Virus record (IMG/VR): IMGVR_UViG_3300031718_000003
Coordinates: 1 to 64,000 of that record
Length of the DNA: 64,000 nucleotides
Direction: 5' to 3' (one strand)
Origin: a virus
The notes below the pieces were generated by a model that was not told the DNA's origin, did not search any database, and worked only from the letters and a program-made list of their open reading frames with translations. The translations under genes were made by a program, and so were the position numbers. Numbering within the stretch: the first letter of the stretch is position 1; every line of letters starts with the position of its first letter. Shown here piece by piece: positions 1-64,000 of this stretch.

Positions 1-41
1 TTCTGGTTCACCCCGAAGAAATGAGTGTTAAGAAGTTGAAG

Positions 42-806
42 TTACGGCCCAATCACATAGGAATTGGAGAAGATGTTCCAGTTTCCTCGTGGGTCCCTGC
101 CGTTATTGGCTGATTCACACTGCGAGAGCATCGCCGGTGAGTTGATAGACCGGATAGTCCTCAGCGAGTTCCGTGCGGTTAGCATCGCACTCTCAGTCAT
201 CTTGCCGCCCTGGTTCTCAAAGCGATCGGCCAGGCGCATCGCGAGGTTGTATTCGATGGCCTCCTGATACGCCGGCGGAATAATCACCGTGTCACCAGAG
301 GTCACAAACTGCTCGACAGCCTGCCAGAGATACAGGGCGATCTGCCAGCCGTTCAGCGGAACCGGAAACACGCTGACGCGGCCATTCGGCACGCTCGGCT
401 CGTAGTAGAGGATGTACGGCACGTTCGATTGCAGGAGTTTTGGCGACACCGAGGCCCATTCCTGACTACCCCAGAGCACGCGCATGGGCTGCTCGATGAC
501 GGGGTCGACGTCGGTGAACAGGAAGCCAGCCTGCTCGATCTTCTCCGGTCGGTCGATTTCCCAGTCGATCGGTCCATCGGTAGGGTCCATGCCGATGATG
601 TAGGTGTCCTGGCCGGAGTTTAGCGGGAACACGTTGCGCGTCACCGCGTAGATCATGAGCCGCTGGGCCTTCCAGGCGTCGAGCATGGAATTCAATACGT
701 TGAAGCCCTCGGTCACTTGTTCGGGTGATGGGCCACGGCCAGGGGCGCCCATGACGTGGGCGATGCGGAGTGAGGTGTTGATGAGAGCGGAGACTAGTAA
801 GGGCAT
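42..806 (-). CDS. P22 gp4-like head completion / head-tail adaptor protein
   Basis: N-terminus (LINTSLRIAHV...PSPEQVTEGFNVLNSMLDAW) and C-terminal PPAYQEAIEYNLAMRLA resemble podovirus adaptor proteins; lies downstream of the coat gene. Confidence 0.6.
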   Translation of the reverse strand: MPLLVSALINTSLRIAHVMGAPGRGPSPEQVTEGFNVLNSMLDAWKAQRLMIYAVTRNVFPLNSGQDTYIIGMDPTDGPIDWEIDRPEKIEQAGFLFTDVDPVIEQPMRVLWGSQEWASVSPKLLQSNVPYILYYEPSVPNGRVSVFPVPLNGWQIALYLWQAVEQFVTSGDTVIIPPAYQEAIEYNLAMRLADRFENQGGKMTESAMLTARNSLRTIRSINSPAMLSQCESANNGRDPRGNWNIFSNSYVIGP

Positions 807-906
807 GAGAAGACTGAATTAAGAGAAAGATGATTTCTTCGGGGTGAGCCAGGCGTCGCAATCGGCAACCCGCCGTTTGCGCCTGTAGACAGGTGCGGGG
901 TAGTTC

Positions 907-1383
907 CTAAATCGGTCCGCGGGCGTTGAAATCGAACGCCAAGCCCCGGCGACGCTTACCCGAGAAGCGCGCCGGAGTTTTCAGGTGAATGGTATCGCCG
1001 ATTTTGAGGGACGAAGAACTGGCGGCGTCGTAGGTTCTGAATCTCTCCTCAGGGGCCATCTGAAGCCGCAACCGCGCCTCGCGTTCTTCTTCCCGATTCT
1101 TTACCAGCACTCCGCCTTTGGCGTGGTCCTCCGGGTCGCGCGGCTCCGGGTAGACCCACTTGGGGAATTCCTGGTCAACGCGAGCCGCTTGCTCTGGTGC
1201 TGCAGCCGCTTGCTCTGGCGCTGCTTCCTGGAACCGTGAGCGGCGGTGGGCTAGTTGCGGATTCGCGGCGGCAAAGATGTCGGCGAAAAGGGGCGTTTCC
1301 TCGGCTGGTTCGACGTGTGGAAACTCCACAACCGGCTGTGCGCCGCCGTACTCGCCGAGCTTCTGAGTGAACATCTCAGCCAT
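907..1383 (-). CDS. hypothetical mosaic protein
   Basis: Shares QEFPKW...DH.KG..LV.N.EEE with 4073..4342; contains a 66-bp segment also present at 36051-36116. Confidence 0.5.
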   Translation of the reverse strand: MAEMFTQKLGEYGGAQPVVEFPHVEPAEETPLFADIFAAANPQLAHRRSRFQEAAPEQAAAAPEQAARVDQEFPKWVYPEPRDPEDHAKGGVLVKNREEEREARLRLQMAPEERFRTYDAASSSSLKIGDTIHLKTPARFSGKRRRGLAFDFNARGPI

Positions 1384-1945
1384 TTTCAGCGCTGCGGAAC
1401 AGATGGTTGCTCCATCTCACTTTCGCCGGATCGGCTTTTATTTCGTCGATCTTGGCGCGCACCGCGTCAATTCCACTTTTCATGGGCTCATTGAACAGGC
1501 GAAACAGAGAGAGCGCATTGTTATAGAAAGAGACGCCCTCACCGTCCGTTCCCCAGCAGGAGCCCAGGCCGCATAGTGACGCGAGAGCCTCCAGGCTTGC
1601 GCCGGGCATGGCTTGCGGATTCCAGTGCTCTACGATCCAAGCAAGCTCCGATTGTTCTGCTGCTCTGGCCTCGGCCTTGGCTTTCAGTTGCTCGATGGCG
1701 TCAGGTTCGGCTTTACGGACTAGCGTCAGCACTGGGGCATCGAACCACGAGCACTCGCCGCCGTCCTCGGTGAATATGAGGGAATAGTGTTGCCGGAGAT
1801 ATTCTGTATTAGGACCATTGCTGTCGCCGTAGAGATCGCTGTACGAGCCCAGTACAAGCGCCTCTCCCTTTCTCCAGCCACTCGAGATTACGAGGTCGCC
1901 GCGCTGAAACTTCTGTGCGTGGGTTAACATGTCAGCCGAGGTCAT
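1376..1945 (-). CDS. hypothetical phage protein
   Basis: ORF overlapping its neighbours in operon fashion. Confidence 0.55.
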   Translation of the reverse strand: MTSADMLTHAQKFQRGDLVISSGWRKGEALVLGSYSDLYGDSNGPNTEYLRQHYSLIFTEDGGECSWFDAPVLTLVRKAEPDAIEQLKAKAEARAAEQSELAWIVEHWNPQAMPGASLEALASLCGLGSCWGTDGEGVSFYNNALSLFRLFNEPMKSGIDAVRAKIDEIKADPAKVRWSNHLFRSAENG

Positions 1946-2171
1946 CCCTCAAATTCCGTTCGAGGACGTCGAGTGCCTGCTCTTTGATCTGTTGTGGTGT
2001 GATTACCGAACCGTAGTTCGCTTTCACCATCCCAACTGCCTCGCAGGCCGCCCAGAGTTCGTCGCCATCAATCCAAAGGAGCATTCGGTCAACGAGTGGA
2101 TCGGTAATGCGGGCATCAACGAAACGCTTGCGCACCTCCTCCTTTAGCTTCTGCGTTGCGTCGTAGGTCAC
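1932..2171 (-). CDS. hypothetical protein
   Basis: ATGA-type coupling with 2168 ORF. Confidence 0.5.
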   Translation of the reverse strand: MTYDATQKLKEEVRKRFVDARITDPLVDRMLLWIDGDELWAACEAVGMVKANYGSVITPQQIKEQALDVLERNLRDDLG

Positions 2172-2730
2172 ATCCCTTCACCCTCTTCGCAGTCGATGGT
2201 CACCTTCACACAGGCGATACGCGGTTCCTCGTAGATGCGCCCTTCTGGCTTGGTGAGGTGTAAAAAGATGCTGCCGTCCTTGAAGACGTTGATCCACACG
2301 TCCCGCTTGATGCGACGCGGCATGTTGACCAGGTCGAGGGTATCCAAACCCGAATAGTATTCGCCCCGCCCCGTCCATCGGCCCAACTGCCACTCGCCGG
2401 AGGTTGGCTTAGCAATAGACCCATGTATTGGATATGCCCCACCAGCATCCGTTGCGTAGATCCGCACCTCGCGTCCGTCCCGCGTGCGCATATGCTTTGA
2501 GAGATCGAGCGTCGGCTTCCCTGGCTCTCCCTTTGGGCCGGGGCAGTCGGTTCCCCCGGCATAGTAGATACCGCAGTTCTTGCAGCGCGCCGTGTCCACG
2601 ATGGTCCATTTGTGGTCCAAGTGTGTAACGACGCATGGATTGGAGTCTGTGATCCATCCGTTGTCACGGAGTTTGCCGCAGTTCTTGCAGCGCAGCTCCT
2701 CGATCGTGGTCCAGTCGTGTTTCACGCGGT
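2168..2730 (-). CDS. hypothetical phage protein with CxxC pairs (start approximate)
   Basis: RTRDGREVRIYATD...YPIHG motif typical of small phage proteins; two CKNCG motifs. Confidence 0.5.
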
Positions 2731-3085
2731 ACCCTCCAGGCGCAAACGGCGGATCGTCGGGGGCCGCGCCTGGCTCGCCCCGAAGCAAAAAGCATTTGTT
2801 TGAAGCTGGCGCCCACCCATCACAGGAAGCCTTGGAAGTTCCGGCTGGAGAAGAGAAAACAGTTAATTAACTATTCCGAGGACATTCAGCCGAACTGAAC
2901 GGCCCTAGATCCTTGCATCCATTCACCGTGCAACCTTACCATTTGTGAAACCTTACAACCTGGAGCCTGTAAAAACCTTGAGCCTTGAAGTTTTGCCAAC
3001 TGCCCCCCAGGAGGGCTTGCAAATTCATTATAATGAACGGGCCGATTCATTATCATGAATTCAAGCGCCCTTGGGGGGCAGCGGC

Positions 3086-3160
3086 TGGAGTCTGAAACAG
3101 GATTTGAACCTGCGACACCTCGATTAACAATCGAGTGCTCTACCGCTGAGCTATTCAGAC
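3086..3160 (-). tRNA. tRNA-Asn (GTT) with encoded CCA
   Basis: Minus strand GTCTGAA TAGCTCAGCGGTAGAGC A CTCGA TTGTTAA TCGAG GTGTC GCAGG TTCAAAT CCTGT TTCAGAC T CCA folds into a cloverleaf. Confidence 0.9.
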
Positions 3161-3541
3161 ACTTGAATTGCCATCAAGTGTTTAGTCTCGATCGCGAGAC
3201 CAGCGTCCCATCTTTCCCGGTTTTTATCTCTGCGTGTCGGGCGTGAATTGTCAAAGACCAAAAATCTGGAACTTCTTTGCTTCGGGGTCTCGACTAGAGG
3301 CCCGCACACGTTGCGGCCTTGTCTGCAGATAATCTCAGGCCCTTATCTGCGTCTCTAGCCAAGTCAATTGCCCTCACCCCTGTTCGTTTGCGCCTGATCT
3401 CTCGACGGTTCCGAACGCAAACGGCGGATTGGACCACAGGCCGCTGAGGATACTCAGCCTTGTCCCCGGATAAGCAGGGACCTCCCGCGTGCCAATGGCC
3501 AGCGACAGCTACTCACCCCGAAGTCATAAAAAAAAACAGCG

Positions 3542-4054
3542 CTACAGCCCTATCACATCCGTGACGGCATTGGTAACTTCTAATTGCGCATCGATGAGTG
3601 ATGGCTCATCGCGGTAGAGCGCGACTTTCTCATCCCGTGTCGCGGGATCGTAGTAGCGCCGGATCTTAACATCCACTGTCTGGCCAGCCGACTGCTGCGC
3701 TTTGCCTTCCCGCAGGTTGCGGTCGGTGAGCGAAGCCCAGATGGCCTGATCGAGTTTCGCCAGGTCGCGGCGACGGTGGACCCATTCGGCGATCGACTTC
3801 TTGATATGGTGGCCACCCAGCTCGATCGAGACGGTAGTCTCGATGTTGGTCTTCTGGATCGCGACCCGCAGCTTCAGGATGCGCTGCACCGAATCCGTGT
3901 ACGACTGGATCCACTCATCCACCTGGCGGCGTTGATCGGGATACACTGCGGTCTCGAAATCGAGATCCGCGCAATGTAGCGCTACCTTTTTCTGGAGATC
4001 GGCCAGCTTCTCGGCCAGCCGCTTGATCTCCTTCATGGCCTCAATGATCTTCAT
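3542..4054 (-). CDS. DIP1984/DUF6847-like coiled-coil protein
   Basis: MKIIEAM...LRVAIQKTNIET...SIAEW...IDAQLEVTNAVTD pattern. Confidence 0.6.
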   Translation of the reverse strand: MKIIEAMKEIKRLAEKLADLQKKVALHCADLDFETAVYPDQRRQVDEWIQSYTDSVQRILKLRVAIQKTNIETTVSIELGGHHIKKSIAEWVHRRRDLAKLDQAIWASLTDRNLREGKAQQSAGQTVDVKIRRYYDPATRDEKVALYRDEPSLIDAQLEVTNAVTDVIGL

Positions 4055-4072
4055 TGAAGTCCAGTTTAGCGC

Positions 4073-4342
4073 TTATTTTCCTGCTGCTGCGCGCGCCCTG
4101 GCGTTCCGGCTCGGCGTGCGGACTGGCGCGGTCTCGGGTTCCGCCGTTTCCGGTTCCTCGGTTGGCTCGATTTCAGGGGAGAAGTGACCGTGCTTCTTAT
4201 GCCAGGCGGTCTCTTCCGCTTCATTGCGCACGAGGGTTTTGCCGGAGGCGTGGTCGTCTGGGTCCGCGTTAGGAGCGGTTAGCCATTTGGGAAATTCTTG
4301 GAAGACATACGGGGGCTTGGGGGGGCGTTCGTCGAGGTTCAT
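4073..4342 (-). CDS. hypothetical phage protein
   Basis: RBS AAGGA upstream; QEFPKW motif. Confidence 0.55.
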   Translation of the reverse strand: MNLDERPPKPPYVFQEFPKWLTAPNADPDDHASGKTLVRNEAEETAWHKKHGHFSPEIEPTEEPETAEPETAPVRTPSRNARARAAAGK

Positions 4343-4927
4343 TATAGTTCCTTTTTCAAGATTTGGATTGCTTCGGGGTCGGTCAGAAGTCGCTATCGGC
4401 GGGCGTTCGTTTGCGCCTGTTCAGGCCGCCGCTTTCATTCAATAAAGTGGCCCATGTGCTCACAGACGACTGACCGTGGTGGCGCGAGAGCCGGATCCAG
4501 ACCGAGTAAACTCCGCGCGTGCGTCAGCGACTCGGGCGTTACCCTCCAGGATTTTCCGGGGCAGTCCAGGTTAGGCTCAGCGGTCACGTATACCCAGACT
4601 GCAAACGGGTACGCGGATTGATTGCGAGCGGGTTTGGGTCCGCATATAGAACAGCCGTGTTCAACGAGGAATTGGCGCGTGGATGCTGCCGCCTCTTTGG
4701 TTGAGATCATGCCGTCGAGCGTCACGCTCCGCATCCCTTGGTTTCTAGTGCGCACCTACACAGCCTTCGCGCTTCGGCGATGGATTGCTCGGCGGTATCA
4801 AGGGAGCCATCCGCCGCGGCGCGGGCTGCGTCTTTGAGATTCTGCACAATCCCGCGCGTGAGCTGCTCGATGAGCGCGTGCCTGTAGTGCTTGTGGTCGG
4901 GATCGGGAACTAGTGTGAGGTCCGGCA

Positions 4928-5200
4928 TCAGTGTTTGCTCCAGTGAGATCCGGGCTTGCCATCGCTCGATCTATTGTCGCCTTTCGGCATATGCCCTGAG
5001 CCGCCGAGTATGCGGTCGGCCTTGGCGTCGATCGAAGCCTTCTGCGCCGGGGTGATGTTTCCCGCGCTCTCCTGCTGTGAGGCGCGTGCTTTGGCATTGG
5101 CCGCATGACTAGCGTCCGGCATGGGATATTTTCGTTCCGCCGGCAGACCGAACGTGGAGGCGGGGAGCTTGTTGCGTTCTTCGGCGTGTAGTTTTGCCAT
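4928..5200 (-). CDS. small basic phage protein (RNKLPASTFGLPAERKYPMPD..HA.NA..RA family)
   Basis: Recognisable conserved phage motif; RBS AAGGA. Confidence 0.6.
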   Translation of the reverse strand: MAKLHAEERNKLPASTFGLPAERKYPMPDASHAANAKARASQQESAGNITPAQKASIDAKADRILGGSGHMPKGDNRSSDGKPGSHWSKH

Positions 5201-5287
5201 TTGTATTTTCCTTTGGATTTGCCGGGCGCGCCGAAGTTCAGGCGCAAACGGCGTATGGTCGAGAGAAGAGCCGGGCTGACCCCGAAG

Positions 5288-6094
5288 CTAAGTGATTTGA
5301 CTCAAATCCGTAAATAGTTGTTGGTAGTGAAACCCACTTGGCGCGACCCCATTGGCTGCAATAAAGTCTTTTGAGAGGATTGCCCAGGCTTCCGAACCAT
5401 ATAGTTTCAAGAATCTCCAGGTGGCATCGTAGATCGTGGCCCAGGTGACGAGCTGCGTCCCCGCGTGGTTCTGCTGATCGACTCCATATGCCACGAGCGG
5501 TACACAGTGGCCGCCCCAGCTTCCCGGAGCGCCGTCGCCTGTCGTGTCCTGTGGGACATCCCATACCGGGCAGCCATTTATGCCGGGGAAGGTCTGTTGC
5601 GCCGTTATAGGAAGATTGAGACCGACGAAACAGCCGCCAAACAGCCAGATGGCCTGCTTGACCTCGGCCTGGTTCGTAATATCGACCGAGACAAAGGCAT
5701 CAATCTTGTGGCCGCCGATTCCGGTGTTGCGCCAGTACTTCAGTGCGTCCAGCATGACGCAACCGTTGTCGGTCGAGGGATCGCCAGCAACGTAGCCGCT
5801 GACATCCTCGTAGGCTGCGAGGATTTGATTTTCACTCGGGGTGCAGAGGCTTTCGGCGTTTGCGGTCCAGTCCTGGATCAAGTGCCCAGCGGCGGCGATG
5901 ACGCAGTCGCCCAATTCGTCGTTACCGAACATAGGAAAAGCTGGGACCTTGCCGGCATACCCGGAGTTTTCCGGGGGCGCCCATAGCCCGGTCAGGTACT
6001 TGCCCAGTTTGAGCGTTCGCTTGTCCGTTCTGGCCGGCTTTCGGCCCAGTTTGATAGGACCGTGAACCGGGTGCTGGAATGTCGGTAGGGTCAC
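5288..6094 (-). CDS. papain-like cysteine peptidase
   Basis: GND..GDCVIAA (Cys), GGHCVPLVAY (His), VTW motifs. Confidence 0.7.
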   Translation of the reverse strand: MTLPTFQHPVHGPIKLGRKPARTDKRTLKLGKYLTGLWAPPENSGYAGKVPAFPMFGNDELGDCVIAAAGHLIQDWTANAESLCTPSENQILAAYEDVSGYVAGDPSTDNGCVMLDALKYWRNTGIGGHKIDAFVSVDITNQAEVKQAIWLFGGCFVGLNLPITAQQTFPGINGCPVWDVPQDTTGDGAPGSWGGHCVPLVAYGVDQQNHAGTQLVTWATIYDATWRFLKLYGSEAWAILSKDFIAANGVAPSGFHYQQLFTDLSQIT

Positions 6095-6876
6095 TTGTGG
6101 TACTCCGATTTCTTGCGGGTCTCGCCAGGTTTTTCAGCCGCTGCGACTGGCGGCGAGAGGATTCCATCGGGCGGCCCGAATGGGGCTGTCGTACGGCCGC
6201 TCCAGTTCGCGGCAATATGCGCATCGGCGCTTTCGAGGTGATAGCCAACAATCTCCGGAATGAGCGATCGCTTCGCGCGGGGCCACTGCATGGCGAATAC
6301 GGTGTCGGTCCGGCCTGCGTCGGAGTGTTGCTCGGGATAGGTCAGCCTTCCACTCGCTGCGTGCCACAACTGGAAGAAGCCGAGCGGGATATAGCCCCAG
6401 CCCTCCGCTTCCACACAGAGGCGCGTCCCCAGCGGAAACTTGTCCAGGTGTACGTAGCTTCTCGATTCGTGCTGCAACTGCGGCAGGCTCATAAAACGCC
6501 GCCATTGCTGGTAGTCGCGGCAGACGTGACGGTCGATCCCGTACAGGAACTCAGGATCCGGATTCATAAACTCCAGGAATTTGCGTGTGAGCGGAGGGAG
6601 CAGAATATCGGCGTCCATGTGCAGCAAATAGGCATCGCGATCAAGGGCTTCCAGCCCCACATTGATCCCCCTGCCTTTGTAAAAGCTGCCCCAGCGCGTT
6701 TCGAAAAGGTCGGTCGGAATGCAGGTGACATTCCAGTACTCGCACACGCGGCGCGTGGCCTTGTCCTCGGGGGCCGTGACCACGACGAGCTTGTCGAATA
6801 GGACTCTGTTGTGGCAGAGGGTTTCCGCGAGGAAGTCGGCGTACCCAACCGACGTAACTACACACTCAATTTTCAT
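6091..6876 (-). CDS. GT-A fold (family 2-like) glycosyltransferase
   Basis: KGRGINVGL...LLHMDADILLP DxD motif, GFFQL. Confidence 0.7.
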   Translation of the reverse strand: MKIECVVTSVGYADFLAETLCHNRVLFDKLVVVTAPEDKATRRVCEYWNVTCIPTDLFETRWGSFYKGRGINVGLEALDRDAYLLHMDADILLPPLTRKFLEFMNPDPEFLYGIDRHVCRDYQQWRRFMSLPQLQHESRSYVHLDKFPLGTRLCVEAEGWGYIPLGFFQLWHAASGRLTYPEQHSDAGRTDTVFAMQWPRAKRSLIPEIVGYHLESADAHIAANWSGRTTAPFGPPDGILSPPVAAAEKPGETRKKSEYHK

Positions 6877-7607
6877 TCAATGCCTGGCTTAATGCCCGGA
6901 CCAGTGCGATTTTCCGCTGCCCTCGTGGGCGACGTGGTCCCGCTTGCCGCTGCGCTTGACCGCGTGGTTCTCGGGGTACTGCTCGGTGTTGGGCTGGGTG
7001 TTTGAGTTGCCGGTTTGCACATCTGGCTTGATGGGCGGCTCTTGGGTTGTGCCATTGTTCATGGTGTCGTAGTCGTTTGCGTTTGATGGGATTTTCATGG
7101 TTTGCTCCAGCGATAAAAGTCTTGATTGCTTCGGGGTGAGTAGTGTGCGCTCTGGACTAATCAGCGTTTGCGCCTGAACAGGAGGGACTGGCCATTGGCA
7201 AGCGGTATCCCGCGGCCACCGGCCAGGAACAGGCGCAAACGGCGGATGGTCGAGAGCGCACGCTACCGACCCCGAAGATAAAAGGAAACAGCTTGTGTTA
7301 ATTGAAGAAATTCAAAGCGACGACTGCTCTTCTTCCCTTATTTTTTTCGCTTAGCATAATTCGGTTTCCGTATTCACTGGGAAGATGTGCAGATTGACCC
7401 GGTAACTCGTCGCGACGCCGGCGAGGGCGTCTTCTGCCTCCTCGCGGGTGGCGTAGTAGTAGAGGTGCTTGGCTAACCGCAAGGCTTCTACCCGATTCCG
7501 CGCAAGTGTAAAGACCACAGGAGGCAGCGCGCCATGCTTGGGTGCGATCTGTTTAGGGGGAACCACCTTGTCTCGATTCTACGCGACTTCGGAAGTGATG
7601 ACCTGAC

Positions 7608-8006
7608 TCAGGCGGGATCGTAGGTCACAAGTACAGTATTGCCAGTCGTCCCGTCTATCCACATTTCAGAAATGTTGATTGCGGCATCGGGGTCGGTGTC
7701 GGAGTAGCTGCCGCCAGGGGTGTTGACATCGGCTGCTTTTACGAGCTCAGCGATCAGTTGGCCGGCGGTTCCGATCGCGGGCGCTCGGCCCTGACCGGCC
7801 TGGAGCACGTAGCCGGTTCCGCCGCCGGCATTCGGGAGCATCTGGATGAATAGCCGCTTTACCCGGAAGAAGGGCACAAAGAACGTCGAGCCGGTGGGCG
7901 CTAGCGTGCTAGTCCAGCCTGCCGTGGCCATGGCTGCGGCGGAAAGACCGGAGTAGAGATTGACTGGTGCTCCGTTGGTGAGGGTGAGGGTAAGAGAGAT
8001 TTTCAT
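7608..8006 (-). CDS. putative structural protein
   Basis: Thr/Gly-rich beta-type composition, head module. Confidence 0.45.
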   Translation of the reverse strand: MKISLTLTLTNGAPVNLYSGLSAAAMATAGWTSTLAPTGSTFFVPFFRVKRLFIQMLPNAGGGTGYVLQAGQGRAPAIGTAGQLIAELVKAADVNTPGGSYSDTDPDAAINISEMWIDGTTGNTVLVTYDPA

Positions 8007-8171
8007 TTTGAGTCCGCGTTAGAGGATGAAGAAGGTTTCTTCGGGGTCAGCAGCCAACGCCCTCGTCGATCAACGTTTGCGCCTGTTCAGACAGCACGGA
8101 AGAACGGGCGCAAACGGCGGATCGCCGGGAGCAATCAACTACTCACCCCGAGAAAAGGCTTTAGAGTTAGC

Positions 8172-8957
8172 CTAATACGACGGAAAAAATGACGCTCCAT
8201 CCCAGCATTCAATGAGTGTTTTACCCACTACTGCTGTAGATGCCAGCCCTATATTCCCGGCGGTGGTGGTAGTGAAGATGCCGCTAGGAATCAAGTACAG
8301 GCATTGTCCCGCCTGCATGTTGGCTGGAACCGTGATGGTAGCGATGGCCGTGGTTCCCGAGACGTGGAACACTTCCACGGTCGGAGCGATGGTGGTGGCC
8401 GAAGCGATCGCCGCGGCGACAAGTTGCGCCGTGGGCGAATTGGTGTAGTCAGTGAACGTGGCCCACTGGTTGTTGGCGTTGCAGCCCCACATATTGCCCG
8501 TGGTGTAAACGATCCAGGGAGCGACAGACGGCGTGACGGTCGAGGTGCCCGTGGCCCCTCCGCATCCGCCCGAGGGATCGAAGTTATGGAAGTAGCCGGG
8601 AGGGCCAACCCATACGACGGCGCCCGAGATGTGCGCGGTGGCGATAGTCCCCGAGTAGCCGCGTTCCACCGTGATGGTGGTCGAATTGACGCCATTGACG
8701 CGCATCAGTTCGCGATCGACATAGAGCAGGGTGTAGTTGGGGGCGGTCGAGGCAGCGCCGCCGAGGCCGCCCTGCGAGATAGCGACCCCAGGGGCGGTGA
8801 TGCCGGTTGCGGAAGCGACGACGACGAAGCCTTTAGAAGTATTGGCGCTGATGCCGGCCGAGAGCGTGGTCTGGGTCATGGCGGTCTGGCCGTACATGAC
8901 AGCGTTGATGGCGCTAATCGCCAGCAAGAGGGTGAGTGAGCGAAGGATGTTTTTCAT
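8172..8957 (-). CDS. putative capsid decoration / structural protein
   Basis: Directly downstream of coat gene; ELMRV...ITVERG...TAHISGAVV motif; start MKNILRS at 8957. Confidence 0.55.
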   Translation of the reverse strand: MKNILRSLTLLLAISAINAVMYGQTAMTQTTLSAGISANTSKGFVVVASATGITAPGVAISQGGLGGAASTAPNYTLLYVDRELMRVNGVNSTTITVERGYSGTIATAHISGAVVWVGPPGYFHNFDPSGGCGGATGTSTVTPSVAPWIVYTTGNMWGCNANNQWATFTDYTNSPTAQLVAAAIASATTIAPTVEVFHVSGTTAIATITVPANMQAGQCLYLIPSGIFTTTTAGNIGLASTAVVGKTLIECWDGASFFPSY

Positions 8958-8997
8958 GGTTGTAGTTTTTCCTTGTGTTTTTCTTGGGCTTCGCGGC

Positions 8998-10815
8998 TTA
9001 GCCCGGAATTCTACAGGCCAATTCTGGACGCAGAGTCTTACAGCCTCCGAGCACATCGAGACGCGTGATGCGCCGGTTGGTGCCCATGATGAACCCGCGG
9101 GTCAGGCGCATACTGAGCCCGATCTTGGGATTCGTTACACGTTCGGACCAGTCCAATCCACCCGGTGTCTCAAGCTGTACGACAACCAGCGTGAAAGCAT
9201 CCCTGTGAAATGCGAGGGCCTGTGGAGAGCTGACCGCCGACATCGCCGTGATGGTCGCGGCAACCGTCGAGTTCCAGATCTTGATCGAAGCGGAAGCGGC
9301 CGGCAATGCCGCCACGGTCTGGAACGGGTCCGTGGGGTCGGCGGAAATGGGCGGCGAGATGTTGACGGTCGCGGCGCCGGCGCCGGAACCACTCGTCACA
9401 TCCGCAGTCACCACGAACGTGCGCAGTACGCCCGTATCGCGATAGCTGATGGGATTGACAGAATTCACCCCGAGGATCGAGATGATGTCGCCGCGATTCA
9501 GCACCTGGGTGGACGCGGTCCAGCCGGTGGTGAGAATCGAGGAGCCGCTCTGATTGGCGGCGGTGGTCATGGTTGGAACCGAGAGCGTGAAGGCGCCGGT
9601 GGTAAACCGGGTCACGTTCTGGTCCATCGACCATTTGAAGCCCAGCCCGATACCCATCGTTCCCGAGAGGTACTGCTCGGAGATGGTCTTGGGCGGGTTG
9701 AATAGCGCCGCGCCGAACTCAACCGCCGCCGCTTCCATTTCGGGCGATACGGTCAAAGCGCGGAGTTTCCCGACGGGAGCGCCGGAATTGGAAAGCTGCA
9801 CGCCCGCCGAGGTGTAAACCGTGCGGGTCGTTGGCGTGACACCGGGCTGCGTGCCGATCGCCAGGTTGTAGACGTCGGCGTAGAGGTCGAGTACTTCGCC
9901 GTCGATCTTGTTGGCTATGGTTTGGACCGCAGGTTCGATGTATCTTTCACCGAATCTGTCGATCGTTAAAGTGAGGTCCTGGTCGGAAACGTCGAGATCA
10001 CACCTGAATGTTCAGTTCGGGGCGTTAGGCCGAACCCGTGGCCAAAAAGCCACCGCTGCACGTCACCGTGCACGAGCGGACCATGTCACAACCCCCAGGT
10101 TTCCCCGTGGGTTCTTCCCATTTCGGCTCACTTGAGCCTACGAGCTTTCGCTCTGGTCTCTGCGCCTTCTCCACGCTGCTCTGTGGAGCTTGGTTCACAG
10201 TTGTCTTCCGGATCGTTTCCATGGATTGAAAGAGATTCTGTGAGTTAAGGAAGTTTCTTCAATGGCGATTGCTCGCCAAGGGGGCTAGTTGATCCAACCC
10301 CACAAACGATTGATCGTGATGGGGACTGCGGTCTCGCGGATGTCCTCGGGCTGCGCGGCATCGCCGACGCGGCCACGAAACCTGACGGGAATTCTTCCGT
10401 TTACAGTGTCGTTGACGTTACGATAACTTCGCTAGAGATTATCGGAGCTTGCTCAGTTGAGCAAGGCTTGCTCACCTTTCGATGAGGACCAGACTATATC
10501 ATCGCCCCGAAGGGCGTCCCGCGCTTCCGGCCGCTCGGCCGTACTCCCCGAAGGGATAGTCGTTGAACCTTCTCATCGCTGAGCTTGGCTGCTGATTGCC
10601 CTGGCGTATTGCGCTTTAGGTTTCCAGCAATTCACGGGATTTACAGTCAGGATCACTCCTGACAGGGGCTACACTATTAACCCGATTTTGTTGCCGGGTA
10701 GGGCGAAGTCCTGATCGAACTCGCGGTTCACGTTCTTGAATTGGACCAGGTTGTTTTCCAACCGCATGAGCGAGTTCTGTAGAATCGCCACAGGGTTGAG
10801 TAGTTCGTTTGCCAT
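8998..10815 (-). CDS. P22-type major capsid protein, three exons (10815-10680, 10409-10297, 10002-8998), 417 aa after splicing
   Basis: Spliced read MANELLNP...KIGYTVNGRIPVRF...RLWGCDLDVSDQDLTLTIDRFGERYIEPAVQTIANKID...LAFHRDAFTL...TRLDVLGG...RPELACRI matches the P22 coat family pattern; exons total 1254 nt in frame. Confidence 0.88.
10003..10296 (-). ncRNA. group I intron 2 in coat gene, no ORF
   Basis: 5' exon GGGGU pairs with intron GCCCC (U-G splice pair); R-like GCGCAGAGACCA and S-like GTGACATGGTCC; terminal G; removal restores frame. Confidence 0.82.
10410..10679 (-). ncRNA. group I intron 1 in coat gene, no ORF
   Basis: P AATTGCTGGAAA, Q AATCAGCAGC, R GTTCAACGACTA, S ATGATATAGTCT; P1 GGGU/GCCC; P10 AGUGU with exon ACACU; terminal G. 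Confidence 0.9.
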
Positions 10816-10884
10816 CTTGCCTTTTTTGGTTTGGCGATCACCGCACGCGCGGGACGCCTGGGTTGAACAAACTGCAAAAACGAT

Positions 10885-12144
10885 TTACCGCGTTGCCTCT
10901 TCGGCTTCGTACATGCGCCGGTACACGTCGGGATCCAGCGCCTTCAACTGCTGGGCATTCAGATCCTTCAACGAACGGCGCGCGGTCGTGCCGCGGCTGC
11001 CCACGGGCCTGATGGGCGTGGACTTCGCGGTGTAAACGGGGGCAGGAACCACAACAGGAATCGGGCGCACTGGTCTCGCAGCAGCCACAGGTTCCACATG
11101 GATGGGGTCCTCGGGTACTTCTTCCGCCTGGGCGCCAGCTTCAGCATCAGCCAGCGCTTGTTGCTCCTCGGCGGTTAATCCGGCAAATTCTTGAGCTTCA
11201 GCCTCAGCCGCTTCCGTAGCCAGCTTCAGCGCAATGTTTTCAACTTCCCGATAAGCCAGGCTCAACAGGCGGCGCTGCTCAAACTGGGAGCTGCCAGCTT
11301 TTTGCATGGTCGCGTCATTAATGCGCTTCAGCTCTGCGTCGTGTGTCGCGAGGTAGTACAGCACTTCGCCGCCTGCGTCCGAGTCCCTCACGGCGAGCGT
11401 GAGAGGGCCAGAGAAGGGGCGATTGTTGTTTTCCGGTCGCTTCAGCACTTCGGGAAAATCAGGGTGTTCCGCTACAGCCGCGTCAAACTTGGTCTTCCAG
11501 CGCTCGGTTTCCGCTGCCTGCTCGGCTTCCGCTGCGGTGCGGGCCTCGCGGGCGGCAGTCGATTGACGCTCAGATTCCTCGCGTTCGCGCGTTTGCCGCT
11601 CGGTTTCTTTCTCGATCCTCCGGTTATCGCGGTAGGTCCAGCCTGCTAATGCTTCGATGAATTCTTCGTAGCTTGCGAAGTTCTCGAGGGCGGGCTTGCC
11701 TTCCGCGGCCGGCGGTTTGACTGCTTCCGGTTCGAGCTTCTTAACAGGTTCCGGGGCTTTTTCCACTAGCGGTGCAGCAGCTTGTGTAGTGGTTTTGGCT
11801 GCCAGTTCCCGTTTTAGACGCTCGTTCTCAGATTGGAGATTGACTATTTTCTTTCTGAATCCGCCCAATTTTTTATGAGGGACTACCGGAACTTCTTTTC
11901 CTTCCGGGTCTTGACCATCGGCACTCTCCAATTCCGTACCGTCCGGGGATAAGTTCGCCTGATCGGTCGCGGGGTCTGCGGCTGCTGGCTCTGCAACAGC
12001 TTCGGCAGTTTCAGGGTCCGGCTGATCGTTGACGGTTTCTGTGTGGACGTCGTTGAAACCTTCGTCCAGAATCTTCTGGATCGTTTCGGCGGATTGGGTG
12101 CGTGAGGTGACGATTAACTCGGGTAGTTCTTCGGTGACGCGCAT
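10885..12144 (-). CDS. capsid scaffolding protein
   Basis: Acidic, coiled-coil protein between portal and coat; KPALENFASYEEFIEALAGW and GEVLYYLATH motifs. Confidence 0.75.
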   Translation of the reverse strand: MRVTEELPELIVTSRTQSAETIQKILDEGFNDVHTETVNDQPDPETAEAVAEPAAADPATDQANLSPDGTELESADGQDPEGKEVPVVPHKKLGGFRKKIVNLQSENERLKRELAAKTTTQAAAPLVEKAPEPVKKLEPEAVKPPAAEGKPALENFASYEEFIEALAGWTYRDNRRIEKETERQTREREESERQSTAAREARTAAEAEQAAETERWKTKFDAAVAEHPDFPEVLKRPENNNRPFSGPLTLAVRDSDAGGEVLYYLATHDAELKRINDATMQKAGSSQFEQRRLLSLAYREVENIALKLATEAAEAEAQEFAGLTAEEQQALADAEAGAQAEEVPEDPIHVEPVAAARPVRPIPVVVPAPVYTAKSTPIRPVGSRGTTARRSLKDLNAQQLKALDPDVYRRMYEAEEATR

Positions 12145-12313
12145 GAGTGGTATGGTTCCTTTGATACAGGCCGCAGATCCCTAATTTCTTAAGGCCAGGT
12201 CTGTTGGGTTGGGATTAGGATTCCAGAAAGATAAAAATGCTTGTTGCTTCGGGGTCAGACACAAACTGCTTTCAGCCCCCAACGTTTGCGCCTGATCTGT
12301 CAGAATAAGAAGC

Positions 12314-12736
12314 ATGAGATCAAGTTCGGATGTTCGCAGGAGAATAAAGGTGGCCCGGAACGTTGTGAGACGGTTCGTTCGCCATACGCCGAATGCAAAG
12401 ATCGTCGAGCTGCTCGATGCGGCACGTCAAGGTAAGGTCACGTGCTTTAAGGCTGGGACCTGCCTTGTGGATAGCGTCTATGGGCGCAGGGCGTGGATGG
12501 ACAGAGCTGGCTTCCACTTTGGTCAGACGACTTACCATGCCTGGGTCTTGCTTGGTTTCAGGGGGAATGAGAGATCCTTTTCTATCCTGGCTGGAGGAGA
12601 CGATCGTCTGCGCAATCGGAGGCTGGTGCCTATCATTCTCGCGGAAGTGAAGCGGCGCAACGCTATCCATTGGCATTCCCCGGCAGTTGGGCTGGCCGGC
12701 CCTGCAGGCACGACCGTACTCGTATCTTGGCAATAG
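12314..12736 (+). CDS. hypothetical moron gene, opposite strand to the late operon
   Basis: ORF fills the portal-scaffold gap; preceded by the dispersed element. Confidence 0.45.
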   Translation: MRSSSDVRRRIKVARNVVRRFVRHTPNAKIVELLDAARQGKVTCFKAGTCLVDSVYGRRAWMDRAGFHFGQTTYHAWVLLGFRGNERSFSILAGGDDRLRNRRLVPIILAEVKRRNAIHWHSPAVGLAGPAGTTVLVSWQ

Positions 12737-12754
12737 TCCCACGCACCCATGTGG

Positions 12755-14980
12755 TTATTGTTCCCCTTGTGGCTGGCCCTGCTGTGCCTGCGCCTGTTGC
12801 TGTTGCGTAGCCATATCCTGCTGGTGCTGCTGATCGGTCTGCTGCATCCCCTGCTCGTGCTGTTGCTGTTGGTCGGCCTGCTGGGATTCCGCCTGGATGC
12901 CGACGTTGGCTTGCAAGAGATCGAGGCGATGCTTGATGGAACCAAATTCCAAGGCCGCGAGCTTCTGGGCTTCGGCGCTCTTAGCTGACAGCTCGGCGAC
13001 GACGATATTGGTCGCGTTGTTCTGGCTTGCGATGCGTTCGCGGCTCTCGAGATCCAATTGCTTGGTCTCGATGATCTGGCTTAGCTTGTGAAGCTGCTGG
13101 GTCATCATCTGGATCATGGTCTGTTGCTGCTGCATCTGGGCCTGGACCTGCGGTGGAACGGGGTCTTGGTCGCCGCTTTGTGCGACACCAGGGGGCATCA
13201 GGCGATCGGCGAGCTCCTGGGCTTGCGGGATGTCCAACATGCGAACCAGGATGTCAGCGCCGCGCGCCATCACCTGGGGCATGGCTTGCGCGAGTTGCAT
13301 GAGTTGATCGGCGCCCTGCTGACGGCGAGAGGCGTAGCTCGGCCCGGTGCCGATTGTGACGTCGTAGCGCGCGGGCCGGTGGTTGATGCCGATTTTGAAG
13401 ATCCTCTGGACCGCGCCTTCCTTAAACATCTGGTTGATCTTGATCTGCTTCACCGTTTGGTCCGGGTTCACGATGTTCATGACCCGAGGCTCGGAGTAGA
13501 CGTAGGGGATCAAGTCCAGCTTGATTCGCGCATCGTGCTTCATGGCGCGCGCCAGGTTGTCGTGATAATTGAAATGGGCGTTGTCGCTCTGCCTCTGCCG
13601 GGCATTGATTGCCACCCCGGACTTCTCCGGGGCGGGAGCGCCTAACGATGGATCAAACGTCGAGAGCGCGGCCTTGGTGTCGTCGGAAGCCGCCCTGATC
13701 GCCTGGGTGATCGCCTGGACGGCCGGCTCGGCGTTGATGCGAATCGGGGCCGGGATGGGGTCGTTCTGGTCGCCGATGTGTTTGTATTCGAGGTAGCTGA
13801 AGGCTTTGCGGTTCGCGTCCGCCCATGTCGCCTGATGGCCTTCGAGCTGGCCTTCTGCCACGAGCCATTGCGAGATTGGCGCGAGGCCGATGGCTTCGGC
13901 TTCCTTCGACCGCATGTAGTCGTATTGCAGGTTGGCATCCTGGGCCATGCGCACCATACCGTGCAACTGGCGTTTGCCGTCCTTGATGATTTCGCGCCCC
14001 AGTACCGGTACGAGCGGTATCCACTTACCCGGCCAATCGACCTTCTCGATGATGCCCATGCCGGTTAATTTCGCCATTTTGACCGTACGCTTCTCCACTT
14101 GCCGCTCACCCAACTGGCGCATACCATCGGGGACTTTGTTCTTCGCAACTACCTTCCGGTTATCGAGAAGGACGACGGTTTCCAGGTCGGTTTCGACATA
14201 CCAGTACTCCGCCACTCGCACGGCGCCGTTCGGGAACCACTCGGTCCGGACTTTGTCGCCGGTTGCCGAGAAATCGGCGAGTCCCGCTGCATGGGCGTCG
14301 GGGTACAGGTCTTCGAATACGTCCTTGTCGATGTCCTCGGTGACAAAGCAATAGCGCATGTCCGAGTAATCGAACTGGTCTGCGGCCGGGTCCGGATAGA
14401 CACAGAACGGGTTTGCGATGCGGCCGACGACGATCTTCTGCTCAAACGAGTCGTCTGCTTCGTACTCGAATAGAATCCTCCACCACGCCCGCCCGATCTG
14501 CACCGCAGGCTCGTAGGCGCTCATGTAGGCGATTTCGGCCGAGGAGTCCTGATCGATGTTGCGTAGGATGCCTTCCAGAATTTCCGCGGTATCTTTATCG
14601 GCGCCGGCGCCTACCGGGGAGATCCGCGCCTCGGGCGGCGATTGCCGCATGTCGTTGATGACTTGATCGATACTCGGGCCGATCTTGTCGAACACGAGAC
14701 AGGGACGCCCCTGACGCTCGGCCTTCATGACCGGGTCCCAGTGGTCGCCCGCGAGGAAGTTCAGTTCGCTTTGGGCTTTGATGCGCCATTCCGATTCGTA
14801 GGATTGGACGGTGCGGAATCGCTCGAGCGCCTGGTCGTGCAGGTCCTGATCGGCTTCGGAGACCGGTGCATCGCCCGATTTCACGCGGCTCGCAATTCCC
14901 ACGGCCATCGGTTGGCGCACGCTTGCACTGGTGGCTACGGTGGCTAGGGATTGTTGGGTATTAGGAGGAGAAGGAGACAA
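12755..14980 (-). CDS. P22-like portal protein
   Basis: GDHW...RPCLVFDKI, VRVAEYW, WPGKWIPLVPVLG, SGVAINARQRQSD, YDVTIGTGPSYASRRQ; Q-rich tail. Confidence 0.92.
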   Translation of the reverse strand: MSPSPPNTQQSLATVATSASVRQPMAVGIASRVKSGDAPVSEADQDLHDQALERFRTVQSYESEWRIKAQSELNFLAGDHWDPVMKAERQGRPCLVFDKIGPSIDQVINDMRQSPPEARISPVGAGADKDTAEILEGILRNIDQDSSAEIAYMSAYEPAVQIGRAWWRILFEYEADDSFEQKIVVGRIANPFCVYPDPAADQFDYSDMRYCFVTEDIDKDVFEDLYPDAHAAGLADFSATGDKVRTEWFPNGAVRVAEYWYVETDLETVVLLDNRKVVAKNKVPDGMRQLGERQVEKRTVKMAKLTGMGIIEKVDWPGKWIPLVPVLGREIIKDGKRQLHGMVRMAQDANLQYDYMRSKEAEAIGLAPISQWLVAEGQLEGHQATWADANRKAFSYLEYKHIGDQNDPIPAPIRINAEPAVQAITQAIRAASDDTKAALSTFDPSLGAPAPEKSGVAINARQRQSDNAHFNYHDNLARAMKHDARIKLDLIPYVYSEPRVMNIVNPDQTVKQIKINQMFKEGAVQRIFKIGINHRPARYDVTIGTGPSYASRRQQGADQLMQLAQAMPQVMARGADILVRMLDIPQAQELADRLMPPGVAQSGDQDPVPPQVQAQMQQQQTMIQMMTQQLHKLSQIIETKQLDLESRERIASQNNATNIVVAELSAKSAEAQKLAALEFGSIKHRLDLLQANVGIQAESQQADQQQQHEQGMQQTDQQHQQDMATQQQQAQAQQGQPQGEQ

Positions 14981-15106
14981 GGCGAATTACTCAGAAAGGG
15001 GAAAAGCAGTTGATAACCGACACAAAGACAGATGATTTCTTCGGGGTCCGTGGTCGATTGCCCTCCGCGCTCGACGTTTGCGCCTAGAGGGTCTAAACTG
15101 TCAGAT

Positions 15107-15385
15107 ATGCCTTGTTCCGACTACCACGATCACGGGCCGACCCCAGAAGAGGTCCGCCGTCAGGACATCATGTGCCGTCTGGCGTGCGAGTACTGTTCGA
15201 CGCTAAAGACCACGGGTAAGGAAATTCCGCTCTACGCGCGAGAGTGGTGGCAGCAGCACGAACGTGACGATAAGGCTCGAATTGTCACAGAAGCGAAGCG
15301 CGAGCGCGTGCCTCAATTGGTGCGCTCCGGCCTTGCAAAACTGACCCCGAAGGAGTGCGAGGCGCTGGGCCTGCGGAAATTCTGA
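15107..15385 (+). CDS. hypothetical phage protein (moron)
   Basis: MPCSD...WWQQHERDD...GLAKLTPKECEALGL, a common small phage family. Confidence 0.55.
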   Translation: MPCSDYHDHGPTPEEVRRQDIMCRLACEYCSTLKTTGKEIPLYAREWWQQHERDDKARIVTEAKRERVPQLVRSGLAKLTPKECEALGLRKF

Positions 15386-15388
15386 CCT

Positions 15389-15724
15389 TTATGAGTACCC
15401 CGTTGTATCCAGTTCCTGCGCATGCCGCCGCATCCGGCTGAACATTGGGACGCGCGTGCCGGTTTTATTGCCCAGCCACACCGATTTCGCGGTATGGGCC
15501 ACGTGGTTGGACATCGCCTGCAATGCGCCTGGGTTTTTGAACACGAAAGATTTCGTGGCCTTTATTGCGTTCGGCCCCGAGCCGAAGTGGTGCGTGGCCG
15601 TGAATCCGTTCGCCGCGGGGTGAATATGGATCGAGGTCAGCTTGGGCGCGTGGACCGACAGCACCTTTGGAGGGTGCGGAGGCTTGGCGATAGCTAGCGT
15701 GGTTTTGGGTAGAGGCGCGAACAT
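15389..15724 (-). CDS. hypothetical protein
   Basis: IHIHPAANGF.ATHH motif shared with 16498..16806. Confidence 0.5.
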   Translation of the reverse strand: MFAPLPKTTLAIAKPPHPPKVLSVHAPKLTSIHIHPAANGFTATHHFGSGPNAIKATKSFVFKNPGALQAMSNHVAHTAKSVWLGNKTGTRVPMFSRMRRHAQELDTTGYS

Positions 15725-15839
15725 TTAAGTTCTTCCGTTTCCTTTTTTCTTCGGGGTCGGCCCGGAACTGCCATGAGCCTCCAACGTTTGCGCTCGGTCC
15801 TTTGGTTTGATACTAATCAAAAGCGAGGAAAACACAGAA

Positions 15840-16226
15840 ATGGACAACATCCCCTTGGAGGAAGTAATTGCGCGTGTCTGCCACGCCGCTAATCGGGCCT
15901 ACTGCGAGTCCATGGGCCACAATTCACAGCCGCCGTGGGACGAGGCGCCCGAATGGGAGAGAAGTGTGGAAATCCGGGGCGTGCAACTTCATTTAGCAAC
16001 CCTCAAAGCTGGTGAAAAGCCTGGGCCTGGGACGTGGCACGAGAAGTGGATGGAGAAAAAACGTCGCGAAGGATGGTGCTACGGCCCGGTGGAAGATGCG
16101 GTTACGAAGCGTCATCCTCATTTCCTGCCTTATGTCGATCTGCCTATGGAGCTGCGGATGAAAAACCACATCTTTGTCGGTATCGTCGGTGGATTTTTCG
16201 AAGCGCTGGAGAGTTTCAGGAGCTAG
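15840..16226 (+). CDS. RyR-domain phage protein (moron)
   Basis: IARVCHAANRAYC...HEKWMEKKRREGWCYGPVED...HP..LPY.DLP. Confidence 0.75.
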   Translation: MDNIPLEEVIARVCHAANRAYCESMGHNSQPPWDEAPEWERSVEIRGVQLHLATLKAGEKPGPGTWHEKWMEKKRREGWCYGPVEDAVTKRHPHFLPYVDLPMELRMKNHIFVGIVGGFFEALESFRS

Positions 16227-16497
16227 GAAGTGGAAACTCTGGATCGAGCACCCATCCTTTCAGCACACGGCATCCATCGGCCCTGATTCGGCTGACCTCG
16301 AGGCCAAGCGGCAATTCTTCGCCGTAGTCGATCCTTACTAGCGCCAGCTGGTGGGCGTCAATGAATACAACGTTGTGCTCAATGGAATAGAATTCCGGCA
16401 CTTGTCGTCGCTCAGTGGTTTGATAGAGTCCGGCCGGCAGCGTGTCGAGATCGTAGCCAGGTGCGAGCGCCTGGCGCGCAAATTCCCGCCCTCGCAT

Positions 16498-16806
16498 CTA
16501 CGCCGCCTTGGGTTTTTCCTTACCCTGCGCGGGCTGCGTTTTGACGCTCTTGGCCGGCGCGGCAGCATCTTTTTCCTTTGACTTCGGTTTCTTGCCGCCA
16601 CCGAAGGTGTCGTTTACGTGCGCTCCCAGGTCCTCCGAGTCCATGAACACTTTGCGTTCCGGCTCGGGGAAGGGGTCGTCTTTGGAGGTGGGGTGGTGGT
16701 GGGTCATGGCGACGAAACCGTTGTCGGCGGGTTCGATTTCCATGCGCCGTACCCCTTTATGGGCGGCTGCTGGCTTGCGGGCTGAGGCTGTGACTACTTG
16801 TTGCAT
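16498..16806 (-). CDS. hypothetical protein
   Basis: RBS AAGGAG; MEIEPADNGFVAMTHH motif. Confidence 0.55.
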   Translation of the reverse strand: MQQVVTASARKPAAAHKGVRRMEIEPADNGFVAMTHHHPTSKDDPFPEPERKVFMDSEDLGAHVNDTFGGGKKPKSKEKDAAAPAKSVKTQPAQGKEKPKAA

Positions 16807-16925
16807 GAGGTGTGTTTCTCCTTTGAGATTTGGGTGAAGATGATTTCTTCGGGGTCAGACAAGACTCGCTCTCGGCCATCAACGTTTGCGCCTAGAGGGT
16901 TTAAACTGAATTCAAGAGTCCCACT

Positions 16926-17207
16926 ATGAATCGCCGCCACTTCTTCGCGCTGGTTGCCGCTCTGTTCACGGGCCGGAAGGCGCTGGGCGCGACCCCGACT
17001 CCTGAGGCGTCGGTGGTCGAATACTCTTATCACCTTGTGAATGCGATGCCCGCCAACTTTCATCACTGGATAAGCCCGATGAAGCAGATGGGCCCCGAGT
17101 ACTTCTTCTGTGATGGAAGCGACATCTATGTTTGGCCGCCGTTGCGGAGGATCACCGAAGAGACGAGGCCCGCGAACAGCAGGAAGAAGCCAAGCGGCGG
17201 AAGATAG
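16926..17207 (+). CDS. hypothetical protein with Tat-like N-terminus (MNRRHFF)
   Basis: Twin-arginine-like start; promoter-like TAAACT upstream. Confidence 0.45.
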   Translation: MNRRHFFALVAALFTGRKALGATPTPEASVVEYSYHLVNAMPANFHHWISPMKQMGPEYFFCDGSDIYVWPPLRRITEETRPANSRKKPSGGR

Positions 17208-17228
17208 TCGAACTTCGACGCGCTGAAA

Positions 17229-17711
17229 TTACGAGCCACTGACGATCGGCTTCTGCGCGACCGGGTGCTCGCGACCCTTCGCCACCTGGTGGATCGGGAC
17301 TACCTGCCCGTTCTTCACATGGTGGTAGAGCGCATCCGGGTCGTTCAGGGCAGATGACAACAGGTGGTACGGCCTGCCCTCGGGATCGTGAATCACGTGG
17401 CTCCCGTCGGTGGGAAGATGGCAGTGCTCGAGCAGCTCCTGGATCGACGTGTGCTGTTTCACTGTCGCGGTCTGCCGCTTCTTGTGCTCGCCGTATTCCA
17501 GTTCGATGCGCTTCGGCGTGAAGATCTCAGGTTCTTCCTTCTTGGCTGCGCCTTCTTCAGCCAGGGCGTCACCGAGCGTCGCGGCGTCCTGTTTCAGCTT
17601 AGCGCCCGATTCAGAGTCAGGGTCAGACGGTTCATAGTCAGGGTCAGACGGTTCATAGTCAGGGTCAGGCGTTGGATCGTTCGGGTCTGGAACAGCATTT
17701 TTGTTGGGCAT
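17229..17711 (-). CDS. hypothetical protein with PDYEPSD tandem repeats
   Basis: RBS TAAGGAG; 21-bp tandem repeats near 17617-17667. Confidence 0.55.
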   Translation of the reverse strand: MPNKNAVPDPNDPTPDPDYEPSDPDYEPSDPDSESGAKLKQDAATLGDALAEEGAAKKEEPEIFTPKRIELEYGEHKKRQTATVKQHTSIQELLEHCHLPTDGSHVIHDPEGRPYHLLSSALNDPDALYHHVKNGQVVPIHQVAKGREHPVAQKPIVSGS

Positions 17712-17874
17712 TCAGGTTCTCCTTATTGGAGTTAAGTCTACTTCTTTTCTTCGGGGTCCGTGGTCATCGCACTGATCGGGCGTTCGTTTGCGCCTGATCT
17801 CTCGACCAGTCCGAACGCAAACGGCGGATTGGTGAGAGAGACAGCTACCCCGAAGCCATGATCTTTAGCTTTAT

Positions 17875-18411
17875 CTAATCCTCCAGCACAGCCAACACAT
17901 GCTGCGTGGTCTCGGCATCTTCGTGGAGGATCATATACTCCTTGCCTTCGAACATCACTTCTGAGCCTGGCCTCTGGAGGTAGAGGATGCGGTCGCCGAT
18001 CTTCAGCTCCATGGGCCGACGCTCGGTATACAGGTGGCCATCAGCTCCCGTGTGCAGTAGCTCGGTGTTGTTTGATCCGCAGTGTGGGCAGTTGGCTACG
18101 GCGTGACCGAAATCATTGGGGCCGCTGACGCGTCGAATTGTGCTCGTGTAAAAAGGATCTCTATGACCACTCACATCGCTACAGTGTCTACACCACAAGC
18201 CAATGGCGCGGTCTCCCGGACCCACCGCGATCACCAGGCCGGTGCGGTAATAAACTTCCTCCTGGCGCGCCCGCTCCGGAATCCAGATTGATCCGCGCAT
18301 CGCCGGCGCTTCGTCTGGGAGCACGAGCACCTGGTCTTCGAGGGGTTCGAAGGTGGCGGGGTCGAAGAATTGCCCCACGTATGCCTCGGTACGCTTATAT
18401 GTGAATGGCAT
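17875..18411 (-). CDS. groES: GroES-like co-chaperonin with zinc-finger insertion
   Basis: FEPLEDQVLV...GSIWIPE...GLVIAVGPG...ELKIGDRILY...GSEVMFEGKEYMILHE...VLAVL. Confidence 0.8.
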   Translation of the reverse strand: MPFTYKRTEAYVGQFFDPATFEPLEDQVLVLPDEAPAMRGSIWIPERARQEEVYYRTGLVIAVGPGDRAIGLWCRHCSDVSGHRDPFYTSTIRRVSGPNDFGHAVANCPHCGSNNTELLHTGADGHLYTERRPMELKIGDRILYLQRPGSEVMFEGKEYMILHEDAETTQHVLAVLED

Positions 18412-18909
18412 AACTAAAATCTACTTCATGGCTTCGGGGTCGGTGGGCAGAAACAATCCGCAACCCGCCGTTTGCGCCTGGAGCGTCGAGTACCATTGGA
18501 AACCCCGCTCTGCGCTCATTGCTCCGCGGAGATATTGCTCTCGGACTTTTGGTTCGTTCTTCACGCATGCGTCCAGGAAGTCGTGAATGTGTGCAGTAAG
18601 TTCCTCAAGGGCCGGGGGTCTCGTCAGCCCAGGCGCAAACGTTGAGCGCGGGGAGCAGCGCCGGGCGGACCCCGAAGTAATCGGCATTGCGTTCATCTTG
18701 GAGTTAATTCAGCCTCGCGAGAGCTCTCTCAACACTGGTAACCACGGATCGCTGCCAGTTTTGATCGACCATTTGAAAATAAACGCGCAGCGCTTCAGCC
18801 AAGCTCATGGTTCGAACGGCGCCGATCGAGGAATAGCCACTGCCGAATAAACCGCACCAGTAAGCTTCTGGTGGTTTGCCAACAGGCAGAATGCGGAGGC
18901 TGGGTTTCA

Positions 18910-19332
18910 TCACACACTCCGCGCATACTCCAGGCATCGGCTGTCATCTTGGCGTATCCGCTGCTGCGCCGCCCAGATAAATGCGCCGTGAATCTCGCGA
19001 TGCGCTTTATCCCCCCGAGGTTTTACGCTCGCGAGCAGCCTCACGTCCTCAGGTTTCATCGCCGCCACCTGGTCGTGGGCGAGCTGAAATACGTCGGTCG
19101 GCTCCGGCTCACGAAAGCTGAAGCCTTCCATGCGCACTGGCTCGTACACCCACTTGGCGGAGCCACTAGCGGCTTCGGCTAGAACCGCCTGCGCGGTTGC
19201 GGTCGAGAACCGGCTGTCGAGCAGCATCTGGGTGTAAGTGTAGAATAGCCAGTGCGATCGCTGCCATTCCAGCTCCTGAGCGATCAGGCTGACACGGGTT
19301 CCGCGCGTGAAGGTTGGATTTTTTTGTCGCAT
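18910..19332 (-). CDS. hypothetical protein
   Basis: ORF in operon. Confidence 0.45.
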   Translation of the reverse strand: MRQKNPTFTRGTRVSLIAQELEWQRSHWLFYTYTQMLLDSRFSTATAQAVLAEAASGSAKWVYEPVRMEGFSFREPEPTDVFQLAHDQVAAMKPEDVRLLASVKPRGDKAHREIHGAFIWAAQQRIRQDDSRCLEYARSV

Positions 19333-19343
19333 TCGCAGCAGTT

Positions 19344-19583
19344 TTAGCCGGGTAATTTGGGTTCAGCGGCGACGGTGGCCGCCTCGGTTTCGGCGATTGT
19401 CGAGTGCGCGTTGAAGTCCTTGCTCATGACGCCCATGGCGGCAAGGCCGCCTACCATTGCGTATTTTGAAATCGCAACGAGCCAGGGCATATGCACGAAC
19501 AGCTCCGGGGAGAACACTACGAAACCGAAGCTCGCAGTGATAACGGACGTTACCGACGTCTTCCAGTTCTTCCAGAGGTTCAA
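19344..19583 (-). CDS. putative holin-like small membrane protein
   Basis: NWKTS + two hydrophobic segments + SKD; TTG start overlaps the upstream stop. Confidence 0.5.
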   Translation of the reverse strand: MNLWKNWKTSVTSVITASFGFVVFSPELFVHMPWLVAISKYAMVGGLAAMGVMSKDFNAHSTIAETEAATVAAEPKLPG

Positions 19584-20020
19584 ACTGAGGCCTCGGCAAG
19601 AACCAGTGCCATGGAATACAACTGGCCCGGCGATACCTCGCGCGCCAGGAAGCCGGGGAAGATTCCATCCTGTTGCAGCGCGAGCACGCAGGAACCCGAG
19701 CACATCAGATCGTTGCGCTCGTCGGGGAGAAACGGCAGCGCAAACCCGATATCGGCGGCCCAGTCGTAGCCACGGCCGGTCTGAGCCTGCGCCCATGCGC
19801 GCACTGGAGCTTCGGGATATTTCGACGGGATCTCGACAAAGTCCCAGAGCTTGTCTGATCCGTCGAACGGCAAAAGGTTCACGGCGGGCGTTTTTTCCGC
19901 GCGCGCGCTGAACGCCACACCATCGGTAAACACCAGCTCTACGTGCGAATAGGGGGAATGCGTGCCGTATTCGATGGCAACCGACAGGATGCCGGCGCCT
20001 TTGTGGAATGCCAGTTTCAT
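19580..20020 (-). CDS. permuted papain-like (YiiX/NlpC-P60-like) amidase
   Basis: SPYSHVELVF...GRGYDW...CS..C...SPGQL. Confidence 0.7.
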   Translation of the reverse strand: MKLAFHKGAGILSVAIEYGTHSPYSHVELVFTDGVAFSARAEKTPAVNLLPFDGSDKLWDFVEIPSKYPEAPVRAWAQAQTGRGYDWAADIGFALPFLPDERNDLMCSGSCVLALQQDGIFPGFLAREVSPGQLYSMALVLAEASV

Positions 20021-20195
20021 TGGAATTTGCCCTAAAATGGAAGAATCTGTGGCCCTTTGTCGCGGCCAGTGTTCGGGAGACACTGACACAATAAAACACA
20101 GATGAGCAATCGCATCGAATCGAACGCGGGAAACAACCTCTTCCCAAAGCCTAGTGGGCGAGCCGTCTTAATCGGGCCGGACGGCTCCAGGGCAT

Positions 20196-20396
20196 TCAAA
20201 CTTTTGGATGCTGCTCCCGAATCTCAGCCTGGAAGAACTTTCCTTTCGAACCGGATTCCAGAAATCGCTTGACCTTCGCGAGTGGAATTATATGCCTGCT
20301 GACTGCGCCGCTATGCCAGTGAATGCGGACCTGGTTGGTTGCGGGATCGTGCTCGATCGCCTGGATCGCAGAGGAGTCTACGGGATGGAAGTTCAT
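20196..20396 (-). CDS. KTSC domain protein
   Basis: VDSSAIQAIEHD...SKGKFF..EIR. Confidence 0.8.
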   Translation of the reverse strand: MNFHPVDSSAIQAIEHDPATNQVRIHWHSGAVSRHIIPLAKVKRFLESGSKGKFFQAEIREQHPKV

Positions 20397-20671
20397 GAGG
20401 CACTGTCGCCGCGCGCGGCATCAGCCATCCGCTTCTTCCAGTAGGTGACGACAAACTTGACCATGGACTCGCCAGCGATGCCGAGGAGTGCGCGTGCGCG
20501 GCTTACCTGCACCTTGACCGTAGCCACCGAAGTGCCAAACCGCTCCGCAATCTCCTGATAGCTCAGGCCCTCCTCGCAGATCAGTTTGATGATCTCACGC
20601 TCGCGCGGGCTGAGTCCGCGCTCGTGTTCGCCGGTACGGCCATCCAGGCTGATGCGCGCATCCCCTATCAT
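20393..20671 (-). CDS. LuxR/sigma4-type HTH protein
   Basis: LSPREREII...GLSYQEIAERFGTSVATVK. Confidence 0.75.
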   Translation of the reverse strand: MIGDARISLDGRTGEHERGLSPREREIIKLICEEGLSYQEIAERFGTSVATVKVQVSRARALLGIAGESMVKFVVTYWKKRMADAARGDSAS

Positions 20672-21049
20672 TTTACCGGCTCGACATACTCGGCGGGCAT
20701 CAACCGCACGCGGTTCGCGATGATTTGGCCGACGTGATTCACTTTAGCGGGAATCTCAATGTGCGCGAGGCCGTTCTCGATCTTGATGAGCTTGCCGATT
20801 ATTTCCATGCTCGGGTCGAACGCTGTGGGACCGCGGTAGCGCACGGCATCGCCGGGCCGGAGATGCGGGTGCAGGATGAGATTCTTGACGCGCTCGGCTT
20901 CGCCCGCCTGGCGCGCCGTCCACAGTTCGGCTTGGGTTGGGGCTACCATAGATCCATCCAAATAAAAGACGGGGCCTTGCCTGGCAATTGATCGCGGATG
21001 GCTCGTTCGGACACTCTGCGCCGACGGCAGGTAGGGCGGAAGCCTAACG

Positions 21050-22480
21050 TCACGTCATCCAGCTCCGATCCCCGCCTGGCACATGGACAGCCGACGGCCT
21101 CGGCTGCGGCTTCGATGTCAAAGTTTTCAGACCCGTGGTGGACAGGACGTACCGGACGCAATCCATCAAATGGTCGTTTTTCTTCACGATCTTGCCCTTC
21201 TCGTCCCGATGATAGCGCGAGATCTCGCGGCGAAAGTTCTGAAGATGCTCCTGAACCTTCAACCTCCCCGATACCAGCCGCTCCCACACGATTTGAATGC
21301 CGGTCTCGACAGCGTTCTCACAGGGATGGAGCATCAGACCGGCCTTGCGGTAATGCTCCATCAGAGAACGGCCATCCACCTGCGAGCTTTGGAGGCAGCC
21401 GGGATCGACTACGCCATGTATCCACTCGCCCCTGGCGCGGATCGCCATCGCGTGGGAAGCTGGCTCGCCGGCGCTTTGATAGTGTTCGTCGTAGAGGACC
21501 AACTGCCCGTTGCCGGGATTCTCGGCCGCCCACAAGGCCGCCGTGAGCCGCCAGCCCACATCGAGTGCATAGACGCGCCGCCAGGAGGCGGGAATGGGCG
21601 CGGTCTTGATCAGGAAGTCCTCTTCCGGCAGGGGATAGATGGCGCCCGCGCCGAGCGACGGCTCGCCGAGTGTCCGCGCTTTGATCTGGTAGGCGGGAGT
21701 CGTGGCAATCAGGATGTCCTTCTCCGCCTGCTCCATGTGCGGAACGTCCTTCCAACCGGCCTGTATCCAGAATTTGTGCGCCGCGGCGCCTTCCTTCGGC
21801 TCCAGAAATCCGGTTACAACCTCACTCATGCCCTGGAGCGGCGTGAAAGTGGTGTAGAGAATCCCGCGGGTTGTGACGGTGCGAAACAGGATCTCGGTAT
21901 AGATGTCCTCCGGAGGCTCTTCGTCGAGCCATGCGAAGTCCAGTGAGACTCCCTCGAAGCTCTTCCGGCCCTGCTCGTAGGTCTTCAGCCCAACGCTCGA
22001 CCAGGCGCCAGAGACGTGCTTTACCCAGATCGTCTCGATCGATCCGCTGAGACCTGAGCGGCGCGGAAGCGTCTTCACGATCCGGTCCGCCGGGATCATG
22101 CCAGTGCCCTGCGCTTCGAGTGTGCCTGCGAGTTTGAACTGCACGATATTGCGAGTGCTCTCCGAGGTCGTGCCGCACGCCCAGCCCGCGGTAGGTCCAC
22201 TGAAGCGCTTCCCCGTCCACCACACCGGATAATTTCCAGTTAGATGACAGGCGGTCTCGTACGCGCCCGCATCTGACTTCCCGATGCGATTCGCGGCGCA
22301 GAATAATCTTTCCTTGTACGTCGCGCCGGCGGCGAAGAATTCGAGCTGCTTCGGATAAAGCGCGCGCCGGCGCGGCCCCGTCTCCGGGAAATATCCCCGC
22401 CACTTGTTGCGCTTCTGGAAGTCCAGGGCCGCCTGAATGGTGCCCAGATCGACCATGTCCGGTAAGCTGACAACGGTCAC
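21050..22480 (-). CDS. terL: terminase large subunit (P22 gp2-like)
   Basis: Walker A AANRIGKS, Walker B AWLDEEPP, TFTPLQG, nuclease LDVGW...NDHLMDCVRY. Confidence 0.93.
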   Translation of the reverse strand: MTVVSLPDMVDLGTIQAALDFQKRNKWRGYFPETGPRRRALYPKQLEFFAAGATYKERLFCAANRIGKSDAGAYETACHLTGNYPVWWTGKRFSGPTAGWACGTTSESTRNIVQFKLAGTLEAQGTGMIPADRIVKTLPRRSGLSGSIETIWVKHVSGAWSSVGLKTYEQGRKSFEGVSLDFAWLDEEPPEDIYTEILFRTVTTRGILYTTFTPLQGMSEVVTGFLEPKEGAAAHKFWIQAGWKDVPHMEQAEKDILIATTPAYQIKARTLGEPSLGAGAIYPLPEEDFLIKTAPIPASWRRVYALDVGWRLTAALWAAENPGNGQLVLYDEHYQSAGEPASHAMAIRARGEWIHGVVDPGCLQSSQVDGRSLMEHYRKAGLMLHPCENAVETGIQIVWERLVSGRLKVQEHLQNFRREISRYHRDEKGKIVKKNDHLMDCVRYVLSTTGLKTLTSKPQPRPSAVHVPGGDRSWMT

Positions 22481-22902
22481 TAGCCTCCCGAGTCCGCAAT
22501 CGCCTCGCGAATCTGTTGCGCCGCGAGGCCGGGCCACTGCGCTTCCGGCATCCGCACGTACGTCCATGCGTCGAGGCCGGCAATGCGCCACTGCCCGCGC
22601 GGCGTCTGGTAGAAATATTGCTCCGCGTTTGCCGAGTAGGGTCCCGTTCCATAGGGATTTTCAGCCTTGATCTGCCCGTTCCCGAACGTTTCAGCCATAT
22701 ACTGGGCCGTCGCCTCGGTCGCAAAATACATGGGATTCAGGCCCGTCGATTGCCCCGTCTGTGAATTGGTTACCGCCGGCACGATGAACGTAGGGACAAA
22801 CGGAGGCGCAACCGGAGCCGCGCCCGGCGTGGGAGCAGGCGAGGGCGCAGGTCCGGAGATCTCAAATGGTCCCCAGGTGGGGGGCGGCGTGGAATTACTC
22901 AC
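22480..22902 (-). CDS. hypothetical Pro-rich protein between terS and terL
   Basis: RBS AAGGA; stop abuts terL start. Confidence 0.55.
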   Translation of the reverse strand: MSNSTPPPTWGPFEISGPAPSPAPTPGAAPVAPPFVPTFIVPAVTNSQTGQSTGLNPMYFATEATAQYMAETFGNGQIKAENPYGTGPYSANAEQYFYQTPRGQWRIAGLDAWTYVRMPEAQWPGLAAQQIREAIADSGG

Positions 22903-22982
22903 AATGTGTTTTCCTTTTTTGCTTCGTGGTCAGTAGACTGCGCTCTCAGCGATCCGCCGTTTGCGTTCGGACCCGTCAAGAG

Positions 22983-23167
22983 ACTCGAGGTGCAGTTTTC
23001 CCTTGCATTTCCACTGATTCCCATTTAGACTGTAAAGCGTTGATAGAGCGCAGTTTATGTGAAAATATTTCATTGAACACTTATCGCCCCCCGATAAGTG
23101 TTCCGTTCGATTTCCCAATGTTTTGGCACTTTGTCGATTTGCGCTCGGCTGGGCATAGAAAAACAGG
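22983..23167 (+). repeat. 185-bp direct duplication of the rep-internal segment 40777-40961
   Basis: About 6 mismatches by eye; contains TTGCAT-17-TAGACT and CACTTATCG-N5-CGATAAGTG. Confidence 0.92.
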
Positions 23168-23185
23168 AAATCAGCGTTGTCTTTA

Positions 23186-23222
23186 GTTGCAATATCCAGC
23201 TCACGGAAGAAGGTAGTGAGAC
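23186..23222 (+). CRISPR. solitary CRISPR repeat 1
   Basis: GTTGCAATATCCAGCTCACGGAAGAAGGTAGTGAGAC, one mismatch to array repeat 9 (61960-61996). Confidence 0.93.
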
Positions 23223-23804
23223 TCAGCTTCTGCTTTGCGCTCTCATCAGTTTCTGCTTTGCGCCCTCAAGCTCCTCTGCTGTAAATAGCTCCGCGAGCGC
23301 CGTAACGGCTACTGGGATCGCTTGGCCGCCTGGTCCGCTCAGTTCTTTGCGATCCACCCAGTCGCCCATCTCGTGCGCCACCTGTTCCTCGTGGAGGCGC
23401 ATCTCGCGCAGTATCCCGGTATCGACGAGGAACTCTTCTACGACTTGGCTCTCATCGCCCGCGCCGATCGACTTCAGTTGGCAGATAACCAGCCCGGTGC
23501 TGCCGCCTGGCGCTTTGCCGGCCAGCTTCGCGGCACGCTCACGGACGACCTGGTCCATGAGTGCGAGCCGCCGGTTCAGCCGCGCGAGGCGAACTTCCTT
23601 GACCGCAGCGCCGGACTCCTTCACGCGCTTGCGCCATTCCCCGACCCAGTGGTCCACCTCGCGGGCGAACTCCGGGGTGGCCTTCCAGCGTTGGATCTGC
23701 CGCGCGCTCACTCCGAGCCGCTTGCCGATTTCATCGTTCGTCAGGCCGCCGAGCGACACCATGCGCGCGGCTTTGTAACGCGTTTTATCCCAGGCCCAGT
23801 CCAC
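23223..23804 (-). CDS. terS: terminase small subunit (N-terminal HTH)
   Basis: LTNDEIGKRLGVSARQIQRWK.TPEF; C-terminal ELSGPGGQAI; upstream of terL. Confidence 0.8.
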   Translation of the reverse strand: MDWAWDKTRYKAARMVSLGGLTNDEIGKRLGVSARQIQRWKATPEFAREVDHWVGEWRKRVKESGAAVKEVRLARLNRRLALMDQVVRERAAKLAGKAPGGSTGLVICQLKSIGAGDESQVVEEFLVDTGILREMRLHEEQVAHEMGDWVDRKELSGPGGQAIPVAVTALAELFTAEELEGAKQKLMRAQSRS

Positions 23805-23806
23805 GA

Positions 23807-24013
23807 GTTAGCGCACCCGGGGCACAGACCCCATCGAGCCACTGAAGATGCCGAAGACACTCAGCAGCCACAGCACGACGCAGATGATAACCACGACGTT
23901 CAGGAAGTTCTTGATGGGCGGGGCCATCGGAATTAGGGCGCATGTCATTCAAGGTCATCCCACAAAAGCAGCACTATGACGACCAGGGTGATGATGAGAC
24001 TGATAATCGGCAT
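23807..24013 (-). pseudogene. disrupted two-TM small membrane protein (Thivi_2564-like)
   Basis: MPIISLIITLVVIVLLLW and IPMAPPIKNFLNVVVIICVVLWLLSVFG lie in different frames, with stops near 23935-23950. Confidence 0.55.
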
Positions 24014-24060
24014 GGCTTTTTTGTTCCTTTTTCAGACATTCCCATTTAGACTGTAAAGCG

Positions 24061-24097
24061 GTTGCAATATCCAGCTCACGGAAGAAGGTAGTGAGAC
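24061..24097 (+). CRISPR. solitary CRISPR repeat 2
   Basis: Identical to 23186-23222; preceded by ATTCCCATTTAGACTGTAAAGCG. Confidence 0.93.
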
Positions 24098-24100
24098 TTT

Positions 24101-24499
24101 TCAGACCTTGGCAGTTTCCGCCGGCAGCATGGGAAGTATGATCGGCGCCGTATCTCCCGGGCTCAAAGCAACGAGTTTGGCCATTCCCTGTCGCAGCAAT
24201 TCCATGCGAATCGTTTCCATCAGCACCATCTGATGTGTCGCGGCTTGGCGGGCGAGCTCGGCAACCTCCTTGGCGGACGTCACCGCTGTTGCGTTGACAA
24301 CGGTCGCGGCTTCGAGACGGTTCATTTGGTCCTTCAGGCTCGAGCCGGTATCCGTTTTGAATTCCATCGCCATCGCGAGAAGCACGGGATGCAGCCTGGC
24401 GACCACGCCGAGAAAACTAATCAGCTTCCAGAGCGCGGCAAAAATAGCGATTGTGCTTACAGCGCAGCCAGCGACCGCGGCTAAGGTTACCCAGTTCAT
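24101..24499 (-). CDS. hypothetical membrane protein, possibly lysis-associated
   Basis: N-terminal TM then GSSLKDQMNRLE motif; strong RBS. Confidence 0.55.
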   Translation of the reverse strand: MNWVTLAAVAGCAVSTIAIFAALWKLISFLGVVARLHPVLLAMAMEFKTDTGSSLKDQMNRLEAATVVNATAVTSAKEVAELARQAATHQMVLMETIRMELLRQGMAKLVALSPGDTAPIILPMLPAETAKV

Positions 24500-25045
24500 T
24501 CACTCCCTCCCCACTGGCTGATCTTCGCGCGGTGAGCCATCCGCCGTTTGCGCCTGAACTGTTCGCTACCATCTAGATAAGGCAGCGCGAGCGCCGCCGC
24601 ACGCAGCCCGAAAAAGAAGACGGCAACCACCACGATGACAACAACGTCAGTCATTCTCTGCCCAACCGGTACTCCGCCATCCCCAGCTCGCAGACGACCG
24701 ACATCTTGCGGCACAGGACTCCCAACCGTATGAGCACCTGCTCATGCGGTAGGCGCCGGTATTCGGCGTCAGACGCGGCCACCCTGATCTCGGCGCGCAG
24801 CATCTGGAAGCGTGCAAGCAGTGACTCCGCCGGAGGCTCGTAGTCGCGCGAGAAGGCCGCAGCGAGCTCCGCGGCTTCGCTCTCGTCCTGCGCCATAGAT
24901 TTCACTGCGCTTAAAGCGGTCATCGATCGCCCGCGTCCTGCCTTCGTTTTGGGCTGCGCCCGCATCGCTGAAAAAGGAGAGTTGCGCTCGGTTCAAAATC
25001 GCGATATGCTCTTTCGGTCCGCGTCCCTCGCGAAGGACTACGGCA

Positions 25046-25687
25046 TCACTTATCGATGTCGATAAGTGACTGGCTGGCCGCGCCCGCGCCTCTTTGGGGA
25101 TCTGACACGGTAAAGCCGGTCCCGCGCCCGCCGAGCGCTACGGCTGTTTCACAGTCGTTCGCGCCAACTCGCACCACGTCGTGATCACGGACCAGAAGCT
25201 GGTACCAAGCGGGCATTCCCGCGGGCGCTTTCTTCTGCGCCAGTGGCAGCAGCGTGTTGAGCACCCCGGCTGCTACATTGCCCGTCTTCACCAGCGAGGG
25301 CTTCGCTTTTACGACGTCCAGATTCATCAACGCAGCCAGGCCCGCCGCGGCGTAGGAGCCATACGCAAACGCCTGCGCCCAGAACGACTGTGTCTCGACG
25401 GTGGCTAGCAAATCGTTGGCTTGAGTGTTGATCAGAAAACCTATACCGTGCGCGGCCAGCTCCTGGTATATCTGGCCCGCCGGAACGTCCTGCTGCCCGC
25501 ACGCCACAACGTTCCAGACTGTGTAACTTGGCTGATCTTCGCGCGGTGAGTAGGTACGGCTGACCGCGCCAGGCACGGGCATACTGGTCGCGACACGCGG
25601 CTCTGGCGGAAGCTTCACCGCCGCGCGACGCGCGATACACGCGGTAAGAGCCAGCAACAAAATAGGAACGAATGCGCGACGACGCAC
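25046..25687 (-). CDS. putative lipoprotein
   Basis: Lipobox LTAC. Confidence 0.55.
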   Translation of the reverse strand: MRRRAFVPILLLALTACIARRAAVKLPPEPRVATSMPVPGAVSRTYSPREDQPSYTVWNVVACGQQDVPAGQIYQELAAHGIGFLINTQANDLLATVETQSFWAQAFAYGSYAAAGLAALMNLDVVKAKPSLVKTGNVAAGVLNTLLPLAQKKAPAGMPAWYQLLVRDHDVVRVGANDCETAVALGGRGTGFTVSDPQRGAGAASQSLIDIDK

Positions 25688-25690
25688 CGC

Positions 25691-26053
25691 TTAGAATTTA
25701 TCCTTGTCTTTCTCGATCCAGCCCGGATCGGAGAATAATTTCCGCCACGCTTGCCTCACGATGTGCGCTTGCTTCGCGTTGAACGTGCCCTTGGCTTCGA
25801 GCTCGTCTTTGAGACGATTCATTTCGGTCGCAACTGCGTTGAACTTCACGCGGAACTGCTCGAGCGCGTATTCGGTGGCGCGCCTGTTGGCTTCGCTGCT
25901 TTCGGATCCCCGATCCTGGAGCATCCGCGCAAACGCCTGGCGGTTGTACTCCACATCCTGTTGCGCGGTTTCCTGGTGGACCTGCTGAGCCAGGATGCTC
26001 GACGACACCAGCAAAACAAAGCAAGCGGCAACGCGAATAGCGGTGTGTGGCAC
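25691..26053 (-). CDS. secreted hypothetical protein
   Basis: Signal peptide-like N-terminus. Confidence 0.5.
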   Translation of the reverse strand: MPHTAIRVAACFVLLVSSSILAQQVHQETAQQDVEYNRQAFARMLQDRGSESSEANRRATEYALEQFRVKFNAVATEMNRLKDELEAKGTFNAKQAHIVRQAWRKLFSDPGWIEKDKDKF

Positions 26054-26341
26054 GGGGCACGCTGAGGAAAAGTGGAATTGGGACTCAGGAAGATTTAAGG
26101 CAGGACGTTGCCGCTAGCCTGGGGACGGTCAAGTACAACAAACGTCACCATCGGCCAAATAGTGTCGAGCGTCAGGACGCTTTCCAAGCCGGTCCATCCG
26201 TCCACGTAATCCACCGGGCCCAGATCGTGCCGCCTGGTGCGCAGATGAATGCGTTCCCGTGTGAATACTCCGTTTCGCCGGATCGTCTCGCGCCCCACGA
26301 CGCCCACGTCGCCGGCGCTGAAAGCGGTCCGCTGATGACTG

Positions 26342-26866
26342 TCAACGTGCATGAGCGGCGCGCGCGTCCCTGCGGACGGGAATGATTTCAACGTCGGAAA
26401 CATCGACTTCAGTTGACGCGCCGGAACGCAGCAGATCGATCGCTATAACCAGCCGATGCTGCTTCTTAACACGAATAAGAACGCCCTCCAGGCCTTCGAG
26501 GGGTCCGCGCTTCACCCGTACGCGCGTGCCGGCCGTGAGTCCGGCGTCCCCATGGACCGGCTGCGGGGAGCTCATGAGTAGACGAAGCGCTTCAATCTCG
26601 CTATCCGGGATCGCTTCGATTTCCATGCCATGCCCCAGAATACGCGAAACTCCGCTGATTGAGAGCACGCTTACGCGCTGGTCGGCGGTGTCGGCAAATT
26701 GGCAAAACAGGTATCCGCGAAACAGTGGGACATCGACGAGGAGCTCGCGGCGCACGATCTGGATGCACGGAAGGAAGACGCCTAGCGCGGGCTTGCGGGT
26801 GATTTCGACAGAAACGCGTTGCTCGCAGTTGGAACGGGTCTGAACCGCATACCATCGACTCAGCAA
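26342..26866 (-). CDS. NusG paralog (UpxY/RfaH/LoaP-like antiterminator)
   Basis: WYAVQTRSNCE, PLFRGYLF, KOW VRVKRGPLEGLEGVL; at the head of the late region. Confidence 0.88.
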   Translation of the reverse strand: MLSRWYAVQTRSNCEQRVSVEITRKPALGVFLPCIQIVRRELLVDVPLFRGYLFCQFADTADQRVSVLSISGVSRILGHGMEIEAIPDSEIEALRLLMSSPQPVHGDAGLTAGTRVRVKRGPLEGLEGVLIRVKKQHRLVIAIDLLRSGASTEVDVSDVEIIPVRRDARAAHAR

Positions 26867-27065
26867 GGCAGCGCTTCGCCCCTTTCATTGCAAGCACGAT
26901 CCGGTCATTTGGATATATCGGCAGGGAGGGGTACGTTGTCCCAAAATCCAAATGCTTATGGCTTCGGGGTGAGTCGTTGTCGCACTGAAGCCGTCCGCCG
27001 TTTGCGCCTGATCACTCGAGCGCGCAAAGAACCAGGGCGCGGAGGGATAGCCAAAGCGGTAAGCG

Positions 27066-27698
27066 CTACTTGATATTCTGCGCCAACCGCGCGAGCGCGA
27101 TTGCGGCAGGTGTGATCGCCGTTCTGTGGGTGGCCGCTCCCATATCCACGCCGTACGTAGGGTCCATCAGTGGATCACCGACAATGTGCGGCACGCCGAG
27201 GATGTGCCCGACTTCGTGCGCCATGATGGTGTACGCGTCCATTCGGTCTTGATCCAGGTTCGTGACTACAATTCCGCCATTCGTCGCGCACGCGATGGAT
27301 TGCGGGCAGGCACAATTGTTTCGCAGTAGTTTCGGCGCCTTGATCTTTACCCCTAACGCAATCTCCCAGTCGCGCGTGGCTGTGGTGACCGCTTGGCGCA
27401 GCGTCGGGTCGAGTATTTCGTCTTCGTAACACACCTGGTCATAGAGCACCGAGAACACGCGAGCAGGAGCAAACAACGTATTCCCGCCCACCTCCGCGAA
27501 TACGCCCACCGTACCTTCATTGCGCATTTCTGTCCTCACGTGGTGGCCCCACGCGACGAATATCGCCGCGCAGATGAAGGCACCCGGAGGCGCCAGGAGC
27601 GCCACCAGCACGACGCAGTAGTACGCTCGGCGGCGGCGTTGCTCGCGACGCTTCTCGACAAACTGTTGCACCGTCCAGGTGTCGAAATCGTGTTTCAC
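27066..27698 (-). CDS. membrane-anchored matrixin-like zinc metalloprotease
   Basis: HEVGHILGVPH...LMDP (HExxHxxGxxH plus Met-turn). Confidence 0.75.
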   Translation of the reverse strand: MKHDFDTWTVQQFVEKRREQRRRRAYYCVVLVALLAPPGAFICAAIFVAWGHHVRTEMRNEGTVGVFAEVGGNTLFAPARVFSVLYDQVCYEDEILDPTLRQAVTTATRDWEIALGVKIKAPKLLRNNCACPQSIACATNGGIVVTNLDQDRMDAYTIMAHEVGHILGVPHIVGDPLMDPTYGVDMGAATHRTAITPAAIALARLAQNIK

Positions 27699-27910
27699 TT
27701 CGCCTCTTTAAACTTTCGGAACCGCGACATTTGCGGACGGAAGGGACAAATTTCCGCTTCTGCCGATATTAACGATGGTAGAACATTGTTAACCGGAAAA
27801 GGTTGACGGCCCAACTTTCGCGTTTCGCCGATTTCCCCGGTTTGGCGCGGCGTTGAGCGGTTTCCGCCACCGAAGCGCTACTCTCAAACCAAACAGAACG
27901 GAAGGGCAGA

Positions 27911-28555
27911 ATGCCATCCAAAACCAAAAACATTGACCAAAACAGCCCTATTTCAGCCCCAGTCGAACAGAATTGTCAAACTGTACGCCTCAGACGCCGA
28001 AGTTCGCCGGAACCGCCGAAACACCTCTCTCCTACGCAGCTCGAGGATCTGTTCCGCGTGATCTACTCGAAACGCGACGAGGCCATCTTTCGCATCGTCT
28101 ATTGCAAAGCCCTGCGCGCGAGCGAAGTCGGCCGCCTGGAACTCAGTGACTGGGATGAACGCGAGAAGATGCTGAGCGTACATCGACTAAAAGGATCTCG
28201 CTCGGCGGCCTTCGCGATGCACGACAAGGAGCTGCGCGCGCTGCGCGCCTGGCTAAAGGTCCGCGGCCGAGCGCCGGGCCCGCTGTTTCCCAGCCGCAAC
28301 CATCGCCCAATCTCGCGCATTCGCATCTGGGAACTGATGCGGCAGTACTGCAAAGAAGCTGGCATCCCCATGCGTCTCGCACATCCGCACGCGCTCAAGC
28401 ACTCCCGCGGCTCACACTTACTCGAGGAGACGGGCAAGATCCACGTGGTGCAGGACGCGTTAGGACACAAAAGTATCGCGTCTACGATGATCTACGCGCA
28501 AGTTTCCAACCGCGATCGGACGGAGGCCATAGCGCTCAATCGCAATAAATACTGA
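27911..28555 (+). CDS. tyrosine recombinase, catalytic-domain only (FimB/FimE-like size)
   Basis: LRASE, RLKGS, HPHALKHS, LGHKSIASTMIY. Confidence 0.88.
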   Translation: MPSKTKNIDQNSPISAPVEQNCQTVRLRRRSSPEPPKHLSPTQLEDLFRVIYSKRDEAIFRIVYCKALRASEVGRLELSDWDEREKMLSVHRLKGSRSAAFAMHDKELRALRAWLKVRGRAPGPLFPSRNHRPISRIRIWELMRQYCKEAGIPMRLAHPHALKHSRGSHLLEETGKIHVVQDALGHKSIASTMIYAQVSNRDRTEAIALNRNKY

Positions 28556-28571
28556 TGCGCTCACTTTTCTC

Positions 28572-28600
28572 TTGACGCTGTTTGCGCATTCTGCTATGAT
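28572..28600 (+). promoter_or_regulatory. sigma70-type promoter
   Basis: TTGACG-17-TATGAT upstream of small ORFs at 28654 and 28929. Confidence 0.65.
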
Positions 28601-30271
28601 ATCTTTGTGATCGAGAGATCAAAAGCCCGAATCCATCGGGCGGGAGAAAGAAAATGAAAAAAACGTGGACTATCAACAACGGCTGGAACCGGCTTAACAA
28701 TTGTGGCCAGATGATTCTTTGTGAGGTCGGCCCGCGCGACTTCGACCCAGACTGGGAACGGCACGAACAGAATGCTGCAGCTGGTGTGCATACAGCGCCT
28801 TACGTAAACAAAGGAACCGCCTACGTTTTCGCGAGAAAGCGAGACTGGGAGGCCGCTGTCGAGTACTTGCGCGCGAACGGGTTTCTGGGCTGACTGGGCT
28901 GACTCAGGAGAAAGAGGAGAAAGAAAAAATGAGCCAAACAGAAACAAACACAAGATGTGCGCGCATGAAGAAGATCGGCGGAAACGAGTTTTTCTCGACA
29001 TTGCGCGGAGCGAAAAGCGCCGGCAAGCGAAGGGGCTATGCGAGTGGCGCGAAAATTCTCGACACGGAAGAGGGATTCTGCCTTTTAGCTTTAGGGGAAG
29101 GCGCAAGCCAACGGTCTTATAATCTTCTGCGCCACTCCTCGACCATCGCAGAAATGCGCAATGGACGTTGGGAGGAATACTGACGTGTCCCGCATGGTCA
29201 AAAGTGCGTAACAAGCTCCGCCGCGTGCCTCGGTCGCGCGAGCGATCCTCCGCATAAGCAGAGCGTCCGAAGGGAAATCGGGGCCGGGTACGTAACTCCG
29301 GCGAAAGGTTCTAACACGGAAAAAATGAGCCGAACCCTGACATCGACCGCTGCTCGCCGCATGGCCGCAAGACGCAAGACCTACGCCGGCGGCAGGCCTC
29401 GTAAACCGACAGCCTGTCCGAAATGCGGCGCCGACTGCAAATCCTACCGCCTCGCCCAGGTCCACTGCGCCCGCTGAGCCTCTACGCCGCTTTTGCTTTC
29501 GCCTTCGGCACAAACTCCACAGACCGCTCGCCGATCCGTTCCTTCGCAATGAATTTCGCGTGCTCGTGTTTCGGCAGCAGCTTGCGCAACTCGCCCAGTG
29601 GTATGCTCACCCACTTTATCGCTTCCTCTTTGCCGAGCCTCGCGATTACCTTCGCTATGTCGATGATGCTGGATTTGTTGCCGCGCTCGCTAACCACAGC
29701 CATGTACTTGTTGCCCGAAACGCTTACGGCTTCGGCCGCACGCTGTTTTGGAAACCACGTTGGGATCGAGAGCCGGATGAATTCCAAGCGTGCGCGACGG
29801 GTTGCGGTGGCTGCATCATGGGCTATGTCTTCCTTATTGAGCGCTGCTTTTAGTGCTCCTCCTTCATCGATCAGCCGTATACGTTCGGGTGGTAATTTCA
29901 TAACGCTTCTTTCTTCGGGGTCGGCCCGGCGCTGCACTCAGGCTTTCCGCCGTTTGCGCCTGATCGGTCGTGCAACTTTAATCGGGCCTTCCGCCGGAGC
30001 GTACAAGCGCGCTACGGTCCTGTACAGCGCTGCCACCTCCCTGGAGCCCAGCAGAAAACTGCGCCGATACGGCCCTGGACCGCCCGTGCCGTCGATTTTC
30101 ACTGTGATCACCGCACCGCCGCGTGGAATATAGTGTCGAAGATATGGCCGCTCGAGGGTGAAGGTCATAGTCTGGGCGTCTTCAACCGCGAACAGCCTCA
30201 GGGAGACGCCTTTGGTGCGAGCCATATCTTCGCAATCCAACGTAACTCTCTTTTTCTTCTGACGCGCCATT

Positions 30272-30946
30272 TTACGCTGCCTTTCTGCCCCGCAGCTCCA
30301 TGTGCCTCCGCATGTGATCGAGCGCACGGCGGTGCAGCCGGCTCGCATCGGAGCGCTTCAGCCCCAACTCCTCGCCGGCGGCCCTGATGCTTGTTTCCAG
30401 TCCGAAGTAGTGCCTATCGATCATGGCCAGCTCGTCGGCGCAGAGGCTTAGCCGTGCCTGCCGGATGTCTCGCCGCTGCTCGTTACGCTCGGTGAGATGG
30501 TGCGCCAGGCCGCCACCCGCCCGGTCGGCCGCCGGCATCTCCACCAGCTCGCCGTCCCGCAGCCGGTGATCTCCCCCGCAACGCACGGAATCCATGATTG
30601 CGTCGTGGATTCGCAGCTTCGCGAAGACCCAAAACGGAACTTTACACCGGGGCGCCTGATACCGTTCCGCGGCATGAATCAGTCCGATGCACCCGGCGCC
30701 CTTCAGATCATCCAACTCGAACCGGCGCGGGAGTTTTGCCTGCATGTCCTTGGCAACGATGTCTACCAGATGTAGATTGAGGAGAACGCGGTCATCGCGG
30801 ACACTTAGAGACGCTAGGTCAGGGAAATGGACGAGTTTGGCGTGAGATTTGATGCTTCTATTATCGGCAGGATGGGAGGATTTGTCCCAATCACGCGGAA
30901 ACTGCTTATGACTTCGGGGTGAGTAGCTGTCGCTGGCCATTGGCAC
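30272..30946 (-). CDS. FliA/WhiG-like compact sigma factor (start uncertain)
   Basis: Region 2 ELDDLKGAGCIGLIHAAERY...FWVFAKLRIHDAIMDSVR and region 4 HTH; region 3 largely absent. Confidence 0.8.
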   Translation of the reverse strand: MPMASDSYSPRSHKQFPRDWDKSSHPADNRSIKSHAKLVHFPDLASLSVRDDRVLLNLHLVDIVAKDMQAKLPRRFELDDLKGAGCIGLIHAAERYQAPRCKVPFWVFAKLRIHDAIMDSVRCGGDHRLRDGELVEMPAADRAGGGLAHHLTERNEQRRDIRQARLSLCADELAMIDRHYFGLETSIRAAGEELGLKRSDASRLHRRALDHMRRHMELRGRKAA

Positions 30947-32133
30947 GCGGGAGGTCCCTGCTTATCCGGGGACAAGGCTGAGTATCCTGCTGGCCTGTGG
31001 TCAAATCCGCCGTTTGCGCCTGATCCTCAGTGCGCCAACATCGAGCGCCACCGTTCCGCCGTCAAGGTAGGGTTTCCGGATGGTCCGGATACGGTCTCGC
31101 CAGGAAACTCGCGGCCATTACTTAGATTGGCGACTATCCTTGCGTGGCCAGCCAGAGCCTCGGACTCGCTCGCATACGCCTCGTGGTACAGGCCCTTACA
31201 CGAACCCTCGTGAAACACCATTGTTTCGAAAGGCCACGGCTCCTCGGCAGCATAATCGGACTCCCAAAACGGACACAGGGCAGGCCGATTGTCTCCGCCG
31301 CCGCCTGAGTAGGTTCGAATGGTGCTCACGTCAAACCGTTCGCCTTGTGGATTAGCTACAGAACCAGAAAATCTGACCTTTTCACTCATAGTTGGCCTTC
31401 CCCGTCAAACAGCGGCAGTCTTCGTTTTTCGCAGTGCCCACGGTGGTGGCGCTCGTAGTGCCGGCCGGAGAAATAGCGCGCGCAATCCGGGCACAGGATG
31501 AGCCGGATCGAGCGCGAACGCGACTTCAGCCGCTCGGGCTGGCCGCGCCACACATGGAAGCGAATCGGTAGTGGATGCACCTAACGTGTAATATATATGG
31601 GAATGGGGAGTTTTGCTAGGGTCTTGCCGGAATCGCGTCAGTCTGGCTTAGCACTCGTCGGTGGCCGCGCCGCCGTCGCGATCCCCCTGCGCGAAGAGTT
31701 ACGCGCTCTGTTATGGGACTCGCACCTTCAGCGCCAGCAGCAGTTGCAACGCATAGAAAACGCCGAGGAGCGCCAGCTTTTTCTCATCGCCCTCACTCTC
31801 GATCTACAATTCGAACTCGCCAACAACATGCTCGTCTCCAGAACCCAGACCCCCTTAATTAACCCCGGTCCGGGATCAGCACCAGAACAAGGCAAGTAAG
31901 ATCCTTACGATCTGCGTCTCTAATTTCGGCAATTATATACTTGCCTCAAACACGGCACCGGGCGTACAATGAATCCGGACGAGGAGCCAGTTTCGCACGA
32001 GGCAGAAAATCATGGTAACCGGTCCTGCCGCCTTCGATAATTTCAAGCGGCTAATGCAGGCGTTGCTGAGGGCACCGAAGGAAAAGAGCGCAGGCGCTAA
32101 GCCGCCCACACGGCGAAGAGCGCGTCGCAAAGC

Positions 32134-32568
32134 GTGAACGTCTTTCGGCGGCTCGTCGTTATGATGCGCTGGAATCTTCTCTGGCTGCGGCTCCCTGTGG
32201 TTTTCTTCTTGCTCTTGGCCGCTTACGATGGATTGGAAGCGTACAAGTATGGCCGCGTTTTAATCGAGCATTGGACATGGGGCCTGCTACTTTCTCCCGC
32301 TGCTGACTTGTGGATTATGCTCAATTTCGTCGCCGTTCTATTGCCCGTACAAGCGTCGCTTGTGATTCCAACATTCTTTGATCCCAAAGCGGAAGAATTA
32401 TACGCGCACCGTACGCGCAACACGCTGACGTGGGCATTCGGTCTTCCGGTCGCGGTGTTTGTTCTGTGGGTGCTCATGTGGGGATCTTTCCCGCTGGAGA
32501 ATAACGCAGATGGCACCTACATGCGGATGCTCCCGTTTATTCCGTGGCCATCGGCTCCGTTCTTCTAA
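32134..32568 (+). CDS. multi-TM passenger protein
   Basis: Hydrophobic ORF inside IS1595. Confidence 0.55.
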   Translation: MNVFRRLVVMMRWNLLWLRLPVVFFLLLAAYDGLEAYKYGRVLIEHWTWGLLLSPAADLWIMLNFVAVLLPVQASLVIPTFFDPKAEELYAHRTRNTLTWAFGLPVAVFVLWVLMWGSFPLENNADGTYMRMLPFIPWPSAPFF

Positions 32569-32580
32569 TGGGCGAGCTTC

Positions 32581-33513
32581 TTAGCTTGGCTTGCGAAATC
32601 CGACCTTCATGTCTCGGTCGAATTTCTGCTCCATAATAACGTCAAGGTTAAACGGCTCTCCGGGTTTGTGGGTGGCGACAATTCTCAATAGATTCGCTTT
32701 ATCGGCATACTGTATAAGAAACACGGCCCCCGCATCATCCAAGATCTCGAACTGCTTTCGCAAATATCCTTTTCGTTGCCCGAGTTCCAGGTTGAGCGCT
32801 CGACGAATCTCGAAGACAACTGCGTCCGCCGCTTGTAGGGGGTCGCATTCTTTCTCGTTCATTTTGGAAAAACTTGCCATGTATTTCGCGGCGTCTGGAT
32901 TGGTGCGTGTCAAATTATCGTAAGCATCGCTCGCAAGCGCGCTGTGTTCTTCGTCTTGGTCGCAGACGTAGGACACCCTATCGGGCTTTTCTAGCCCCTT
33001 CATGGCCCTGGCACACTGAATCATCGCCAAATCGTATGCTAGCCGGTAGGGGTTGTCGCCTAGAATAGCGCGGGCATTTGCATCCTGAATGACATCGTAA
33101 AAATCTTCCTGCACGATACCTATGCCAGCAAGTGTTCGATAATTCCCGTATGAGCGCGGATCGACGATCACCTTCAGGAATTCGTGACTGATCGAGTCAA
33201 GCCGTTCACGTTCGGCAGGCGTGATGTTCTTTTCGTCCGCAACAAACTTTGAAAATTCCCCGGTGCCCCGTTCGCATTGGGATGCCTTGAAGTACTTAAT
33301 GCCGATGTCGGGCCTCTTTCGCAGGGCCTTCCACGCGCGTTCCAGCTCAAAGATTGCAGTGCCTCGCGCGAGTAAACCGCCCACAGCAAAAATACCCGAC
33401 TGTCTCATGTCGAAACTTTCGTCCATGTACGAGTCGATCACAGCGTAACAGCTTTCTTTGAATCTGCTTATGCGAATAGCTTTCGCCAATTCCTCGAACG
33501 GCCACTCCTGCAT
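32581..33513 (-). CDS. DUF3800-like (RNase H fold) passenger protein
   Basis: YMDES...CDQ...PLQAADAV. Confidence 0.7.
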   Translation of the reverse strand: MQEWPFEELAKAIRISRFKESCYAVIDSYMDESFDMRQSGIFAVGGLLARGTAIFELERAWKALRKRPDIGIKYFKASQCERGTGEFSKFVADEKNITPAERERLDSISHEFLKVIVDPRSYGNYRTLAGIGIVQEDFYDVIQDANARAILGDNPYRLAYDLAMIQCARAMKGLEKPDRVSYVCDQDEEHSALASDAYDNLTRTNPDAAKYMASFSKMNEKECDPLQAADAVVFEIRRALNLELGQRKGYLRKQFEILDDAGAVFLIQYADKANLLRIVATHKPGEPFNLDVIMEQKFDRDMKVGFRKPS

Positions 33514-33673
33514 CCCACTCCCTTCCGGGAATTTGCTACACTTCCCTGCAGGAAGGGCTTTGGATGCAACGGTGGCACGCTGCGGCCAGCTAAGCCCGCC
33601 AAAAAAAGCACAATAAGACGGCCTGTAAACTCAGGCCGTTCTGCGTTTCGGTCTCCGTCCTCGCCGGATGGCT

Positions 33674-34612
33674 TTAGTTCGCGGTGGCGCCCACCTTGCC
33701 AGTCAATTCCGCATACGTGAGCCGCTTGCCAGCGATCCGCGACAGCACGGTCGTGAATCGCTCCGTGTCGCTAGCTTCATGGCGATTGTTGTAGCGAAAA
33801 GATTGTTCGTCGATGTAGCGGGCTAGGTGATAAGGCTCGACGCTAATGTACGTTCCGTGCAGCCCACGCTTTAAGAGCGACCAGAAATTTTCCATCGTGT
33901 TGGTATGGACGTTTCCGTTGGCGTACTCAATGGCATGGTTGATGACAGCGTGTTGATAATCAGTCTCTAGCCCTTCATACGATTTTAGTTCGTCGCTGAA
34001 AATCGCCGATCCAGCTTCCACATGCTCGCGAACCTGCTTTTGCAATTGCTTCTTGCGGCGGTTGTCCACCACGAAAGCCCGAACATCGCCGCCGCGCTCA
34101 ACCATACCGAGGACAATGGTCTTGTCCTTACCGCCGGTTCCGGTGATGACGCGCTCTCGTTTCTCCTTGTGCATGTTGCGCGCTTTGCCGCCGATGAAAC
34201 TCTCGTCCACCTCGACCTCGCCGCCAAGCTTCGTAAACCCGCCGCTGCGCATGACGCGGCGAATTCGGTGAAGCATGAACCATGCGGTTTTCTGGGTCAC
34301 GTTCAAATCTCTGGCAACCTCACAGGAGCTAACGCCGTTCTTGCAATTGGCGATCAGCCACGCGGCGGCAGCCCACTTATCCAAGCCAATCGGGGAGTCC
34401 TCGAAAATCGTGCCGACCTTAACCGAGAACTGCTTCTGGCAGGCTCGGCATCTCCACAGATCGCGGGTGGAGATAACGGCAATGTTTTTGGAATCGCAGC
34501 GCGGGCAGATCGGGCCGTCCGGCCAGCGCCACTTGGCGATGAAGTCCAGCGCGTTCTTCGGATCGGAAAAGAATTGGATTGCTTCGAGAAGGCTTCCAGG
34601 TGCGCTGTCCAT
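33674..34612 (-). CDS. IS1595-family transposase
   Basis: Zn ribbon CPRC/CRAC, VTQKTAWFMLHRIR, VEVDES, SDE, HTNTMENFWSLLKR. Confidence 0.95.
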   Translation of the reverse strand: MDSAPGSLLEAIQFFSDPKNALDFIAKWRWPDGPICPRCDSKNIAVISTRDLWRCRACQKQFSVKVGTIFEDSPIGLDKWAAAAWLIANCKNGVSSCEVARDLNVTQKTAWFMLHRIRRVMRSGGFTKLGGEVEVDESFIGGKARNMHKEKRERVITGTGGKDKTIVLGMVERGGDVRAFVVDNRRKKQLQKQVREHVEAGSAIFSDELKSYEGLETDYQHAVINHAIEYANGNVHTNTMENFWSLLKRGLHGTYISVEPYHLARYIDEQSFRYNNRHEASDTERFTTVLSRIAGKRLTYAELTGKVGATAN

Positions 34613-37239
34613 GTATCAACTATGCGCTTTTTTTGTGTTTGAGTCAAGTATATAGTTGCCCTAATTTCTTGTTGTCAAGGGATAATTGCCATGATCATTA
34701 AAAAGCAGGGGGGGGGGAACTGCGGGCCGCAGATGGCGCATCCCCTGCGGCCCTTCGCGTTGATAGCCCTCCGGTATCGATCTTTCGACGAGCAGCTCAG
34801 CAAACCGGATGCGCCCGGTACACGCTGGCCTCTAGGTCTGCACCAATCGACTTCGGCAGACTCACACCGCCCGGAACTGCGGGCCTCTCTCTCAGTGGTA
34901 TGTCGAGATTACGAAGACGCTCCGGCTCCGGCTCCGGCCGCCATGGTTTTCGGCTGTGCTCCGATCGGGGCGCTCGTCCGCGCGATCTGGTAGTAGTCGA
35001 AGGTGATGCGGTTCCCACCGATGCTGAGCGCGATATTGCGCAGCTCGTTCAGTTCGTTCTCGTCGACCAGGCATTGGCCATGATCGTTCAAGCGCGTCAC
35101 GCTCATGTGAAACCCTGGCGGAGTTCCCTGCGAAGCCGCGGTATTCTGTTGCTTTGCTTTCCATCCTGTTGGACGTGGCATTGATTCTCCTTACGAATAA
35201 ACTATATAAAGCACTATATAACAAGTTGAAGCATCATGGCTTCGGGGTCGGTCAGGCTCTGCCGTCAGCGATCCGCCGTTTGCGCCTGGTCCGTCGATGG
35301 CCCTGAAGAAAACGCTTTTCCGACTAACCGCACGGCAGGCTCAACACATCCGGGCGACTGCAGTTTGTGCTCGTAATAGATTACGGTCCGCAGGGTGTGT
35401 CTGGTCGCTTCGCTGAATTCTACCGAGCCGGAAGTTCTGCAATTAGCGCAACGCCACCGTTGATGAAGACGGGGAAGCATATCAGCAAGACGATTTCTTC
35501 GGGGTCGGTGTTCCTGCGCCTTCAGCGCTCAACGTTTGCGCCTGTTCCAGCTCCAGCTCAGACTTCACCAGGTCGAACTGTTCCTTGTCGGCGAGTACCA
35601 GGCCACCGACCACCTTCCGGTCCAGCAGGACCGCGACGAAATCTCCTCCAACGCCAAACGTTAGTTGCGTACCAGCTTTTACTTTGCGCGCTCGTAGCAC
35701 GTTCGACAGTGGAGCATACCAGACAGACATGGAACGCTCGCACATGCTCTTCAGCACATCGAAGCTGTTGATCATCGCTCGGCCCTCAAGGCGCAAACGG
35801 CGGGTTGCGGATTGCTTCCGCCCACCGACCCCGAAGAAAAACGCATTTGCTTCATAGTAGTTTCCTCAGTAATCTCAACCCAATGACCCCTATTGAATAC
35901 CCACCAGGGATGAAACAACATCTGAATCTGGTAACTCAAAAGCCGTTTCGGACGGAAACTGAATTGGTGGATCAACTTTCCCCGTTTTGTCCAGAGGTTC
36001 ACTACCAGCACCTAGATTCACTCCATGGCTTCGGGGGTCTTGACGCTGCTCGCGGCGTCAAAGATGTCGGCGAAAAGGGACGTTTCCTCGGCTGGTTCGA
36101 CGTGTGGAAACTCCACCGTTTGCGCCTGCGTATTCAACTCCCATCGGGCCCAATGCCCGTTTCGATAAGACAAGAAGCGTATCGAGTAAGGCGTGCCCCT
36201 GATCAGGGCAGCATGGGTCGCCTCTCGCATACGCGCGAGGGCTGCTTTGACCGCAGATATAGTGGTGCAGCAAAGCCCCCCGTCGAGCGAGTACCAGCCG
36301 TTCGAAACGCGCCGAATCGGTACAACGGAAATGTAGAAGCGGATGTGGCCGAGTTCTTTATCCCATGCCCAGCGCTCGTCTGGCGATGGAGCGGGAGGCT
36401 CCTGCATGTGCCAAGGCAGGATATCGGCGTTATGTGTGGGCATCTGATGACTCCTCGATATCTACCATCCCCTGGACCGCCTGGACCGCCCTGCGCAACG
36501 CCCCGAGCGTCACGGTCAGATTGCCGTGGATTTCGCTCTCAGGGTTAAATGGCCAGTCGCGGAGCAGTTTCGTCGCGAGTTGCGTCTCGCGCAGCGCCAC
36601 ATGGAGCATCGAGAGCTGCGTCGGTGGGGGTTCGGGATCCGCGCAAGTATTCTTGCCCTCGCTATGCAAGGATGCTTGCGCCATTGCGGAAGAGTTCGGA
36701 TGTGCTTGCGGGTTACTGTTTCGTGGTGCGGTGTGGGCGGTGTGGGGCATGGGTTGGCTTCTCTTCTTCCAATCGGGCGGAGTGAAGGGCTGTTCAGTGG
36801 GGGGGAACCAGAGGGATTTCATATCGGTTATCTCGCCTCGCGATTAGTCACTGCCGGCGATATCAGACGATCCAGGCCGAATGACATCTCGAAGACCGGC
36901 AGCCTGAAATCCTTCCATTCCCCGTCCTCGTGCTGGTGTGCCCCAGGGGCTTTTAGCTGCCGGCCACAGTCCGGGCACTCATAGGTCATGATCGTCATTT
37001 AGACCCTCCAGGCGCAAACGGGTAGTTCGCTAAATCTGCGTTGATAGTTCTTCACGTATGCTCTCCGGTACAGGCAGGCCCTTCGCGATCAGATCCCGCA
37101 CGATCCGAATGGAGTTGTCCAACTGATCGACCCGCCGCGCCGCTTCGTCACGCTTGGCCTGGATATCGCGAAGCAAAGGCAGCCATGGACTTTCGGCACT
37201 TTGCACGTTCTCTGTTTTTTCTCTTGCATATCGTTTACC

Positions 37240-38173
37240 CATGATGCGAACCCTACTCCTATTCGTGTCTCTCTGTCCTGTAGCATCACCATTCACCCCT
37301 CAGCCACCGGAACGTCCACCAGCTCCACCAGTGGCCAAACAACAACGCACTGAAACCGGAGCCAGAAAAGAAGACCCCGACGGCCAAGGCAAGAACGCCA
37401 GGGATAGGTCGTCCCCTGAAGATCAAAAGGTCAAAGCCAACGAGGAAAAAGGCGCCTCCAAGACCGAGTCCGATGAGAATTTGGAGGTAAATAGGCGGCT
37501 CGCGACGTTCACTGGATGGTTGGTGGCCGTCGGCGTCGTCCAGTTCGCGGCCCTCTTTGCTCAAGCTATTATCTTTTGGCGCACCCTGAAGGAAAACCGC
37601 AAACTCATTCACGCTAGCCAGCGTTCTGCGGATGCAGCTAAGCTGAGCGCCGATGCCGCGATAAAAATCGGTGATACCCTCATTGGCGGCGAGCGAGCCT
37701 GGCTTCTTCCAGTAGATATCAAGCCGCCATCGCTTTTTGAAATGGGGGCCGGTGGTAGCGTATTCAACTCGTTTACGTTCGACCTGATAAACCAAGGCCG
37801 AACCGTAGGACGGCTGACCGGTCCCTTCAAAGCGAGATTCCGTTCGCTCCCGCGAAGTGCGGATCTGGCAGATGTTCCAGATTACGGCGGAATGGGTTCC
37901 ATAGCTCCCGAAGCCATCTTCGGGCGTGTTCTCGCTCCCGGAGAGCGCAACGGCCTTATATCCATCCCTCTCGGAGAAAATGTTGACAAACAAATGCTGG
38001 CCCGCATCGAATCGCAGGAGACACTGCTCCACGTATACGTTTCCCTGACGTACTTCGATTCTTTCGATAAGAAGCGGGAGCTTCAGTTCGGCTACATGTA
38101 TCGGCCCACAAGAGGCAGCGAGCCGGCCCGTTGGGATCTGATCAATAAACAGGAGTACAACAAGCACACGTAA
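37240..38173 (+). CDS. membrane-anchored moron protein
   Basis: Signal peptide, TM, AADAAKLSA...ERAWL motif. Confidence 0.6.
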
Positions 38174-39543
38174 AGCAACGAACGCGACCAACGCACATTT
38201 AGCGCAGTACCCGCAAACGGCGAATCGCGCCAGTGCGCCAATCACTGACCCCGAAGAAATCGTTTTCATGTTCTTAGAAATCGCCTTTTTTCGTGAATTG
38301 GATGGCAATGTTCCTCCATTCTCCAAGCCAGATCCCACACCCAGAAGAGCTGAGCGTTGTGGGTGTAGGGATTCTCGCTCTGGGGTACGCCTGTATTGTG
38401 GTGCGCTGCCCCCAGGTTGAATACCGTGTCCCATTGGGATTCTGACCAGGCCATGACTACTCCAAACCCGATGCTTCTAATTGCTTCGGGGCCGGCCCGG
38501 AGCCGCTATCAGCAGTCCGCCGTTTGCGCTCGGAAAAGTCGTGGTCGCCTTTGTGCTTGCGCTGTAGCGTGCAGCGGCGTTTGTGGCCGCCGATGTCCGC
38601 CCGGCCCATACAGCGCCGGACGGGCTTCTCGCCCAGCATGAACGCGCGGAACTGGTTCCAGCCCCTGAACCGCTTCGGGATTCCACCGCGCATTCCACGC
38701 CACGCCTCGCGCAGCTTTTCGATCTCGCGGCGGCGCTCGGCCGCGAGGAACTGTTCCCATAGCTTGCGCCGGTTCTCTTTTGAGCGCGCCCGGGCCTCTG
38801 GCGTAGCTTCCTCGTCCAGTTCCGGGTGGAACCTCCGCAGCTCCTTCACCGCGCGCGAGAAGGCTAGTTTCCGGCCCCGCTCGATGCTATAGGTATCGCC
38901 CGGCCGGCAGATCGCCCTGACAGTTACAATCTCATGGTAGTTTTCGTCCGCGGTCCTCAATGACTGCTCGATGATGATGCGTTCAGTGCGGTGGTACTTG
39001 GTATGTTCGTTTACTCGTAAATCTGGCATTTAGAAACTCCTCCTTCTTTCTTCGGGGTCGGTAGCTGTCGCTCTCGATGATCCGCCGTTTGCGCCTGATC
39101 GATCGAGCGCTTCGCAGTTGTCGCACTTTCGCCGGCCACGGGGGTAGTGCGAAATGTCCACACCACAGCGGGCGCAGAAGTGTAACCAGTTGGCGCGTTT
39201 GTTGGCCGACGCCGGCACTTCACCCATCTTGAGCAATCTGTCCAGGTACCTAAGGCGCTGGCGCCCGGCACGCAACGCGTATGTCTCGCGCCAGCTCATT
39301 GGATTGCTTTCGCCGGCTGCGTGTTGATCCACGCGTCCCTTTGTTCCTGCTGCTCTTTGCTCAGTGGAAAGCCCATCTCCCGCGCCACACCCCAGCATTG
39401 CCCCCATGGAACCTCGGCAAAGTTCGTCACGCCTAAACGGCTTTTGATGGCGCGCCACATCAGCTCGTCGAGGTTTGGCCAATACTTTCCCTGCGCCTGG
39501 AGATCGGCGACTTCCTGCGCCGCGACATCGTACTCGCGGCGGC

Positions 39544-40236
39544 TCACGGGACGCGCTCCATGCTTCCATGGAGATTCGCTTCTAGTTCACGAATTTCGCG
39601 TTCCCGCTCTTCGTCGCTTTTTCGCGGCGTTTTTGCCATGGAGTCGGCAAGTTCCTTCTCCATAACCCGCGAGTTGCCAGGCGCGCACTGCGCGATCTTC
39701 CGTTTCTTCTGTGCGGCCTGATACTCCTCTTCCGGGTACAGGTGGCGGATCGCTTCGAGGTCCGCAGCTTGTGGGCGGGGTATTCGGGAGTGCTGGATCA
39801 CACGCGCTACGAGTTTGTCGGATTGAGCGTCGTTACTGGCGATCTGGCCGGGTAATAGCCTCGCTCTTGGTGGCGCTTCAAGTTCCGGGGTGATCACGGC
39901 GCCCAGCAGCTTCTTTTGCTCCGCTGCGGTGAGGATCTTCGGGCCGGCCCAATTCGGGTTCTCGGAAGGGACCCCGTCCGGATATACGGTGGAGTGGACT
40001 TCAAAGCCGTCGAGGGGTGTGAATTTTGAGCAGTACACCGCACGTAATTCGAGTGGGCCAGGCCATTCATTAAATAGAGCCACAGCGCGCGCTGCTAGCC
40101 AGCAGACCTGTGTATCATTCGCGCACATGCGCCCGATTAGATTGCCGATCTCCGCCCGCGTGCCGGGTTCCGACGGGAAGAACTTGAGCTGCGCCAGGAC
40201 GTCGAGAGCTTCGTTTAAAGCAAGCGCGCTAACCAC
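39544..40236 (-). CDS. hypothetical protein, possible helicase loader (follows Rep)
   Basis: Position and coupling downstream of the replication initiator. Confidence 0.45.
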   Translation of the reverse strand: MVSALALNEALDVLAQLKFFPSEPGTRAEIGNLIGRMCANDTQVCWLAARAVALFNEWPGPLELRAVYCSKFTPLDGFEVHSTVYPDGVPSENPNWAGPKILTAAEQKKLLGAVITPELEAPPRARLLPGQIASNDAQSDKLVARVIQHSRIPRPQAADLEAIRHLYPEEEYQAAQKKRKIAQCAPGNSRVMEKELADSMAKTPRKSDEEREREIRELEANLHGSMERVP

Positions 40237-41434
40237 GGGGTTCCTTTCTCATTTGCCGCGCGTAGAGAATCTGCATCGCTTCCTGGTTTTTACCCGCTGC
40301 CCTTCCGCCGCGCGGATCCGGCGGAATTGACTCCCATTGCCGGTTATCGATCATGTCGCTCAGGGTGGGTTTGCAGAATTGCCAGCCTTTTATATCCCAG
40401 TACACGGCCCATGCAGCGATGCCGGATTCAATGTCATCGAGACGCACGCCGAGTCTGACCGCATCGCGAATCATCGTCTGGCAGGTATCGCGGCTGGCCC
40501 GGCGTCCAGCGCCGGTTTTTTTCCAAGAACGAAAGAGCTTGTCGAAGCGTGTCCGAAATTCCGGGTCGGAGAGTGTAGGCCGAGGGGGGGGGAATTCGCC
40601 GCCCCCCGCTTGCGGGGGGTAGGGGGGTTTCTCCTTAGTAGTTACAGTAGTCACATCCTTATATGTAGTTATCGGGGGGAGAAAGTGTTCGAGGGTCTTT
40701 TCGATAAGTGATGCGACCCCGGCTTCGATCTCTTTTTCGATAAGTGATCGCTTATCGATTTCGATAAGTGATGGTAACTCGAGATGTAGTTTTCCCTTGC
40801 ATTTCCATTGATCCCCGTTTAGACTGTAAAGCGTTGATAGAGCGCAGTTTATGTGAAAATATTTCATTGAACACTTATCGCCCCCCGATAAGTGTTCCGT
40901 TCGATTTCCCAATGTTTTGGCACTTTTTCGATTTGCGCTCGGCTGGGCATAGAAAAACAGGCGTGTAGGAGAGCCGGGGCCACCTCTCGATCCACGGCGA
41001 ATCTCACCGTCTTCGGCCATCGCCGTCAGCTCTGCGGACACGTTCGGCAATAGAATCCCCGTGTCTCTCGCGGCGTCCTGTGGCCCGGCGGGGACTTTCG
41101 CCAACTTGCCTTGCCGGTTGACGAGTTTCATGGCTGTCCGGCCGTGAAAGCGCGGCACGCCGGCCTTTGTGATGGAGTGCTGAATACTTCCGATGCCAAC
41201 CGTGGCCAGAGTGAACCAGGCGCGTAACCGCTCCCGCCGGGAGCATAGGGGACTGCGCATGATGTATTCCGCCCGGCGGCGGATGTCCTGAAAATAGCGT
41301 CCGGCGTCAAGCCCTAGATCTTTCGCGAGCACTTCATCGCGAGCGAGCCCCAGGCGCCGTAGCCAACTGGGATGGTCGGGCCCTTCTTTACCGACGGGTT
41401 TTCTTGCCTGGCGTTCCGCGGCGGAACCGAGCAT
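40229..41434 (-). CDS. phage replication initiator with internal origin
   Basis: wHTH-like N-terminus, KPPYPP linker, C-terminal F...W.../K....WE domain; internal iterons. Confidence 0.65.
   Translation of the reverse strand: MLGSAAERQARKPVGKEGPDHPSWLRRLGLARDEVLAKDLGLDAGRYFQDIRRRAEYIMRSPLCSRRERLRAWFTLATVGIGSIQHSITKAGVPRFHGRTAMKLVNRQGKLAKVPAGPQDAARDTGILLPNVSAELTAMAEDGEIRRGSRGGPGSPTRLFFYAQPSANRKSAKTLGNRTEHLSGGDKCSMKYFHINCALSTLYSLNGDQWKCKGKLHLELPSLIEIDKRSLIEKEIEAGVASLIEKTLEHFLPPITTYKDVTTVTTKEKPPYPPQAGGGEFPPPRPTLSDPEFRTRFDKLFRSWKKTGAGRRASRDTCQTMIRDAVRLGVRLDDIESGIAAWAVYWDIKGWQFCKPTLSDMIDNRQWESIPPDPRGGRAAGKNQEAMQILYARQMRKEPRG
40698..40893. repeat. iteron cluster / putative origin
   Basis: TTTCGATAAGTGAT x3 (40698-40772), palindrome CACTTATCG-N5-CGATAAGTG, AT-rich patch. 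Confidence 0.7.
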
Positions 41435-43912
41435 CTCTTCTCTCCCTCTTTTCTCTCAGCGTGTGATGTAGGCTATCCAGGCGCTGAGGGAGCCGATAGC
41501 GAGGGCGACTGCTGTGGCGATAGTCCTGAGTTTTCGGGTGGTCATAAACACATTTCTTTCTTCGGGGTCGGTAGCCTGCACAGTTCGGCTATCCGCCGTT
41601 TGCGTTCGGAACGATCGAGCGATCAGACTCATGCCGCACCTCGCGCGATCTTCTCGAGCTGCCATTCGCGCACCAGCAGCTTGAGCACTTCCGATTGGCG
41701 CGTCCCGATCGTCAGATCGGCATACCAGTCCTTGACCGCGTGAGCCCAGACTTCGCGGCGCTCTATATCTTCGGCGTTTGCCTCGGCCCACTCGAGAATG
41801 CGCAGCTCCGCTTCGCGCAGGCGGTCACGCTCGGGTAGGGAAGTGGCGTTGCAAGTAGCTGGCGCGCTCATGACTCTCGCTCCTGGCTCTCCGTGATCCG
41901 GAAATGCTTCACGTTTCCGGCCATGGCCTCAAGCTGCTTCAACCGCGCCTTCATGTCCGCGAGATGTTGCTCGCCCTCCTCAATCCATTTTTTGAGCTTG
42001 GGGCGGTCCTCTTCAATTTGTTCGCGCGTTGGACTCAGGCGGCGCTCCAGGCGCTCGGCCTCCCGGCGTTGCTCCTCTTCTTCTCTTTGCTGCCGCCAGC
42101 GTTCGCGGCGCTGCTTACGGGTCTCGTAAAACTGCGGGTCACATAGCAAATCGGCTGTTTGTTTGATTCCGCGCTCGGCGCCGACCGCAAAACTGTGAGC
42201 TACATCGCGGACGACGCATTCCGTGTACGTGGTCAGCCAGCGCAAAACGTCGGGAGTTCGCAAGGATGCGGGTGCTCGGTTCGCATACCGCTCTACCAGG
42301 CATGCAGCCGAATCAAAATGATTTCGTTTTGAAACCGCAGGGGGCAATTGGGCGTTCTCCGCGCTCATACCGCCCCGCCCGCCGCACGCACGCGCTGGCG
42401 CGGATCGATGTAGCGATTGCGCTTGCGGTGTTCCTTTTGCTCCAGCTCCACAACTGCGCGCTCGTAGCTCTCGCCGAAGTGAGGAATGCGAATGTAGAGC
42501 GCGCTCTGCGTCTCCGGCGCCAGCCGGTGGAAGCAACGGCCACAGAATGCGTGCTTGCGCTTCTTGCTGCGCCCGCAGTGGCAGCGCTCGCTTTGCAGGA
42601 TGGCGTATTGCTCGCGCTCGGTGAGGGTTGTCATGCCGCGCCTCCTGTTTCAGGGCGACACGGAGCCCGCACCAGCGACGGCGCAGCGCGCCGAAGCGGC
42701 ATCAACAAAACAAGCTTTTCTAAGGGATCTCCGACTTGACTATCAAGCCGATACAGGACAGAATCAAAAAAGCACAGCATCGTGTTTGCCCTCCTTTTTT
42801 GGGCACAGCATCGTGTTTTGTGTACCTGTGGCTGGTTTGGTTTTCGTTCGCTCTCAAGCCCTTCGAAAAGTTTAGGAGTGAACGAAAGGAGGACTCAGTT
42901 GCGGGGGCGGCCTAGCGGCCGCCGGCATAATACACGTTGTCGGGAGGCTTTTCTCCCGGCGACCGGGTGAGTCAGCCTCCCGCGACTTAACCGTGACTTC
43001 CGATAACGAATAACTTGTCCCGGTAACTTCCCCACCCAATTTCCACTGCTGTAAAACGAGAGCGCATGAGGTGCGCCTCTCGTGCGCATGGCGCAAGAAG
43101 CTATGGAATACGTACGCGACATCTGCGAGGAGCTTCATTCACTCTCCAGAACCGAGAGCCTGGCGAGCGGGGGTGTTCTGAAGGGCCTTAGGGAAAGCCC
43201 ATCCCCCGCTGTCAGGATCCTTTACTGCTATCCAACGGGCTGGCCGGCCACGTCGAACCATTCCACTATACAGGATTCCACAAATTTCGCAATTGAGTTT
43301 ACTAGGGCATCCCCGTCGCCAATAAACTTCGGTAGGCGTTTTTCCAGGGTACGTCCACAGCAATTCCACCGCAAGGGCACCCGTCGTTTCCCGGTCACGC
43401 GATTCGCGCGAGCAGGCTGTCATCGAGCATCGCGCACAAACGCCGGTCACCCCCAACCGGAGCGCCTTCCAGCTCCATCTCGAGGAATCGGAGCACCCTA
43501 TCCCGCGCGCCCTCGTAGTCGAACGGAACAATGTGCTCGGGATCGGCGCGTAGTTCCCGGACCGCTATCGGCCGGATGGCCACAGCCCATTCATAGCCCG
43601 TGGCACGCACCTGGGCGAGATCGCGAAACTCGCGCCGCTCGCGGTCGTAGCGCCACAGTACCCAGAGATATTCCCGCCCGCCAGCGGACCCGGCATATTC
43701 GAGCAGAATCGCCGGCTCCGGGAGTTCCACTCGCGGGATGGCGTCGCCAGGCCGTAGTACTTTACCCTCGAAACCGAACCCGTCGAACGCTTTCGGATCG
43801 ACGCGGGACAGTACTTTGATCCAATCGCCCGCATGGCGTTTCCGCGCCGACCGCGGCAGCCGCACATCGTCTTCGCGGCAGATCGCGCGTCCGCGGATAA
43901 AGGGTTTGGGAC

Positions 43913-45031
43913 TTATATACATGACTCCCCGAGCCTCTGTATAGATTCTGCCGATGCTCCGACAGCGCTCATCCCGAGCGCAAGGTGATTCAAAGCTGCG
44001 TTGTGATCGCGTCCAAGCGTTAGCCCGCAGGCGCACGCGTGCGTTCGTTCGGCGAGCGTCTTAGGAACGATCTTTCCGCAGCCAGAACACTTCTGAGATG
44101 ACCGCCATGGATTGACCGGCACAGCCCAACGCCCAGCTTGTTCGGCTTTGTACGTCGTGCACCAGATCAATACTCCCCAGGCAGCATCCATGATCGACTT
44201 TGCAAGATTCGACCGCGCCATGTTGCGAATCGTTAAATCCTCATAGGCGATCAAATCGTAGTTTGAAACCAGCCACTTTGAAACGTGATGAATGTAATTC
44301 AGCCGGGCATTCGCAGCTCGCTGATGAGTACGCCGCAGCGCTTCACGGGCGCGTACGCGATTCTTTGAGCGTTTCTGCTTACTGGATAGAGACCGGCTCG
44401 CCGCCGCAATCCGGCGCTCGTGTTTCCGGGTCCAGCGCGGATTCTCGATGGCCGAGCCGTCGCTGAGCGTTGCGAGTGACGTTAAACCTACGTCGATTCC
44501 AACAGGATTCGAGACGGCGCACTTATCCGGCGCGGGGCCGGCGTCGCACACTACCGATGCCGTCCAGCGCTTGCCGCCGCGCTTGATCGAACAAACCTTC
44601 GCGCGCCCTTCAATCTTCCGGCCGCCGCGCGCGCGTATATCACCAACGTTGGGAATCTTAATGGACTTCTCCCGGCACACTGGGAGACCGAACGCGAAGG
44701 AATCGTAGCGCCGCCAGGATCGGAAGCGTGGAAACCCCGGCTTTTCGCCGGCCTTGCATCTCCGGAAGAAAGCTTTGAACGCCCGGTCCAGCCGCCGTAA
44801 CGGGTCGCGTTGGATATCGCACGCCATCCACTGGAATGCCGGATCTTTACGCAACTCCGTCAGTTCGTCCTGTTGATCGCGATATGTGATGCTTTTTCGG
44901 GCCATGCGCCAAGCGTCCCGTCTCTCCTGGAGCGCTGCGTTGTATGTCTCGCAATTGTCAGTCAGGATGCGTTCCAAGGCTGCCGTTTGCGCAGCATTCG
45001 GACGAAGACGGAATTGAAATGTCCTCAGCAT
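43913..45031 (-). CDS. tnpB: TnpB RNA-guided nuclease, no tnpA
   Basis: MLRTFQFRLRP, GFPRFRS, VGIDVGL, IAYEDL, SSQKCSGCG...RDHNAALN; D-E-D intact. Confidence 0.93.
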   Translation of the reverse strand: MLRTFQFRLRPNAAQTAALERILTDNCETYNAALQERRDAWRMARKSITYRDQQDELTELRKDPAFQWMACDIQRDPLRRLDRAFKAFFRRCKAGEKPGFPRFRSWRRYDSFAFGLPVCREKSIKIPNVGDIRARGGRKIEGRAKVCSIKRGGKRWTASVVCDAGPAPDKCAVSNPVGIDVGLTSLATLSDGSAIENPRWTRKHERRIAAASRSLSSKQKRSKNRVRAREALRRTHQRAANARLNYIHHVSKWLVSNYDLIAYEDLTIRNMARSNLAKSIMDAAWGVLIWCTTYKAEQAGRWAVPVNPWRSSQKCSGCGKIVPKTLAERTHACACGLTLGRDHNAALNHLALGMSAVGASAESIQRLGESCI

Positions 45032-45034
45032 AGG

Positions 45035-45352
45035 TCAGTCACGGGAATTATCTATATAAATCCCCTTATTTTCACATCCCACCAACCGTTCCCTCACGGC
45101 AAACAATACTGCTTCCACAACCGAGTGAATCCCAAGTTTCAGGTACAGCCGGCTTCGATGCGTATCAGAAGTTTTAGGTGAAATACCCATACGGAATGCT
45201 ACTTCCTTGTTGCTTAATCCATGGGCTAATAGGATGAGTACCTGGGTCTCTCGTGAGGTTAAGGATAGAACCTTTAAGATCTCGCTGCGTCCTTCTTCGG
45301 GGTGAGCCAGGAGCTGCTCCCGGCGGTCCGCCGTTTGCGCCTGTGGCGTCAT
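45035..45352 (-). CDS. LuxR-type HTH regulator
   Basis: LTSRETQVL...GLSNKEVA...ISPKT..THRSRLYLKLG. Confidence 0.8.
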   Translation of the reverse strand: MTPQAQTADRREQLLAHPEEGRSEILKVLSLTSRETQVLILLAHGLSNKEVAFRMGISPKTSDTHRSRLYLKLGIHSVVEAVLFAVRERLVGCENKGIYIDNSRD

Positions 45353-47823
45353 AGGGTATCCTTTGCATCGATTCTCCTGAGCAATTCACGCGCTCGTATC
45401 ACAGCGGGCGGATCATTACCTGGTTGGTCCCAGACCACACCGGAGCGATATAGGGGTCCCGCGATCCATGCGTCAAAGAGGCTAAGAAGATCACGGAGCG
45501 CCTGGGCCAGCTCCCCGTCAGCGGCTTGTGCCCGTGGTGTCATGCGGTCTCCTTTGCTTCGGGGTCAGTGGTTGTCGCACTGGGGCGATTCGCCGTTTGC
45601 GCCTGTGGCGTTGATGGATCAGGCGCAAACGTTGAGGGCTGACTGCTGCCGTCTACTGACCCCGAAGAAATCAGCGTTCGTGTCTGTGAAATTGTAGTCA
45701 CCTGGGGGTACCGTGTGTGCGTCTGGGCCCCGGATTCCCATTGAATAACCGTGCATTCAGGACACCTACGGATCTTGGAGGGCACTGGGAATACGTCCAT
45801 TTCCGCGCCGCACGCTGGGCACAGGTACGTCATTGGCGCCGCCCTCCTATCAGTCTCCGCACTGTCGCAAGAACCGCGACGGCAATCAGCAGACCGATCA
45901 TCAGATCGGTGTTAGGCGCATTCGGGATCTGACACTCGGCCAGGGCCATCTGACCAAAGATCCCGCCGGTGCACAACAAAATGATGAACACATATTCAGT
46001 CCAATCGCTTTTCATGCGCTCCTCCGCGCTGATAGTTGCCCTGCGGCGAAGCCGTGTTGCCGCACCTGGTGAAATAGGGCGCGCACGGCATTGTCTACCA
46101 CGAGGATGGCTTGGTAATCGCCCTGGTTCCAGCCGCACTGCGCCAGGCGCTGGGCCAAGTAGTGATTGACGCTGAGCAGAAAAGAGAGTGCGCTGAATTC
46201 GTTGCCATCGAATAGCAGGGAGTAGCGCAGCCACGCTATGTCGTCGCTGGGGCGGACATCGGGAACCTGCATCTGGCGACGAGCGCGGGCTTGATTGAAT
46301 TTCGTAAAATCGTTCGGCATGATTACTTCGCTTTCCGCCGCAGTGCGGCTTTCTCTCGCATCCGTTCTTCCGCTACACGCCGGGCTGCGAGCCACAGGGC
46401 AGCATCGTAGGCCAGGGTATAGCGCTGGCGCGTGCCCTTAAACCGCATCTCCATGTGCCGGGGATGCAGCGTCACCAGGAGCGGCTTGCCGTGGTCGATG
46501 AAGGCGGTTTCTCGGGTGAGTGGGGAGTCTGGTTTGATCAGGGTCATGAATCAACTTCTCTTTTCTTCCGGGTCAGTGGGCGGAAGCTGTGGCCGGTCCG
46601 CCGTTTGGGCCTGATCCGTCTTTCGCGGCCACCACGGAGAGTTGATGATCGGGTTGAGCGCGCATTGCATCCACCGCGGCTCCTGACCATTGATTTCCAT
46701 CTGGCAAGGGGCAAAGCGATCGGAGATCAGGGCGCATTCGTTACCACCCTGTCCCATGAATCGCCCAGCCATTAGCGCCACGTGGGACTTTCCGTAAAAA
46801 TGGCAGCTCATGCTATACCTCCGTCTCATCCGGCTCGACTTCCAGGATCTCGCCTACCGCCAGCAGGCGCTCGATATCCAGTTCCGCCTCGTGGGCGATC
46901 CTCGCGACGCGGATTCGGGCTTCTTCTCCGGTGTCGGCATCGATGTTCAACCAGACTGTCAGATTTACGAGAACTTTCATCGTCCTTCCCCCACACAGAG
47001 ACTGAGTTCCTTCTTTAACGGCGACGCGGGCGAGATCCTTTCCGCAAAGCCAGGCGGAAAAATATAGCACGGCGGGACGATGTTGAAGCGCGATCCGCAT
47101 TCCGGGTTGGCGCACATGATGTTCTCGCACATGCCGCCCTCCGGACCATGGAAAAAGCCATCCTTCCCATGACAGTCCGGGCATTTGCCGTTCGTGAAAA
47201 GACTCATCCTCAGGGCGTCCTCCTCCACGGCAGACTCTTCAGGCGCAAACGGTGGAGCACTGAGGGTGGAATCCTGGCTCACCCCGAAGCCATGAGCATT
47301 TTTATGTTTCACTGAACCTCCTTGGATTGACGAATTGTACGGCTAACAGGGTAAGGCAGCGCAATCTGCCCCTTCAACTCGCTCACCTCGAATACCCGAT
47401 GCGTTCCACGGCGATACGCCCGGCGGACGGCCTCCACGTGGCGCCGGCAAAGATTGGCACAGCCGGTTCCCCAAAAGCAGTGCTTGGCCGCTGGCTCGTG
47501 GCCATTGTCGAAGGCGCAGCGGTCGGTGTGGCGCGAGGGTTTCAAGTAGCAGGGCATCATAGCTGCACCTTGAAATTCGGCCCTGCTGTCTCGGGATGCT
47601 CGACCACGTACTCGGCTTGGGCCTTGGTGCAGGGATGGTAAACCACGACGACCGGTCCGTCCGTGCATACGTGGGATTTGTTGTTATACGCCCGCTCCAT
47701 CTGCCTCACGATGTCGTCGTCATCGAGCAACACCTCGAACAGCCCTTCGATGCGCCGGTTCATGCGGTCGGTGCAGCCGAATTGGAGATGAATGCGGCGG
47801 AGATTGCGTTTTTCTGGCATAAG

Positions 47824-48270
47824 CTAACTCCCTTTTTCTTCGGGGTCAGCCGGGTTCTTCTCCCGGCGGTCCGCCGTTTGCGCCTGGGGTTTCCAGTGGT
47901 AGATGTGGCCCTCGAAAGGCAGGCGCCCCGCCCAGAAGCCGATCATGTCCAGGAAGGAGTTGAAGCCGTCCCGGCGAGCGAGCAGCTCCTTTTCGGAGTC
48001 ATCGAGCGCCACGCCGTTAATGTATACGTCCGCATAGCAGCCGCGCGGGCCCGGCGCCATCCGGATTTCCTCCACCTTCACGCAGAGCGCCCGAAGCAGT
48101 AGTCGCGCTCCCTTGCGCCGCAGCCCCGTATACAGATGCATCGTGCCGCCGACGAGGTCTATCAAGCCTGGGCGTCCCCTGCGCGAGCGGCGCGGAGCGC
48201 GGATGGTATGCGTCTTCCGTCCGTCCAGGATGAACGGCACGAAGCGCGGCTGGAAATTGTAGATGCCCAT
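47824..48270 (-). CDS. ASCH/PUA-like domain protein
   Basis: F...ILDGRKTHTIR...LYTG.R...LARRDGF. Confidence 0.65.
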   Translation of the reverse strand: MGIYNFQPRFVPFILDGRKTHTIRAPRRSRRGRPGLIDLVGGTMHLYTGLRRKGARLLLRALCVKVEEIRMAPGPRGCYADVYINGVALDDSEKELLARRDGFNSFLDMIGFWAGRLPFEGHIYHWKPQAQTADRREKNPADPEEKGS

Positions 48271-48484
48271 TAGATCCCCTGTCCGTTCGGCCAGTCAGTG
48301 AATGGCTCACGTTCCCGAGTCAGTGGCTCGCCGAGTTCGAGGTATCGGTCGTCCCTCCACGCTCGACGCGCCTCGCGCAAACAACGCTGATGCGTTGGCT
48401 CGTCCAGGTATCCAGCGAATTGCCGCTCCCCATCGGCGAACTGGTCTCCGCACCAGTCGCATCCTCTCGACGCCATGTACACGC

Positions 48485-48871
48485 TCATAACGCCTTCCTC
48501 ACCTTCTGGCTGAACGCCTTCTCCTCCTGATACTCCTCCCTCAATTCCTGGATCGCATCGTCCAGATTGATGCCGTAACGCTGCTCCCATGCCCGCCGGC
48601 CATGTTCAATCGAGTAGCGCCCGAATCCGTGTAGGTGTTGGCATAGTGGGAGTGGTACCGTCCTGTGATCGTTTTTCTGCGCCCCAGCGCACTCTTTGAC
48701 GTGGTGGGCGGTGGTGTAGCAGCGTCCCGAGCAGAGCGGATCGTGCTCGGTGACGAGCGGGGCCTGGGCGTGAATCCAGTGGAGATATTTGCGGTCCACG
48801 GTCCTACCGCGACGCGGCCGCGCGCGCCGGAAGTTTGGGCGCACGCGGCGAAGGATGGAGAAGAAGCTCAT
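48485..48871 (-). CDS. DUF968/HNH-like protein
   Basis: YLHWIH..P...AHH...ND..TVPL...H. Confidence 0.55.
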   Translation of the reverse strand: MSFFSILRRVRPNFRRARPRRGRTVDRKYLHWIHAQAPLVTEHDPLCSGRCYTTAHHVKECAGAQKNDHRTVPLPLCQHLHGFGRYSIEHGRRAWEQRYGINLDDAIQELREEYQEEKAFSQKVRKAL

Positions 48872-49482
48872 TTGCGCACCAGCGACAGCTTACCGAAAGC
48901 CATTTCTGCGCCCATGACCGGCTCTTTCGCATCCAGGGCCTTCTTCACAGCAGTTTTGCTGATTACCAGCTTGGGATTCTTGACGGCTTCCAAAACCTTG
49001 GTATTCAGGTCGATGTCGAGCGAGCCGATCAGCTCCTCCCACAGCACGGCGGGTAGGCTGACGGTTGCTGTCTTGTAGTCGGCGGGCACGGCGGCTTCGT
49101 CCGTGATGTTTACCGTATCGGGGCATTGGCGTACGCTGAGTGTAGAGACGTTACCTTCCAATTTTCTGTAGCGCCCTTTCTCGTCCAGCCCGATCGCTTC
49201 GATGACGTGGCAGACATAGCCTTCGAGCCGTTCCTGCTGCCGCTCGTACCACGCTTTACGTTCTATGAGCCGCTTGATCTCCTGGGCGGCGAAAGCCTGC
49301 TGCATTTCCAGATGCGCGAGGTAATGCGCCACACGGTCCCGCTTGTCGGCCGCGGCGAGTAGTGCGGCGCCGAAGTCGGCCAGAAACTGCTCCTGCTGCT
49401 CGGGGGTCACGGTTTCGGTGGATTCCGCCAGGGCGAGGACATTGTCCTCGCAGTCGTATAAAGTCAACGCTTGGGCAGCCAT
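48868..49482 (-). CDS. Siphovirus Gp157-family protein
   Basis: EIKRL..RK, VNITDEAAVP..Y, ISKTAVKKAL...V.GA. Confidence 0.75.
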   Translation of the reverse strand: MAAQALTLYDCEDNVLALAESTETVTPEQQEQFLADFGAALLAAADKRDRVAHYLAHLEMQQAFAAQEIKRLIERKAWYERQQERLEGYVCHVIEAIGLDEKGRYRKLEGNVSTLSVRQCPDTVNITDEAAVPADYKTATVSLPAVLWEELIGSLDIDLNTKVLEAVKNPKLVISKTAVKKALDAKEPVMGAEMAFGKLSLVRK

Positions 49483-50438
49483 TATTTGGCCTCCTTTTCA
49501 GCGATCCCGACGAGCTCGCGGTATGCCTTTACTGCGTCTTCGGTTGAGGTGAATTGGGCGGCATTGGTCAATGACACGCCGGTGGCGCCGTGGTAGTGAT
49601 TCAAAACAGCGAAGTACTGGACTTCACCGACACGTTCACGGAGTTGATCCATGAGTACGATGAATTGCCGCTTGCCTGTCCATGGCTTAACAAAGGCAAC
49701 GCTTTTTGCTTCCGGGTGAGTGGTCGATTGCTGTGCGCTATTCGCCGTTTGGGCCTGAACTTTCGCTTTCAATTCGGCTTCGGCTTTATTGAACGCTTCG
49801 ACCTTGGCGTCCGCCACGGCCTTCTGGGCTGCGGTTGGGGTTACCGCCGGGCCGTCGGTGGCTTCCGGGTCGGAGGCGTTACGGCGGCGGCGCGTTTCCG
49901 TGGGCGGGGGATTATTGTCCCGGCCCTTGTAAACCTCCATGCCGATCCCCAGATGGGAAGCGATCTTGGTCAGGGCGTCGGTGCAGGCGCCCTTGTAGGC
50001 GTCGCCGCGATCCTCGTTGTCATTGCCGCCGTAGGCTTCCATGTGTATGCCGTAGCGCGGGACTGTGAAGTACGCCTTCATGACCACCATGGTGGCGGGA
50101 CGCTCGATGGTCTTTCCATCCTTGGTGATCGTCTTGGTGAATGCCTGGGACTCGACGAATTCGTACACTTCGTGCCATCCGCCTGGCCCGAAGACTTCGT
50201 TCAGCCGCTCGATGACGTACGCGGGCTTGATGCTGGACAGGTAGGATTTGGTGGGGTGCGGGGTAATCGCTCGCGCCGGCAGCGGGGCATTCAACTTCTC
50301 GATCATCGCGGGGGGTACTGGTTCCGGCTGTGCTGGAAGGACCACAGGGCGCGGCTGCTTCTCCTCGTAGACTTTCATGATGGAGGCTTCAAGCATGCGC
50401 TCCATATCGGATTTCGGGGTGAGTTCCAGGCTGCTCAT
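49482..50438 (-). CDS. Rad52/Sak-family single-strand annealing protein
   Basis: YVIERLNEVFGPGGW...AYKGACTDALTKIASHLGIG. Confidence 0.85.
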   Translation of the reverse strand: MSSLELTPKSDMERMLEASIMKVYEEKQPRPVVLPAQPEPVPPAMIEKLNAPLPARAITPHPTKSYLSSIKPAYVIERLNEVFGPGGWHEVYEFVESQAFTKTITKDGKTIERPATMVVMKAYFTVPRYGIHMEAYGGNDNEDRGDAYKGACTDALTKIASHLGIGMEVYKGRDNNPPPTETRRRRNASDPEATDGPAVTPTAAQKAVADAKVEAFNKAEAELKAKVQAQTANSAQQSTTHPEAKSVAFVKPWTGKRQFIVLMDQLRERVGEVQYFAVLNHYHGATGVSLTNAAQFTSTEDAVKAYRELVGIAEKEAK

Positions 50439-50783
50439 TTGCCTGCTCCTTTCGTCGCCAGCGCAAAACCGAAAAGAAACATTTCCAGAAGGTTGCAACC
50501 GGGCGCGGGAAGCGGTATGGTTTCCTGTATCCGATTAACGACGACAACATGATCAACCGGCCCTGAGCACTTATCGGCGTCGATAACTGATAGTGTTCGG
50601 GGCCGGGCTTCGGTCTTTAATTCCTGCATTTTGCTTCGCTCCTTTTCCCCCCTGTAGGGGAATCTCTGTACCGCAACCACTATAATGCGTAGCGGCTTCG
50701 CATGTCAAGGAAAAACTGCGGAGCTGCTGCGCATAAAAACCTTGCATTGCTGAGCGAACCGGCTTAGCATATACTTGTCGCTC

Positions 50784-50936
50784 ATGAGGAAGCGGCAAAA
50801 GGTGAAACTGATCGATCCTGCCAAGATTGGGAAAAAGGGAGGGAAGCAGCGCGCCAAGAACATGACGGCGCAGGAACGCAGCCAGAGCGCGCGCAAGGCA
50901 GCGCAGGCGAGGTGGAAGAAGGAAGCGGGCGCGTGA
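50784..50936 (+). CDS. small basic KGG-type protein, first gene of the rightward operon
   Basis: GKKGGKQRAKNMTAQERSQSARKAAQARW; similar to 61226..61486; next to the strand-switch region. Confidence 0.6.
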   Translation: MRKRQKVKLIDPAKIGKKGGKQRAKNMTAQERSQSARKAAQARWKKEAGA

Positions 50937-51199
50937 GGCTGAGGAAGCTGTGGCCTTGGCTGAGGGCTGTGGCGCTTTGGTTATTCAGCGTGGCGATACT
51001 GCTGGTCTGGAACCATGGGTTTCATTTGTTCTATCCCGACACCTGGGAAGGGTACCGGAACGGCCACTACAACAAGTCGGCGTTCTCGCTCGTGGTGCTC
51101 GCCGGGGTGACGTACTGGCTGGTTTGGATGACGCGAAAGAAGAAGGCGGGCGGCTAAAGAGGAAAAGCTCAAAGGCGAAGAAGAGGGAAAAAGCAGACT

Positions 51200-51745
51200 G
51201 TGGCTGAAGTAGGTCATCCATTTCGCTACCACTCAGGAGTGGTGAATACCAAGAAGGAAATCCTGGCGCGGGCCATCGAGCTTGTTCGGAACGCCATAAT
51301 CCTTGCGCCCGATCTCCCGTCCCATGCGCTCGCTGCGCAGGTCATCGAAGAGGCCGACCACGAGTTACTCTCCCCGCTCGGTACCGGTCTTGTGCAGACC
51401 TTTTTCGTCCGGTTGATTTATCAGGAACGTGCAAGGATTGCGCGCCAGGCGCAACTAAAGTTGCCGGGGTTTGAGGAACTTCCGCTCCGTATCTCGACTC
51501 CAGAGGGAGGCCGCCCGCTTCTGGAGAGGTCTAGAATTACGCAGGTACGCGGGTACTTGGTGGTCCTGAAAAAGCGTCACCATGAACGCTTAAGGAACGA
51601 TCCAAAAATCGCGCTGGTTGAGGCGCTAATCAAACGGATGCTCAAGTACACCCGCAAGCATCCGGGTATAACAGTTGGCGAAATCGTAAAACTGGAAGTG
51701 GAAAACCGGGATTTTACGCAGGGCGGTTTTACGGGAAATCAATAA
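51200..51745 (+). CDS. hypothetical protein
   Basis: ORF in rightward operon. Confidence 0.45.
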   Translation: MAEVGHPFRYHSGVVNTKKEILARAIELVRNAIILAPDLPSHALAAQVIEEADHELLSPLGTGLVQTFFVRLIYQERARIARQAQLKLPGFEELPLRISTPEGGRPLLERSRITQVRGYLVVLKKRHHERLRNDPKIALVEALIKRMLKYTRKHPGITVGEIVKLEVENRDFTQGGFTGNQ

Positions 51746-52080
51746 CTTGCAGAAATGCAATATATCCCAAACCCGCTACAGAAACGACGTGGGGCGAAAG
51801 AGGAAGGCGGCAAGAGTGAGTGACAACCAAAATGCAGTAGCCAGATGGAAGCGCTACCCGGTACGGATCAGCCAACTGATTGAAGAGTTACAGGAACTGA
51901 AGGCGGAGCATGGCGATCTCGAAGTCTGGCACGAGTACGATCCCCTCAGTTGCTCTGATGATCCAATACGCGAACCGGTCTTGCATATCGAAGAGATCGA
52001 CGATGCAGGCGACCAGGAGAGGAAGCGCGTGGTGATCGGTCGCGTTTGCGTGGACGACGTGGACGACGACGAAGATCCCG

Positions 52081-52803
52081 GTGAAGGGAAGGAGGGCCGA
52101 TAAAGTGCGCAGGCGGTTCTGGAGCGATGCCGAGGTCGCTCGCTTGCGGAATCTATTCCCAACGCGGCCCACCAAAGAAGTTGCCCGGATGCTGAACCGC
52201 ACCGTGTGCGCGGTCAACGGAACAGCCCACAAGTACGGCATCGCCAAGTCCCAGGAGTTTCTCGATAGCGGGGAAAGCGGCCGCTTGCGCAAGGGCCATC
52301 ACGATGGACGGGGAAGCCGCTTTCGATTCCAGAAAGGCATCGTACCGTTCAACAAGGGTCTGCGCCGGCCACGCTGGCACACGGGGCGCATGCGCGAGAC
52401 GCAATTCAAAAAAGGCGAGCGGTCGGGAATGGCCGCCCGGAACTACCGGCCCATCGGCACGATCATGCCCGATACCCAAGGGTTCCTGCACATCAAGGTG
52501 CAAGACCACGAGGGGCGGATGGGCTGGCACCCGGAAGTCTGGCCCATGTACAACCGATATCTGTGGGAGCAGCATCACGGCCCGATCCCTCCGAAGCACC
52601 TGGTCGTGTTCAAGGACGGGAACCGCGCGCATTGCGTGATCGAGAACCTGGAGCTGATTTCAATGGCCGAGAACGCGCGGCGCAATCGGATGTGGAACAT
52701 TCTGCCACGCGAGTTGGCGGAGGTGATTCAGTTGCAGGGCGTACTGAAGAGAAAGATCGGGAGGCTGAGAGATGGCAAAGAACAAAATCAGCGACCTGCG
52801 TGA
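52081..52803 (+). CDS. HNH endonuclease with FxKG repeats
   Basis: WEQHHGPIP...VVFKDGN...IENLELIS..EN. Confidence 0.8.
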   Translation: MKGRRADKVRRRFWSDAEVARLRNLFPTRPTKEVARMLNRTVCAVNGTAHKYGIAKSQEFLDSGESGRLRKGHHDGRGSRFRFQKGIVPFNKGLRRPRWHTGRMRETQFKKGERSGMAARNYRPIGTIMPDTQGFLHIKVQDHEGRMGWHPEVWPMYNRYLWEQHHGPIPPKHLVVFKDGNRAHCVIENLELISMAENARRNRMWNILPRELAEVIQLQGVLKRKIGRLRDGKEQNQRPA

Positions 52804-53059
52804 CCACTTGTTCGAAACGATTGAAGCGCTGAAGGACAAGGACAAGCCGATGGAGCTGGAGCGCGCCCGCACCATCAGCGCGGTTGCGCAAACAATCATC
52901 AACAGCGCCAAGGTTGAAGTGGATTTATTGAAAGCGATCGATGGCACCGCTATCGGGAGCAGCGCGTCCTTCTTCGGCGTTCCCGACGATGGCCCGGACC
53001 TCCGCAGGCCGAAGCGGATCAACGGAGGGGCGAACGGGCATGAGAGGTTCGCATCATGA
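52772..53059 (+). CDS. conserved phage protein that typically follows this HNH family
   Basis: KNKISDLRDHLFETIEAL...ERARTI..VAQTIINSAKVEVD. Confidence 0.7.
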   Translation: MAKNKISDLRDHLFETIEALKDKDKPMELERARTISAVAQTIINSAKVEVDLLKAIDGTAIGSSASFFGVPDDGPDLRRPKRINGGANGHERFAS

Positions 53060-53898
53060 CCCACGAACCCAAATGCCGTATCTGTTCGTGCACCGAGGAT
53101 CACGCCTGCGCCGGTGGGTGCTCCTGGGTGCATACGCCGCTCGATCGGAAGTTAGGGCCGATCTGCAGCACGTGCATCGGATTGATGGAGAAGTTGGCGG
53201 TGTTCACCGAGGATAGCCGGAACGGGAATCTGGCCGCTGTGATCCGGGCGTACAAGGAAGTGACGGCGCGGGCGCGGGCGCGGACAGACCAGGAAAGGCG
53301 GGAGGATAAACGGCATGAATCACGTTTACGAAGTGAAGTTCGAGACACGGTACACGGGATGGGGATGGCTGGAGGATAGTGCCCGCGTTCTCGCAAATGG
53401 AAGCGCCACGAAGGCCGTTGAGATGGTTCGGCGGCACGAGATGAAAGAGTCTTTTGAGGACTTCACCAAGGGCCACAAGCGCGTTATTCGCCGCGCCATT
53501 GGTTTTAGGATGACGGGCGTCCAACAGTTGACCCATGTCGACTACTAACGGAAGTGACGCGCGAGGAGATCGCGACATTCGAGCGCGAGCTACGAAAGGC
53601 CGGCGCATGACGAAGGCAAAAAGGCAGTCACCTCTTATCAGTTTGGCACGCGCGGCACGAAATAATCCGGGCGCGGCCTTGCAATTGGCTGCGATCAAAT
53701 ACCTGAAGGCCAAGGGCTGGAATGTGATTTTGATTGGTGAGATCGAGATTCAGACCTGGGACGCCGGAGATGCAGCCAAAGGGAAACACAAGCTGGCCGT
53801 CGGTTTCCAAGGTATCGGCGCTCAATCCTCTAGGCGCAAACGGCGGATCGGTGAGGGCAGCATCCGACCGACCCCGAAGCCATGAAGGAGACGAAATA

Positions 53899-54618
53899 AT
53901 GTTCTTTCAGCGATTGCTCACTTTGGCGCTGCTGGCAACAGCAGCAAATGCGGATTCCTTGAGTTGGACCCTTGGCACAGTACTACCTGCCGGGGAGTAC
54001 CGGCTCGAGCCGTTTTCCGACCCGGCTGGTGTTTCCGTGGCAACAGCCGTAAACGGCGACGGCATCATAGTTGGGGATGTAAGTCCTTTATGGGGTGGGC
54101 CGCCTGTCTATGGCGTAATATGGGCGCCTACCGAGGACTTTCAGGGGGATGTGTACCCTGAATTTGTGTTTCCCCCCTATGCAGACGGAGACTCGGGCAC
54201 GCAAGCGCTGGATATTACCGATAGCGGGCTCGTTCTATTCTCGTACGACCTGTCCAATTCAGGGCGGCCTGGAGGGTACGATATCTATGACATGAACACG
54301 GGCACGTGGTCCCTGCCCGGAGATAGCCCCGCAGACCTCGGCTGGGACCACACGCCGAGCCTCACCAATGACAAGGGCTGGAAAATTGAGTACGGGACGA
54401 TTTATGACCTACCGGAAGTAGGCCACCCGGTTATCGGCGATCAAGCGTTTCTTGTCGAGACGCCGGAGCCAGGAGGATTGTGGTTGATACTGCCGCTAGC
54501 TATGCTCCTTGTCGTTGCGCTTAACCGTTCTTCCGTGAAGGGTCGCGCACCAAGCGAAGAGGAGATTGCCGCCAACAAAGCGGCTGAGGAAGAGTGGAAT
54601 CAGATGGGAGGCATTTGA
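53899..54618 (+). CDS. secreted protein with PEP-CTERM-like sorting signal
   Basis: Signal peptide ...AANADS; TPEPGGLWL + TM; RBS AAGGAG. Confidence 0.6.
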   Translation: MFFQRLLTLALLATAANADSLSWTLGTVLPAGEYRLEPFSDPAGVSVATAVNGDGIIVGDVSPLWGGPPVYGVIWAPTEDFQGDVYPEFVFPPYADGDSGTQALDITDSGLVLFSYDLSNSGRPGGYDIYDMNTGTWSLPGDSPADLGWDHTPSLTNDKGWKIEYGTIYDLPEVGHPVIGDQAFLVETPEPGGLWLILPLAMLLVVALNRSSVKGRAPSEEEIAANKAAEEEWNQMGGI

Positions 54619-54669
54619 CCCTGATGACGGTGGACGAGGATTCAGAGGGGAATTATATAGATAATTCCC

Positions 54670-56469
54670 GTGACTGACCTAATGCTAAAGATCTCAGACG
54701 ATCTCTCTTTGCCAAGAAATGCTGTAACCGAAAAACTGGCATGGATCGGAAGGACTGGTTCTGGGAAAACCTATGGAGCCACGAAAGCGGCTGAGCAGAT
54801 GCTCGCTGCTGACGCTCAAGTCGTTACTCTCGATCCTGTTGGAGTGTGGTACGGATTGCGTCTGGCTGCGGATGGTAAATCTCCAGGGCTGACATTGCCA
54901 GTATTCGGCGGCCTCCATGGAGACATTCCGCTTGAGCCCGGAGTTGGTGCGATGATGGCCGATTTAATCGTAGATCGTGGTCTATCTGCTGTTCTGGATG
55001 TGAGCCAGTTTGAACACGACACCGAGAAGGCGCGATTCGCCGGCGACTTCGCTAGCCGCTTCTTCTTCAGGAAAAAGGCGCGGCCATCTGCCGTTCATAT
55101 CTTCATTGAGGAAGCGCAGGAATTTTGCCCGGAAGAGCCGCGACGAGGAGAAGAGAACATGGTGCATGCGTTCACCCGCATGTGGAAACTCGGGCGTAAC
55201 TTTGGCATTGGCGGCTCCCTAATTACGCAGAGGCCGCAGGAAGTTAGTAAGAAGGTGCTGAACCTGGCGGAATGTGTTTTTGCTTTTCAGTTAACGGGTC
55301 CCCATGAGCGTAAGGCACTAGAAAAGTGGATAGCGGAAAGAGGCATCGACGAGGATATCGGGGCGATTCTGCCGAAACTCACGGTCGGGCAAGTTCGCGT
55401 CTGGAGCCCTGCATGGCTAAAGATATCGAAGACGATACAGATTTTACCCAAATCTACGTTCGACGCATCGAGCACTCCGGGAGTCGGCAAGCGTGCGGCC
55501 GTACGAGAACTCGCACCGATCGATCTTGAAAGATTGCGCGTCGATATGGCCGCGACCATCGAAAAAGCCAAGGCTGAAGACCCGCGTGAGCTGCAACGCC
55601 AGGTCCGCGAGCTGAAAGCGAAGATCGCGCAGATGGATAAGGCCGCACCGGTTACGAAAGGCGGCGCGCCGGCAGACGCGGAACAGTTAAAGCGCGAATT
55701 CGACCGTGGGGCGAATTCAGTGAAGGGCCTCCTGGCTAAGGAGCTGCGCGCCTGCTCGAAGACCGCTGCAGCCATCCAGCCCGCAACGCTTGCCGCACTG
55801 CGCGACATGGCGGCAGCGGCGGCACGGGCCATAACACATGTCGAGCAAGTCCAGATGCCATCCATGCCGAGCCTCGAAGGTGTCATCGAGCAAGCGAAGG
55901 CAACACGCTCGCCAGCGGTTCTCCCGGTGCGCACAAAAGTTCCCGTGGAGCGCACGAAAATGGCCGCCGCGAACGGAGAGGCATCCAAAATCGGCAATAC
56001 CGGTCTTCGGCGCATGCTGATCGCTCTCGCGCAGCGCCGTAACGGGATCTCCACCAAGCAGCTTGGGGTGCGAGCGGGGATCTCTAGTAAAAGCGGAACC
56101 TTCGGGACATACCTCGGGCGTGGAAGGGCCAATGGCTGGATCGCGGGAGAACGCGGGCAGTTGAAAATAACCGAGGCGGGAGTTGCGGCGCTGGGAAATT
56201 ACGAGCCGCTTCCGGAGGGTAGGGAACTGCTGGAATATTGGCTGAACGAATTAGGGGATAGCGGGGCCGGGCGCATGCTTAGCGCGCTCGCTGAACGCTA
56301 CCCGCAGGGTTTTACGGCGGAGGAGCTGGGGAAACAAGCGGATATCAGTTCTGCGAGTGGCACGTTTGGGACGTACCTGGGGAGATTGCGGTCGTTGGAG
56401 CTGATTAGTGGGTCGAGGAGTGAGTTGAAAGCTAGTGATGAGTTTTGCCTATGGCTTCGGGGTCGGTAG
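54670..56469 (+). CDS. HerA/DUF87-like P-loop ATPase with two C-terminal wHTH-like repeats
   Basis: GRTGSGKT, IFIEEAQEF, GRNFGIG..LITQRP; duplicated SGTFGTYLGR. Confidence 0.8.
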   Translation: MTDLMLKISDDLSLPRNAVTEKLAWIGRTGSGKTYGATKAAEQMLAADAQVVTLDPVGVWYGLRLAADGKSPGLTLPVFGGLHGDIPLEPGVGAMMADLIVDRGLSAVLDVSQFEHDTEKARFAGDFASRFFFRKKARPSAVHIFIEEAQEFCPEEPRRGEENMVHAFTRMWKLGRNFGIGGSLITQRPQEVSKKVLNLAECVFAFQLTGPHERKALEKWIAERGIDEDIGAILPKLTVGQVRVWSPAWLKISKTIQILPKSTFDASSTPGVGKRAAVRELAPIDLERLRVDMAATIEKAKAEDPRELQRQVRELKAKIAQMDKAAPVTKGGAPADAEQLKREFDRGANSVKGLLAKELRACSKTAAAIQPATLAALRDMAAAAARAITHVEQVQMPSMPSLEGVIEQAKATRSPAVLPVRTKVPVERTKMAAANGEASKIGNTGLRRMLIALAQRRNGISTKQLGVRAGISSKSGTFGTYLGRGRANGWIAGERGQLKITEAGVAALGNYEPLPEGRELLEYWLNELGDSGAGRMLSALAERYPQGFTAEELGKQADISSASGTFGTYLGRLRSLELISGSRSELKASDEFCLWLRGR

Positions 56470-56552
56470 TCCGCTCTATCAGCGGGCGTTCGTTTGCGCC
56501 TGATCCCTCGACCACAGGAGCGCAACAGTTAAAATGAGGGAGATTAGTAAAA

Positions 56553-58289
56553 ATGGCCGTGGAAACGAAAACTTATATCGCTTATACTTACGGCTGCCCC
56601 CAGCCCAATCACCAGGTATTTAATTATGCCTTGGCCGAGATGCGCCGCCGCAACGATCTCTGGAACAAACTAGTCGAAATAGATCGCCGATTTCGCCTAG
56701 CTTCCTGGAATATCTATGCGGATGTCCCCGAACAGAAAATCGCCGATGAGTTGGCGGGCGTGATCAGGGCGTGGCGCGAAGAACTCAAGGGCCGCCGGCA
56801 AAAGGCGCGCCGCCGCGTGGATGCCACGGATCTCGTGGAAAAGATCAAAACTGCGAAGATGGAATTACGAGTCGCCTCTAAAACCGCTAGAATTGCCCGC
56901 CGTGCGGCCATCGAACGAAACCGGGCGGCGCTGAAGACCCTGGACGAATTACGCCGGTCCGAAGTCAATAAGGCGTGTCTTGCGAGCAATCTCTACTGGT
57001 GTAACTGGGATGAAGTGCTCGCAAAATACGAAGTAGCGCGAGTTCGCGCCATGAAGGCCGGGGTACTGCTACGTTTTCATGCATGGAGCGGCGTTGGAAA
57101 ACTCACTGTGCGGTTCCAAAAAGGGCTCGCTTCCGATCTGGTGTTTGGTGGGGATACGAGATTGCAAATCGATCCCGTCAACAGTGACGCCTGGAATTCC
57201 CCGGCGCGCAGTGTCCGCGGAAAAAGTATGTATACAAAAATTCGTATACGCATGGGATCACACAATCGCAAACCTGTATGGTTCGAAGCGCCCATGGCGA
57301 TGCACCGCCCGTTGCCGGAGAGAAGCGTGATCCGCACCGCCGCGATCGCCTCCGAGCAGATCGGAGGCGTTTTGCGCTGGCACGTCATCCTAACGCTTGA
57401 ACTGCCATCTGCGCGTCAGGCGAGGATCGGTCCGGCGGTAGGTGTAGATATCGGATGGCGCTTACTGCCTGGAAGGCTGCGGGTCGCATACTGGGTCGAT
57501 GAATATGGCGGCAAAGGCGAAATCGCGCTCTCCGACTCCATTGTCTCGCAATTCGCAAAAGTACGGGATCTTGATGCAATCTTGGGAAATCATTTCGAAC
57601 TCGCAAAGGTAAAACTTGGTGCGTGGCGCGCGGGGTATTTCGAACCGCTGCCGGAATGGCTCAATCTCACCCGTATGGATCAGTGGAGAGATCAGCGCCG
57701 GTTCTATGAGCTTTGGACACTCTGGAAGGATTCCCGATTTGCTGGCGACACTTATGGATTCGATACCGTATCCGAGTTTGCCGAGCGCTACGCTCATTTG
57801 CGGAACTGGCGCGAGAACTTACAGGATCAGGTCATCGCCCGCAGGAAGGACACGTACCGGAAAGCCGTATGCGATCTGCTCCGGAACCACGGGGACGTGT
57901 TTCTTGAGAAATTCGATCTTCGCAACATCGCTGAAACACCGGACCCGGAGACGAGTCCCACAGTAGTAGTAATGGATTCGGCTCGCCGCCGCGTGATTGC
58001 CGCGCCTGCGAGTTTGCGTGAGATGCTGGTCCATAAGGGCCAGTGGATGGAGGTTCCAGCACCGGGGACCACGCAGGAATGCGCCTGGTGCGGTTATGCC
58101 GCTGCCTGGGATGCGGCCCCAAGCATACTGCATCGTTGTGGAGGATGCGGAAAGCTCTGGGATCAGGATGAGAATGCAGCAGTCAACATCCTGCGGCGTG
58201 GTTTAGCGCAGATTGGGAGGGATTGGAAGCCGGAATTCGATCCGCGAAAAGCGGACGGGATGGAAGTGGCCGAAACCGTTGCGGGTTAA
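56553..58289 (+). CDS. cas12m: type V CRISPR effector, Cas12m (V-U1)-like
   Basis: 578 aa; LYWCNW...LRFHAWSGVGKLTVRFQ and MHRPLP resemble Cas12m; RuvC VGVDIGWR / VFLEKFD / WDQDENAAVNI; Zn finger; array begins 14 bp downstream. Confidence 0.8.
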   Translation: MAVETKTYIAYTYGCPQPNHQVFNYALAEMRRRNDLWNKLVEIDRRFRLASWNIYADVPEQKIADELAGVIRAWREELKGRRQKARRRVDATDLVEKIKTAKMELRVASKTARIARRAAIERNRAALKTLDELRRSEVNKACLASNLYWCNWDEVLAKYEVARVRAMKAGVLLRFHAWSGVGKLTVRFQKGLASDLVFGGDTRLQIDPVNSDAWNSPARSVRGKSMYTKIRIRMGSHNRKPVWFEAPMAMHRPLPERSVIRTAAIASEQIGGVLRWHVILTLELPSARQARIGPAVGVDIGWRLLPGRLRVAYWVDEYGGKGEIALSDSIVSQFAKVRDLDAILGNHFELAKVKLGAWRAGYFEPLPEWLNLTRMDQWRDQRRFYELWTLWKDSRFAGDTYGFDTVSEFAERYAHLRNWRENLQDQVIARRKDTYRKAVCDLLRNHGDVFLEKFDLRNIAETPDPETSPTVVVMDSARRRVIAAPASLREMLVHKGQWMEVPAPGTTQECAWCGYAAAWDAAPSILHRCGGCGKLWDQDENAAVNILRRGLAQIGRDWKPEFDPRKADGMEVAETVAG

Positions 58290-58647
58290 CGATTTGCGGA
58301 GCCGTTGCAATACCCAGCTCACGGGCGAAGGAAGTGAGACAATCAGTCCGGTTGGTCCCGATTCAGTCCCGATTCAGGGTTGCAATACCCAGCTCACGGG
58401 CGAAGGAAGTGAGACGATAGACACGGCAGCATCGAAAACGACACTAAATATGTTGCAATACCCAGCTCACGGGCGAAGGGGTAGTGGGGTCTTTTGAATT
58501 TCCACCGTCTTGATTTTCAGTCATGCTGGAATTGTGATTCCTCCGGCGTTTCCTCACTTGCTGCCTCGCTTTCCCGGCGTCCCGTGGCGCTATCCGCGAC
58601 CGCTCCCGCAGGTATATCCTTGGAAGGCTCCAAGGAGAGCAAGAGCC

Positions 58648-59451
58648 ATGACGATAGCGGTCGGGGTCCTGGCAGGTGATGGGGTGGTGTTAGCAGCGGA
58701 CACGGAGTACACGTGGGGCTATCTCAAAACGAGCGGAGAAAAGATATGGACCGCTGAAGGCCACGGAGCCTTGGCCATTGCGGGCGCTGGCAATGGTGCG
58801 TACTTGTCCGCAATCGCTCAGCAGATGATTGATGCGTTTAAAGCTGCGCCGAAGACGATCTCCGTCGAGCGCCTTTACGAGAAATTCTCAGAAATCCTGA
58901 CAGACTTTCATAGCAAGCATGTCATAAGGTTCGCGCATCTCGGCAGTTCGGTCGCTATTTCGCTGCTAGTCGCGCTCCAACGAGGCAAGGAGGCGTATCT
59001 TTGGGCAAGTGAAAACGATTCCCTGGAGAGATGCGGACCCTATGCGTCCATTGGTTTGGGCTGCGAATACGCCAATGCCCTTTTGGGTGAGATGTTCGCG
59101 GGTACGGCGGTGTCTTGGAAGGCGAGCGTTCCGTTGGCTGAACGCATCGCGGCCTATGCGGTGTTTGAGACGAAAAACAACGTACGGGAGTGCGGAAAAA
59201 AAACCTCTCTCGTCGCCATCCAGAAGGGGCACATTGTGGAAACGAGCGCACAGAAGATGCTGCTCATTAATTCGCACCTCAATGCGTTTTCTGAGATCCG
59301 GATCTTGGGGACGAAATATGCTCTTGGGTTCCCATACCCCGACGCGACAAGTGCGTCAGAAAAACTCATGGCCTACTTGGGCGGATTGCGGCAAGACGTG
59401 CTCGCGATTGAAGGCCAAACCTTCGAAGGAAAAGGGCGGAGTCTTGAATAA
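58648..59451 (+). CDS. proteasome beta-like Ntn-hydrolase passenger
   Basis: M-TIAVG...GVVLAADTE...KI...AGAG...YASIGLG; Thr1 after Met; RBS AAGGAG. Confidence 0.65.
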   Translation: MTIAVGVLAGDGVVLAADTEYTWGYLKTSGEKIWTAEGHGALAIAGAGNGAYLSAIAQQMIDAFKAAPKTISVERLYEKFSEILTDFHSKHVIRFAHLGSSVAISLLVALQRGKEAYLWASENDSLERCGPYASIGLGCEYANALLGEMFAGTAVSWKASVPLAERIAAYAVFETKNNVRECGKKTSLVAIQKGHIVETSAQKMLLINSHLNAFSEIRILGTKYALGFPYPDATSASEKLMAYLGGLRQDVLAIEGQTFEGKGRSLE

Positions 59452-59456
59452 CCTCT

Positions 59457-60305
59457 CTAGGCGACACGGCTCAGTTCTCTCGTCTCGGACAACGCGACGA
59501 TCTCTTCGAACGACCACACATGATCCGCGATCCCGGCTGCCATTGCTGGCGTAACTCGTAGCGTCTGATGGATGCGCGCGAAGTTGTAATACATGTAGTG
59601 GAGGGCCACGGCTGCCTCGTGGTTCTCGATCTTCTTTGAAAAGCCGTTCGTCAACCGAGTGAAGCGGCGCATGGACATCCGCATTGTGAGATTCTGGCGT
59701 TCCACATAGCTCGTGCTGATATGCCTTGGTTCGGGATCGCCGAGTCGGATGATCTTCTCGGCGCCGGTGCAAACCGCAGGGCTGTACCGCTTTTGCGGCT
59801 CGGGTTCGTTGCCGAAGTATTTCACGAGCTGCGCGTAATCCACTTCGTCGGCGAAAGCATCAATCACGGCGTTGAGGTAAACTTTGTGGCCGTCCGTGGT
59901 AAGTTGGACACGATGGGCGAGTTTGCGTTCCAGAGCGGCGATGAATTCCGTGGCGCTGCCAGCTCCCCTATCGCCCACGAGCCAGCATGGAACAAGCTTG
60001 GTATCCGCGTCGATTGCGACCCAGACCCAAGCGTCGCCTACGACGCGCTCTTCGGCCATCTTCGTGGTGACGTTCTTCTGCTTGCAGCCGATATAGCTCC
60101 AGATCTCGTCACATTGAATACGTCGGCATTTCAGGTTGCGGAAGACGCGGTCCTGATAGCGGTAGCAGGCGATCCCGACCTCAACGAGGAGACGCGTCAC
60201 CGGGCGCTTCTCGTGGCCCGTCATGCGGCAGATGGAACGGATGGAATTTCCTTCGACGAGTGCGGCAATGATTCGGGCGCGTTCTCCGATGCTCAGCCTG
60301 TTCAT
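59457..60305 (-). CDS. IS1-family transposase
   Basis: HTH GNSIRSI.R, IQCDEIWSYIG.K, TTDG...Y, STSYVERQNLTMRMSMRRFTRLTNGFSKK. Confidence 0.93.
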   Translation of the reverse strand: MNRLSIGERARIIAALVEGNSIRSICRMTGHEKRPVTRLLVEVGIACYRYQDRVFRNLKCRRIQCDEIWSYIGCKQKNVTTKMAEERVVGDAWVWVAIDADTKLVPCWLVGDRGAGSATEFIAALERKLAHRVQLTTDGHKVYLNAVIDAFADEVDYAQLVKYFGNEPEPQKRYSPAVCTGAEKIIRLGDPEPRHISTSYVERQNLTMRMSMRRFTRLTNGFSKKIENHEAAVALHYMYYNFARIHQTLRVTPAMAAGIADHVWSFEEIVALSETRELSRVA

Positions 60306-60346
60306 AGGTCTATTATGCGCTAGCGCTCGCGCATAGTCAAGGGGAA

Positions 60347-60820
60347 ATGACGATGGCTAACTGGATAGATGAGTTATGCGAGGAGATTCTCCGGGATGGC
60401 CGCCACAAAAGCGTGGCGGAGGAATTGCGATTACACCGCGCCGGGGTACTGGAGCAGGAGGGCCGGTTTTTCTTTGAAGAGCTGAGGCGAGAGGTTAAAG
60501 ACGGGCTGCCGACCATAGGCACGCGCCTGGGCCTATCCCCAGCGGACCTCCGATTCGAGGGAAAGGACGATTTCTTCCAGATAACAAACCATTCTCACTA
60601 CCCAGTGGTCACCGTCAAGGCCGAATACATGCTGAAGCGGGTTTTGCTCAATATCAAGAGGAAGCAGGCTGATGTCCGCACTCCAGCGGAAGAGACGCGG
60701 GATTCTATCGATTTTTGTGTCAAGGCTGACGATGAGCTTTACTTCTGCCACAAAGGAACGACACTCCCGGGAATTGATGAGGCGGTAAAATTGGTATTCA
60801 GGCCGCTATTTTCCACCTGA
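60347..60820 (+). CDS. IS1 passenger, hypothetical
   Basis: Divergent from the transposase. Confidence 0.55.
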   Translation: MTMANWIDELCEEILRDGRHKSVAEELRLHRAGVLEQEGRFFFEELRREVKDGLPTIGTRLGLSPADLRFEGKDDFFQITNHSHYPVVTVKAEYMLKRVLLNIKRKQADVRTPAEETRDSIDFCVKADDELYFCHKGTTLPGIDEAVKLVFRPLFST

Positions 60821-60839
60821 TCCTTCAGTGCCCGTTAGC

Positions 60840-61229
60840 CTATTCGCCGGGCTGTTTGGCTGCTTGTAGCGCTTTGCGCCGGGCCGCCGCCGATACACTA
60901 TCGATCTCAGACTGAGGCGCGCCATTAGCTTTCAACGCAACGATCCGCAAGGCCTCCGGCACAGGAATCGCAAGATTCTCGGGTTCCTGATAGAACCGGT
61001 CTACGGCTTTTACTAGCTCAACCATGCTGAGCGGTTCTGGAATGTACGGGCGTGACGGAGAACGAGCTGCCCGTAACCCATCCAGAAAACCGACTAGGTA
61101 ATTCCCCTTGTCCATGAAAACCTGCCAGTGCCGCCCGTTGCACATGCCATTCGTAAAGGGCGGAATGGCTGGCTTTTCCTGAGCTACAGAGAGCAGAGTT
61201 AACGCAAGCAGAATCAAGGCAGGTTTCAT
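60840..61229 (-). CDS. IS1 passenger, secreted small protein
   Basis: Signal peptide; NG..W...YL.GF.DG...VDRFYQ.PEN..IP. Confidence 0.6.
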   Translation of the reverse strand: MKPALILLALTLLSVAQEKPAIPPFTNGMCNGRHWQVFMDKGNYLVGFLDGLRAARSPSRPYIPEPLSMVELVKAVDRFYQEPENLAIPVPEALRIVALKANGAPQSEIDSVSAAARRKALQAAKQPGE

Positions 61230-61486
61230 CGGGGATCTTTACCCGTTTTTCCCCACCGCGCCTGCGCAGCTCGCTTGGCCGAAGCCTTGCGCTGCGCTGG
61301 GCTGAGCCTTGCGTTCAAGGTGGCCGCGCCCTTTAGCCCGCCACGCCGCCCCATTTCGCGCATGATCTGAGAGACGGTGGAGCGGTCATCGAGATCTACG
61401 GGCAGTTCGGAGCCGGTGCTCTTAGCTACGATGGATGCAGCAAACTGATTGATGTCCTGCGATTTTGTCCGCGTGCGCTTGGGCAT
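61226..61486 (-). CDS. IS1 passenger, KGG-type basic protein
   Basis: DINQFA..IV...MGRRGGLKG...LSP.QR...AKRAAQARW; TTGACG-17-CATACT promoter inside the TIR end. Confidence 0.65.
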   Translation of the reverse strand: MPKRTRTKSQDINQFAASIVAKSTGSELPVDLDDRSTVSQIMREMGRRGGLKGAATLNARLSPAQRKASAKRAAQARWGKTGKDPR

Positions 61487-62888
61487 GACAGCTTCAAGTA
61501 TGGCAGGTTACGGGCCAACGTCAAGCCTGTGGAAATTCAAAAGACCCCACTACCGGCGAAGGAAGTGAGACTAGGAAGCTGTATCCGGCTCCCCGCGTTC
61601 ACATTCGTTGCAATACCCAGCTCACGGGCGAAGGAAGTGAGACCGATCAGTGCAAGGCGTACTCGCCGAATCACAAGGGGTTGCAATACCCAGCTCACGG
61701 GCGAAGGGAGTGAGACACGAAATCGGCAAGCGGCTCGGAGTGAGCGCGCGGCAGTTGCAATACCCAGCTCACGGGCAAAGGGAGTGAGACCTAAACGGCG
61801 TTCCAGTTCCGGCGGAATGCACTCCGTTGCAATACCCAGCTCACGGGCAAAGGGAGTGAGACGTGTCAAGGCGTGGCTGAAAGCAGTCAAGCTGCTCGCC
61901 AGTTGCAATACCCAGCTCACGGGCGAAGGAAGTGAGACAGCATCACGACCGTAAGGCCGGTTGCAATATCCAGCTCACGGAAGAAGGAAGTGAGACGCTC
62001 AATCTCATGTCGCTGTGACGCCCGGATAACTGTTGCAATACCCAGCTCACGGGCGAAGGGAGTGAGACAAGATTTAGAAACAGGTTTAACTGGAAGCAGG
62101 AAGGGTTGCAATACCCAGCTCACGGGCGAAGGAAGTGAGACAATATGGTGCTGCTTCGCTTTTCAGAAGTTGCAATATCCAGCTCACGGGAGAAGGGAGT
62201 GAGACGAGACGAAAGAATCGCAGCAACAGCGGGGGTGGGGGTATTGCAATACCCAGCTCACGGGCGAAGGAAGTGAGACTATTATGCCCCTCGGCATGTG
62301 TGAAAAGACCAACCGTAGTTGCAATACCCAGCTCACGGGCGAAGGGAGTGAGACCGTTAAAAGCATAGGCTAGGGGAAGACGGATTTTCGTTGCAATACC
62401 CAGCTCACGGGCGAAGGGAGTGAGACCGGAGCATATCCCGCTGAAGGTTCTTTGGAACGGAGTGTTGCAATACCCAGCTCACGGGAGAAGGGAGTGAGAC
62501 TCGGCAGATTTCCAGCGGGACCAAAGCCCGCAGAGCGGTTGCAATACCCAGCTCACGGGCGAAGGGAGTGAGACACATCTTGAGGGTTTCACGACAGAAG
62601 AGATGCCAACAGGTTGCAATACCCAGCTCACGGGCGAAGGAAGTGAGACAAACAAGTGCCCAGGTCAACAAAAATGTTTGGGGAGTTGCAATACCCAGCT
62701 CACGGGAGAAGGAAGTGAGACGTGGTCAACCGTTCCGAACGCAAACGGCGGACCGCTGAAGGCAGAGCCGGGCTGACCCAGGAAGAATTATGTGTGCGTT
62801 GCCAATTGGGGTCAAATGGGTCTTCATCCGGCCAGCGATCATACAAGAAAATGTCATCCTGTAAATTCACGGCATAGCTTGGCATAGT

Positions 62889-63245
62889 TCACCGCTGCTC
62901 CTTTCGGAAATCGGTCAGACGTTTCTTCCGCCCAGCCAAAAAGCCATCGTCACCATCAGCCTTTCGAAATCCAGCCGGGACTCCCCACAAACGGAAATGC
63001 TCCTCGAGCGCCGCCCAGAATGAGCTAACCGGAGATCGCGGTTCCGGGCCGGTCCAAACCTTGCTCTGATCAAATCGCAGCCGGTTGTGAAAGCGGTAAT
63101 CTTCGGACCTCTGGAGTTTCCGTAGTGGTTCATTTTTAAGCTTGTCGCGCAACTCCTCTTGCATCTGAGCCAGTGGAATTTTCGGTGTGGATTTACTGCC
63201 CCGCGGGCGTCCTCGAACGGGTTTGGCCGTAAGTTGCGGTAGCAT
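62889..63245 (-). CDS. hypothetical basic protein
   Basis: ORF downstream of the Ig-repeat gene. Confidence 0.4.
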   Translation of the reverse strand: MLPQLTAKPVRGRPRGSKSTPKIPLAQMQEELRDKLKNEPLRKLQRSEDYRFHNRLRFDQSKVWTGPEPRSPVSSFWAALEEHFRLWGVPAGFRKADGDDGFLAGRKKRLTDFRKEQR

Positions 63246-63251
63246 AGCAGC

Positions 63252-64000
63252 TCAGAACGTCACTACCGAACCAACATTCACAACGTTCCCCAAAGTTACC
63301 GTTACCCCCGGACCCGCAGCCGATGACGAGACCACCAACTGGATTGGGGACACTTGCTGGAATCCACAAGCGTTGGTAGCCGTGATCGTTAAGTTGTAGA
63401 CGTTAGGCAGTGTTGGCGTCCAGGTGAATACACCGCTACTGCTGATGCTGGCGCCGCCTGGAAGTATCCCCGTCCAAGTAATCGGGCTGTCGCCCGTAGC
63501 GCCAAATGTAATACTGTATGGACTGGCAACGAACCCTGAAGGTAATGGGCTAGTCGTAGTAATGACCGGCAACGTGCACGTCGTCAGCGACTCGGTAGAT
63601 GACGGGTTGCCATTCGTCGAAGTTACCGACACGGTGAATGTCGATGTGCTCGGAGACGTGCCGCTAGGCATTCCGCTCACCACATTCCCCGACAAGGAAG
63701 CCCACCCCGGTAGTGAGCCACTCGTGATACTCGTGGATGGGGACGGGCAACTAGCGCTGGGCACGGTCACGCTGTAAGACGAACCAATATGGGCGCTCGG
63801 AAAGCCGTTGATCTGACAGGTACTTGCCTCGTAAGCTCCTACGGACGGTGGACTTGGCCGTACGATTCCCGCAAAATCAGCGATGGATTCCAGAACAGCC
63901 GTGCCACCCGCAAGTGCTGGACTGCTCGACTGTAATGTGAGGTCCCCCGTAGCCGGGCTGGTGTATTGTGGGTCCGTGATCGTGCCGAACGTTGCAGCTT
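63252..64000 (-). CDS. C-terminal part of an Ig-like (He_PIG) repeat protein; starts outside the window
   Basis: GSLPGW.SLSG..VSG.P and ITTTSPLPSG...YS.T..ATG..PITW...LP.G.SIS.SG repeats. Confidence 0.6.
   Translation of the reverse strand, partial: AATFGTITDPQYTSPATGDLTLQSSSPALAGGTAVLESIADFAGIVRPSPPSVGAYEASTCQINGFPSAHIGSSYSVTVPSASCPSPSTSITSGSLPGWASLSGNVVSGMPSGTSPSTSTFTVSVTSTNGNPSSTESLTTCTLPVITTTSPLPSGFVASPYSITFGATGDSPITWTGILPGGASISSSGVFTWTPTLPNVYNLTITATNACGFQQVSPIQLVVSSSAAGPGVTVTLGNVVNVGSVVTF

Follow-up and report, generated by a model that had tools for sequence, protein, structure and literature searches.

Distribution and structure of the element

The window, a stretch of 64,000 nucleotides, is the first 64 kb of an uncultured soil-phage contig (74.8 kb; 74,759 bp) with a P22-like portal. 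Between its genes lies a bipartite element of ~50 bases, CAGGCGCAAACG-N29(+/-1)-CCCCGAAG, the halves of which were designated block A (CAGGCGCAAACG) and block B (CCCCGAAG). Scanning the 74,759-bp genome with a profile of the whole element gave about 42 copies. In the window, ACCCCGAAG is present 34 times, compared with 0.62 expected occurrences and a maximum of three in shuffled sequences. Nearly all copies are intergenic, a non-random placement (p = 1e-8, even with crude gene calls). The copies found in the window are as follows.

10..18 (+): contig start, with block B alone; inverted, shortly past the stop codon of adaptor gene 42-806(-)
830..888 (-): forward copy whose block B stops 30 nt short of the adaptor ATG
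2734..2792 (+): inverted copy, block B being GCCCCGAAG; the A end continues into CTGGAGGG and the GTG start of a minus-strand gene
3280..3399 (-): long-form copy upstream of tRNA-Asn 3086-3160(-), with 97 nt separating the blocks
3411..3523 (+): long-form copy carrying a hairpin-rich insert of 65 nt and placed back to back with 3280-3399
4366..4423 (-): forward copy preceding genes 4073-4342 and 3542-4054
5236..5291 (+): solo inverted copy; block B adjoins the stop of gene 5288-6094(-)
7123..7283: back-to-back doublet, 7123-7180(-) and 7227-7283(+); read-through RNA fold -76 kcal/mol, z -8.1
8034..8151: back-to-back doublet, 8034-8089(-) and 8103-8151(+), the plus copy with a degenerate block B; RNA fold -64 kcal/mol, z -6.5
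12240..12298 (-): forward copy preceding the scaffold gene; retained in relative L181
15032..15089 (-): forward copy preceding the portal gene; retained in L181 with a wholly different middle
15743..15799 (-): forward copy preceding gene 15389-15724; missing in L181; its A end is turned towards the start of RyR-domain gene 15807-16226 (+)
16840..16897 (-): forward copy preceding gene 16498-16806; retained in L181
17744..17862: back-to-back doublet, 17744-17799(-) and 17809-17862(+), A ends 10 nt apart
18425..18484 (-): forward copy, 20 nt upstream of the GroES-like gene 17875-18411
18627..18683 (+): inverted copy in a loose doublet with 18425-18484, gap 143 nt
22916(-), 24528(-, partial), 26955(-), 29906(-): further copies
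30912-31025(-, long), 35233(-), 35490(-), 35786(+), 36029-36128(-, long): further copies
37006(+, block A only), 38212(+), 38478(-), 39044(-), 41554(-), 45293(-): further copies
45552(-)/45616(+) doublet, 46559(-), 47236(+), 47833(-), 49702(-, weak): further copies
53828(+), 56449(-), 62734(+): further copies, this whole group spanning 22916..62779

A sequence-only reading had described this arrangement as gene modules bracketed by inverted pairs, and its inventory was accurate. The copies it named were all recovered, at 10(+), 837(-), 2737(+), 3280(-), 3411(+), 4371(-), 5239(+), 7129(-), 7230(+), 8039(-), 8105(+), 12247(-), 17811(+), 18432(-) and 18669(+), as were the CAGG-to-CAGG junctions (3399/3411, 7180/7227, 8089/8103, 17799/17809 and 45606/45616), the near-identical linkers at 3385 and 17785, and the genes between the pairs (adaptor, tRNA-Asn, coat, scaffold and GroES-like).

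Spacing within the element is rigid: across the family, the distance between blocks A and B is 29 +/-1 nt in 130 of the 148 standard-form copies. The long copies 3280-3399(-) and 3411-3523(+) have a separation of 92-97 nt instead of the usual 29, and the insert of 3411-3523 recurs at 30912-31025(-) and, outside the window, at genome position 72843-72956(+). In such long forms block A alone is displaced, while block B stays together with GAnnGC, a semi-conserved motif 9 nt upstream of it. The middle is otherwise free, with some middles common to subsets of copies. Beyond block B, an A at +3 is conserved in 79 of 81 copies, and many copies carry an extra GCGCAC block 7-8 nt upstream of block A. 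Bacterial genomes contain the pattern at chance level only.

Single copies yielded no consensus fold (0 pairs), which points to recognition of duplex DNA by a protein. A dyad core or hairpin shared by single copies was not found, nor were target-site duplications flanking copies or paired units. As RNA, the doublets fold at -46 to -76 kcal/mol (z -2.8 to -8.1). The two arms of a doublet resemble each other as random copies do (similarity 0.50 vs 0.51).

Orientation and conservation of the copies

Tight pairs are joined at their CAGG (block A) ends without exception. A-to-A gaps are as small as 10 nt, B-to-B gaps at least 184 nt, and genes sit between the CCCCGAAG ends of facing copies. Most gene blocks are marked by the element, facing the genes from both ends. 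The alternation of orientation proposed earlier is strong at the level of the family, where 53 of 74 neighbouring copies in related soil-phage contigs are inverted (binomial p = 1.3e-4); within this genome it is marginal (23 of 38 switches, p = 0.05 against shuffles; p = 0.04 in the region for which it was proposed) and is interrupted by five consecutive minus-strand copies (12240 to 17744). On crude gene calls for the whole family, block B points at a start 36 times and at a stop 25 times; for block A the corresponding counts are 25 and 15. Forward copies end 11-40 nt upstream of start codons that have their own ribosome-binding sites. In ~15 copies the A end leads directly into a ribosome-binding site and start codon; therefore, transcripts must cross the element in the B-to-A direction.

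Relatives with 27-80% protein identity retain copies at the starts of orthologous genes and at the ends of some. Forward copies persist before the orthologous portal, scaffold, tail, adaptor, sigma and NusG-like genes, with the middle replaced. An inverted copy is kept past the adaptor stop in three lineages (relatives including L159 and L166) and past the endolysin stop in two. In one lineage (G004), exact block A is found in 20 copies and exact block B in six. Relatives L009 and L175 differ by a 195-nt indel consisting of an inverted copy and a 31-aa ORF. Relative L184 is 98% identical up to the 5236..5291 copy and diverges ~10 nt beyond its block B. Exchange of modules at the element, also suggested earlier, gains some support from homology breakpoints between related phages, as 7 of the 25 listed (~3 independent events) lie within 30 nt of a copy compared with 6% expected. 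The flipped modules that the same reading anticipated did not appear: no orthologous module is inverted among the relatives, and collinearity extends across six copies in a 12.4-kb contig of the source run.

Phage-encoded transcription factors

Three genes in the window are relevant here.

26342..26866 (-): NusG paralog (NGN domain), candidate elongation partner
27911..28555 (+): short tyrosine recombinase, 214 aa, not tracking the element
30272..30907 (-): sigma factor of the FliA/WhiG (sigma-28) family, preceded by a long-form copy

The sigma factor matches FliA in a PDB profile search (E 9e-22) and is a candidate reader of the element. It is present in the element-bearing contigs G004, L164, L175 and L177 and was not detected in G001 and G002, two complete relatives in which both blocks occur at chance level only. 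Sigma homologues (28-46% identical) are also encoded on 19 other viral contigs without the element. The NusG paralog is present in G002, and the recombinase in both G001 and G002. The genome also carries IS1595, IS1-like and TnpB genes.

Promoters recognized by sigma-28 (FliA/WhiG) have the form TAAAGTTT-N11-GCCGATAA, the -10 element GCCGATAA having the core CCGA (PMC2859248, PMC12784957). Similarities are the phage sigma in the family, the CCGA core contained in block B, and GAnnGC at the position expected for the -35 element; the upstream site near -50 is reminiscent of CRP, which sits at -49.5 on the aer promoter (PMC2859248, PMC12784957). However, agreement with the -10 element is limited to 5 of 8 bases, the sequence can be fitted to the sigma-28 geometry in three ways, none of which reproduces the -35 consensus, and block A has no counterpart. 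With block B taken as the -10 element, the start falls downstream of the ribosome-binding site in ~6 copies. A separate three-copy motif with a perfect GCCGATAA precedes the sigma, NusG-like and recombinase genes and could be the true target of the phage sigma. The 19-kb late region contains no more sigma-70-type promoters or intrinsic terminators than chance predicts; a near-consensus sigma-70-type promoter lies at the divergent early region (50708-50679).

The element as a putative promoter and unit boundary

The element is most likely a phage-specific transcription start and boundary signal rather than a DNA-flipping site. Specifically, we assign a probability of roughly 45% to a phage-specific promoter that doubles as a unit-boundary signal and is used in both orientations. 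We infer a mechanism in which the element punctuates transcription units. In the A-to-B direction it would be a promoter read by host RNA polymerase with the phage sigma-28-family factor, block B and GAnnGC 9 nt upstream forming the core. Transcripts would start at or just past block B, the conserved A three nt beyond being the candidate start, and block A, ~50 bp upstream, may provide an extra contact for an activator or the polymerase alpha subunit. The NusG paralog may join polymerase at the promoter. Back-to-back copies, or inverted copies at the ends of gene blocks, would act as boundaries: a promoter complex facing an oncoming polymerase could impose a head-on stop or fire antisense RNA, and a doublet in read-through RNA would fold into a long hairpin. 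Since most gene borders carry these ~50 bp, the copies may also serve as joints for exchange of gene blocks between related phages.

Of the two readings suggested earlier, convergent promoters fits best, given the positions before starts, the conservation, the rigid spacing, the lack of a fold and the sigma gene, although orientation is more two-sided than a plain promoter would lead one to expect. Counted in favour of a promoter were the rigid spacing, the fold-free copies, the position before orthologous starts, the inverted copies kept past stops, the NusG paralog, the CCGA of block B, GAnnGC and its link to block B in long forms, and the co-occurrence of sigma, together with the scarcity of sigma-70 promoters and terminators, the absence above chance from bacteria, the doublet folds and the breakpoints at copies. 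Counted against it were the two-way orientation, less one-sided than a plain promoter predicts; the cost of convergent full-strength promoters around structural genes; the sigma homologues in contigs without the element and the alternative three-copy GCCGATAA motif; and the unmatched -35, the NusG paralog in G002 and the B-to-A transcripts across the element.

Alternative explanations

The strongest competitor, though an unlikely one, is a duplex-DNA site for a phage DNA-binding protein and not a promoter. Blocks A and B (in some copies with GCGCAC) would hold an insulating or repressing protein, for example a roadblock, acting largely independently of orientation, with an A-to-A pair forming a stronger two-fold site. 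Rigid spacing around a free middle, absence of a fold, the nearly symmetric orientation relative to gene direction, the invariably A-to-A tight pairs, the GCGCAC block and the better retention of block A than B in the G004 lineage (20 vs 6 exact) all agree with this. However, no candidate for the binding protein emerged, start codons are close to block B, and the bases past this block are conserved (A at +3, 79/81) as a start site would be. In Cluster A mycobacteriophages, stoperator-type sites are aligned with the direction of transcription, whereas copies of the element are not.

Less likely still is a selfish or recombination-spread repeat (MITE, REP/BIME or Correia type), multiplied into intergenic gaps mostly as back-to-back doublets, with regulatory effects such as RNA hairpins or outward promoters being secondary. 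Units of the REP/BIME and Correia (CREE) types are either palindromes or sequences with terminal inverted repeats and target duplications, mobilized by RAYT or DDE enzymes. The element shares with them intergenic inverted pairs and RNA hairpins, which in those repeats can affect transcript ends. Alternating orientation in short A-to-A units of 10-650 nt, variable presence among close relatives (the L009/L175 indel; 15743 missing in L181), shared middles in subsets of copies, the two near-identical linkers, the IS1595, IS1-like and TnpB genes and the long doublet hairpins are what such a repeat might leave. On the other hand, single copies of the element are not palindromes and show no terminal inverted repeats, target duplications or RAYT/DDE mobility, doublet arms are no more alike than random copies, and the blocks are perfect at orthologous places across deep divergence. 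Moreover, none of the transposases follows the distribution of the element (the inverted repeats of the IS1595 copy are its own and unrelated), and bacterial genomes lack it above chance.

An improbable explanation places the function in RNA: copies flanking a block would pair mutually, and doublets internally, within polycistronic transcripts, giving stems that are cut by RNase III or stabilize the message, comparable to rRNA processing stems and T7 RNase III sites. The doublet folding energies, the flanking of gene blocks by inverted copies, transcription of the element where the A end belongs to a leader with a ribosome-binding site, and intrinsic terminators not above chance are compatible with it, but same-orientation runs (12240 to 17744) have no partner, partner middles do not co-vary, single copies have no consensus structure, and a rigid A-to-B spacing would be meaningless for a stem between distant copies.

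Least probable are site-specific recombination sites, at which inverted pairs would let a dedicated recombinase flip, excise or swap blocks (shufflon, integron, pdif): despite the bracketing of gene blocks, the mosaic joints at copies and a short, FimB-sized tyrosine recombinase (27911-28555) whose gene orientation varies between lineages, the invertible cassettes proposed earlier are unsupported, as dyad core, hairpin and duplications are absent, the recombinase occurs in the element-free complete genomes G001 and G002, no relative has an orthologous block turned round, the source-run contig is collinear, the late genes are all on one strand in canonical order, and recombination between ~25 direct-repeat copies would delete essential genes.

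Comparison with known repeated signals

The RfaH ops (JUMPstart) element acts within the leader and in a single orientation. Features in common are a conserved sequence that precedes many operons and a dedicated NusG paralog. However, agreement with the ops consensus GGCGGTAGCGTG is limited to 7 of 12 bases (GGCGGATCGCTG in some copies), and the link between NusG paralog and element is inconsistent across relatives.

Intergenic repeats of halovirus HF2 are demonstrated promoters, some bidirectional, that give rise to long counter-transcripts (Russ et al. 2021, PMC8707807). Like the element (~50 bp), these repeats (29-58 bp; PMC8707807) contain several conserved motifs and keep their place and orientation among relatives. 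HF2, however, is a virus of archaea whose promoters are of the TATA/BRE type, and its repeats number only about a dozen, with no systematic back-to-back pairing.

The T4-type phages RB49 and phi1 carry promoter-early stem-loops (PeSLs), which combine a promoter with a stop signal and shuffle gene modules by inter-copy recombination (Arbiol et al. 2010, PMC2839356). PeSLs have a sigma-70-like promoter and a true stem-loop terminator and are direct repeats in hyperplastic regions (PMC2839356). The element, in contrast, has no sigma-70 consensus and no single-copy stem-loop, occurs in both orientations, also covers late genes and is accompanied by a phage sigma. The element resembles PeSLs in being a short, probably regulatory cassette that recurs at small-gene borders, and in the clustering of homology breakpoints at its copies.

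Anatomy of the element

The virus sequence is a single contig of 74,759 bp with 58% G+C, and the window is its first 64 kb. The genes from 1 to 50 kb are minus-strand and follow the customary order of late genes, from the small and large terminase through portal, scaffold and major capsid to head-tail adaptor. The portal is P22-like, with just 31-38% identity to portals of cultured phages. A plus-strand gene block (50.7-59.4 kb) begins at a divergent region, which carries a near-consensus sigma-70-type promoter, TTGACA-18-TATAGT.

The sequence ACCCCGAAG occurs 34 times in the window (0.6 expected), and alignment of its flanks defined an element of about 50 bp. Block A is CAGGCGCAAACG; block B is C-n-G-ACCCCGAAG, with a conserved A three nucleotides beyond. 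Of 148 standard-form copies in the family as a whole, 130 have 29 ± 1 nt between the blocks, and the sequence of this gap is unconstrained apart from a semi-conserved GAnnGC. Profile searching found 42 copies in the 74,759-bp genome, their intergenic location being far above chance. Five copies are long forms, with blocks 80-97 nt apart and an extra 50-70 nt separating block A from GAnnGC:

3280-3399, minus strand, long-form copy
3411-3523, plus strand, long-form copy
30912-31025, minus strand, long-form copy
36029-36128, minus strand, long-form copy
72843-72956 (genome), plus strand, long-form copy

The same 65-nt hairpin-rich insert is found in three of the five. Since it is sited between block A and GAnnGC, the latter and block B remain together in the long forms. 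A long form in the related contig L158, near 7467, has another hairpin and retains the GCCAATGG motif.

Orientation and spacing of the copies

The copies, pairs and junctions named in the sequence-only reading are all present, and copies 3280 and 3411 lie where it had placed them but prove to be long forms, unlike its description. The near-strict alternation that it reported holds in part: inverted pairs exist, but five consecutive minus-strand copies, from 12240 to 17744, break the pattern, and in this genome alone alternation is marginally above that in shuffles (p ~0.05). A family scan by exact pattern detected copies in viral contigs as well as in 35 contigs from soil metagenomes, and orientation and gap statistics were derived from non-redundant contigs. 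Here neighbouring copies were inverted in 53 of 74 cases (p 1.3e-4); thus, alternation becomes clear when relatives are added. In the family contigs, gaps between A ends are short (median ~290 nt, seven of them at 10-47 nt), and gaps between B ends, where the genes sit, are always at least 184 nt. Taken together, orientation and gaps indicate that the recurring unit consists of two copies placed back to back, CAGG ends facing each other and CCCCGAAG ends pointing to genes, in agreement with the sequence-only reading.

Distribution and conservation

In bacterial genomes the two-block pattern occurred at chance level and profile scores were low, yielding neither a host repeat nor a host clue. 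Neither the element nor the scaffold protein had a match in cultured phages. Phages with a portal of ~48% identity, including the complete genomes G001 and G002, have both blocks at chance level only, and no comparable dispersed repeat was seen in portal relatives lacking the element (L153). A literature search with the block sequences returned primer matches only. The absence from bacteria, cultured phages and portal relatives indicates that the element is restricted to one lineage of uncultured soil phages.

Among relatives at 27-80% protein identity, forward copies, with block B towards the gene start, precede the orthologues of the portal, scaffold, tail, adaptor, sigma and NusG-like genes. 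In inverted orientation, copies are kept 3' of the adaptor stop in three lineages and of the endolysin stop in two. In the portal-gene copy of the related contig L181, both blocks and GAnnGC are kept and the middle is wholly different. Conservation of the blocks with replacement of the middle argues for selection on the blocks at each site, in both orientations. Elsewhere in this contig (L181:3810-3850, minus strand), the counterpart of the copy at 15743-15799 is just a short palindrome of block-B-like halves (GCCTTCGGGGCCGAAGC).

A candidate phage promoter

Forward copies end 11-40 nt upstream of start codons, each of which is served by a ribosome-binding site of its own. In the late 19 kb, neither sigma-70-type promoters nor intrinsic terminators exceed chance frequency, and the element is the sole candidate signal there. 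The phage encodes, at 30272-30907, a sigma factor of the FliA/WhiG (sigma-28) family (profile E 9e-22 against FliA structures; nearest cellular relatives named FliA). Once this assignment was made, sigma-54 and ECF readings of the element (GG-N10-GC and AAC motifs) were dropped. The phage sigma was found in the element-bearing relatives G004, L164, L175 and L177 and not in G001 and G002, both without the element; its distribution tracks that of the element in part. Against such tracking, 19 contigs with more distant sigma homologues lacked the element, and the frequent 10-mers in such contigs were tandem coding repeats.

The sigma-28 consensus is TAAAGTTT-N11-GCCGATAA, with its -10 element spanning -15 to -8 (PMC2859248, PMC12784957). 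Read as a sigma-28 -10 element, block B (CCCGAAGA) matches GCCGATAA at 5 of 8 bases, the CCGA core included, and two further CnGA/CCGA registers are possible. GAnnGC lies at the correct distance for the -35 element but matches TAAAGTTT at 1 of 8 bases. In a second candidate register, the A preceding CCCC is taken as -11; transcription would then begin at the conserved A past block B. This register alone is compatible with all ribosome-binding sites. With such a start, block A would lie ~50 bp upstream; CRP acts on a sigma-28 promoter from a similar position.

A second motif, GGGACAA-N13-CTGCCGATA(A/T), is present in three copies (0.03 expected), each before a gene for a phage factor:

26342-26866, minus strand, NusG paralog (NGN domain E 4e-16; weak KOW)
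26916-26942, minus strand, second motif, before the NusG-like gene
27743-27768, plus strand, second motif, before the gene for the phage-encoded tyrosine recombinase (214 aa)
30862-30888, minus strand, second motif, before the sigma gene

This motif can be parsed as GGGACA-17-GATAAT, a promoter of the host type; such a promoter would fit a cascade in which host polymerase acts first and phage factors follow. The copy before the sigma gene contains a perfect sigma-28 -10 element, GCCGATAA, and the motif could instead be the real target of the sigma in place of the element.

The element is real and apparently a previously undescribed variant of phage regulatory repeats. We tentatively propose, as the likeliest reading (probability about 0.45), that it acts as a phage-specific promoter and boundary signal. 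At a gene end, the promoter complex on an inverted copy would face the oncoming polymerase and might form a head-on block, or it might fire antisense RNA; knowledge of transcriptional interference underlies both suggestions.

Features at odds with a plain promoter

In crude gene calls for the whole family, block B points to a start in 36 cases and to a stop in 25; for block A the counts are 25 and 15, respectively. In about 15 copies the A end leads straight to CTGGAGG, followed after 5-7 nt by a start codon, an arrangement implying that transcripts traverse the element from B to A. Three small plus-strand genes within the minus-strand late region each begin next to the A end of a copy on the minus strand:

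15107-15385, plus strand, small gene
15807-16226, plus strand, small gene
16926-17207, plus strand, small gene

One of these has an RyR domain above the Pfam cut-off, and homologues of the three were absent from the relatives fetched. A homologue of the NusG paralog (33% identity) is encoded by G002, which is without the element.

A site for a protein that does not initiate transcription is a rival reading, which we regard as unlikely. A spreading repeat is doubtful to a greater degree: duplications flank neither single nor paired units, and doublet arms are no more similar than random copies. Should the copies prove to be mobile repeats, or insulators bound by protein, the conservation of inverted copies at the ends of genes would still have to be accounted for. 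The IS1595-family element of this phage was considered as a source and rejected, its ends being unrelated. Doublets would form long hairpins in read-through RNA and consensus folding of single copies yielded no structure (RNAalifold, 0 pairs); a stem for RNA processing is, in our view, improbable.

Possible block exchange and recombination

The sequence-only reading had also considered exchangeable or invertible gene cassettes. Exchange at the element finds some support, but flipping does not. Of 25 listed breakpoints, 7 (~3 independent events, hence small numbers) are no more than 30 nt from a copy, where 6% would be expected. The related contig L184 is 98% identical to 4972-5297 and diverges ~10 nt beyond block B. 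Between two further relatives, L009 and L175, a swapped block is bounded by a copy, and a 195-nt indel consists of an inverted copy plus a 31-aa ORF. A more novel possibility is that the element is the joint of an undescribed soil-phage gene-cassette system, its blocks moved by an unrecognised dedicated enzyme and not by plain homologous recombination, with promoter-like features expressing the inserts; we give this little credence.

No dyad core or hairpin exists in the element, and inverted orthologous blocks were found in none of the relatives. A search of sequencing runs listed one DNA run matching the phage, probably the source sample, and no RNA run. When contigs from the source run were compared with 1-19000, a 12.4-kb contig was collinear through six copies and no rearrangement was seen. 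Apparent joints in this region had sides of 20-59 nt and were cross-matches between copies rather than rearrangements, as judged from contigs only, which rare variants could escape. Given that no inversion was seen and that G001 and G002 encode the tyrosine recombinase yet lack the element, site-specific recombination at the copies is very improbable.

Comparison with known systems

Among systems already described, the nearest are PeSL cassettes in T4-type phages and the intergenic repeats of halovirus HF2, which bear promoters, some firing both ways. A PeSL combines a sigma-70-like early promoter with a stem-loop terminator, whereas the element has no sigma-70 consensus and its single copies do not fold; module shuffling at PeSL copies has a parallel here in the small set of breakpoints (7/25, ~3 independent events). 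REP, BIME and REPIN sequences are imperfect palindromes with a RAYT (Y1) transposase, unlike the element (RNAalifold, 0 pairs), and a scan covering the proteins of part of the ORFs revealed no Y1 transposase. MITEs and terminal-inverted-repeat transposons have target-site duplications and like ends, both lacking in the element. Shufflons use an Rci-type recombinase and sfx sites to exchange alternative ends of one gene, whereas the blocks here are whole unrelated genes and the phage tyrosine recombinase does not track the element. An integron attC site is a hairpin with complementary R''/L'' and L'/R' boxes, served by IntI and attI; blocks A and B are non-complementary and do not fold. The 28-bp pdif/Xer site has two 11-bp inverted arms and a 6-bp spacer, a dyad found in neither block. 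For RfaH and ops/JUMPstart, a NusG paralog is present, but only some copies resemble the ops consensus, agreeing at 7 of 12 bases, and the paralog also occurs in G002. None of sigma-28 promoters, PeSLs, REP/BIME, MITEs, shufflons, attC, pdif and ops has all its defining features in the element.

If the promoter and boundary reading is correct, this lineage would drive most of its middle and late genes by one rigid signal of its own, and the same signal, turned round, would close each gene block. This would provide compact insulation of transcription units without classical terminators, together with a ready joint for block swaps. Uncultured soil phages would also supply a defined promoter and its sigma, with NusG as partner, usable as an orthogonal expression part.

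Introns, CRISPR loci and transposases

Several further features of the genome were recorded:

10470-10688, minus strand, group I intron (Rfam, 88.7 bits, E 2.5e-21), splitting the major capsid gene
23186 and 24061, solo CRISPR repeats, on either side of the small terminase gene
33674-34612, minus strand, IS1595-family DDE transposase, between inverted repeats of its own (33600-33612 and 34623-34635)
43913-45031, minus strand, TnpB (IS605 OrfB)
56553-58289, plus strand, Cas12-like gene with a TNB domain
58304-58490 and 61607-62722, CRISPR, a 17-repeat array and a mini-array with the Cas12-like gene
59457-60305, minus strand, IS1-like DDE transposase, also found in the relative L150

The Rfam search returned a tRNA and the group I intron, nothing else. 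Both capsid exons (~8998-9801 and 10669-10815) have orthologues in relatives. None of the CRISPR spacers targets the element, a single 13-nt match being at chance level. The spacer at 61717-61753 is identical over 35 of 35 nt to the phage's own small terminase gene at 23698-23732. One phage thus carries three kinds of transposase: TnpB, IS1595-family and IS1-like. In two relatives the large terminase gene is split (L146:1927-4380 and L153:3193-7780) by inserts of ~1 kb and 3.3 kb, which may be introns, inteins or homing-endonuclease insertions.

Follow-up and report, generated by a model that had tools for sequence, protein, structure and literature searches.

A previously undescribed 46-bp element, consisting of two asymmetric boxes that flank a mosaic core, is present in about 45 copies in an uncultured soil phage. 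The element is restricted to phages, its copies are polar with respect to gene ends, and its boxes are maintained in place. We tentatively suggest that it is a dispersed protein-binding DNA site that gates intergenic regions in the manner of stoperators or P1 operators, a reading that we consider possible rather than probable.

Anatomy and occurrence of the element

The window analyzed comprises 64,000 nucleotides (positions 1 to 64,000 of IMG/VR record IMGVR_UViG_3300031718_000003). Within it, box 1 (CAGGCGCAAACG, at most one mismatch) and box 2 (ACCCCGAAG, exact) each have 34 matches, versus shuffle means of 0.73 and 0.62, respectively. Paired, the boxes define 37 full copies in the entire 74,759-bp virus record (26 on the minus strand and 11 on the plus strand), of which 34 lie in the window, and an nhmmer profile adds about 10 to 14 half, truncated, or long copies (Table 1). 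The density is one copy per 1.6 to 2 kb. Thus, the two-box repeat that a preliminary description had reported about once per 1.6 kb on both strands is confirmed, while the interpretation given there is partly supported.

Measured from GCGC to GAAG, full copies are 41 to 47 bp long, mostly 45 to 46 bp. Across 109 distinct copies from at least five phage genomes, both boxes are near-invariant, and the spacing is 45 to 47 bp in 99 of these copies. Box 1 includes CAAAC and is invariant over 12 nt. The cores form subfamilies, their left and right halves assort freely, and near-identical cores occur at distant sites; AGRGC at positions +19 to +21 (z = 11.8) and CGAYA (z = 6) are enriched, and GCGA is found in 28 of the 109 cores. 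Long variants, in which 55 to 90 extra bases separate the boxes, are multicopy and kept in relatives, and the hairpin module in their center is found either way round with respect to the boxes. Some copies form back-to-back pairs with spacers of 14 to 60 nt, and about 27 of the 37 are single arms, whose boxes are no less perfect than those in pairs.

At least four other contigs of soil phages, whose structural genes are unrelated, have the same element. A scan of 185,579 prokaryote species genomes yielded just 11 single matches, which is the chance level, and the element was found neither in cultured phages or plasmids nor in portal relatives at 50% identity. The element is therefore phage-borne, as proposed earlier, and not a host REP sequence, and it matches no Rfam family. 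Likewise, the IS1595, IS1-like, and TnpB genes have neither copies nor such ends, in agreement with the preliminary description, and the IS, recombinase, and CRISPR-Cas regions are free of copies.

Table 1. Element copies and candidate reader genes in the window
Feature	Position	Strand	Remarks
Box 2 end, copy cut by record start	8..33	+	23 nt from stop of 42-806(-)
Full copy	837..882	-	Box 1 GCGCAAACG to box 2 ACCCCGAAG; 30 nt before start of 42-806
Full copy	2740..2785	+	Box 2 GCCCCGAAG
Long variant	3280..3396	-	Boxes ~100 nt apart; insert folds strongly
Long variant	3416..3523	+	~70-nt TTGACCA...TGGTCAA hairpin module
Full copy	4371..4416	-	Start codon 28 nt on
Full copy	5242..5287	+	Antisense; abuts stop of 5288-6094(-)
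Full copy	7129..7173	-	Back-to-back with 7233(+)
Full copy	7233..7277	+	Back-to-back with 7129(-)
Full copy	8039..8082	-	Back-to-back with 8101(+)
Copy, variant box 2 ACCCCGAGA	8101..8157	+	Back-to-back with 8039(-)
Full copy	12247..12291	-	Upstream of scaffold-like gene; orthologous copy in L073
Full copy	15039..15083	-	Upstream of portal gene; orthologous copy in L073
Solitary box 2	15344..15352	+	
Full copy	15749..15793	-	Edge of ~770-bp segment that L073 lacks
Full copy	16847..16891	-	Orthologous copy in L073
Full copy	17749..17793	-	Back-to-back with 17815(+)
Short copy, 41 bp	17815..17855	+	Box 1 ACGCAAACG; back-to-back with 17749(-)
Full copy	18432..18477	-	Core almost that of 35791(+)
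Full copy	18633..18677	+	
Full copy	22922..22966	-	Boxes ACGCAAACG / ACCACGAAG
Truncated copy	24529..24562	-	Box 1 and shortened core
Full copy	26962..27007	-	Upstream of NusG paralog gene
Full copy	29913..29959	-	Orthologous copy in L064
Long variant with hairpin module	30912..31022	-	Directly upstream of sigma gene
Full copy	35240..35285	-	
Full copy	35497..35541	-	
Full copy	35791..35836	+	Core almost that of 18432(-)
Long variant	36029..36128	-	Box 2 CCCCCGAAG
Solitary box 1	37001..37021	+	
Full copy	38211..38256	+	Box 1 CCGCAAACG; between convergent genes
Full copy	38484..38529	-	Box 2 GCCCCGAAG
Full copy	39050..39094	-	Start 20 nt on, GGAGG in the gap
Full copy	41560..41605	-	Box 1 ACGCAAACG
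Full copy	45295..45340	-	
Full copy	45557..45602	-	Back-to-back with 45623(+), spacer 20 nt
Full copy	45623..45667	+	Back-to-back with 45557(-)
Copy, both boxes changed	46565..46610	-	GCCCAAACG / ACCCGGAAG
Full copy	47243..47289	+	
Full copy	47838..47883	-	Within final codons of 47824-48270
Degenerate copy	49709..49754	-	Inside Rad52-like gene; both box changes as in 46565
Full copy	53834..53879	+	Plus-strand start 19 nt on
Full copy	56455..56499	-	Overlaps HerA-like gene stop; box 1 toward Cas12/CRISPR/IS1 block
Copy, degenerate box 2	62740..62779	+	15 nt past CRISPR array
Candidate reader: NusG paralog	26342..26866	-	UpxY/LoaP/RfaH-like
Candidate reader: 214-aa tyrosine recombinase	27911..28555	+	Xer/FimB-like; homologs in G004, L064
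Candidate reader: sigma-70-family factor	30272..30946	-	Region 2 nearest FliA/WhiG
Candidate reader: 175-aa ORF	43395..43922	-	No known family

Placement, polarity, and conservation in place

Gene interiors are avoided, with 5 of 64 copies inside genes versus 39.4 expected (P = 2e-19). The preliminary description held that the element persists inside coding sequence; copies do overlap the last 20 or so codons of upstream open reading frames (ORFs), but the copy at 49709 is the only one deep within a confident gene. Because these overlaps use all three reading frames, the recurrent peptides pointed out earlier are a by-product. In 48 of 63 copies, the nearer gene boundary is the one on the box 2 side (median, 25 versus 123 nt; P = 7e-6), and this polarity is robust to the gene-call threshold. 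The distance between box 2 and a start or stop is about 25 to 50 nt, and box 1 faces 120 to 260 nt of weakly coding, variable DNA. On our reading of the gene map, copies are present in about two-thirds of the long gaps between the lytic genes, and their spread takes in structural, replication, and regulatory genes.

The boxes are intact at orthologous junctions (three in L073, three in L063, and at least two in L064), at which the cores bear no relation to each other and identity between the flanking genes is just 66 to 76%. Since the boxes are invariant where cores and flanks have diverged, this indicates that they are under purifying selection and that the element is maintained in place. Relatives differ in the DNA behind box 1 (12295-12787 versus L073, 71524-71935 versus L063, and 29960-30270 versus L064), while the gene on the box 2 side is conserved.

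We infer that box 1 and box 2 may be two sequence-specific contacts on double-stranded DNA, about 37 bp apart, that would be read by a phage-encoded DNA-binding protein or complex. Lying at the outer edges of longer intergenic regions, with box 1 inward and box 2 toward the adjoining gene end, the copies could act as polar gates (operators or roadblocks) that control transcription as it passes from intergenic control regions to the gene units on either side. Being 46-bp stretches of shared homology, the copies might also provide points of module exchange between coinfecting phages. Against such gates, (i) antisense copies are left with merely a minor job, (ii) the conserved, multicopy long variants speak against a spacing that must be kept strictly on duplex DNA, and (iii) the core subfamilies, the near-identical cores far apart in the genome, and the patchy occurrence among phages whose structural genes are unrelated resemble a spreading element.

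In line with the last point, small intergenic modules that move or recombine (MITE-, Correia-, or BIME-like) might have the 46-bp unit as their terminal arm, or the unit might be a site for the small tyrosine recombinase of the phage, an explanation that we regard as somewhat unlikely. Box 2 would be the outer terminus and box 1 subterminal, with variable cargo between outward-facing arms, and single arms would be one-ended remnants. The outermost position of box 2 and the weakly coding DNA behind box 1 fit this explanation, as do the differences in box 1-side DNA between relatives, the conserved ends with a variable middle, the freely assorting core halves, the back-to-back pairs, and the multicopy long variants with their hairpin module in either orientation. 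Furthermore, the Cas12/CRISPR/IS1 block (56.5 to 62.7 kb) is flanked by the box 1 sides of 56455(-) and 62740(+), phages whose structural genes are unrelated share the element while portal relatives at 50% identity lack it, and a small tyrosine recombinase co-occurs with it in G000, G004, and L064. However, a relic would not keep its boxes invariant after about 30% flank divergence, nor are the boxes of single arms any worse than those of pairs. The unit lacks the dyad symmetry or inverted binding arms of a classical tyrosine recombinase core site, no target site duplications were seen by eye, and no transposase is associated with it. Alignment ends at copies (7 of 40) are not enriched over the gene boundary baseline (20%), and the alternation of copy orientation is not significant (P = 0.05 to 0.2).

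Transcription, RNA structure, and candidate readers

Relative to local transcription, the copies are oriented 40:24, a weak bias that is 11:9 in the second-best genome, G004. While 39 of 64 copies point toward a same-strand start, 19 are antisense between codirectional genes and 6 have convergent genes on either side. Sense copies are found 10 to 45 nt before starts and inverted copies 4 to 20 nt past stop codons. The examples cited in the preliminary description (837, 4371, 7129, 16847, 17749, 39050, 45557, 47838, and 53834) do end 13 to 40 nt before a start, but only about 60% of copies precede starts, and a strand-specific sense code is not borne out by the orientations. Because orientation is nearly random with respect to transcription, a DNA site accounts for the element better than a promoter or a signal in RNA would.

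Neither sigma-70-type promoters nor intrinsic terminators are found above chance in positions 1 to 20000, and the phage must therefore rely on other signals. Conceivably, although we consider it improbable, the element is a portable promoter and leader, with box 1 as the -35 and a semiconserved mid-box (AGRGC or GCGAC) as the -10 element for the FliA/WhiG-like phage sigma factor. Box 2, which resembles the sigma-28 -10 element (consensus, ryCGAwrn), would be the conserved first 10 or so nucleotides of the transcript and could cause a promoter-proximal pause at which the UpxY/RfaH-like NusG paralog that the phage encodes would load. Besides the lack of canonical promoters, the copies that point toward starts, CAAAC in box 1, and the enriched core motifs suit such a promoter, and a copy precedes the sigma gene in four of four genomes, while the sigma clade closest to that of the phage is, within IMG/VR, confined to element-bearing contigs. 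However, 25 of 64 copies, equally conserved, would as promoters send antisense transcripts into well-supported genes at their 3' ends. A weak -10 (GCGA) combined with an invariant -35 is the reverse of normal promoter sets, the noncoding DNA upstream of box 1 would be unnecessary, genes of all functional kinds have the element, and no NusG paralog homolog was seen in the other element-bearing contigs. Box 2, in which a likeness to the sigma-28 -10 element had been noted earlier, cannot be the -10 element of the downstream gene, because a Shine-Dalgarno sequence begins 3 to 7 nt past box 2 in at least eight copies; the remark that the upstream box is too distant holds, as the separation exceeds that of a sigma-70-family -35/-10 pair.

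Folding of both strands revealed no structure (mean z, -0.14 and -0.07 for single copies and -0.29 and -0.02 with flanks), there is no excess of palindromes, and the covariation check that had been suggested found no Watson-Crick covariation in the element. With these signals null, action at the RNA level appears very unlikely. Sense and inverted copies would pair (12 plus 9 bp, with an internal loop) into a hairpin or panhandle that is processed (RNase III-like) or stabilizes the message; in another version, a translational regulator would bind to a leader that has no structure. Such pairing or processing is how Correia elements and T7 intercistronic sites act, and the positions of inverted copies after stops and sense copies before starts, the back-to-back pairs, and a pairing level of box 1 slightly below that of core-shuffled controls (0.42 versus 0.46; P = 0.001) would be compatible with it. 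Most copies are single, however, cores are unmatched between partners that flank one unit or are adjacent in a pair, pairing across 1 to 9 kb is unlikely, and many copies are translated as upstream ORF ends. Taken together, the weak orientation bias, the lack of folding and covariation, the phage-only occurrence, and the polarity toward gene ends argue against a simple promoter, an RNA motif, or a host REP sequence.

Among the readers proposed in the preliminary description, the sigma factor and the recombinase co-occur with the element in several contigs, and their tie to it extends no further; G004, L064, and L068 encode sigma homologs, and a copy lies before each of these genes. The 175-aa protein is the sole one common to the three largest element-bearing contigs (G000, G004, and G002), and its lack of a recognizable fold weighs against a protein-read gate.

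Comparison with known systems

REP, BIME, and REPIN sequences, Correia elements, and pneumococcal BOX elements belong to chromosomes, are either strongly palindromic or delimited by terminal inverted repeats, and reach hundreds of copies per bacterial genome. Like them, the element is extragenic, single or in inverted doublets, and mosaic, with short and long variants and subfamilies, but it is nonpalindromic, limited to phage contigs, and far denser (one copy per 2 kb). The attC sites of integrons have complementary ends (R''/R'), a hairpin fold, and co-oriented cassettes, and IntI has an extra domain. All of these features are missing here, although the element shares with attC a location between a stop and the next start, conserved ends with a middle of variable length, and a nearby tyrosine recombinase gene.

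The PeSLs of T4-type phages are mobile cassettes of a sigma-70 early promoter and a stem-loop terminator, co-oriented with genes (PMC2839356, PMC4122927). Both they and the element are short conserved intergenic cassettes that edge variable DNA, with modules exchangeable by recombination between copies, but the element has no hairpin or sigma-70 promoter and occurs in both orientations. In cluster K mycobacteriophages, the 13-bp SAS lies directly upstream of starts, includes the ribosome-binding site, and is oriented the same way in nearly all copies, while ESAS forms an inverted repeat of 17 bp, and the function of both is still unknown (PMC3203893). The likeness consists of an asymmetric motif just before many starts, kept at orthologous genes, for which an extended bipartite form exists; the boxes of the element, however, do not form an inverted repeat, and 40% of copies face no start.

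Phage P1 has dispersed asymmetric C1 operators. A monomeric, two-domain repressor that reads an asymmetric genome-wide site and blocks elongation is an established mechanism, and the stoperators of the cluster A mycobacteriophages L5 and Bxb1 are 13-bp, single-box sites that lie nearly all in one orientation relative to transcription (PMC9283540). The element is 46 bp long (about 75 bp with flanks), with two boxes and a mosaic core, and occurs in both orientations, which weighs against the gate reading; it also differs in having no known repressor and in being common to phages with unrelated virion genes. Nevertheless, like stoperators and P1 operators, it is an asymmetric repeat, present in some 20 to 40 copies per phage genome and mostly in short intergenic spaces. 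The likeness that we propose would extend to duplex DNA that is read by one phage protein and acts on elongating RNA polymerase in an orientation-dependent manner.

Anatomy of the element

The preliminary description claimed a repeated element of two boxes, and this holds: box 1 (CAGGCGCAAACG, with at most one mismatch) has 34 matches against 0.73 expected, and box 2 (ACCCCGAAG) has 34 against 0.62 expected. When the boxes, which stand 26 to 30 nt apart, are paired, the record yields 37 full copies that span 41 to 47 bp from GCGC to GAAG, and 34 of these lie inside the window; about 14 further partial copies were found by a profile search. Among the 109 distinct copies from all genomes, 99 are 45 to 47 bp long. 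Because weaker conservation extends past both boxes, over ~15 nt to the left of box 1 (C-TCGA-N-CAG) and over 3 to 12 nt to the right of box 2 ((A/C)(A/C)A(T/A)nA, sometimes GCATTT), the whole unit measures about 75 nt.

Two parts of the core are semi-conserved, namely, a mid-box (AGRGC) located 19 to 21 nt after the start of box 1 (z = 11.8) and the core start, which is most commonly GGCGGAYCGCYG, with TTGAG... and AACGCCCG... as alternatives. The left-half and right-half types of the core assort freely, and near-identical cores occur at distant copies. In one pair of copies (15039 and 16847), both flanks are alike and the cores are unrelated; at least 17 nt of the left flank and at least 13 nt of the right flank are common to the two, which looks as if the core alone had been replaced. 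A box 1 variant, GCCCAAACG (GCCC...), and a box 2 variant, ACCCGGAAG (...CCGG...), co-occur and are confined to two other copies, where they may reflect coupled change or common descent. A compensatory change between the boxes would involve these two copies only and a helix of at most 2 bp.

In five long variants, box 1 and box 2 are separated by 55 to 90 extra, strongly folding bases, and three of the five have in common a mid-element hairpin module of about 70 nt (TTGACCA...TGGTCAA). In the contig L066, the module stands the other way round with respect to the boxes, which would suit a separate insertion or a segment able to invert by itself. Five back-to-back pairs of copies, with spacers of 14 to 60 nt, were also found.

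Known RNA families and covariation, among the checks proposed in the preliminary description, gave nothing on the element. The Rfam scan at gathering thresholds found a group I intron and a tRNA only, and a permissive scan of 15000-18800, which holds eight copies, gave no match to any of them. On both strands, folding energies are indistinguishable from those of dinucleotide shuffles (z ~0), and no Watson-Crick covariation was seen between columns, the mutual information of which reflects sub-families, not base pairs. Box 2 pairs no more than it does when the cores are shuffled, box 1 pairs slightly less, and short core palindromes are at chance level (best perfect stem, 3.43 bp, versus 3.47 bp in shuffles). 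A structured RNA or DNA and a known RNA family are ruled out by these results, and pairing of inverted copies at the RNA level, which has no structural support of any kind, is very unlikely. Likewise, a coding motif is excluded because the lengths of 45, 46, and 47 bp are not 3-periodic and the ORFs entering copies use all three frames.

Polarity and conservation at gene boundaries

In several genomes, 64 copies were placed on gene maps made by a self-trained gene caller and partly checked by family matches. The interior of confident genes is avoided (5 copies, compared with 39.4 expected; P = 2e-19). Between co-directional genes, 32 copies are in sense and 19 in antisense, and 7 and 6 copies lie between divergent and convergent genes, respectively; therefore, orientation relative to transcription is only weakly biased (40:24), and it is about even (11:9) in G004, another element-bearing contig. 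The box 2 side is closer to the gene boundary than the box 1 side in 48 of 63 copies, with median distances of 25 nt and 123 nt, respectively (P = 7e-6), and this result is stable at three gene-score thresholds. Box 2 is found 10 to 45 nt before starts, often with a Shine-Dalgarno sequence just 3 to 7 nt downstream of it, or, in inverted copies, 4 to 20 nt past stops, and 120 to 260 nt of weakly coding DNA adjoin the box 1 side. In the gene map, read by eye, about two-thirds of the long intergenic regions that separate lytic genes have a copy at one or both edges. The Cas12/CRISPR/IS1 block as a whole is enclosed by the box 1 sides of two copies. This polarity, in which box 1 points to the intergenic interior and box 2 to the gene, is a new fact that every model of the element must explain.

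The first 12 copies alternate perfectly in orientation; tiling of the genome by inward-facing pairs was rejected as overall not significant (P = 0.05 to 0.2). One inward-facing pair contains a single gene, which encodes a Cpn10 (GroES-like) domain and a zinc ribbon.

At junctions common to three other contigs (L073, L063, and L064), where the flanking genes are 66 to 76% identical in DNA, the element occurs at the same place with intact boxes and an unrelated core. Intact boxes with unrelated cores cannot be neutral, and therefore the boxes are either selected in place or continually homogenised. In three cases, the box 1-side DNA differs between relatives and the box 2-side gene is conserved. 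Homology break-points are not significantly enriched at copies (7 of 40, against a gene-boundary baseline of 20%), and the contigs of the probable source DNA run, in which the repeats showed nothing beyond unitig breaks and short-sided joints, gave no evidence of rearrangement. A segment of the contig L077 is 98% identical to the window and diverges 10 nt past box 2 of a plus-strand copy, beyond which a fragment of an IS1595-family transposase is found.

Coordinates of the features discussed (positions of this phage unless a contig is named)
Feature	Coordinates	Strand
Copies with near-identical cores	18432; 35791	minus; plus
Copies 15039 and 16847, alike in both flanks	15022-15094; 16830-16900	minus
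Copies with both box variants	46565-46610; 49709-49754	
Hairpin module sites, window	3434-3514; 30921-31000	
Hairpin module site, record	72868-72947	
Hairpin module sites, other contigs	L064:3262-3310; L066:2818-2884	
Copies enclosing the Cas12/CRISPR/IS1 block	56455; 62740	minus; plus
Box 1-side DNA differing between relatives	12295-12787; 71524-71935; 29960-30270	
Segment 98% identical to L077	4972-5297 (L077:318-632)	
Copy at the L077 divergence	5242	plus
Sigma factor gene	30272-30946	minus
Recombinase gene	27911-28555	plus
NusG paralog gene	26342-26866	minus
175-aa ORF	43395-43922	minus
Cpn10-domain gene	17875-18411	minus
Major head protein gene	8998-10877	
C-terminal part of major head protein (phrog_283)	8998-9801	
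Group I intron	10470-10688	minus
Type V CRISPR system	56553-58488; 61607-62722	
terS-related site (61 kb)	61717-61753	
terS-related sites	23186-23222; 24061-24097; 23698-23732	

Distribution of the element and candidate readers

As a repeat, the exact bipartite pattern is absent from all 185,579 prokaryote species genomes scanned. Eleven single matches, about the number expected by chance, were found in unrelated taxa, and none was confirmed by the profile; thus, a host REP is ruled out, in agreement with the earlier view that the element is phage-borne. Cultured phages and plasmids gave only chance matches (E = 0.4 to 0.5), and no CRISPR spacers match the element. The motif had not been recognized as a described one, and indeed the box sequences appear in the literature only as unrelated primers.

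The contigs G004 (37.6 kb) and G002 (34.8 kb) carry 19 or 20 copies and 7 copies, respectively, and the element is also present in two other soil viral or metagenome contigs (L068 and L059) and in many fragments of the closest relatives of this phage (65 to 83% protein identity). This phage, G004, and G002 have no structural genes in common; what they share is limited to a few small genes of early or regulatory type. The element is absent from phages with a portal 50% identical to that of this phage. In one such portal relative, L045 (IMGVR_UViG_3300014495_000069), dispersed repeats of two different families occur in both orientations, namely, (GGGTNCT)n blocks of ~35 nt in about 12 copies and a repeat of ~100 nt in six to eight copies.

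The IMG/VR virus record, 74,759 bp long and rated 91% complete, has no cultured relatives (portal identity, <40%); the window covers its first 64 kb. The genes of this phage include a P22-like portal, a T4-type large terminase, and a major head gene that contains a group I intron (88.7 bits in Rfam); tRNA-Asn, a Rad52-like annealase, an HNH endonuclease, two IS transposases, and TnpB are also encoded. A type V CRISPR system is also present, composed of a 578-aa Cas12/TnpB-like effector, a 3-repeat mini-array directly after it, and a main array of 17 repeats of 37 nt with spacers of ~36 nt. One spacer has a perfect match (35/35) in terS, a gene of the phage itself that is flanked by two identical solitary variant repeats.

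Four proteins are candidate readers of the element; the links are co-occurrences in a small sample, which is not evidence of recognition. The sigma factor (closest to FliA/WhiG in region 2), the NusG paralog (closest to UpxY, LoaP, and RfaH), and the 214-aa tyrosine recombinase (closest to Xer and FimB-type enzymes) all score below family cut-offs. Sigma homologues (37 to 50% identity) exist in G004, L064, and L068, and in all four genomes, counting this phage, the sigma gene has a copy immediately upstream. In IMG/VR, this sigma clade is found in element-bearing contigs only, and distant relatives (29 to 44% identity) occur without the element; closer representatives (P0005 to P0009) are present in a library of 1.8 billion proteins. 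The recombinase is common to G004 and L064 (64 to 83% identity). Of the readers named in the preliminary description, the sigma factor and the recombinase thus co-occur with the element in a few contigs; no NusG paralog was seen in the other element-bearing contigs, themselves incomplete. The 175-aa ORF, the sole protein common to this phage, G004, and G002, has no family, no recognizable fold, and no usable Atlas match.

Possible functions and comparison with known systems

The invariance, asymmetry, and fixed spacing of the two boxes, the lack of folding, the near-random orientation to transcription, the selection in place, and the strict location at junctions point to an element that would be recognized as duplex DNA by a protein, rather than to a signal in RNA or a promoter sufficient on its own. 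Box 2 had been likened to a sigma-28-type -10, with box 1 judged too distant for a -35. The latter judgment stands, since the boxes are 26 to 30 nt apart instead of 11 to 18 bp, and the element does not conform to a promoter of the sigma-70 family: 25 of the 64 copies face no same-strand start, and in at least eight copies the Shine-Dalgarno sequence is only 3 to 7 nt past box 2, where transcription would start 6 to 9 nt after a -10. Reading box 1 and the mid-box as the promoter leaves a weak -10. No phage RNA polymerase is encoded in this genome, and sigma-70-type promoters and intrinsic terminators are not above chance in positions 1-20000 of the window. A promoter plus leader for the FliA-like sigma, in which box 2 would be the conserved beginning of the transcript and perhaps the place where the NusG paralog loads, suits the sense copies well; however, it cannot account for the 25 copies pointing at gene 3' ends and agrees poorly with the weak -10 and the additional non-coding DNA upstream, and we consider it improbable.

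We tentatively prefer, at less than an even chance, a model in which the element would serve as an operator or roadblock, dispersed and polar, placed where transcription leaves the intergenic control regions; in principle, it would be akin to stoperators (PMC9283540) and P1 operators. Module exchange at shared element homology would then come as a by-product, as it does for PeSLs (PMC2839356, PMC4122927). The principal rival, possible if rather doubtful, is that the unit is an arm of mobile or recombining intergenic modules. It accounts for the polarity, the sub-families, the long variants, and the patchy distribution better than the operator model, but the perfection of many single arms is left unexplained. 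There is also a slim chance that the copies are sites of phage-borne gene-module exchange, run by the small Xer/FimB-like recombinase or by an unrecognized enzyme, e.g., the 175-aa protein. Mid-element crossovers would create the freely assorting core halves, and intergenic modules, accessory genes such as the Cas12-CRISPR block, and the hairpin module would move or invert between unrelated soil phages. If this were true, the system would be integron-like with a new kind of site, offering a mechanism for module shuffling among uncultured soil phages. If one protein reads the element, the two together would make a compact, orthogonal part for boundaries or gates and would help to explain how uncultured soil phages are transcribed without recognizable promoters and terminators.

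Few genome-wide phage cis elements are known outside well-studied hosts, and each of those described (stoperators, SAS, and PeSLs) brought to light a level of gene control or genome plasticity that had not been foreseen. REP, BIME, and REPIN sequences are hairpin-forming imperfect palindromes abundant in the host chromosome, whereas the present element is not palindromic and has only chance-level single matches in species genomes; the RAYT (Y1 HUH) transposase expected for them was not among ~50 proteins scanned, a subset of the ORFs. MITEs have paired terminal inverted repeats; back-to-back pairs exist here, but ~27 of 37 copies are single, and no target-site duplication was seen by eye in three pairs. 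A match to IS ends would have told against a phage-specific code, but no copy of IS1595, IS1, or TnpB, the possible autonomous partners, has ends resembling the element, and an IS end is ruled out. Integron attC sites have complementary R''/R' boxes (RYYYAAC / GTTRRRY) and a folded bottom strand, whereas the boxes found here are not complementary and form no hairpin, and the phage recombinase, with its best matches to Xer-type enzymes, scores 58 bits against the IntI model TIGR02249 (cut-off, 265). The RfaH ops/JUMPStart consensus, GGCGGTAGnnTG, acts on the non-template strand of the leader; the core start GGCGGAYCGCYG matches it at 7 or 8 of 12 positions, in a part that is only semi-conserved, which falls short of that family. 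PeSLs combine a sigma-70 early promoter with a stem-loop terminator, and the element has neither. Like stoperators and dispersed operators, it is an asymmetric, many-copy, intergenic site conserved in a phage group, but a single orientation to transcription is expected of stoperators. In kind, the element is a genome-wide interspersed cis element of phage that fully fits none of the described families. It differs from all of them in being unusually long and well conserved, bipartite, with a mosaic core, common to soil phages whose virions are unrelated, and flexible in orientation although polar towards gene ends, a tie to gene-unit boundaries that is seen in none of the known types.

Follow-up and report, generated by a model that had tools for sequence, protein, structure and literature searches.

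Two solitary CRISPR repeats bracketing a terminase gene in a phage that encodes Cas12m: candidate guide RNA genes

Why would a phage that carries its own Cas12m effector and CRISPR array also carry two lone repeats, 33-35 kb from cas12m, on either side of a packaging gene? The window analyzed here comprises 64,000 nt (positions 1 to 64,000 of IMG/VR record IMGVR_UViG_3300031718_000003). A first-pass annotation had reported identical 37-bp variant repeats flanking terS, the first abutting the terS stop codon and the second 3 nt from the stop of the next open reading frame (ORF), and had interpreted them as mini-crRNA genes whose guides are antisense to the phage's own late mRNAs, or as decoys. 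The placement is exactly as described, with both repeats on the plus strand (Table 1). We tentatively favor a different role, in which the repeats would be hard-wired Cas12m guide RNA genes directed against near-identical rival phages.

Table 1. Coordinates of the features discussed, numbered from the first nucleotide of the window
Feature	Position	Strand	Description
Solitary repeat 1	23186..23222	+	predicted Cas12m crRNA scaffold; 33/37 to array consensus; identical to repeat 2
Solitary repeat 2	24061..24097	+	predicted Cas12m crRNA scaffold; identical to repeat 1
Small terminase-like HTH gene (terS), 193 aa	23223..23804	-	HTH_23 2e-07; PHROG terS 5e-07
ORF, 132 aa	24101..24499	-	N-terminal hydrophobic stretch; leftward late operon member
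Predicted guide 1	23223..23242	+	first 20 nt past repeat 1; terS stop and last codons, antisense
23-nt tandem duplication	23223..23268	+	copy A 23223-23245, copy B 23246-23268; 21/23 identical
Predicted guide 2	24098..24117	+	first 9 nt are the right duplication copy TTTTCAGAC
Left copy of 9-bp target duplication TTTTCAGAC	24029..24037	+	perfect direct repeat around the 60-bp unit
23-nt motif, copy 2	24038..24060	+	adjoins repeat 2; -10-like TAGACT at 24047-24052
185-nt element, copy 1	22983..23167	+	97% identical to 40777-40961
185-nt element, copy 2	40777..40961	+	motif at 40811-40833, no repeat after it
Array spacer matching terS	61717..61753	+	36/37 to the phage's own terS
Protospacer in own terS	23698..23734	-	36/37 to the array spacer; 5' flank GAACG
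cas12m, 578 aa	56553..58289	+	PDB 23vw Cas12m 5.7e-110; Cas12m2 2.4e-29; Pfam Cas12f1-like_TNB
CRISPR array, type V-M	58304..62721	+	19 repeats, 18 spacers; split by an IS1-like element

Anatomy of the repeats and their surroundings

Both repeats are oriented as in a crRNA, with the repeat 5' and the guide 3', and run against the leftward late operon. The end of repeat 1 directly adjoins the TCA of the terS stop codon, and both point the same way, end 0-3 nt from a stop codon and leave every gene undamaged. They are intergenic, the next nearest repeat is 838 bp off (that is, none lies within 100 bp), and no third lone copy occurs in the whole 74,759-bp virus record.

The suggestion that such repeats might be assembly artefacts does not hold, and the repeats are real. 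Logan contigs from one run (X1) cover 23138-23215, leading from the upstream sequence into repeat 1, and 23194-23726, leading from the repeat into terS; further contigs from the same run span 23697-24090 and 24069-24800. In a second study, one run contains 23709-24084 with zero differences. Read depth over terS equals that of its flanks, and an identical terS is also encoded on a second contig of 91.6 kb. The arrangement recurs in independent assemblies, which come from two to three soil studies (at least two). No joint that skips the cassette was seen among the Logan contigs compared, which is not evidence that such joints are absent.

The lone repeats differ from the array consensus at four positions and from the array repeat at 61960 at only one (36/37). 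All 20 columns that are invariant in the family are retained, together with both scaffold helices, and the four substitutions all fall in columns that also vary among array repeats. At pair 10:22 both sides have changed, from C:G to U:A. The helical pairs 10-12:20-22 and 15-19:31-35 are 99.5% paired across 23 repeat variants, all are kept in the lone repeats, and their positions agree with those described for the PmCas12m crRNA. Single-strand folding of the repeat plus guide is uninformative (z-scores of about +0.7 to +1.3), as expected when a pseudoknot is held by protein, and Rfam gives no match at this locus. The effector named in the first-pass annotation is indeed a Cas12m (PDB 23vw, ~6e-110), and with intact scaffolds of the phage's own system in crRNA orientation, "mini-crRNA genes" is a fair description of the two repeats.

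The array is interrupted in its third repeat by an IS1-like element (58480-61554) with 26-bp inverted ends, an 8-bp duplication GGCGAAGG and an IS1 DDE transposase gene at 59457-60305 on the minus strand. Short spacers of 21 and 27 nt adjoin variant array repeats, and no Cas1 gene was found in the phage genome. A bipartite element is also present in the genome, in 34 copies.

The gene between the repeats is reasonably, although not strongly, assigned as terS. It lies directly upstream of terL (Terminase_6N, 2e-22), and a homologue of it (P0005) has the Pfam domain Terminase_2. The composition of the terS block bears no foreign mark. An antiterminator homologue is encoded upstream of the 132-aa ORF, at 26342-26866 on the minus strand, and the phage also encodes a tyrosine integrase.

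The upstream motif and the insertion signature

A shared sequence upstream of both repeats had been noted, and this part stands with a qualification. The 23-nt motif ATTCCCATTTAGACTGTAAAGCG touches repeat 2 only; the copy near repeat 1 (23017-23039) is 146 nt upstream of that repeat, and no repeat accompanies a third copy, at 40811-40833, which has one mismatch. The identity of the copy at repeat 2 was established by searching a 20-nt core (23020-23039), and the full 23 nt are the same by reading. Copies 1 and 3 of the motif lie within the two copies of a 185-nt element. Copy 1 of this element also contains TTGCAT-17-TAGACT (23003-23031) and a 12-bp hairpin (23075-23103) that is terminator-like on the plus strand, with the palindrome CACTTATCG/CGATAAGTG. 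A decayed repeat or tracrRNA-like anti-repeat was sought in the 146 nt between motif and repeat 1, and the alignment was no better than those of shuffles.

The hexamer proposed to place a transcription start at repeat 2 is present, and a start about 7 nt past it would fall at 24058-24061. The promoter resemblance is weak, however: TTGCAT-17-TAGACT matches the sigma-70 consensus at 7 of 12 positions, a consensus scan made no call, and the motif copy at repeat 2 has no -35 hexamer.

Repeat 2 bears the mark of an insertion. The motif and repeat together form exactly a 60-bp unit bracketed by a perfect 9-bp direct repeat TTTTCAGAC, the sole such case genome-wide at that spacing, and the chance of this bracketing at a fixed site is about 4e-6. 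The duplication shows that the 60-bp unit was inserted, and hence that motif and scaffold moved together. No target duplication is found at repeat 1. Derivation of the unit as a miniature of the IS1-like element was considered and rejected, since its ends are not inverted repeats and show no match, in the correct orientation, to the ends of the insertion sequence.

One reading of this signature is that illegitimate recombination placed array-derived or cassette DNA in two intergenic gaps, leaving inactive copies that are identical and intact because they are young, and that at most allow direct-repeat recombination to loop out terS. The genome is certainly rearranged, with an insertion sequence in the array, short spacers, 34 bipartite copies and a duplicated 185-nt element. 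Identical direct repeats flanking an essential gene would be a liability, and 60 identical bases are too few to be informative, with zero differences not significantly below the 2.7% seen between the 185-nt copies. Several observations speak the other way: the four substitutions all miss invariant scaffold positions and include a compensated pair, the insertion comprises the motif and the scaffold and nothing else, both copies take the same direction beside stop codons of undamaged genes, and the arrangement is shared between studies. We consider functionless by-products unlikely.

Predicted guides and near-self matches

If the repeats are processed as in PmCas12m and Cas12m2, from which work a guide length of 17-20 nt was taken (PMC10442227), the sequence 3' of each would become a guide. 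Predicted guide 2 spans the stop and last codons of the 132-aa ORF in antisense. When the uninterrupted junction is rebuilt, it reads …GTTCCT TTTTCAGACCTTGGCAG… and matches guide 2 at 20 of 20 positions behind a pyrimidine-rich 5' flank, TTCCT. The left duplication copy that remains in the phage beside this flank matches guide 2 over 9 contiguous nucleotides and at 15/20 overall. The PAM position at the phage's own perfect guide sites is filled by the end of the repeat, GAC.

Guide 1 likewise has a near-self counterpart. Copy B of the tandem duplication is a near-protospacer for it, 23 nt away, with the 5' flank CTCTCA. Over the first 18 nt the two differ once (17/18), at position 5, where AAG versus AAA is a synonymous lysine change in terS; the other difference, at position 19, replaces Gly with Ser. 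The array contains a comparable case in the spacer listed in Table 1, whose single mismatch to terS, at spacer position 2, is a synonymous GAC versus GAT (Asp). No other match to either guide was found in the genome, where shuffles predict 0.2-0.8. The phage spacers and both guides match none of the loci compared, and the spacers of three related arrays (L011, L014 and L020) have no match in the phage genome.

Characterized Cas12m enzymes are PAM-dependent binders of double-stranded DNA (PMC11013384, PMC10442227) that do not cut and that have PAMs rich in T and C (PMC11013384). The three candidate flanks (TCA, CCT and ACG) share C at position -2. Two of them, CCT and TCA, do not fit the TTN or YTN measured for other Cas12m enzymes. 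In Cas12m2 the base at -2 is read by Y141 and N156 and that at -3 by W152 and Q197 (PMC10442227); the phage protein has V and D in place of the first pair and retains the second. From these residues and the three flanks, the predicted PAM would have a pyrimidine at -3 and C at -2, and GAC would not be accepted.

The insertion signature and the two near-self matches in terS, whose differences over the first 18 guide positions are all synonymous, point to conflict with near-identical phages rather than to self-control. Synonymous differences of this kind would be expected where guides fit an allele carried by a rival and the phage's own version has escaped them. In the reading that we tentatively favor, each cassette would pair a 23-nt upstream motif, probably a promoter, with a single intact crRNA scaffold, and the guide would come from the final codons of terS or of the preceding ORF. 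Because the scaffold occupies the PAM position of a PAM-dependent binder, the phage's own copy would be spared, whereas in a phage that differed only in lacking the cassette, the same sequence would stand beside its native pyrimidine-rich flank. Cas12m bound at such a site might block transcription, replication or packaging of the rival's late and packaging region, and the array spacer may serve the same anti-rival purpose against a synonymous terS allele. Given the tyrosine integrase, it is plausible that guides are expressed in the prophage state, when the late operon is silent.

Several features of the locus fit this reading poorly. The promoter resemblance is weak and the motif also stands free of a repeat at 40811, repeat 1 has no duplication, and 146 nt with a terminator-like hairpin separate its motif from its scaffold. 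For both guides the paired strand of the late operon is the non-template one, which for dCas12a is the weak orientation for blocking elongation.

A more general proposal, which we regard as doubtful, is that the 60-bp promoter-plus-handle cassette acts as a portable "guide maker" that lands at a junction between phage genes and turns the resident flank into a Cas12m guide. Since the cassette itself displaces the PAM, such a guide would recognize only cassette-free genomes. If this is true, the packaging operon would be a site at which sibling phages are excluded by RNA guidance in an allele-specific manner.

The same near-self matches could instead mean that Cas12m is loaded with transcripts of the lone repeats and directed at the late and packaging operon of the phage itself. 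The candidate sites would be copy B in terS, matched 17/18 by guide 1 behind a pyrimidine-rich flank, or the 9-nt seed flanked by TTCCT in the second cassette's own promoter. The latter would be autorepression comparable to that of tracr-L and CreA, with the left duplication copy forming a PAM-side seed over the putative promoter. It is the only promoter target seen for either guide. Both cassettes lie within one late operon and bracket terS, regulatory crRNA-like RNAs with partial matches are well known (PMC10120712), and a Cas12m that does not cut makes binding to self tolerable (PMC11013384). Mismatches would nevertheless be needless for such an enzyme, and synonymous differences within the first 18 positions look like avoidance rather than tuning. 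The PmCas12m enzyme is reportedly mismatch-sensitive, and the perfect self sites lack a plausible PAM. The RNAs might also act without Cas12m, as plain cis-antisense RNAs or through convergent promoters opposing terS and the upstream ORF. To our knowledge Cas12m does not target RNA, and the proposed antisense action of the guides on the phage's own late mRNAs finds no backing in an enzyme class known for PAM-dependent binding of double-stranded DNA. Nothing in the analysis ties the repeats to the lysis-lysogeny decision, as had also been suggested. Self-regulation appears improbable.

Relatives and known systems

The collections searched hold no close relative of this phage, so that their lack of a relative without the cassette, or of a rival allele of terS, is uninformative rather than a negative result. 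IMG/VR gave no match for the exact lone-repeat variant, the repeat 20-mer, the terS or Cas12m protein, the empty-site junction or the 23-nt motif. Its TerL relatives reach at most 63% identity, and none has a homologue of terS, orf132 or orf140, or this repeat, nearby. The array region has no match among GenBank phages. One unrelated soil contig (L017) does carry a lone repeat of the same family that shares the GGAAGAAGG variant and is likewise directed into the 3' end of convergent ORFs; in this copy pair 10:22 is broken (C-A) and no target duplication is present. Related Cas12m arrays occur on other phage-like contigs, such as L020.

These comparisons bear on the possibility that the lone repeats soak up Cas12m as RNA anti-CRISPRs (Racrs), with the flanking "guide" irrelevant. 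The Cas12m concerned could be that of the host, that of a rival phage of the same repeat family, or the phage's own, in which case the repeats would act as a brake. Promoter-preceded solitary repeats of phages form a recognized anti-CRISPR class (PMC10651486), and those found here are solitary, intergenic and structurally intact. The lone repeat on the unrelated contig is what would be expected if rival elements mimic this repeat family, and other phage-like contigs have related arrays. With a single-protein effector, however, a repeat and its flank make a working crRNA, which would equip the phage's own Cas12m and not disable it. The repeat 19-mer is absent from all 185,579 species-representative prokaryote genomes, no acr-like neighbor of the lone repeats was recognized, and the synonymous near-self matches would be left unexplained. 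Racrs are by definition not associated with cas genes, and this genome has both effector and array. We judge a decoy function quite improbable.

Many viral solitary repeat units (SRUs) are Racrs (Faure et al. 2019; Camara-Wilpert et al. 2023, PMC10651486), and SRUs resemble the repeats described here in being single intergenic phage repeats, far from an array, behind promoter-like sequence and with intact structure. They differ in mostly mimicking a host system without associated cas genes, whereas here the effector and an 18-spacer array reside in the same phage, two identical copies bracket one gene, and one of them has an insertion duplication and a flank that would make a meaningful guide. 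Phage solitary repeats are now mainly read as anti-CRISPR decoys, and phage-encoded Cas12m has only just been reported, in a myxophage (bioRxiv 10.64898/2026.09.14.751636). In this locus the lone repeats occur in a phage that owns the matching effector, and the clear insertion signature at one of them means that its flank makes sense as a guide to the uninterrupted allele.

If the guide RNA reading is correct, guides can arise without Cas1-Cas2, by moving the handle instead of the spacer, and PAM displacement provides a simple rule for distinguishing self from non-self. The locus would then be a further case of virus-versus-virus conflict, here with the terminase module at its center, and could serve as a natural model for building compact, programmable silencing cassettes.

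Regulatory crRNA-like RNAs include CreA, tracr-L, scaRNA, crlRNAs and standalone repeats beside cas12a (Shmakov et al. 2023, PMC10120712). As the lone repeats would do, they combine a standalone repeat-like sequence with partial target pairing by the flank and recruit the effector without cleavage. They lie within CRISPR-cas loci and act on promoters of cas or cargo genes, however, and the phage repeats lie in the packaging region, far from cas12m. In type V-K CRISPR-associated transposons, a delocalized short crRNA reportedly homes to a host tRNA site, as Saito et al. are said to have found in 2021. A binding-only Cas12, a lone variant repeat and a short fixed guide outside the array are common to both systems, but the guide in those elements directs transposon homing, and no transposition machinery is linked to the lone repeats.

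Virus-borne mini-CRISPR arrays that exclude related viruses (Medvedeva et al. 2019, as cited in bioRxiv 10.64898/2026.09.14.751636) are a closer parallel in purpose. As summarized in that citing source, they provide viral guides without an adaptation module, apparently against close relatives, and the phage spacer with its 36/37 match to terS would be of this kind. Their guides, as described there, are acquired spacers in small arrays, whereas the lone repeats would take the phage's own adjoining sequence.

The omega-RNA (reRNA) of TnpB in the IS200/IS605 family reportedly has as its guide the DNA next to the element and is directed to the empty site, as attributed to Karvelis in 2021 and Meers in 2023. 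The lone-repeat unit has no TnpA, TnpB or transposon ends, its 9-bp duplication is of a type that IS200/IS605 elements do not make, and its effector is encoded 33 kb away. Cas12m also binds without cutting, and homing by break repair is consequently not expected. In both cases, however, an inserted unit ends in the scaffold, resident neighboring DNA serves, or in the phage would serve, as the guide, and insertion parts the recognition motif from the target, so that the occupied site would be immune and the empty site recognized. Among Cas12 enzymes, the Cas12m crRNA core is the closest to the TnpB reRNA (PMC11013384). If the doubtful portable form of the cassette proves real, it would represent a Cas12 system that has returned to the logic of the TnpB omega-RNA, without DNA cutting.

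The lone repeats and their setting

A fuzzy search of the entire IMG/VR virus record (74,759 bp, estimated completeness 91%, with bases 1-64000 forming the window) finds 21 copies of the CRISPR repeat, all on the + strand. Nineteen lie in the array region, and two mutually identical lone copies (repeat 1 and repeat 2) flank terS exactly where the first-pass annotation had placed them. Repeat 1 directly abuts the terS stop codon, and repeat 2 ends 3 nt from the stop of the 132-aa ORF. The large terminase gene, terS, the ORFs upstream of it on the same strand (small membrane ORFs among them) and the antiterminator homologue together make the region read as one leftward late operon. Pfam Terminase_2 is present in one of the few homologues of the terS-like HTH protein. 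The phage encodes a tyrosine integrase; Cas1 was looked for in it and is absent.

Features of the phage and of two soil contigs (contig named where the position is not in the phage)
Feature	Position	Strand	Description
tRNA gene	3089-3160	-	Rfam, 71.6 bits
Group I intron	10470-10688	-	Rfam, 88.7 bits, full length
Large terminase	~21050-22480	-	Terminase_6N, 2e-22; true length 476 aa
185-nt element, two copies	22983-23167; 40777-40961		97% identical
Motif copies 1, 2, 3	23017-23039; 24038-24060; 40811-40833
Palindrome	23078-23100; 25047-25068; 40872-40894; 50568-50589; region 40600-40780
Repeat 1	23186-23222	+	37 nt
Tandem units A, B	23223-23245; 23246-23268
HTH protein, 193 aa (terS-like)	23223-23804	-	PHROG small-terminase families, 5e-07
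9-bp direct repeat	24029-24037; 24098-24106		TTTTCAGAC
Repeat 2	24061-24097	+	37 nt
ORF, 132 aa	24101-24499	-	Upstream of terS
Antiterminator homologue	26342-26866	-	7e-20
401-aa open frame	40229-41434	-	No family match
Bipartite element, examples	2742-2785; 22922-22964; 53836-53879	+; -; +
cas12m, 578 aa	56553-58289	+	PDB 23vw, 5.7e-110; Cas12m2, 2.4e-29
IS1-like element	58480-61554		3,075 bp
DDE transposase	59457-60305	-	In IS1-like element
Short spacers	61939-61959; 62142-62168		21 nt; 27 nt
L017 lone repeat	L017: 2323-2359	-	Same family, 3 mismatches; GGAAGAAGG variant as in lone repeats
L020 Cas12m and arrays	L020: 7228-13698

The possibility of an assembly artefact, raised in the first-pass annotation, was addressed by comparing the region with Logan contigs from three soil sequencing runs of three studies. 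Contigs of one run (X1) span every flank-repeat junction, a second run (X2) contains 23709-24084 with zero differences, and terS is as deep as its flanks; the lone repeats are therefore genuine.

The lone repeats carry four differences from the consensus and one from array repeat 61960, their nearest array relative. An alignment of 23 distinct variants, drawn from this phage, the single repeat of soil contig L017 and the arrays of two other soil contigs (L011 and L014), has 20 invariant columns, all kept in the lone repeats. Helices 10-12:20-22 and 15-19:31-35 fit the described architecture of the PmCas12m crRNA, with 99.5% of cells paired. The sole pair changed on both sides is 10:22, which goes from C:G to U:A in the lone repeats and array repeat 61960. 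Among these related sequences, with C-A at 10:22 in L017, the pattern weakly suggests constraint on the scaffold. Judged by the helix positions and by the presence of cas12m on the same strand, the lone repeats have the crRNA orientation, with the repeat 5' and the guide 3'.

The array lies downstream of cas12m on the same strand. The PDB entry that the protein matches, 23vw, is titled 'CRISPR-associated DNA-binding protein Cas12m'. An IS1-like element with 26-bp inverted ends (GGTAGTGGGGTCTTTTGAATTTCCAC) and an 8-bp duplication (GGCGAAGG) sits inside the third repeat, so that two apparent arrays are one split array of 19 repeats; the element's passenger ORFs include one that is HslV-like. Each of two unusually short spacers is followed by a variant repeat (61960 or 62169), and both of these repeats have T at position 10; this arrangement suggests past deletions or recombination within the array.

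The upstream motif and the repeat 2 unit

The genome contains exactly three copies of the 23-nt motif ATTCCCATTTAGACTGTAAAGCG. It had been reported upstream of both lone repeats; it directly adjoins repeat 2 alone, and a gap of 146 nt separates it from repeat 1, where it sits within the 185-nt element, whose second copy has no repeat after it. The motif contains TAGACT, with TTGCAT 17 nt upstream in copies 1 and 3, and this arrangement matches sigma-70 at 7/12 positions and is uncalled by a promoter scan. Copy 2 lacks a -35. Transcription starting 7 nt past TAGACT would begin in the first bases of repeat 2, and a putative copy 1 transcript would first cross a 12-bp terminator-like hairpin carrying a palindrome seen at five genome sites. 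The motif is treated here as a probable promoter.

The genome has other repeated elements. Immediately to the left of the second 185-nt element, direct TCGATAAGTG half-sites cluster with a G/C hairpin; together with the palindrome (CACTTATCG..CGATAAGTG) they look like operators or iterons of some DNA-binding protein, and 15 sites were found against 2.7 expected. The 401-aa frame, which passes through both the second 185-nt element and this iteron-like region, probably represents two genes and non-coding DNA that share a frame by chance. A bipartite element (AGGCGCAAACGGCGG, ~25 nt, ACCCCGAAG) has 34 sites on both strands of the whole record, usually ends 10-30 nt upstream of a start codon and is possibly a promoter or 5' leader specific to the phage; its first box resembles the final codons of terS (units A and B).

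The block identical at both lone-repeat loci comprises 23 + 37 = 60 bp, and a perfect 9-bp direct repeat flanks it at locus 2. Genome-wide, this is the sole 60-nt block whose preceding 9 nt equal its following 9 nt. Since its boundaries were set independently, by the CRISPR repeat end and the point at which identity with locus 1 begins, the chance of a 9-bp duplication is ~4e-6. By this signature the repeat 2 unit is an insertion; target duplication was found neither at repeat 1 nor at the L017 repeat. That the lone repeats are a young insertion without function is unlikely in our estimate. Removing the unit and one duplicate in silico restores a compact junction in which the 132-aa ORF stop precedes the next small ORF's ribosome-binding site. 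Here the 20 nt now 3' of repeat 2 (guide 2) would be preceded by TTCCT, the complement of that ribosome-binding site. The TTCCT-flanked copy in the present genome matches guide 2 over 9 contiguous bases (15/20), and the full match is flanked 5' by the repeat end, GAC.

Guides, PAM and targets

Two guides come close to matching the terS of this phage itself. A 23-nt tandem duplication, 3' of repeat 1, consists of units A and B; B, with the 5' flank CTCTCA, has two differences from A, one at guide position 5 that is synonymous in the terS frame (AAG vs AAA) and one at position 19. Array spacer 61717-61753 matches terS 23698-23734 (-) at 36/37 positions, with one synonymous mismatch at position 2 (GAC vs GAT) and the protospacer flank GAACG. 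The remaining spacers and guides have no above-chance match in the phage genome. Apart from a silent change near the PAM end, terS is thus matched by two independent guides, the pattern expected if guides match sibling-phage alleles and this phage carries escape alleles. Self-regulation through such near-cognate DNA sites seems to us doubtful, less probable than a functionless insertion.

Characterised Cas12m proteins bind dsDNA in a PAM-dependent manner and do not cut it (PMC11013384, PMC10442227). The guides had been proposed to act antisense to the phage's own late mRNAs, a mechanism that no known Cas12m activity supports. The PAMs of these proteins are rich in T and C (PMC11013384): TTN in Cas12m2 and GoCas12m, YTN in PmCas12m. 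When the PAM readers of Cas12m2 are mapped by alignment, those of -3 (Trp152, Gln197) are kept here and those of -2 (Tyr141, Asn156) are Val and Asp; the latter are Val and Glu in 23vw and kept as Tyr and Asn in GoCas12m. With -2 readers so altered, the PAM could plausibly depart from T at -2. C stands at -2 in all three candidate flanks (TCA, CCT, ACG), with a pyrimidine at -3 in TCA and CCT, and this pattern is suggestive only.

We tentatively read the lone repeats as orphan Cas12m guide genes, the best supported of the readings, with rather less than even confidence. A handle placed next to resident sequence would turn the adjoining sequence into a guide, self would be spared as the handle displaces the PAM, and the likely targets would be sibling phages that lack the cassette (motif plus lone repeat) or carry variant alleles. 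The terS spacer in the array and the temperate lifestyle are consistent with this reading. The default reading of solitary phage repeats is a decoy of the RNA anti-CRISPR (Racr) type; it poorly fits a phage that encodes its own single-protein effector, and we rank it lowest, as improbable.

Close relatives of the phage were absent from the virus collections searched, IMG/VR and GenBank phages among them, and a repeat 19-mer was not found in prokaryote species-representative genomes. The 19-mer does recover three soil contigs that overlap and bear related arrays. Among these, L020 resembles a phage: it encodes a terminase, a ParB-DUF5131 protein and a Cas12m ~50% identical to this one over aligned segments. 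That Cas12m (640 aa) lies, together with fragmented arrays whose sister repeat ends in GAGAG, ~1.3 kb downstream of the contig's large terminase. The 19-mer also finds L017, an unrelated 3.3-kb contig without recognisable genes, whose single repeat, like those of the phage, reads into convergent ORFs at their 3' end. This L017 repeat may be a decoy on a rival element or another hard-wired guide.

Within a limited literature search, a promoter-plus-handle unit with its cognate effector in one phage, target duplication around such a unit, and guides taken from flanking gene ends each appear undescribed; solitary phage repeats, guides that viruses carry against their relatives and silencing by Cas12m are already known.

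Follow-up and report, generated by a model that had tools for sequence, protein, structure and literature searches.

The RuvC triads of Cas12m proteins have been reported as HEK/HQK, HDD, DED/NED and DED/DND/NED for clades 1 to 4, respectively, the DED triad thus being a feature of clades 3 and 4 (PMC10442227). Cas12m proteins carrying D-E-D, H-D-D or N-D-D triads were found to be without dsDNA cleavage and to bind DNA in a PAM-dependent manner, with T- and C-rich PAMs (PMC11013384). In the same 2024 study, none of the four D-E-D orthologues that were assayed cleaved dsDNA, purified MsCas12m (D-E-D) cleaved neither target nor collateral DNA or RNA, and TfCas12m, when directed at the ori, interfered with a plasmid in E. 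coli (PMC11013384). Cas12m2 did not regain cutting when its H-D-D triad was changed to D-E-D (PMC10442227).

For clades 3 and 4, Omura et al. raised the possibility of two-metal hydrolysis (PMC10442227), and a preprint on MvCas12m, encoded by the myxophage MV-1, guesses likewise at an active D-E-D site (bioRxiv 10.64898/2026.09.14.751636). The preprint claims the first phage Cas12m, although UnCas12m from IMG/VR had already been described in 2024, and reports that the MvCas12m spacers have no targets in public virus databases (bioRxiv 10.64898/2026.09.14.751636). Here, we describe a locus of a soil phage that is probably a type V-M CRISPR-Cas12m module which is complete, stands alone and binds its targets rather than cutting them.

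The effector, its family and its phage

The window, i.e. the whole stretch of 64,000 nucleotides that was analysed, is part of an IMG/VR virus record of 74,759 bp (CheckV 91% complete). The phage genes include those for a portal protein (E 1e-129), a large terminase, a scaffold protein and a tyrosine recombinase, with Ig-domain tail-like proteins and an endolysin encoded beyond the array. As the portal, terminase, scaffold, tail-like and endolysin genes surround the CRISPR module, it lies inside a phage genome, in agreement with the first-pass annotation, which had called the effector phage-borne. The features of the locus are collected in Table 1.

Table 1. Positions of the cas12m module, the inserted element and related features in the window
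Feature	Position	Strand	Details
Solitary repeat	23186..23222	+	handle intact; abuts stop codon of terS-like HTH gene (23223-23804, minus strand)
Second solitary repeat	24061..24097	+	identical to the copy at 23186; 3 nt from stop codon of ORF 24101-24499 (minus strand)
Dispersed bipartite element copy (~45 nt)	56455..56503	-	directly upstream of cas12m; left module edge
Promoter-like site and Shine-Dalgarno	56508..56542	+	TCGACC, 16 nt, TAAAAT, then GAGGGAG 10 nt before ATG; consensus scan
cas12m gene	56553..58289	+	578 aa, type V-M (V-U1) effector; RuvC D299/E452/D539; CCCC zinc finger
CRISPR array, proximal part	58304..58479	+	two full 37-nt repeats; spacers 58341-58378 and 58416-58451; first 28 nt of third repeat
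IS1-family insertion element (3,075 bp)	58480..61554		within third repeat; 26-bp terminal inverted repeats; 8-bp target duplication GGCGAAGG (58472-58479 and 61555-61562)
IS1-family DDE transposase (282 aa)	59457..60305	-	Pfam DDE_Tnp_IS1 E 2e-8; NCBIfam transpos_IS1 E 8e-14
CRISPR array, distal part	61555..62721	+	last 17 nt of split repeat; 16 full repeats; 16 spacers
Spacer matching the phage's own terS-like gene	61717..61753	+	36/37 nt versus minus strand 23734-23698; mismatch at spacer position 2; 5' flank CGAACG
Degenerate bipartite element copy	62735..62785	+	just after last repeat; inverted relative to the 56455 copy; right module edge

The cas12m gene is an uninterrupted ORF. Its 578-aa translation carries the acidic RuvC residues noted earlier, namely D299 in VGVDIGWR, E452 in VFLEKF and D539 in DQDENAA, and the zinc-finger cysteines C510, C513, C529 and C532 are invariant in its 30 closest relatives. 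The TCGACC/TAAAAT pair upstream of the gene is a putative promoter, so named from its match to the consensus. An AlphaFold model of the protein (pLDDT 88.8, pTM 0.78) places helices at residues 20-169, a beta-rich WED domain at 182-284 and RuvC strands from 296, and has the bilobed Cas12m-type fold with WED, a long helical REC, a split RuvC and a zinc-finger (TNB) domain. The top Foldseek matches of the predicted fold were Cas12m2 and GoCas12m (TM 0.76-0.80), as against ~0.4 for Cas12f and TnpB.

Sequence comparison gave the same assignment. The PADLOC Cas12u1 model matched the protein at E 1.8e-102 over model positions 3-531 of 533, and among PDB chains the E-values were 5.7e-110 for 23vw, 2.4e-29 for 8hio, 2.8e-26 for 8pm4 and 6e-24 for 23vu, compared to ~0.1 for TnpB. 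The closest homologues include P0002 (49% identity), P0003 and P0006. A single-protein search of IMG/VR returned no close relatives of the effector, while an alignment query of the same database led to 21 related viral loci. In the tree, the protein falls within a 43-tip clade that includes UnCas12m, and the phage's own TnpB (372 aa, 43913-45031), a genuine one with OrfB_IS605 and TNB domains above the family cut-offs, is a distant outgroup.

An ordinary transposon-associated TnpB with repeats that lie next to it by coincidence has practically nothing to recommend it. Pfam and NCBIfam do detect only a C-terminal TNB/TnpB-like part in the protein; however, the OrfB_IS605 Pfam match is absent and the NCBIfam guided_TnpB match is confined to the C-terminal third at 47.8 bits, well under the cut-off of 100. 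The E-values of ~0.1 for TnpB structures against 1e-110 for Cas12m, the PADLOC Cas12u1 match, the fold and the covariation of the repeat handle (below) refute such an identity, and the outgroup position of the genuine TnpB speaks against it. Furthermore, an array lies downstream of cas12m not only here but in most of the 21 viral loci related to it, and the one that follows the gene here is a CRISPR array of 19 repeats, unlike the omega RNA that TnpB takes from the transposon end. The protein is, on its alignments and modelled fold, a full type V-M (V-U1) Cas12m and a new example of an already described kind. The first-pass annotation had named it Cas12m-like, which phylogeny and structure prediction bear out, and had placed it between TnpB and Cas12m; the latter placement is contradicted by the end-to-end Cas12m match (E 1e-102 to 1e-110) and the long helical REC.

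No match to the Pfam models of Cas1, Cas2 and Cas4 was obtained in the whole 74,759-bp record, which extends the earlier observation that the window lacks cas1, cas2 and cas4, and no Cas1 was found in five related virus records, one of which is 100% complete. Since these genes are missing from the phage, it would by itself be unable to acquire new spacers. The module is bounded on both sides by copies of a dispersed bipartite element, for which a pattern search of the window gave 31 exact copies where 0.02 would be expected, one of them at 56455-56497. The copy on the right fails the strict pattern, having CCCAGGAAG in place of CCCCGAAG. A multi-gene system was also considered and dropped, as none of the neighbours here, namely the 294-aa ORF, the HerA-like ATPase and the HNH protein, is conserved beside cas12m in the related loci.

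The array, its repeat and the inserted element

Position 58289 is the last of the cas12m stop codon, and the array opens with its first repeat at 58304 on the same strand. The gap of 14 bp agrees with the first-pass annotation; the array itself is not one short block, as its 19 repeats, with 18 spacers (21-39 nt) between and after them, are split by an element of ~3 kb. With only 14 bp between them, cas12m and the array are most likely expressed as one transcript.

The crRNA handle was analysed on a set of 16 repeats, drawn from this phage and from 11 viral loci related to it. A 5-bp pseudoknot helix was paired in 100% of cells (16 repeats), compensatory changes occurred in all five pseudoknot pairs, and the observed score was reached by none of 500 shuffles. 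The helix positions agree with those described for Cas12m2 and PmCas12m. Judged from this covariation, the repeat alone forms the Cas12m pseudoknot-plus-stem crRNA handle. A search for a tracrRNA candidate found no anti-repeat longer than 11 nt in the 74.8-kb record. Because the repeat covaries and any such anti-repeat is absent, each 37-nt repeat would fold into a pseudoknot handle and, together with the spacer that follows, yield a single crRNA without a tracrRNA; the effector is thus probably tracrRNA-free, as had been put forward as a possibility.

An Rfam scan of the window assigned no family to the repeat, its only matches being a tRNA and a group I intron at other places. As an exact 20-nt pattern, the repeat had no match in IMG/VR. 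In GTDB genomes the same pattern gave three single matches, about the number expected by chance, and no host array. In JGI metagenomes it recovered the related arrays L028, L030 and L032 and a solitary repeat (L031), and this search gave no host.

The third repeat is interrupted by an IS1-family element (Table 1). Both of its junctions are bridged by one contig in run X1, and an identical copy of the element is found in a different context in run X2. The insertion is very recent, because the inverted repeats and the target duplication are perfect and an identical copy exists elsewhere in another sample. Only the two proximal spacers are still directly downstream of cas12m; the element may have inactivated most of the array, and the other 16 spacers are possibly poorly expressed since it recently split the array.

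It could be argued from this insertion that the module is a decaying passenger, with an array cut off from transcription and a system that no longer works. Besides the element in the third repeat, the gene adjoining its right end (61226-61486) is directed away from the distal array, and a promoter scan predicted no plus-strand promoter before 61572. Self-matching spacers frequently accompany damaged CRISPR loci, and one such spacer is present here (below). On the other hand, the cas12m gene is intact and preceded by a good ribosome-binding site, both proximal crRNA units have been left as they were, the 16 repeats of the distal part have kept a nearly perfect sequence and the insertion, by the signs given above, is very recent. 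We therefore consider decay distinctly unlikely and continue to favour a complete Cas12m module with a recently split array.

Spacer targets and the match to the phage's own genome

Matches to the spacers were found among the Logan contigs of run X2, a soil sample from another study. Contigs of this run match spacer 62355-62389 perfectly and spacer 62575-62612 with one difference. A further contig has a match that begins at 61997, where spacer 61997-62031 opens. The two 5' protospacer flanks that could be read are CCC and CCT. From these two flanks, with one further -1 base, the 5' PAM is probably C-rich, roughly CCN. Searches of the distal array against GenBank phages gave no match, and the spacers matched the related loci at chance level only.

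A Cas12m-crRNA complex of this phage would find dsDNA beside such a 5' PAM. If it behaves as the tested relatives do, it would remain bound and block transcription or replication of the target without cutting. The targets would be other mobile elements of the same soils, against which the phage may act as competitors during infection or lysogeny, although the target contigs in X2 could be bacterial and not mobile elements. The locus offers likely live targets, and a starting PAM and real protospacers with which a D-E-D Cas12m can be tested.

One distal spacer matches the phage's own terS-like gene over 36 of 37 nt (Table 1). Directly 5' of this self-match stands ACG, as opposed to CCC or CCT at the outside protospacers. 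Two solitary repeats were also detected. The pseudoknot is kept in the one at 23186-23222 and a change in its stem is compensated, and the one at 24061-24097 directly follows a 22-nt motif that includes TAGACT, a -10-like hexamer. No match for the terS protospacer and no relatives of the terS-like protein were found in IMG/VR.

These features raise the question of whether the phage turns a non-cutting Cas12m on itself, with guides from the spacer that matches terS and from both solitary repeats directing it to control the phage's own packaging genes, for example by keeping late genes off in lysogeny. The near-complete spacer match speaks for such control, as do the two identical solitary repeats, which have intact handles and bracket exactly the terS-like gene, the placing of the hexamer so that an RNA would start at one of these repeats, and the tyrosine recombinase of the phage. 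Nevertheless, the self-match lacks the flank seen at the outside protospacers and has its single mismatch at seed position 2, the solitary repeats are antisense to the flanking genes, before their own DNA stands GAC, a repeat end and not a PAM, the promoter scan predicted no promoter before either of them, and the terS searches of IMG/VR provided no related phage for comparison. We give self-control of this kind little chance. Under the preferred reading of a module directed at competitors, the terS-like copy of one target in the phage itself would escape, because the PAM is absent and the sequence differs at seed position 2.

A wider proposal is that a non-cutting Cas12m is wired into the biology of the phage itself, either to regulate its late genes or to mark these genes such that near-identical competitors are silenced and the phage is spared, with the element upstream of the self-matching spacer as relief from self-silencing. 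A separate strand of the proposal takes the retained D-E-D triad as a sign of undiscovered catalysis. This is speculative, and we hold it to be rather improbable. A freshly split array beside a self-matching spacer makes a neat case for studying how a phage manages self-targeting with a silencing-type CRISPR system.

Binding or cutting, and comparison with known systems

The triad D299/E452/D539 fits the published Cas12m clades 3 and 4. D-E-D is kept in 159 of 206 relatives (77%), is nearly invariant among the 30 closest and has been lost in ~35 separate lineages of the tree of relatives. The retention argues for some remaining role of the site, whereas the separate losses show the triad to be dispensable. 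Near-universal D-E-D in a family whose assayed members leave dsDNA uncut may point to catalytic activity yet to be found, and the published assays may have overlooked a conditional or non-dsDNA activity.

The site could accordingly be active, cutting or nicking target DNA, or acting on ssDNA or RNA, in which case competitors would be destroyed and not silenced. The conservation of D299, E452, D539 and the full DQDxNAA motif matches that in active TnpB and Cas12 enzymes, the triad is widely retained, and both the two-metal suggestion of Omura et al. for clades 3 and 4 and the matching guess in the MvCas12m preprint point the same way. Against this stand the assays summarized above: all four D-E-D Cas12m proteins were without dsDNA cleavage, and two of them, TfCas12m and UnCas12m, are ~40% identical to the 578-aa protein; MsCas12m cleaved no target or collateral DNA or RNA; and the D-E-D conversion of Cas12m2 did not restore cutting. 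In addition, the chain 23vw was deposited under the name DNA-binding protein, and the triad has been lost ~35 times. An active site is hence a rather doubtful reading, and silencing by binding is the one that we prefer. The first-pass annotation had taken the D-E-D triad to set this protein apart from the characterised Cas12m and had suggested that it may retain nuclease activity. The first claim is not borne out, as published clades 3 and 4 have DED and D-E-D orthologues have been tested; the second appears to run against the best available data, which come from tested D-E-D relatives. The locus nonetheless bears on why a family that binds and does not cut keeps its catalytic triad, with 77% retention and ~35 losses.

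Among described systems, TfCas12m of Thermanaerosceptrum fracticalcis (QNB45423.1) is ~40% identical to the 578-aa protein over the full length. It is identified with PDB 23vw because the supplementary sequence of the paper reads the same as the aligned chain. It shares the D-E-D triad (D306/E459/D550) and the DQDxNAA motif, is of similar size (567 versus 578 aa) and has the array-adjacent, tracrRNA-free layout described for the tested Cas12m set; unlike the present system, it is bacterial and not phage-borne, and its repeat and likely PAM differ. UnCas12m of Bigelyte et al. 2024 (IMG/VR Ga0104756_100012943) corresponds to P0018 of locus L007, the sequences having been compared by eye. It has 39% identity over 537 residues (E 9e-113), the same D-E-D triad and a 37-nt repeat with the same pseudoknot, and is also encoded by a phage, whose 90,067-bp genome (CheckV 100%) has direct terminal repeats; an array follows the gene, and Cas1 is absent. 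That phage is nevertheless a different one, from a deep subsurface aquifer, whose neighbouring genes are not in common with ours and whose array is uninterrupted.

MmCas12m2 (PDB 8hhl, 8hio) and GoCas12m (PDB 8pm4) have the same fold (TM 0.76-0.80), domain order and pseudoknot-plus-stem crRNA handle ending in AC, but differ in their H-D-D triad, ~22% identity and location on actinobacterial chromosomes. MvCas12m, which we liken here by description and not by sequence, is phage-encoded with a D-E-D triad (D305/E463/D555) and has an array next to its gene, while cas1, cas2, cas4 and a tracrRNA are all absent; it differs in having 610 aa and 8 spacers (bioRxiv 10.64898/2026.09.14.751636). TnpB of IS200/IS605 elements has the RuvC and zinc-finger core and D-E-D in common with the 578-aa protein, yet it is of ~400 aa, cuts DNA, obtains its omega RNA from the end of the transposon and not from a CRISPR array, and has no long helical REC insertion, and its similarity reaches only E ~0.1 and TM ~0.4.

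D-E-D Cas12m, phage-borne Cas12m and the lack of adaptation genes and of a tracrRNA have all been published, and to these the effector adds little. What is new here is the covariation of the repeat handle, the array split by an insertion element, the spacer-matched soil contigs with CC-rich flanks and the self-match in the terS-like gene.

Identity of the Cas12m effector

The cas12m reading frame is open and is closely preceded by a promoter-like site and a Shine-Dalgarno sequence. As the first-pass annotation had read it, the 578-aa product (P0001) carries acidic residues in all three RuvC motifs (D299, E452 and D539), and the stop codon is separated from the first CRISPR repeat by 14 bp. Pfam models for Cas1, Cas2 and Cas4 matched the control genomes and gave no matches across the whole 74,759-bp record, so the reported lack of adaptation genes stands.

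General libraries matched only the C-terminal zinc-finger/TnpB-like part of the product, below their cut-offs. The PADLOC Cas12u1 model, whose class V-U1 is presently named V-M, matched it end to end (E 1.8e-102). Among solved structures the top sequence match was 23vw (E 5.7e-110), entitled 'CRISPR-associated DNA-binding protein Cas12m', followed by Cas12m2 (2e-29), GoCas12m (3e-26) and UnCas12m4a (6e-24), whereas TnpB chains reached E values of only about 0.1. An AlphaFold model with 30 homologues as input was confident (pLDDT 88.8) and its fold was nearest to Cas12m2 and GoCas12m (TM 0.76-0.80), with Cas12f and TnpB falling to about 0.4. A genuine TnpB encoded by the same phage forms a distant outgroup in the cas12m tree. 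The Cas12m-like assignment is thus confirmed, and the PADLOC, solved-structure and predicted-fold matches establish a full Cas12m rather than the proposed form halfway between TnpB and Cas12m.

The D-E-D triad had been taken as a surprising feature, a view that its distribution does not support. The family comprises 1,303 clusters (50% identity) at E 1e-30 or better. The triad is present in 159 of the 206 relatives with lengths of 480-720 aa; the remainder have scattered substitutions by H, N, K or other residues and fall into about 35 distinct groups in a FastTree phylogeny. P0001 and its relative P0002 share an all-D-E-D subclade (support 0.99); across the 30 nearest relatives D539 never varies, and conservation of D299 and E452 is 90% or higher. 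A division of Cas12m into four clades, in the passage of Omura et al. 2023 (PMC10442227) that cites it, places DED in clades 3 and 4. Because the triad is conserved, an active nuclease can be considered, and we judge it unlikely. Eight Cas12m orthologues, four of them with D-E-D, were tested by Bigelyte et al. 2024 (PMC11013384): none cleaved dsDNA, six showed PAM-dependent binding, and purified MsCas12m and GoCas12m were without collateral activity.

Guide RNA handle and the split array

Phage repeats were aligned with those of 11 related viral loci and two variant copies from the same phage, and pairs were counted over the alignment for the stem plus pseudoknot. The pseudoknot helix has five pairs (in the phage, CTCAC opposite GTGAG); it was paired in 100% of cells and showed both-side changes in 5/5 pairs; none of 500 shuffles reached the observed covariation, and shifting the 3' partner by 1-3 columns lowered pairing from 93% to 21-46%. 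In variant repeats of the phage's own array, a stem C to T change is matched by a G to A change on the other side of the stem. The handles published for Cas12m2 and PmCas12m have their helix at corresponding positions. An anti-repeat search of the entire record found no repeat-complementary stretch longer than 11 nt and therefore no tracrRNA candidate, in keeping with the earlier suggestion of a tracrRNA-free effector.

The array (19 repeats, 18 spacers) is split by an inserted element that has terminal inverted repeats of 26 bp and is flanked by a target duplication of 8 bp, GGCGAAGG. Besides several passenger ORFs, the element carries a transposase of the IS1 family. Both junctions are bridged by one Logan contig of soil run X1. 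The element recurs with zero differences in soil run X2, which belongs to another study, and there runs on into unrelated sequence; the element is therefore mobile and its insertion recent. Two spacers are left directly behind cas12m and the other 16 lie behind the element, whose rightmost gene points away from them. That the insertion has newly crippled the system is, in our assessment, very unlikely.

Features of the phage record and of compared loci
Feature	Position	Strand	Remarks
tRNA gene	3089-3160	-	Rfam RF00005, 71.6 bits
Group I catalytic intron	10470-10688	-	Rfam RF00028 (88.7 bits, over the entire model); in the structural-gene region, immediately after the scaffold gene on the scaffold strand
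Solitary repeats, identical pair	23186-23222, 24061-24097		Antisense to flanking genes; handles intact
Self-match in terS-like HTH gene	23698-23734		36/37 nt with spacer 61717-61753
Tyrosine recombinase, 214 aa	27911-28555	+	Phage-integrase family, E 2.5e-32
TnpB, 372 aa	43913-45031	-	HTH_OrfB_IS605, OrfB_IS605 and TNB domains
HerA/FtsK-like ATPase, 599 aa	54670-56469	+	PADLOC HerA 1.5e-14; PHROG 'terminase large subunit' 3e-19
cas12m	56553-58289	+	
First CRISPR repeat, 37 nt	58304-58340	+	
Inserted element, 3,075 bp	58480-61554		IS1-family; interrupts third repeat after 28 nt
Passenger ORF	58510-59451		Proteasome/HslV-like; three more ORFs match no family
Rightmost gene of element	61226-61486		
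Spacer matched in X2	62355-62389		Perfect 36-nt match
Spacer matched in X2	62575-62612		39-nt match, one difference
Solitary repeat, locus L031	2323-2359	-	3/37 positions off phage consensus
Array of closest viral relative, locus L013	11751-11997		
Dispersed element, locus L001	9458-9500, 9942-9985		Two further copies past the window

Genomic context

The IMG/VR virus record is linear and 91% complete. Among its products are portal, large terminase and scaffold proteins, and past the array come genes for Ig-domain tail-like proteins and for an endolysin. The HerA/FtsK-like ATPase adjoining cas12m upstream is not kept beside cas12m in related loci. As its neighbours are not common to these loci, cas12m and its array constitute a self-contained module.

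A dispersed bipartite element of about 45 nt (GCAAACG, 22-36 nt, CCCGAAG) occurs in 31 copies in the window against 0.02 expected, at sites from 837 to 56497, on both strands and mostly intergenic. Copies flank the module: one immediately precedes cas12m, and another, degenerate and in inverted orientation, comes right after the array. An X1 contig departs from the latter at 62752 and continues with letters matching the interior of copy 41560-41603, which may reflect recombination between copies or an ambiguity of the assembly. The small tyrosine recombinase could act in lysogeny or on this element.

Spacer targets, mode of action and known systems

No spacer of the distal array matched GenBank phages. 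Two spacers matched X2 contigs, and on another X2 contig a match begins at 61997, the first base of a spacer. The two readable 5' flanks were CCC and CCT, and the third match has C at -1, suggesting a C-rich PAM, which would fall inside the published range for the family. For one spacer the match lies in the phage itself, within the terS-like gene; position 2 is mismatched and the flank is ACG, as against CC-rich flanks of the outside protospacers. We consider it probable that the effector binds DNA under crRNA guidance in a PAM-dependent way and would silence competing mobile elements, with the terS-like copy escaping through the absent PAM and the seed mismatch.

This gene and a 46-aa ORF lie between the two solitary repeats, which are 35 kb away from the array. 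A 22-nt motif containing the hexamer TAGACT immediately precedes the second repeat and also stands 146 nt ahead of the first. That the phage regulates itself by means of the terS spacer and these repeats is weakly supported and appears quite improbable. A solitary repeat on an unrelated 3.3-kb soil metagenome contig (L031), a locus also present in X2, may serve another element as a lone guide unit or as an RNA decoy. Silencing of competitors remains our preferred reading.

Relatives are encoded in 21 IMG/VR loci, in most with an array directly downstream. In the array of the nearest relative among viruses (39% identity) the repeats diverge strongly from one another, the pseudoknot is kept by paired changes and spacer lengths vary. 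Two of the four tested D-E-D proteins, TfCas12m and UnCas12m, show about 40% identity to P0001 and belong to its 43-tip clade. TfCas12m, whose sequence is the same as that of the aligned 23vw chain, interfered with plasmids in E. coli when directed at the ori. UnCas12m is identical, over the shown part of the supplementary sequence, to our relative P0018 (39% identity to P0001), whose gene lies in L007, an IMG/VR genome of 90 kb that has direct terminal repeats and is 100% complete by CheckV; cleavage assays have therefore already included a phage-borne D-E-D Cas12m. A September 2026 preprint describes a myxophage Cas12m with D-E-D and an array, without adaptation genes or tracrRNA (bioRxiv 10.64898/2026.09.14.751636), and the present effector is a further member of this already described family.
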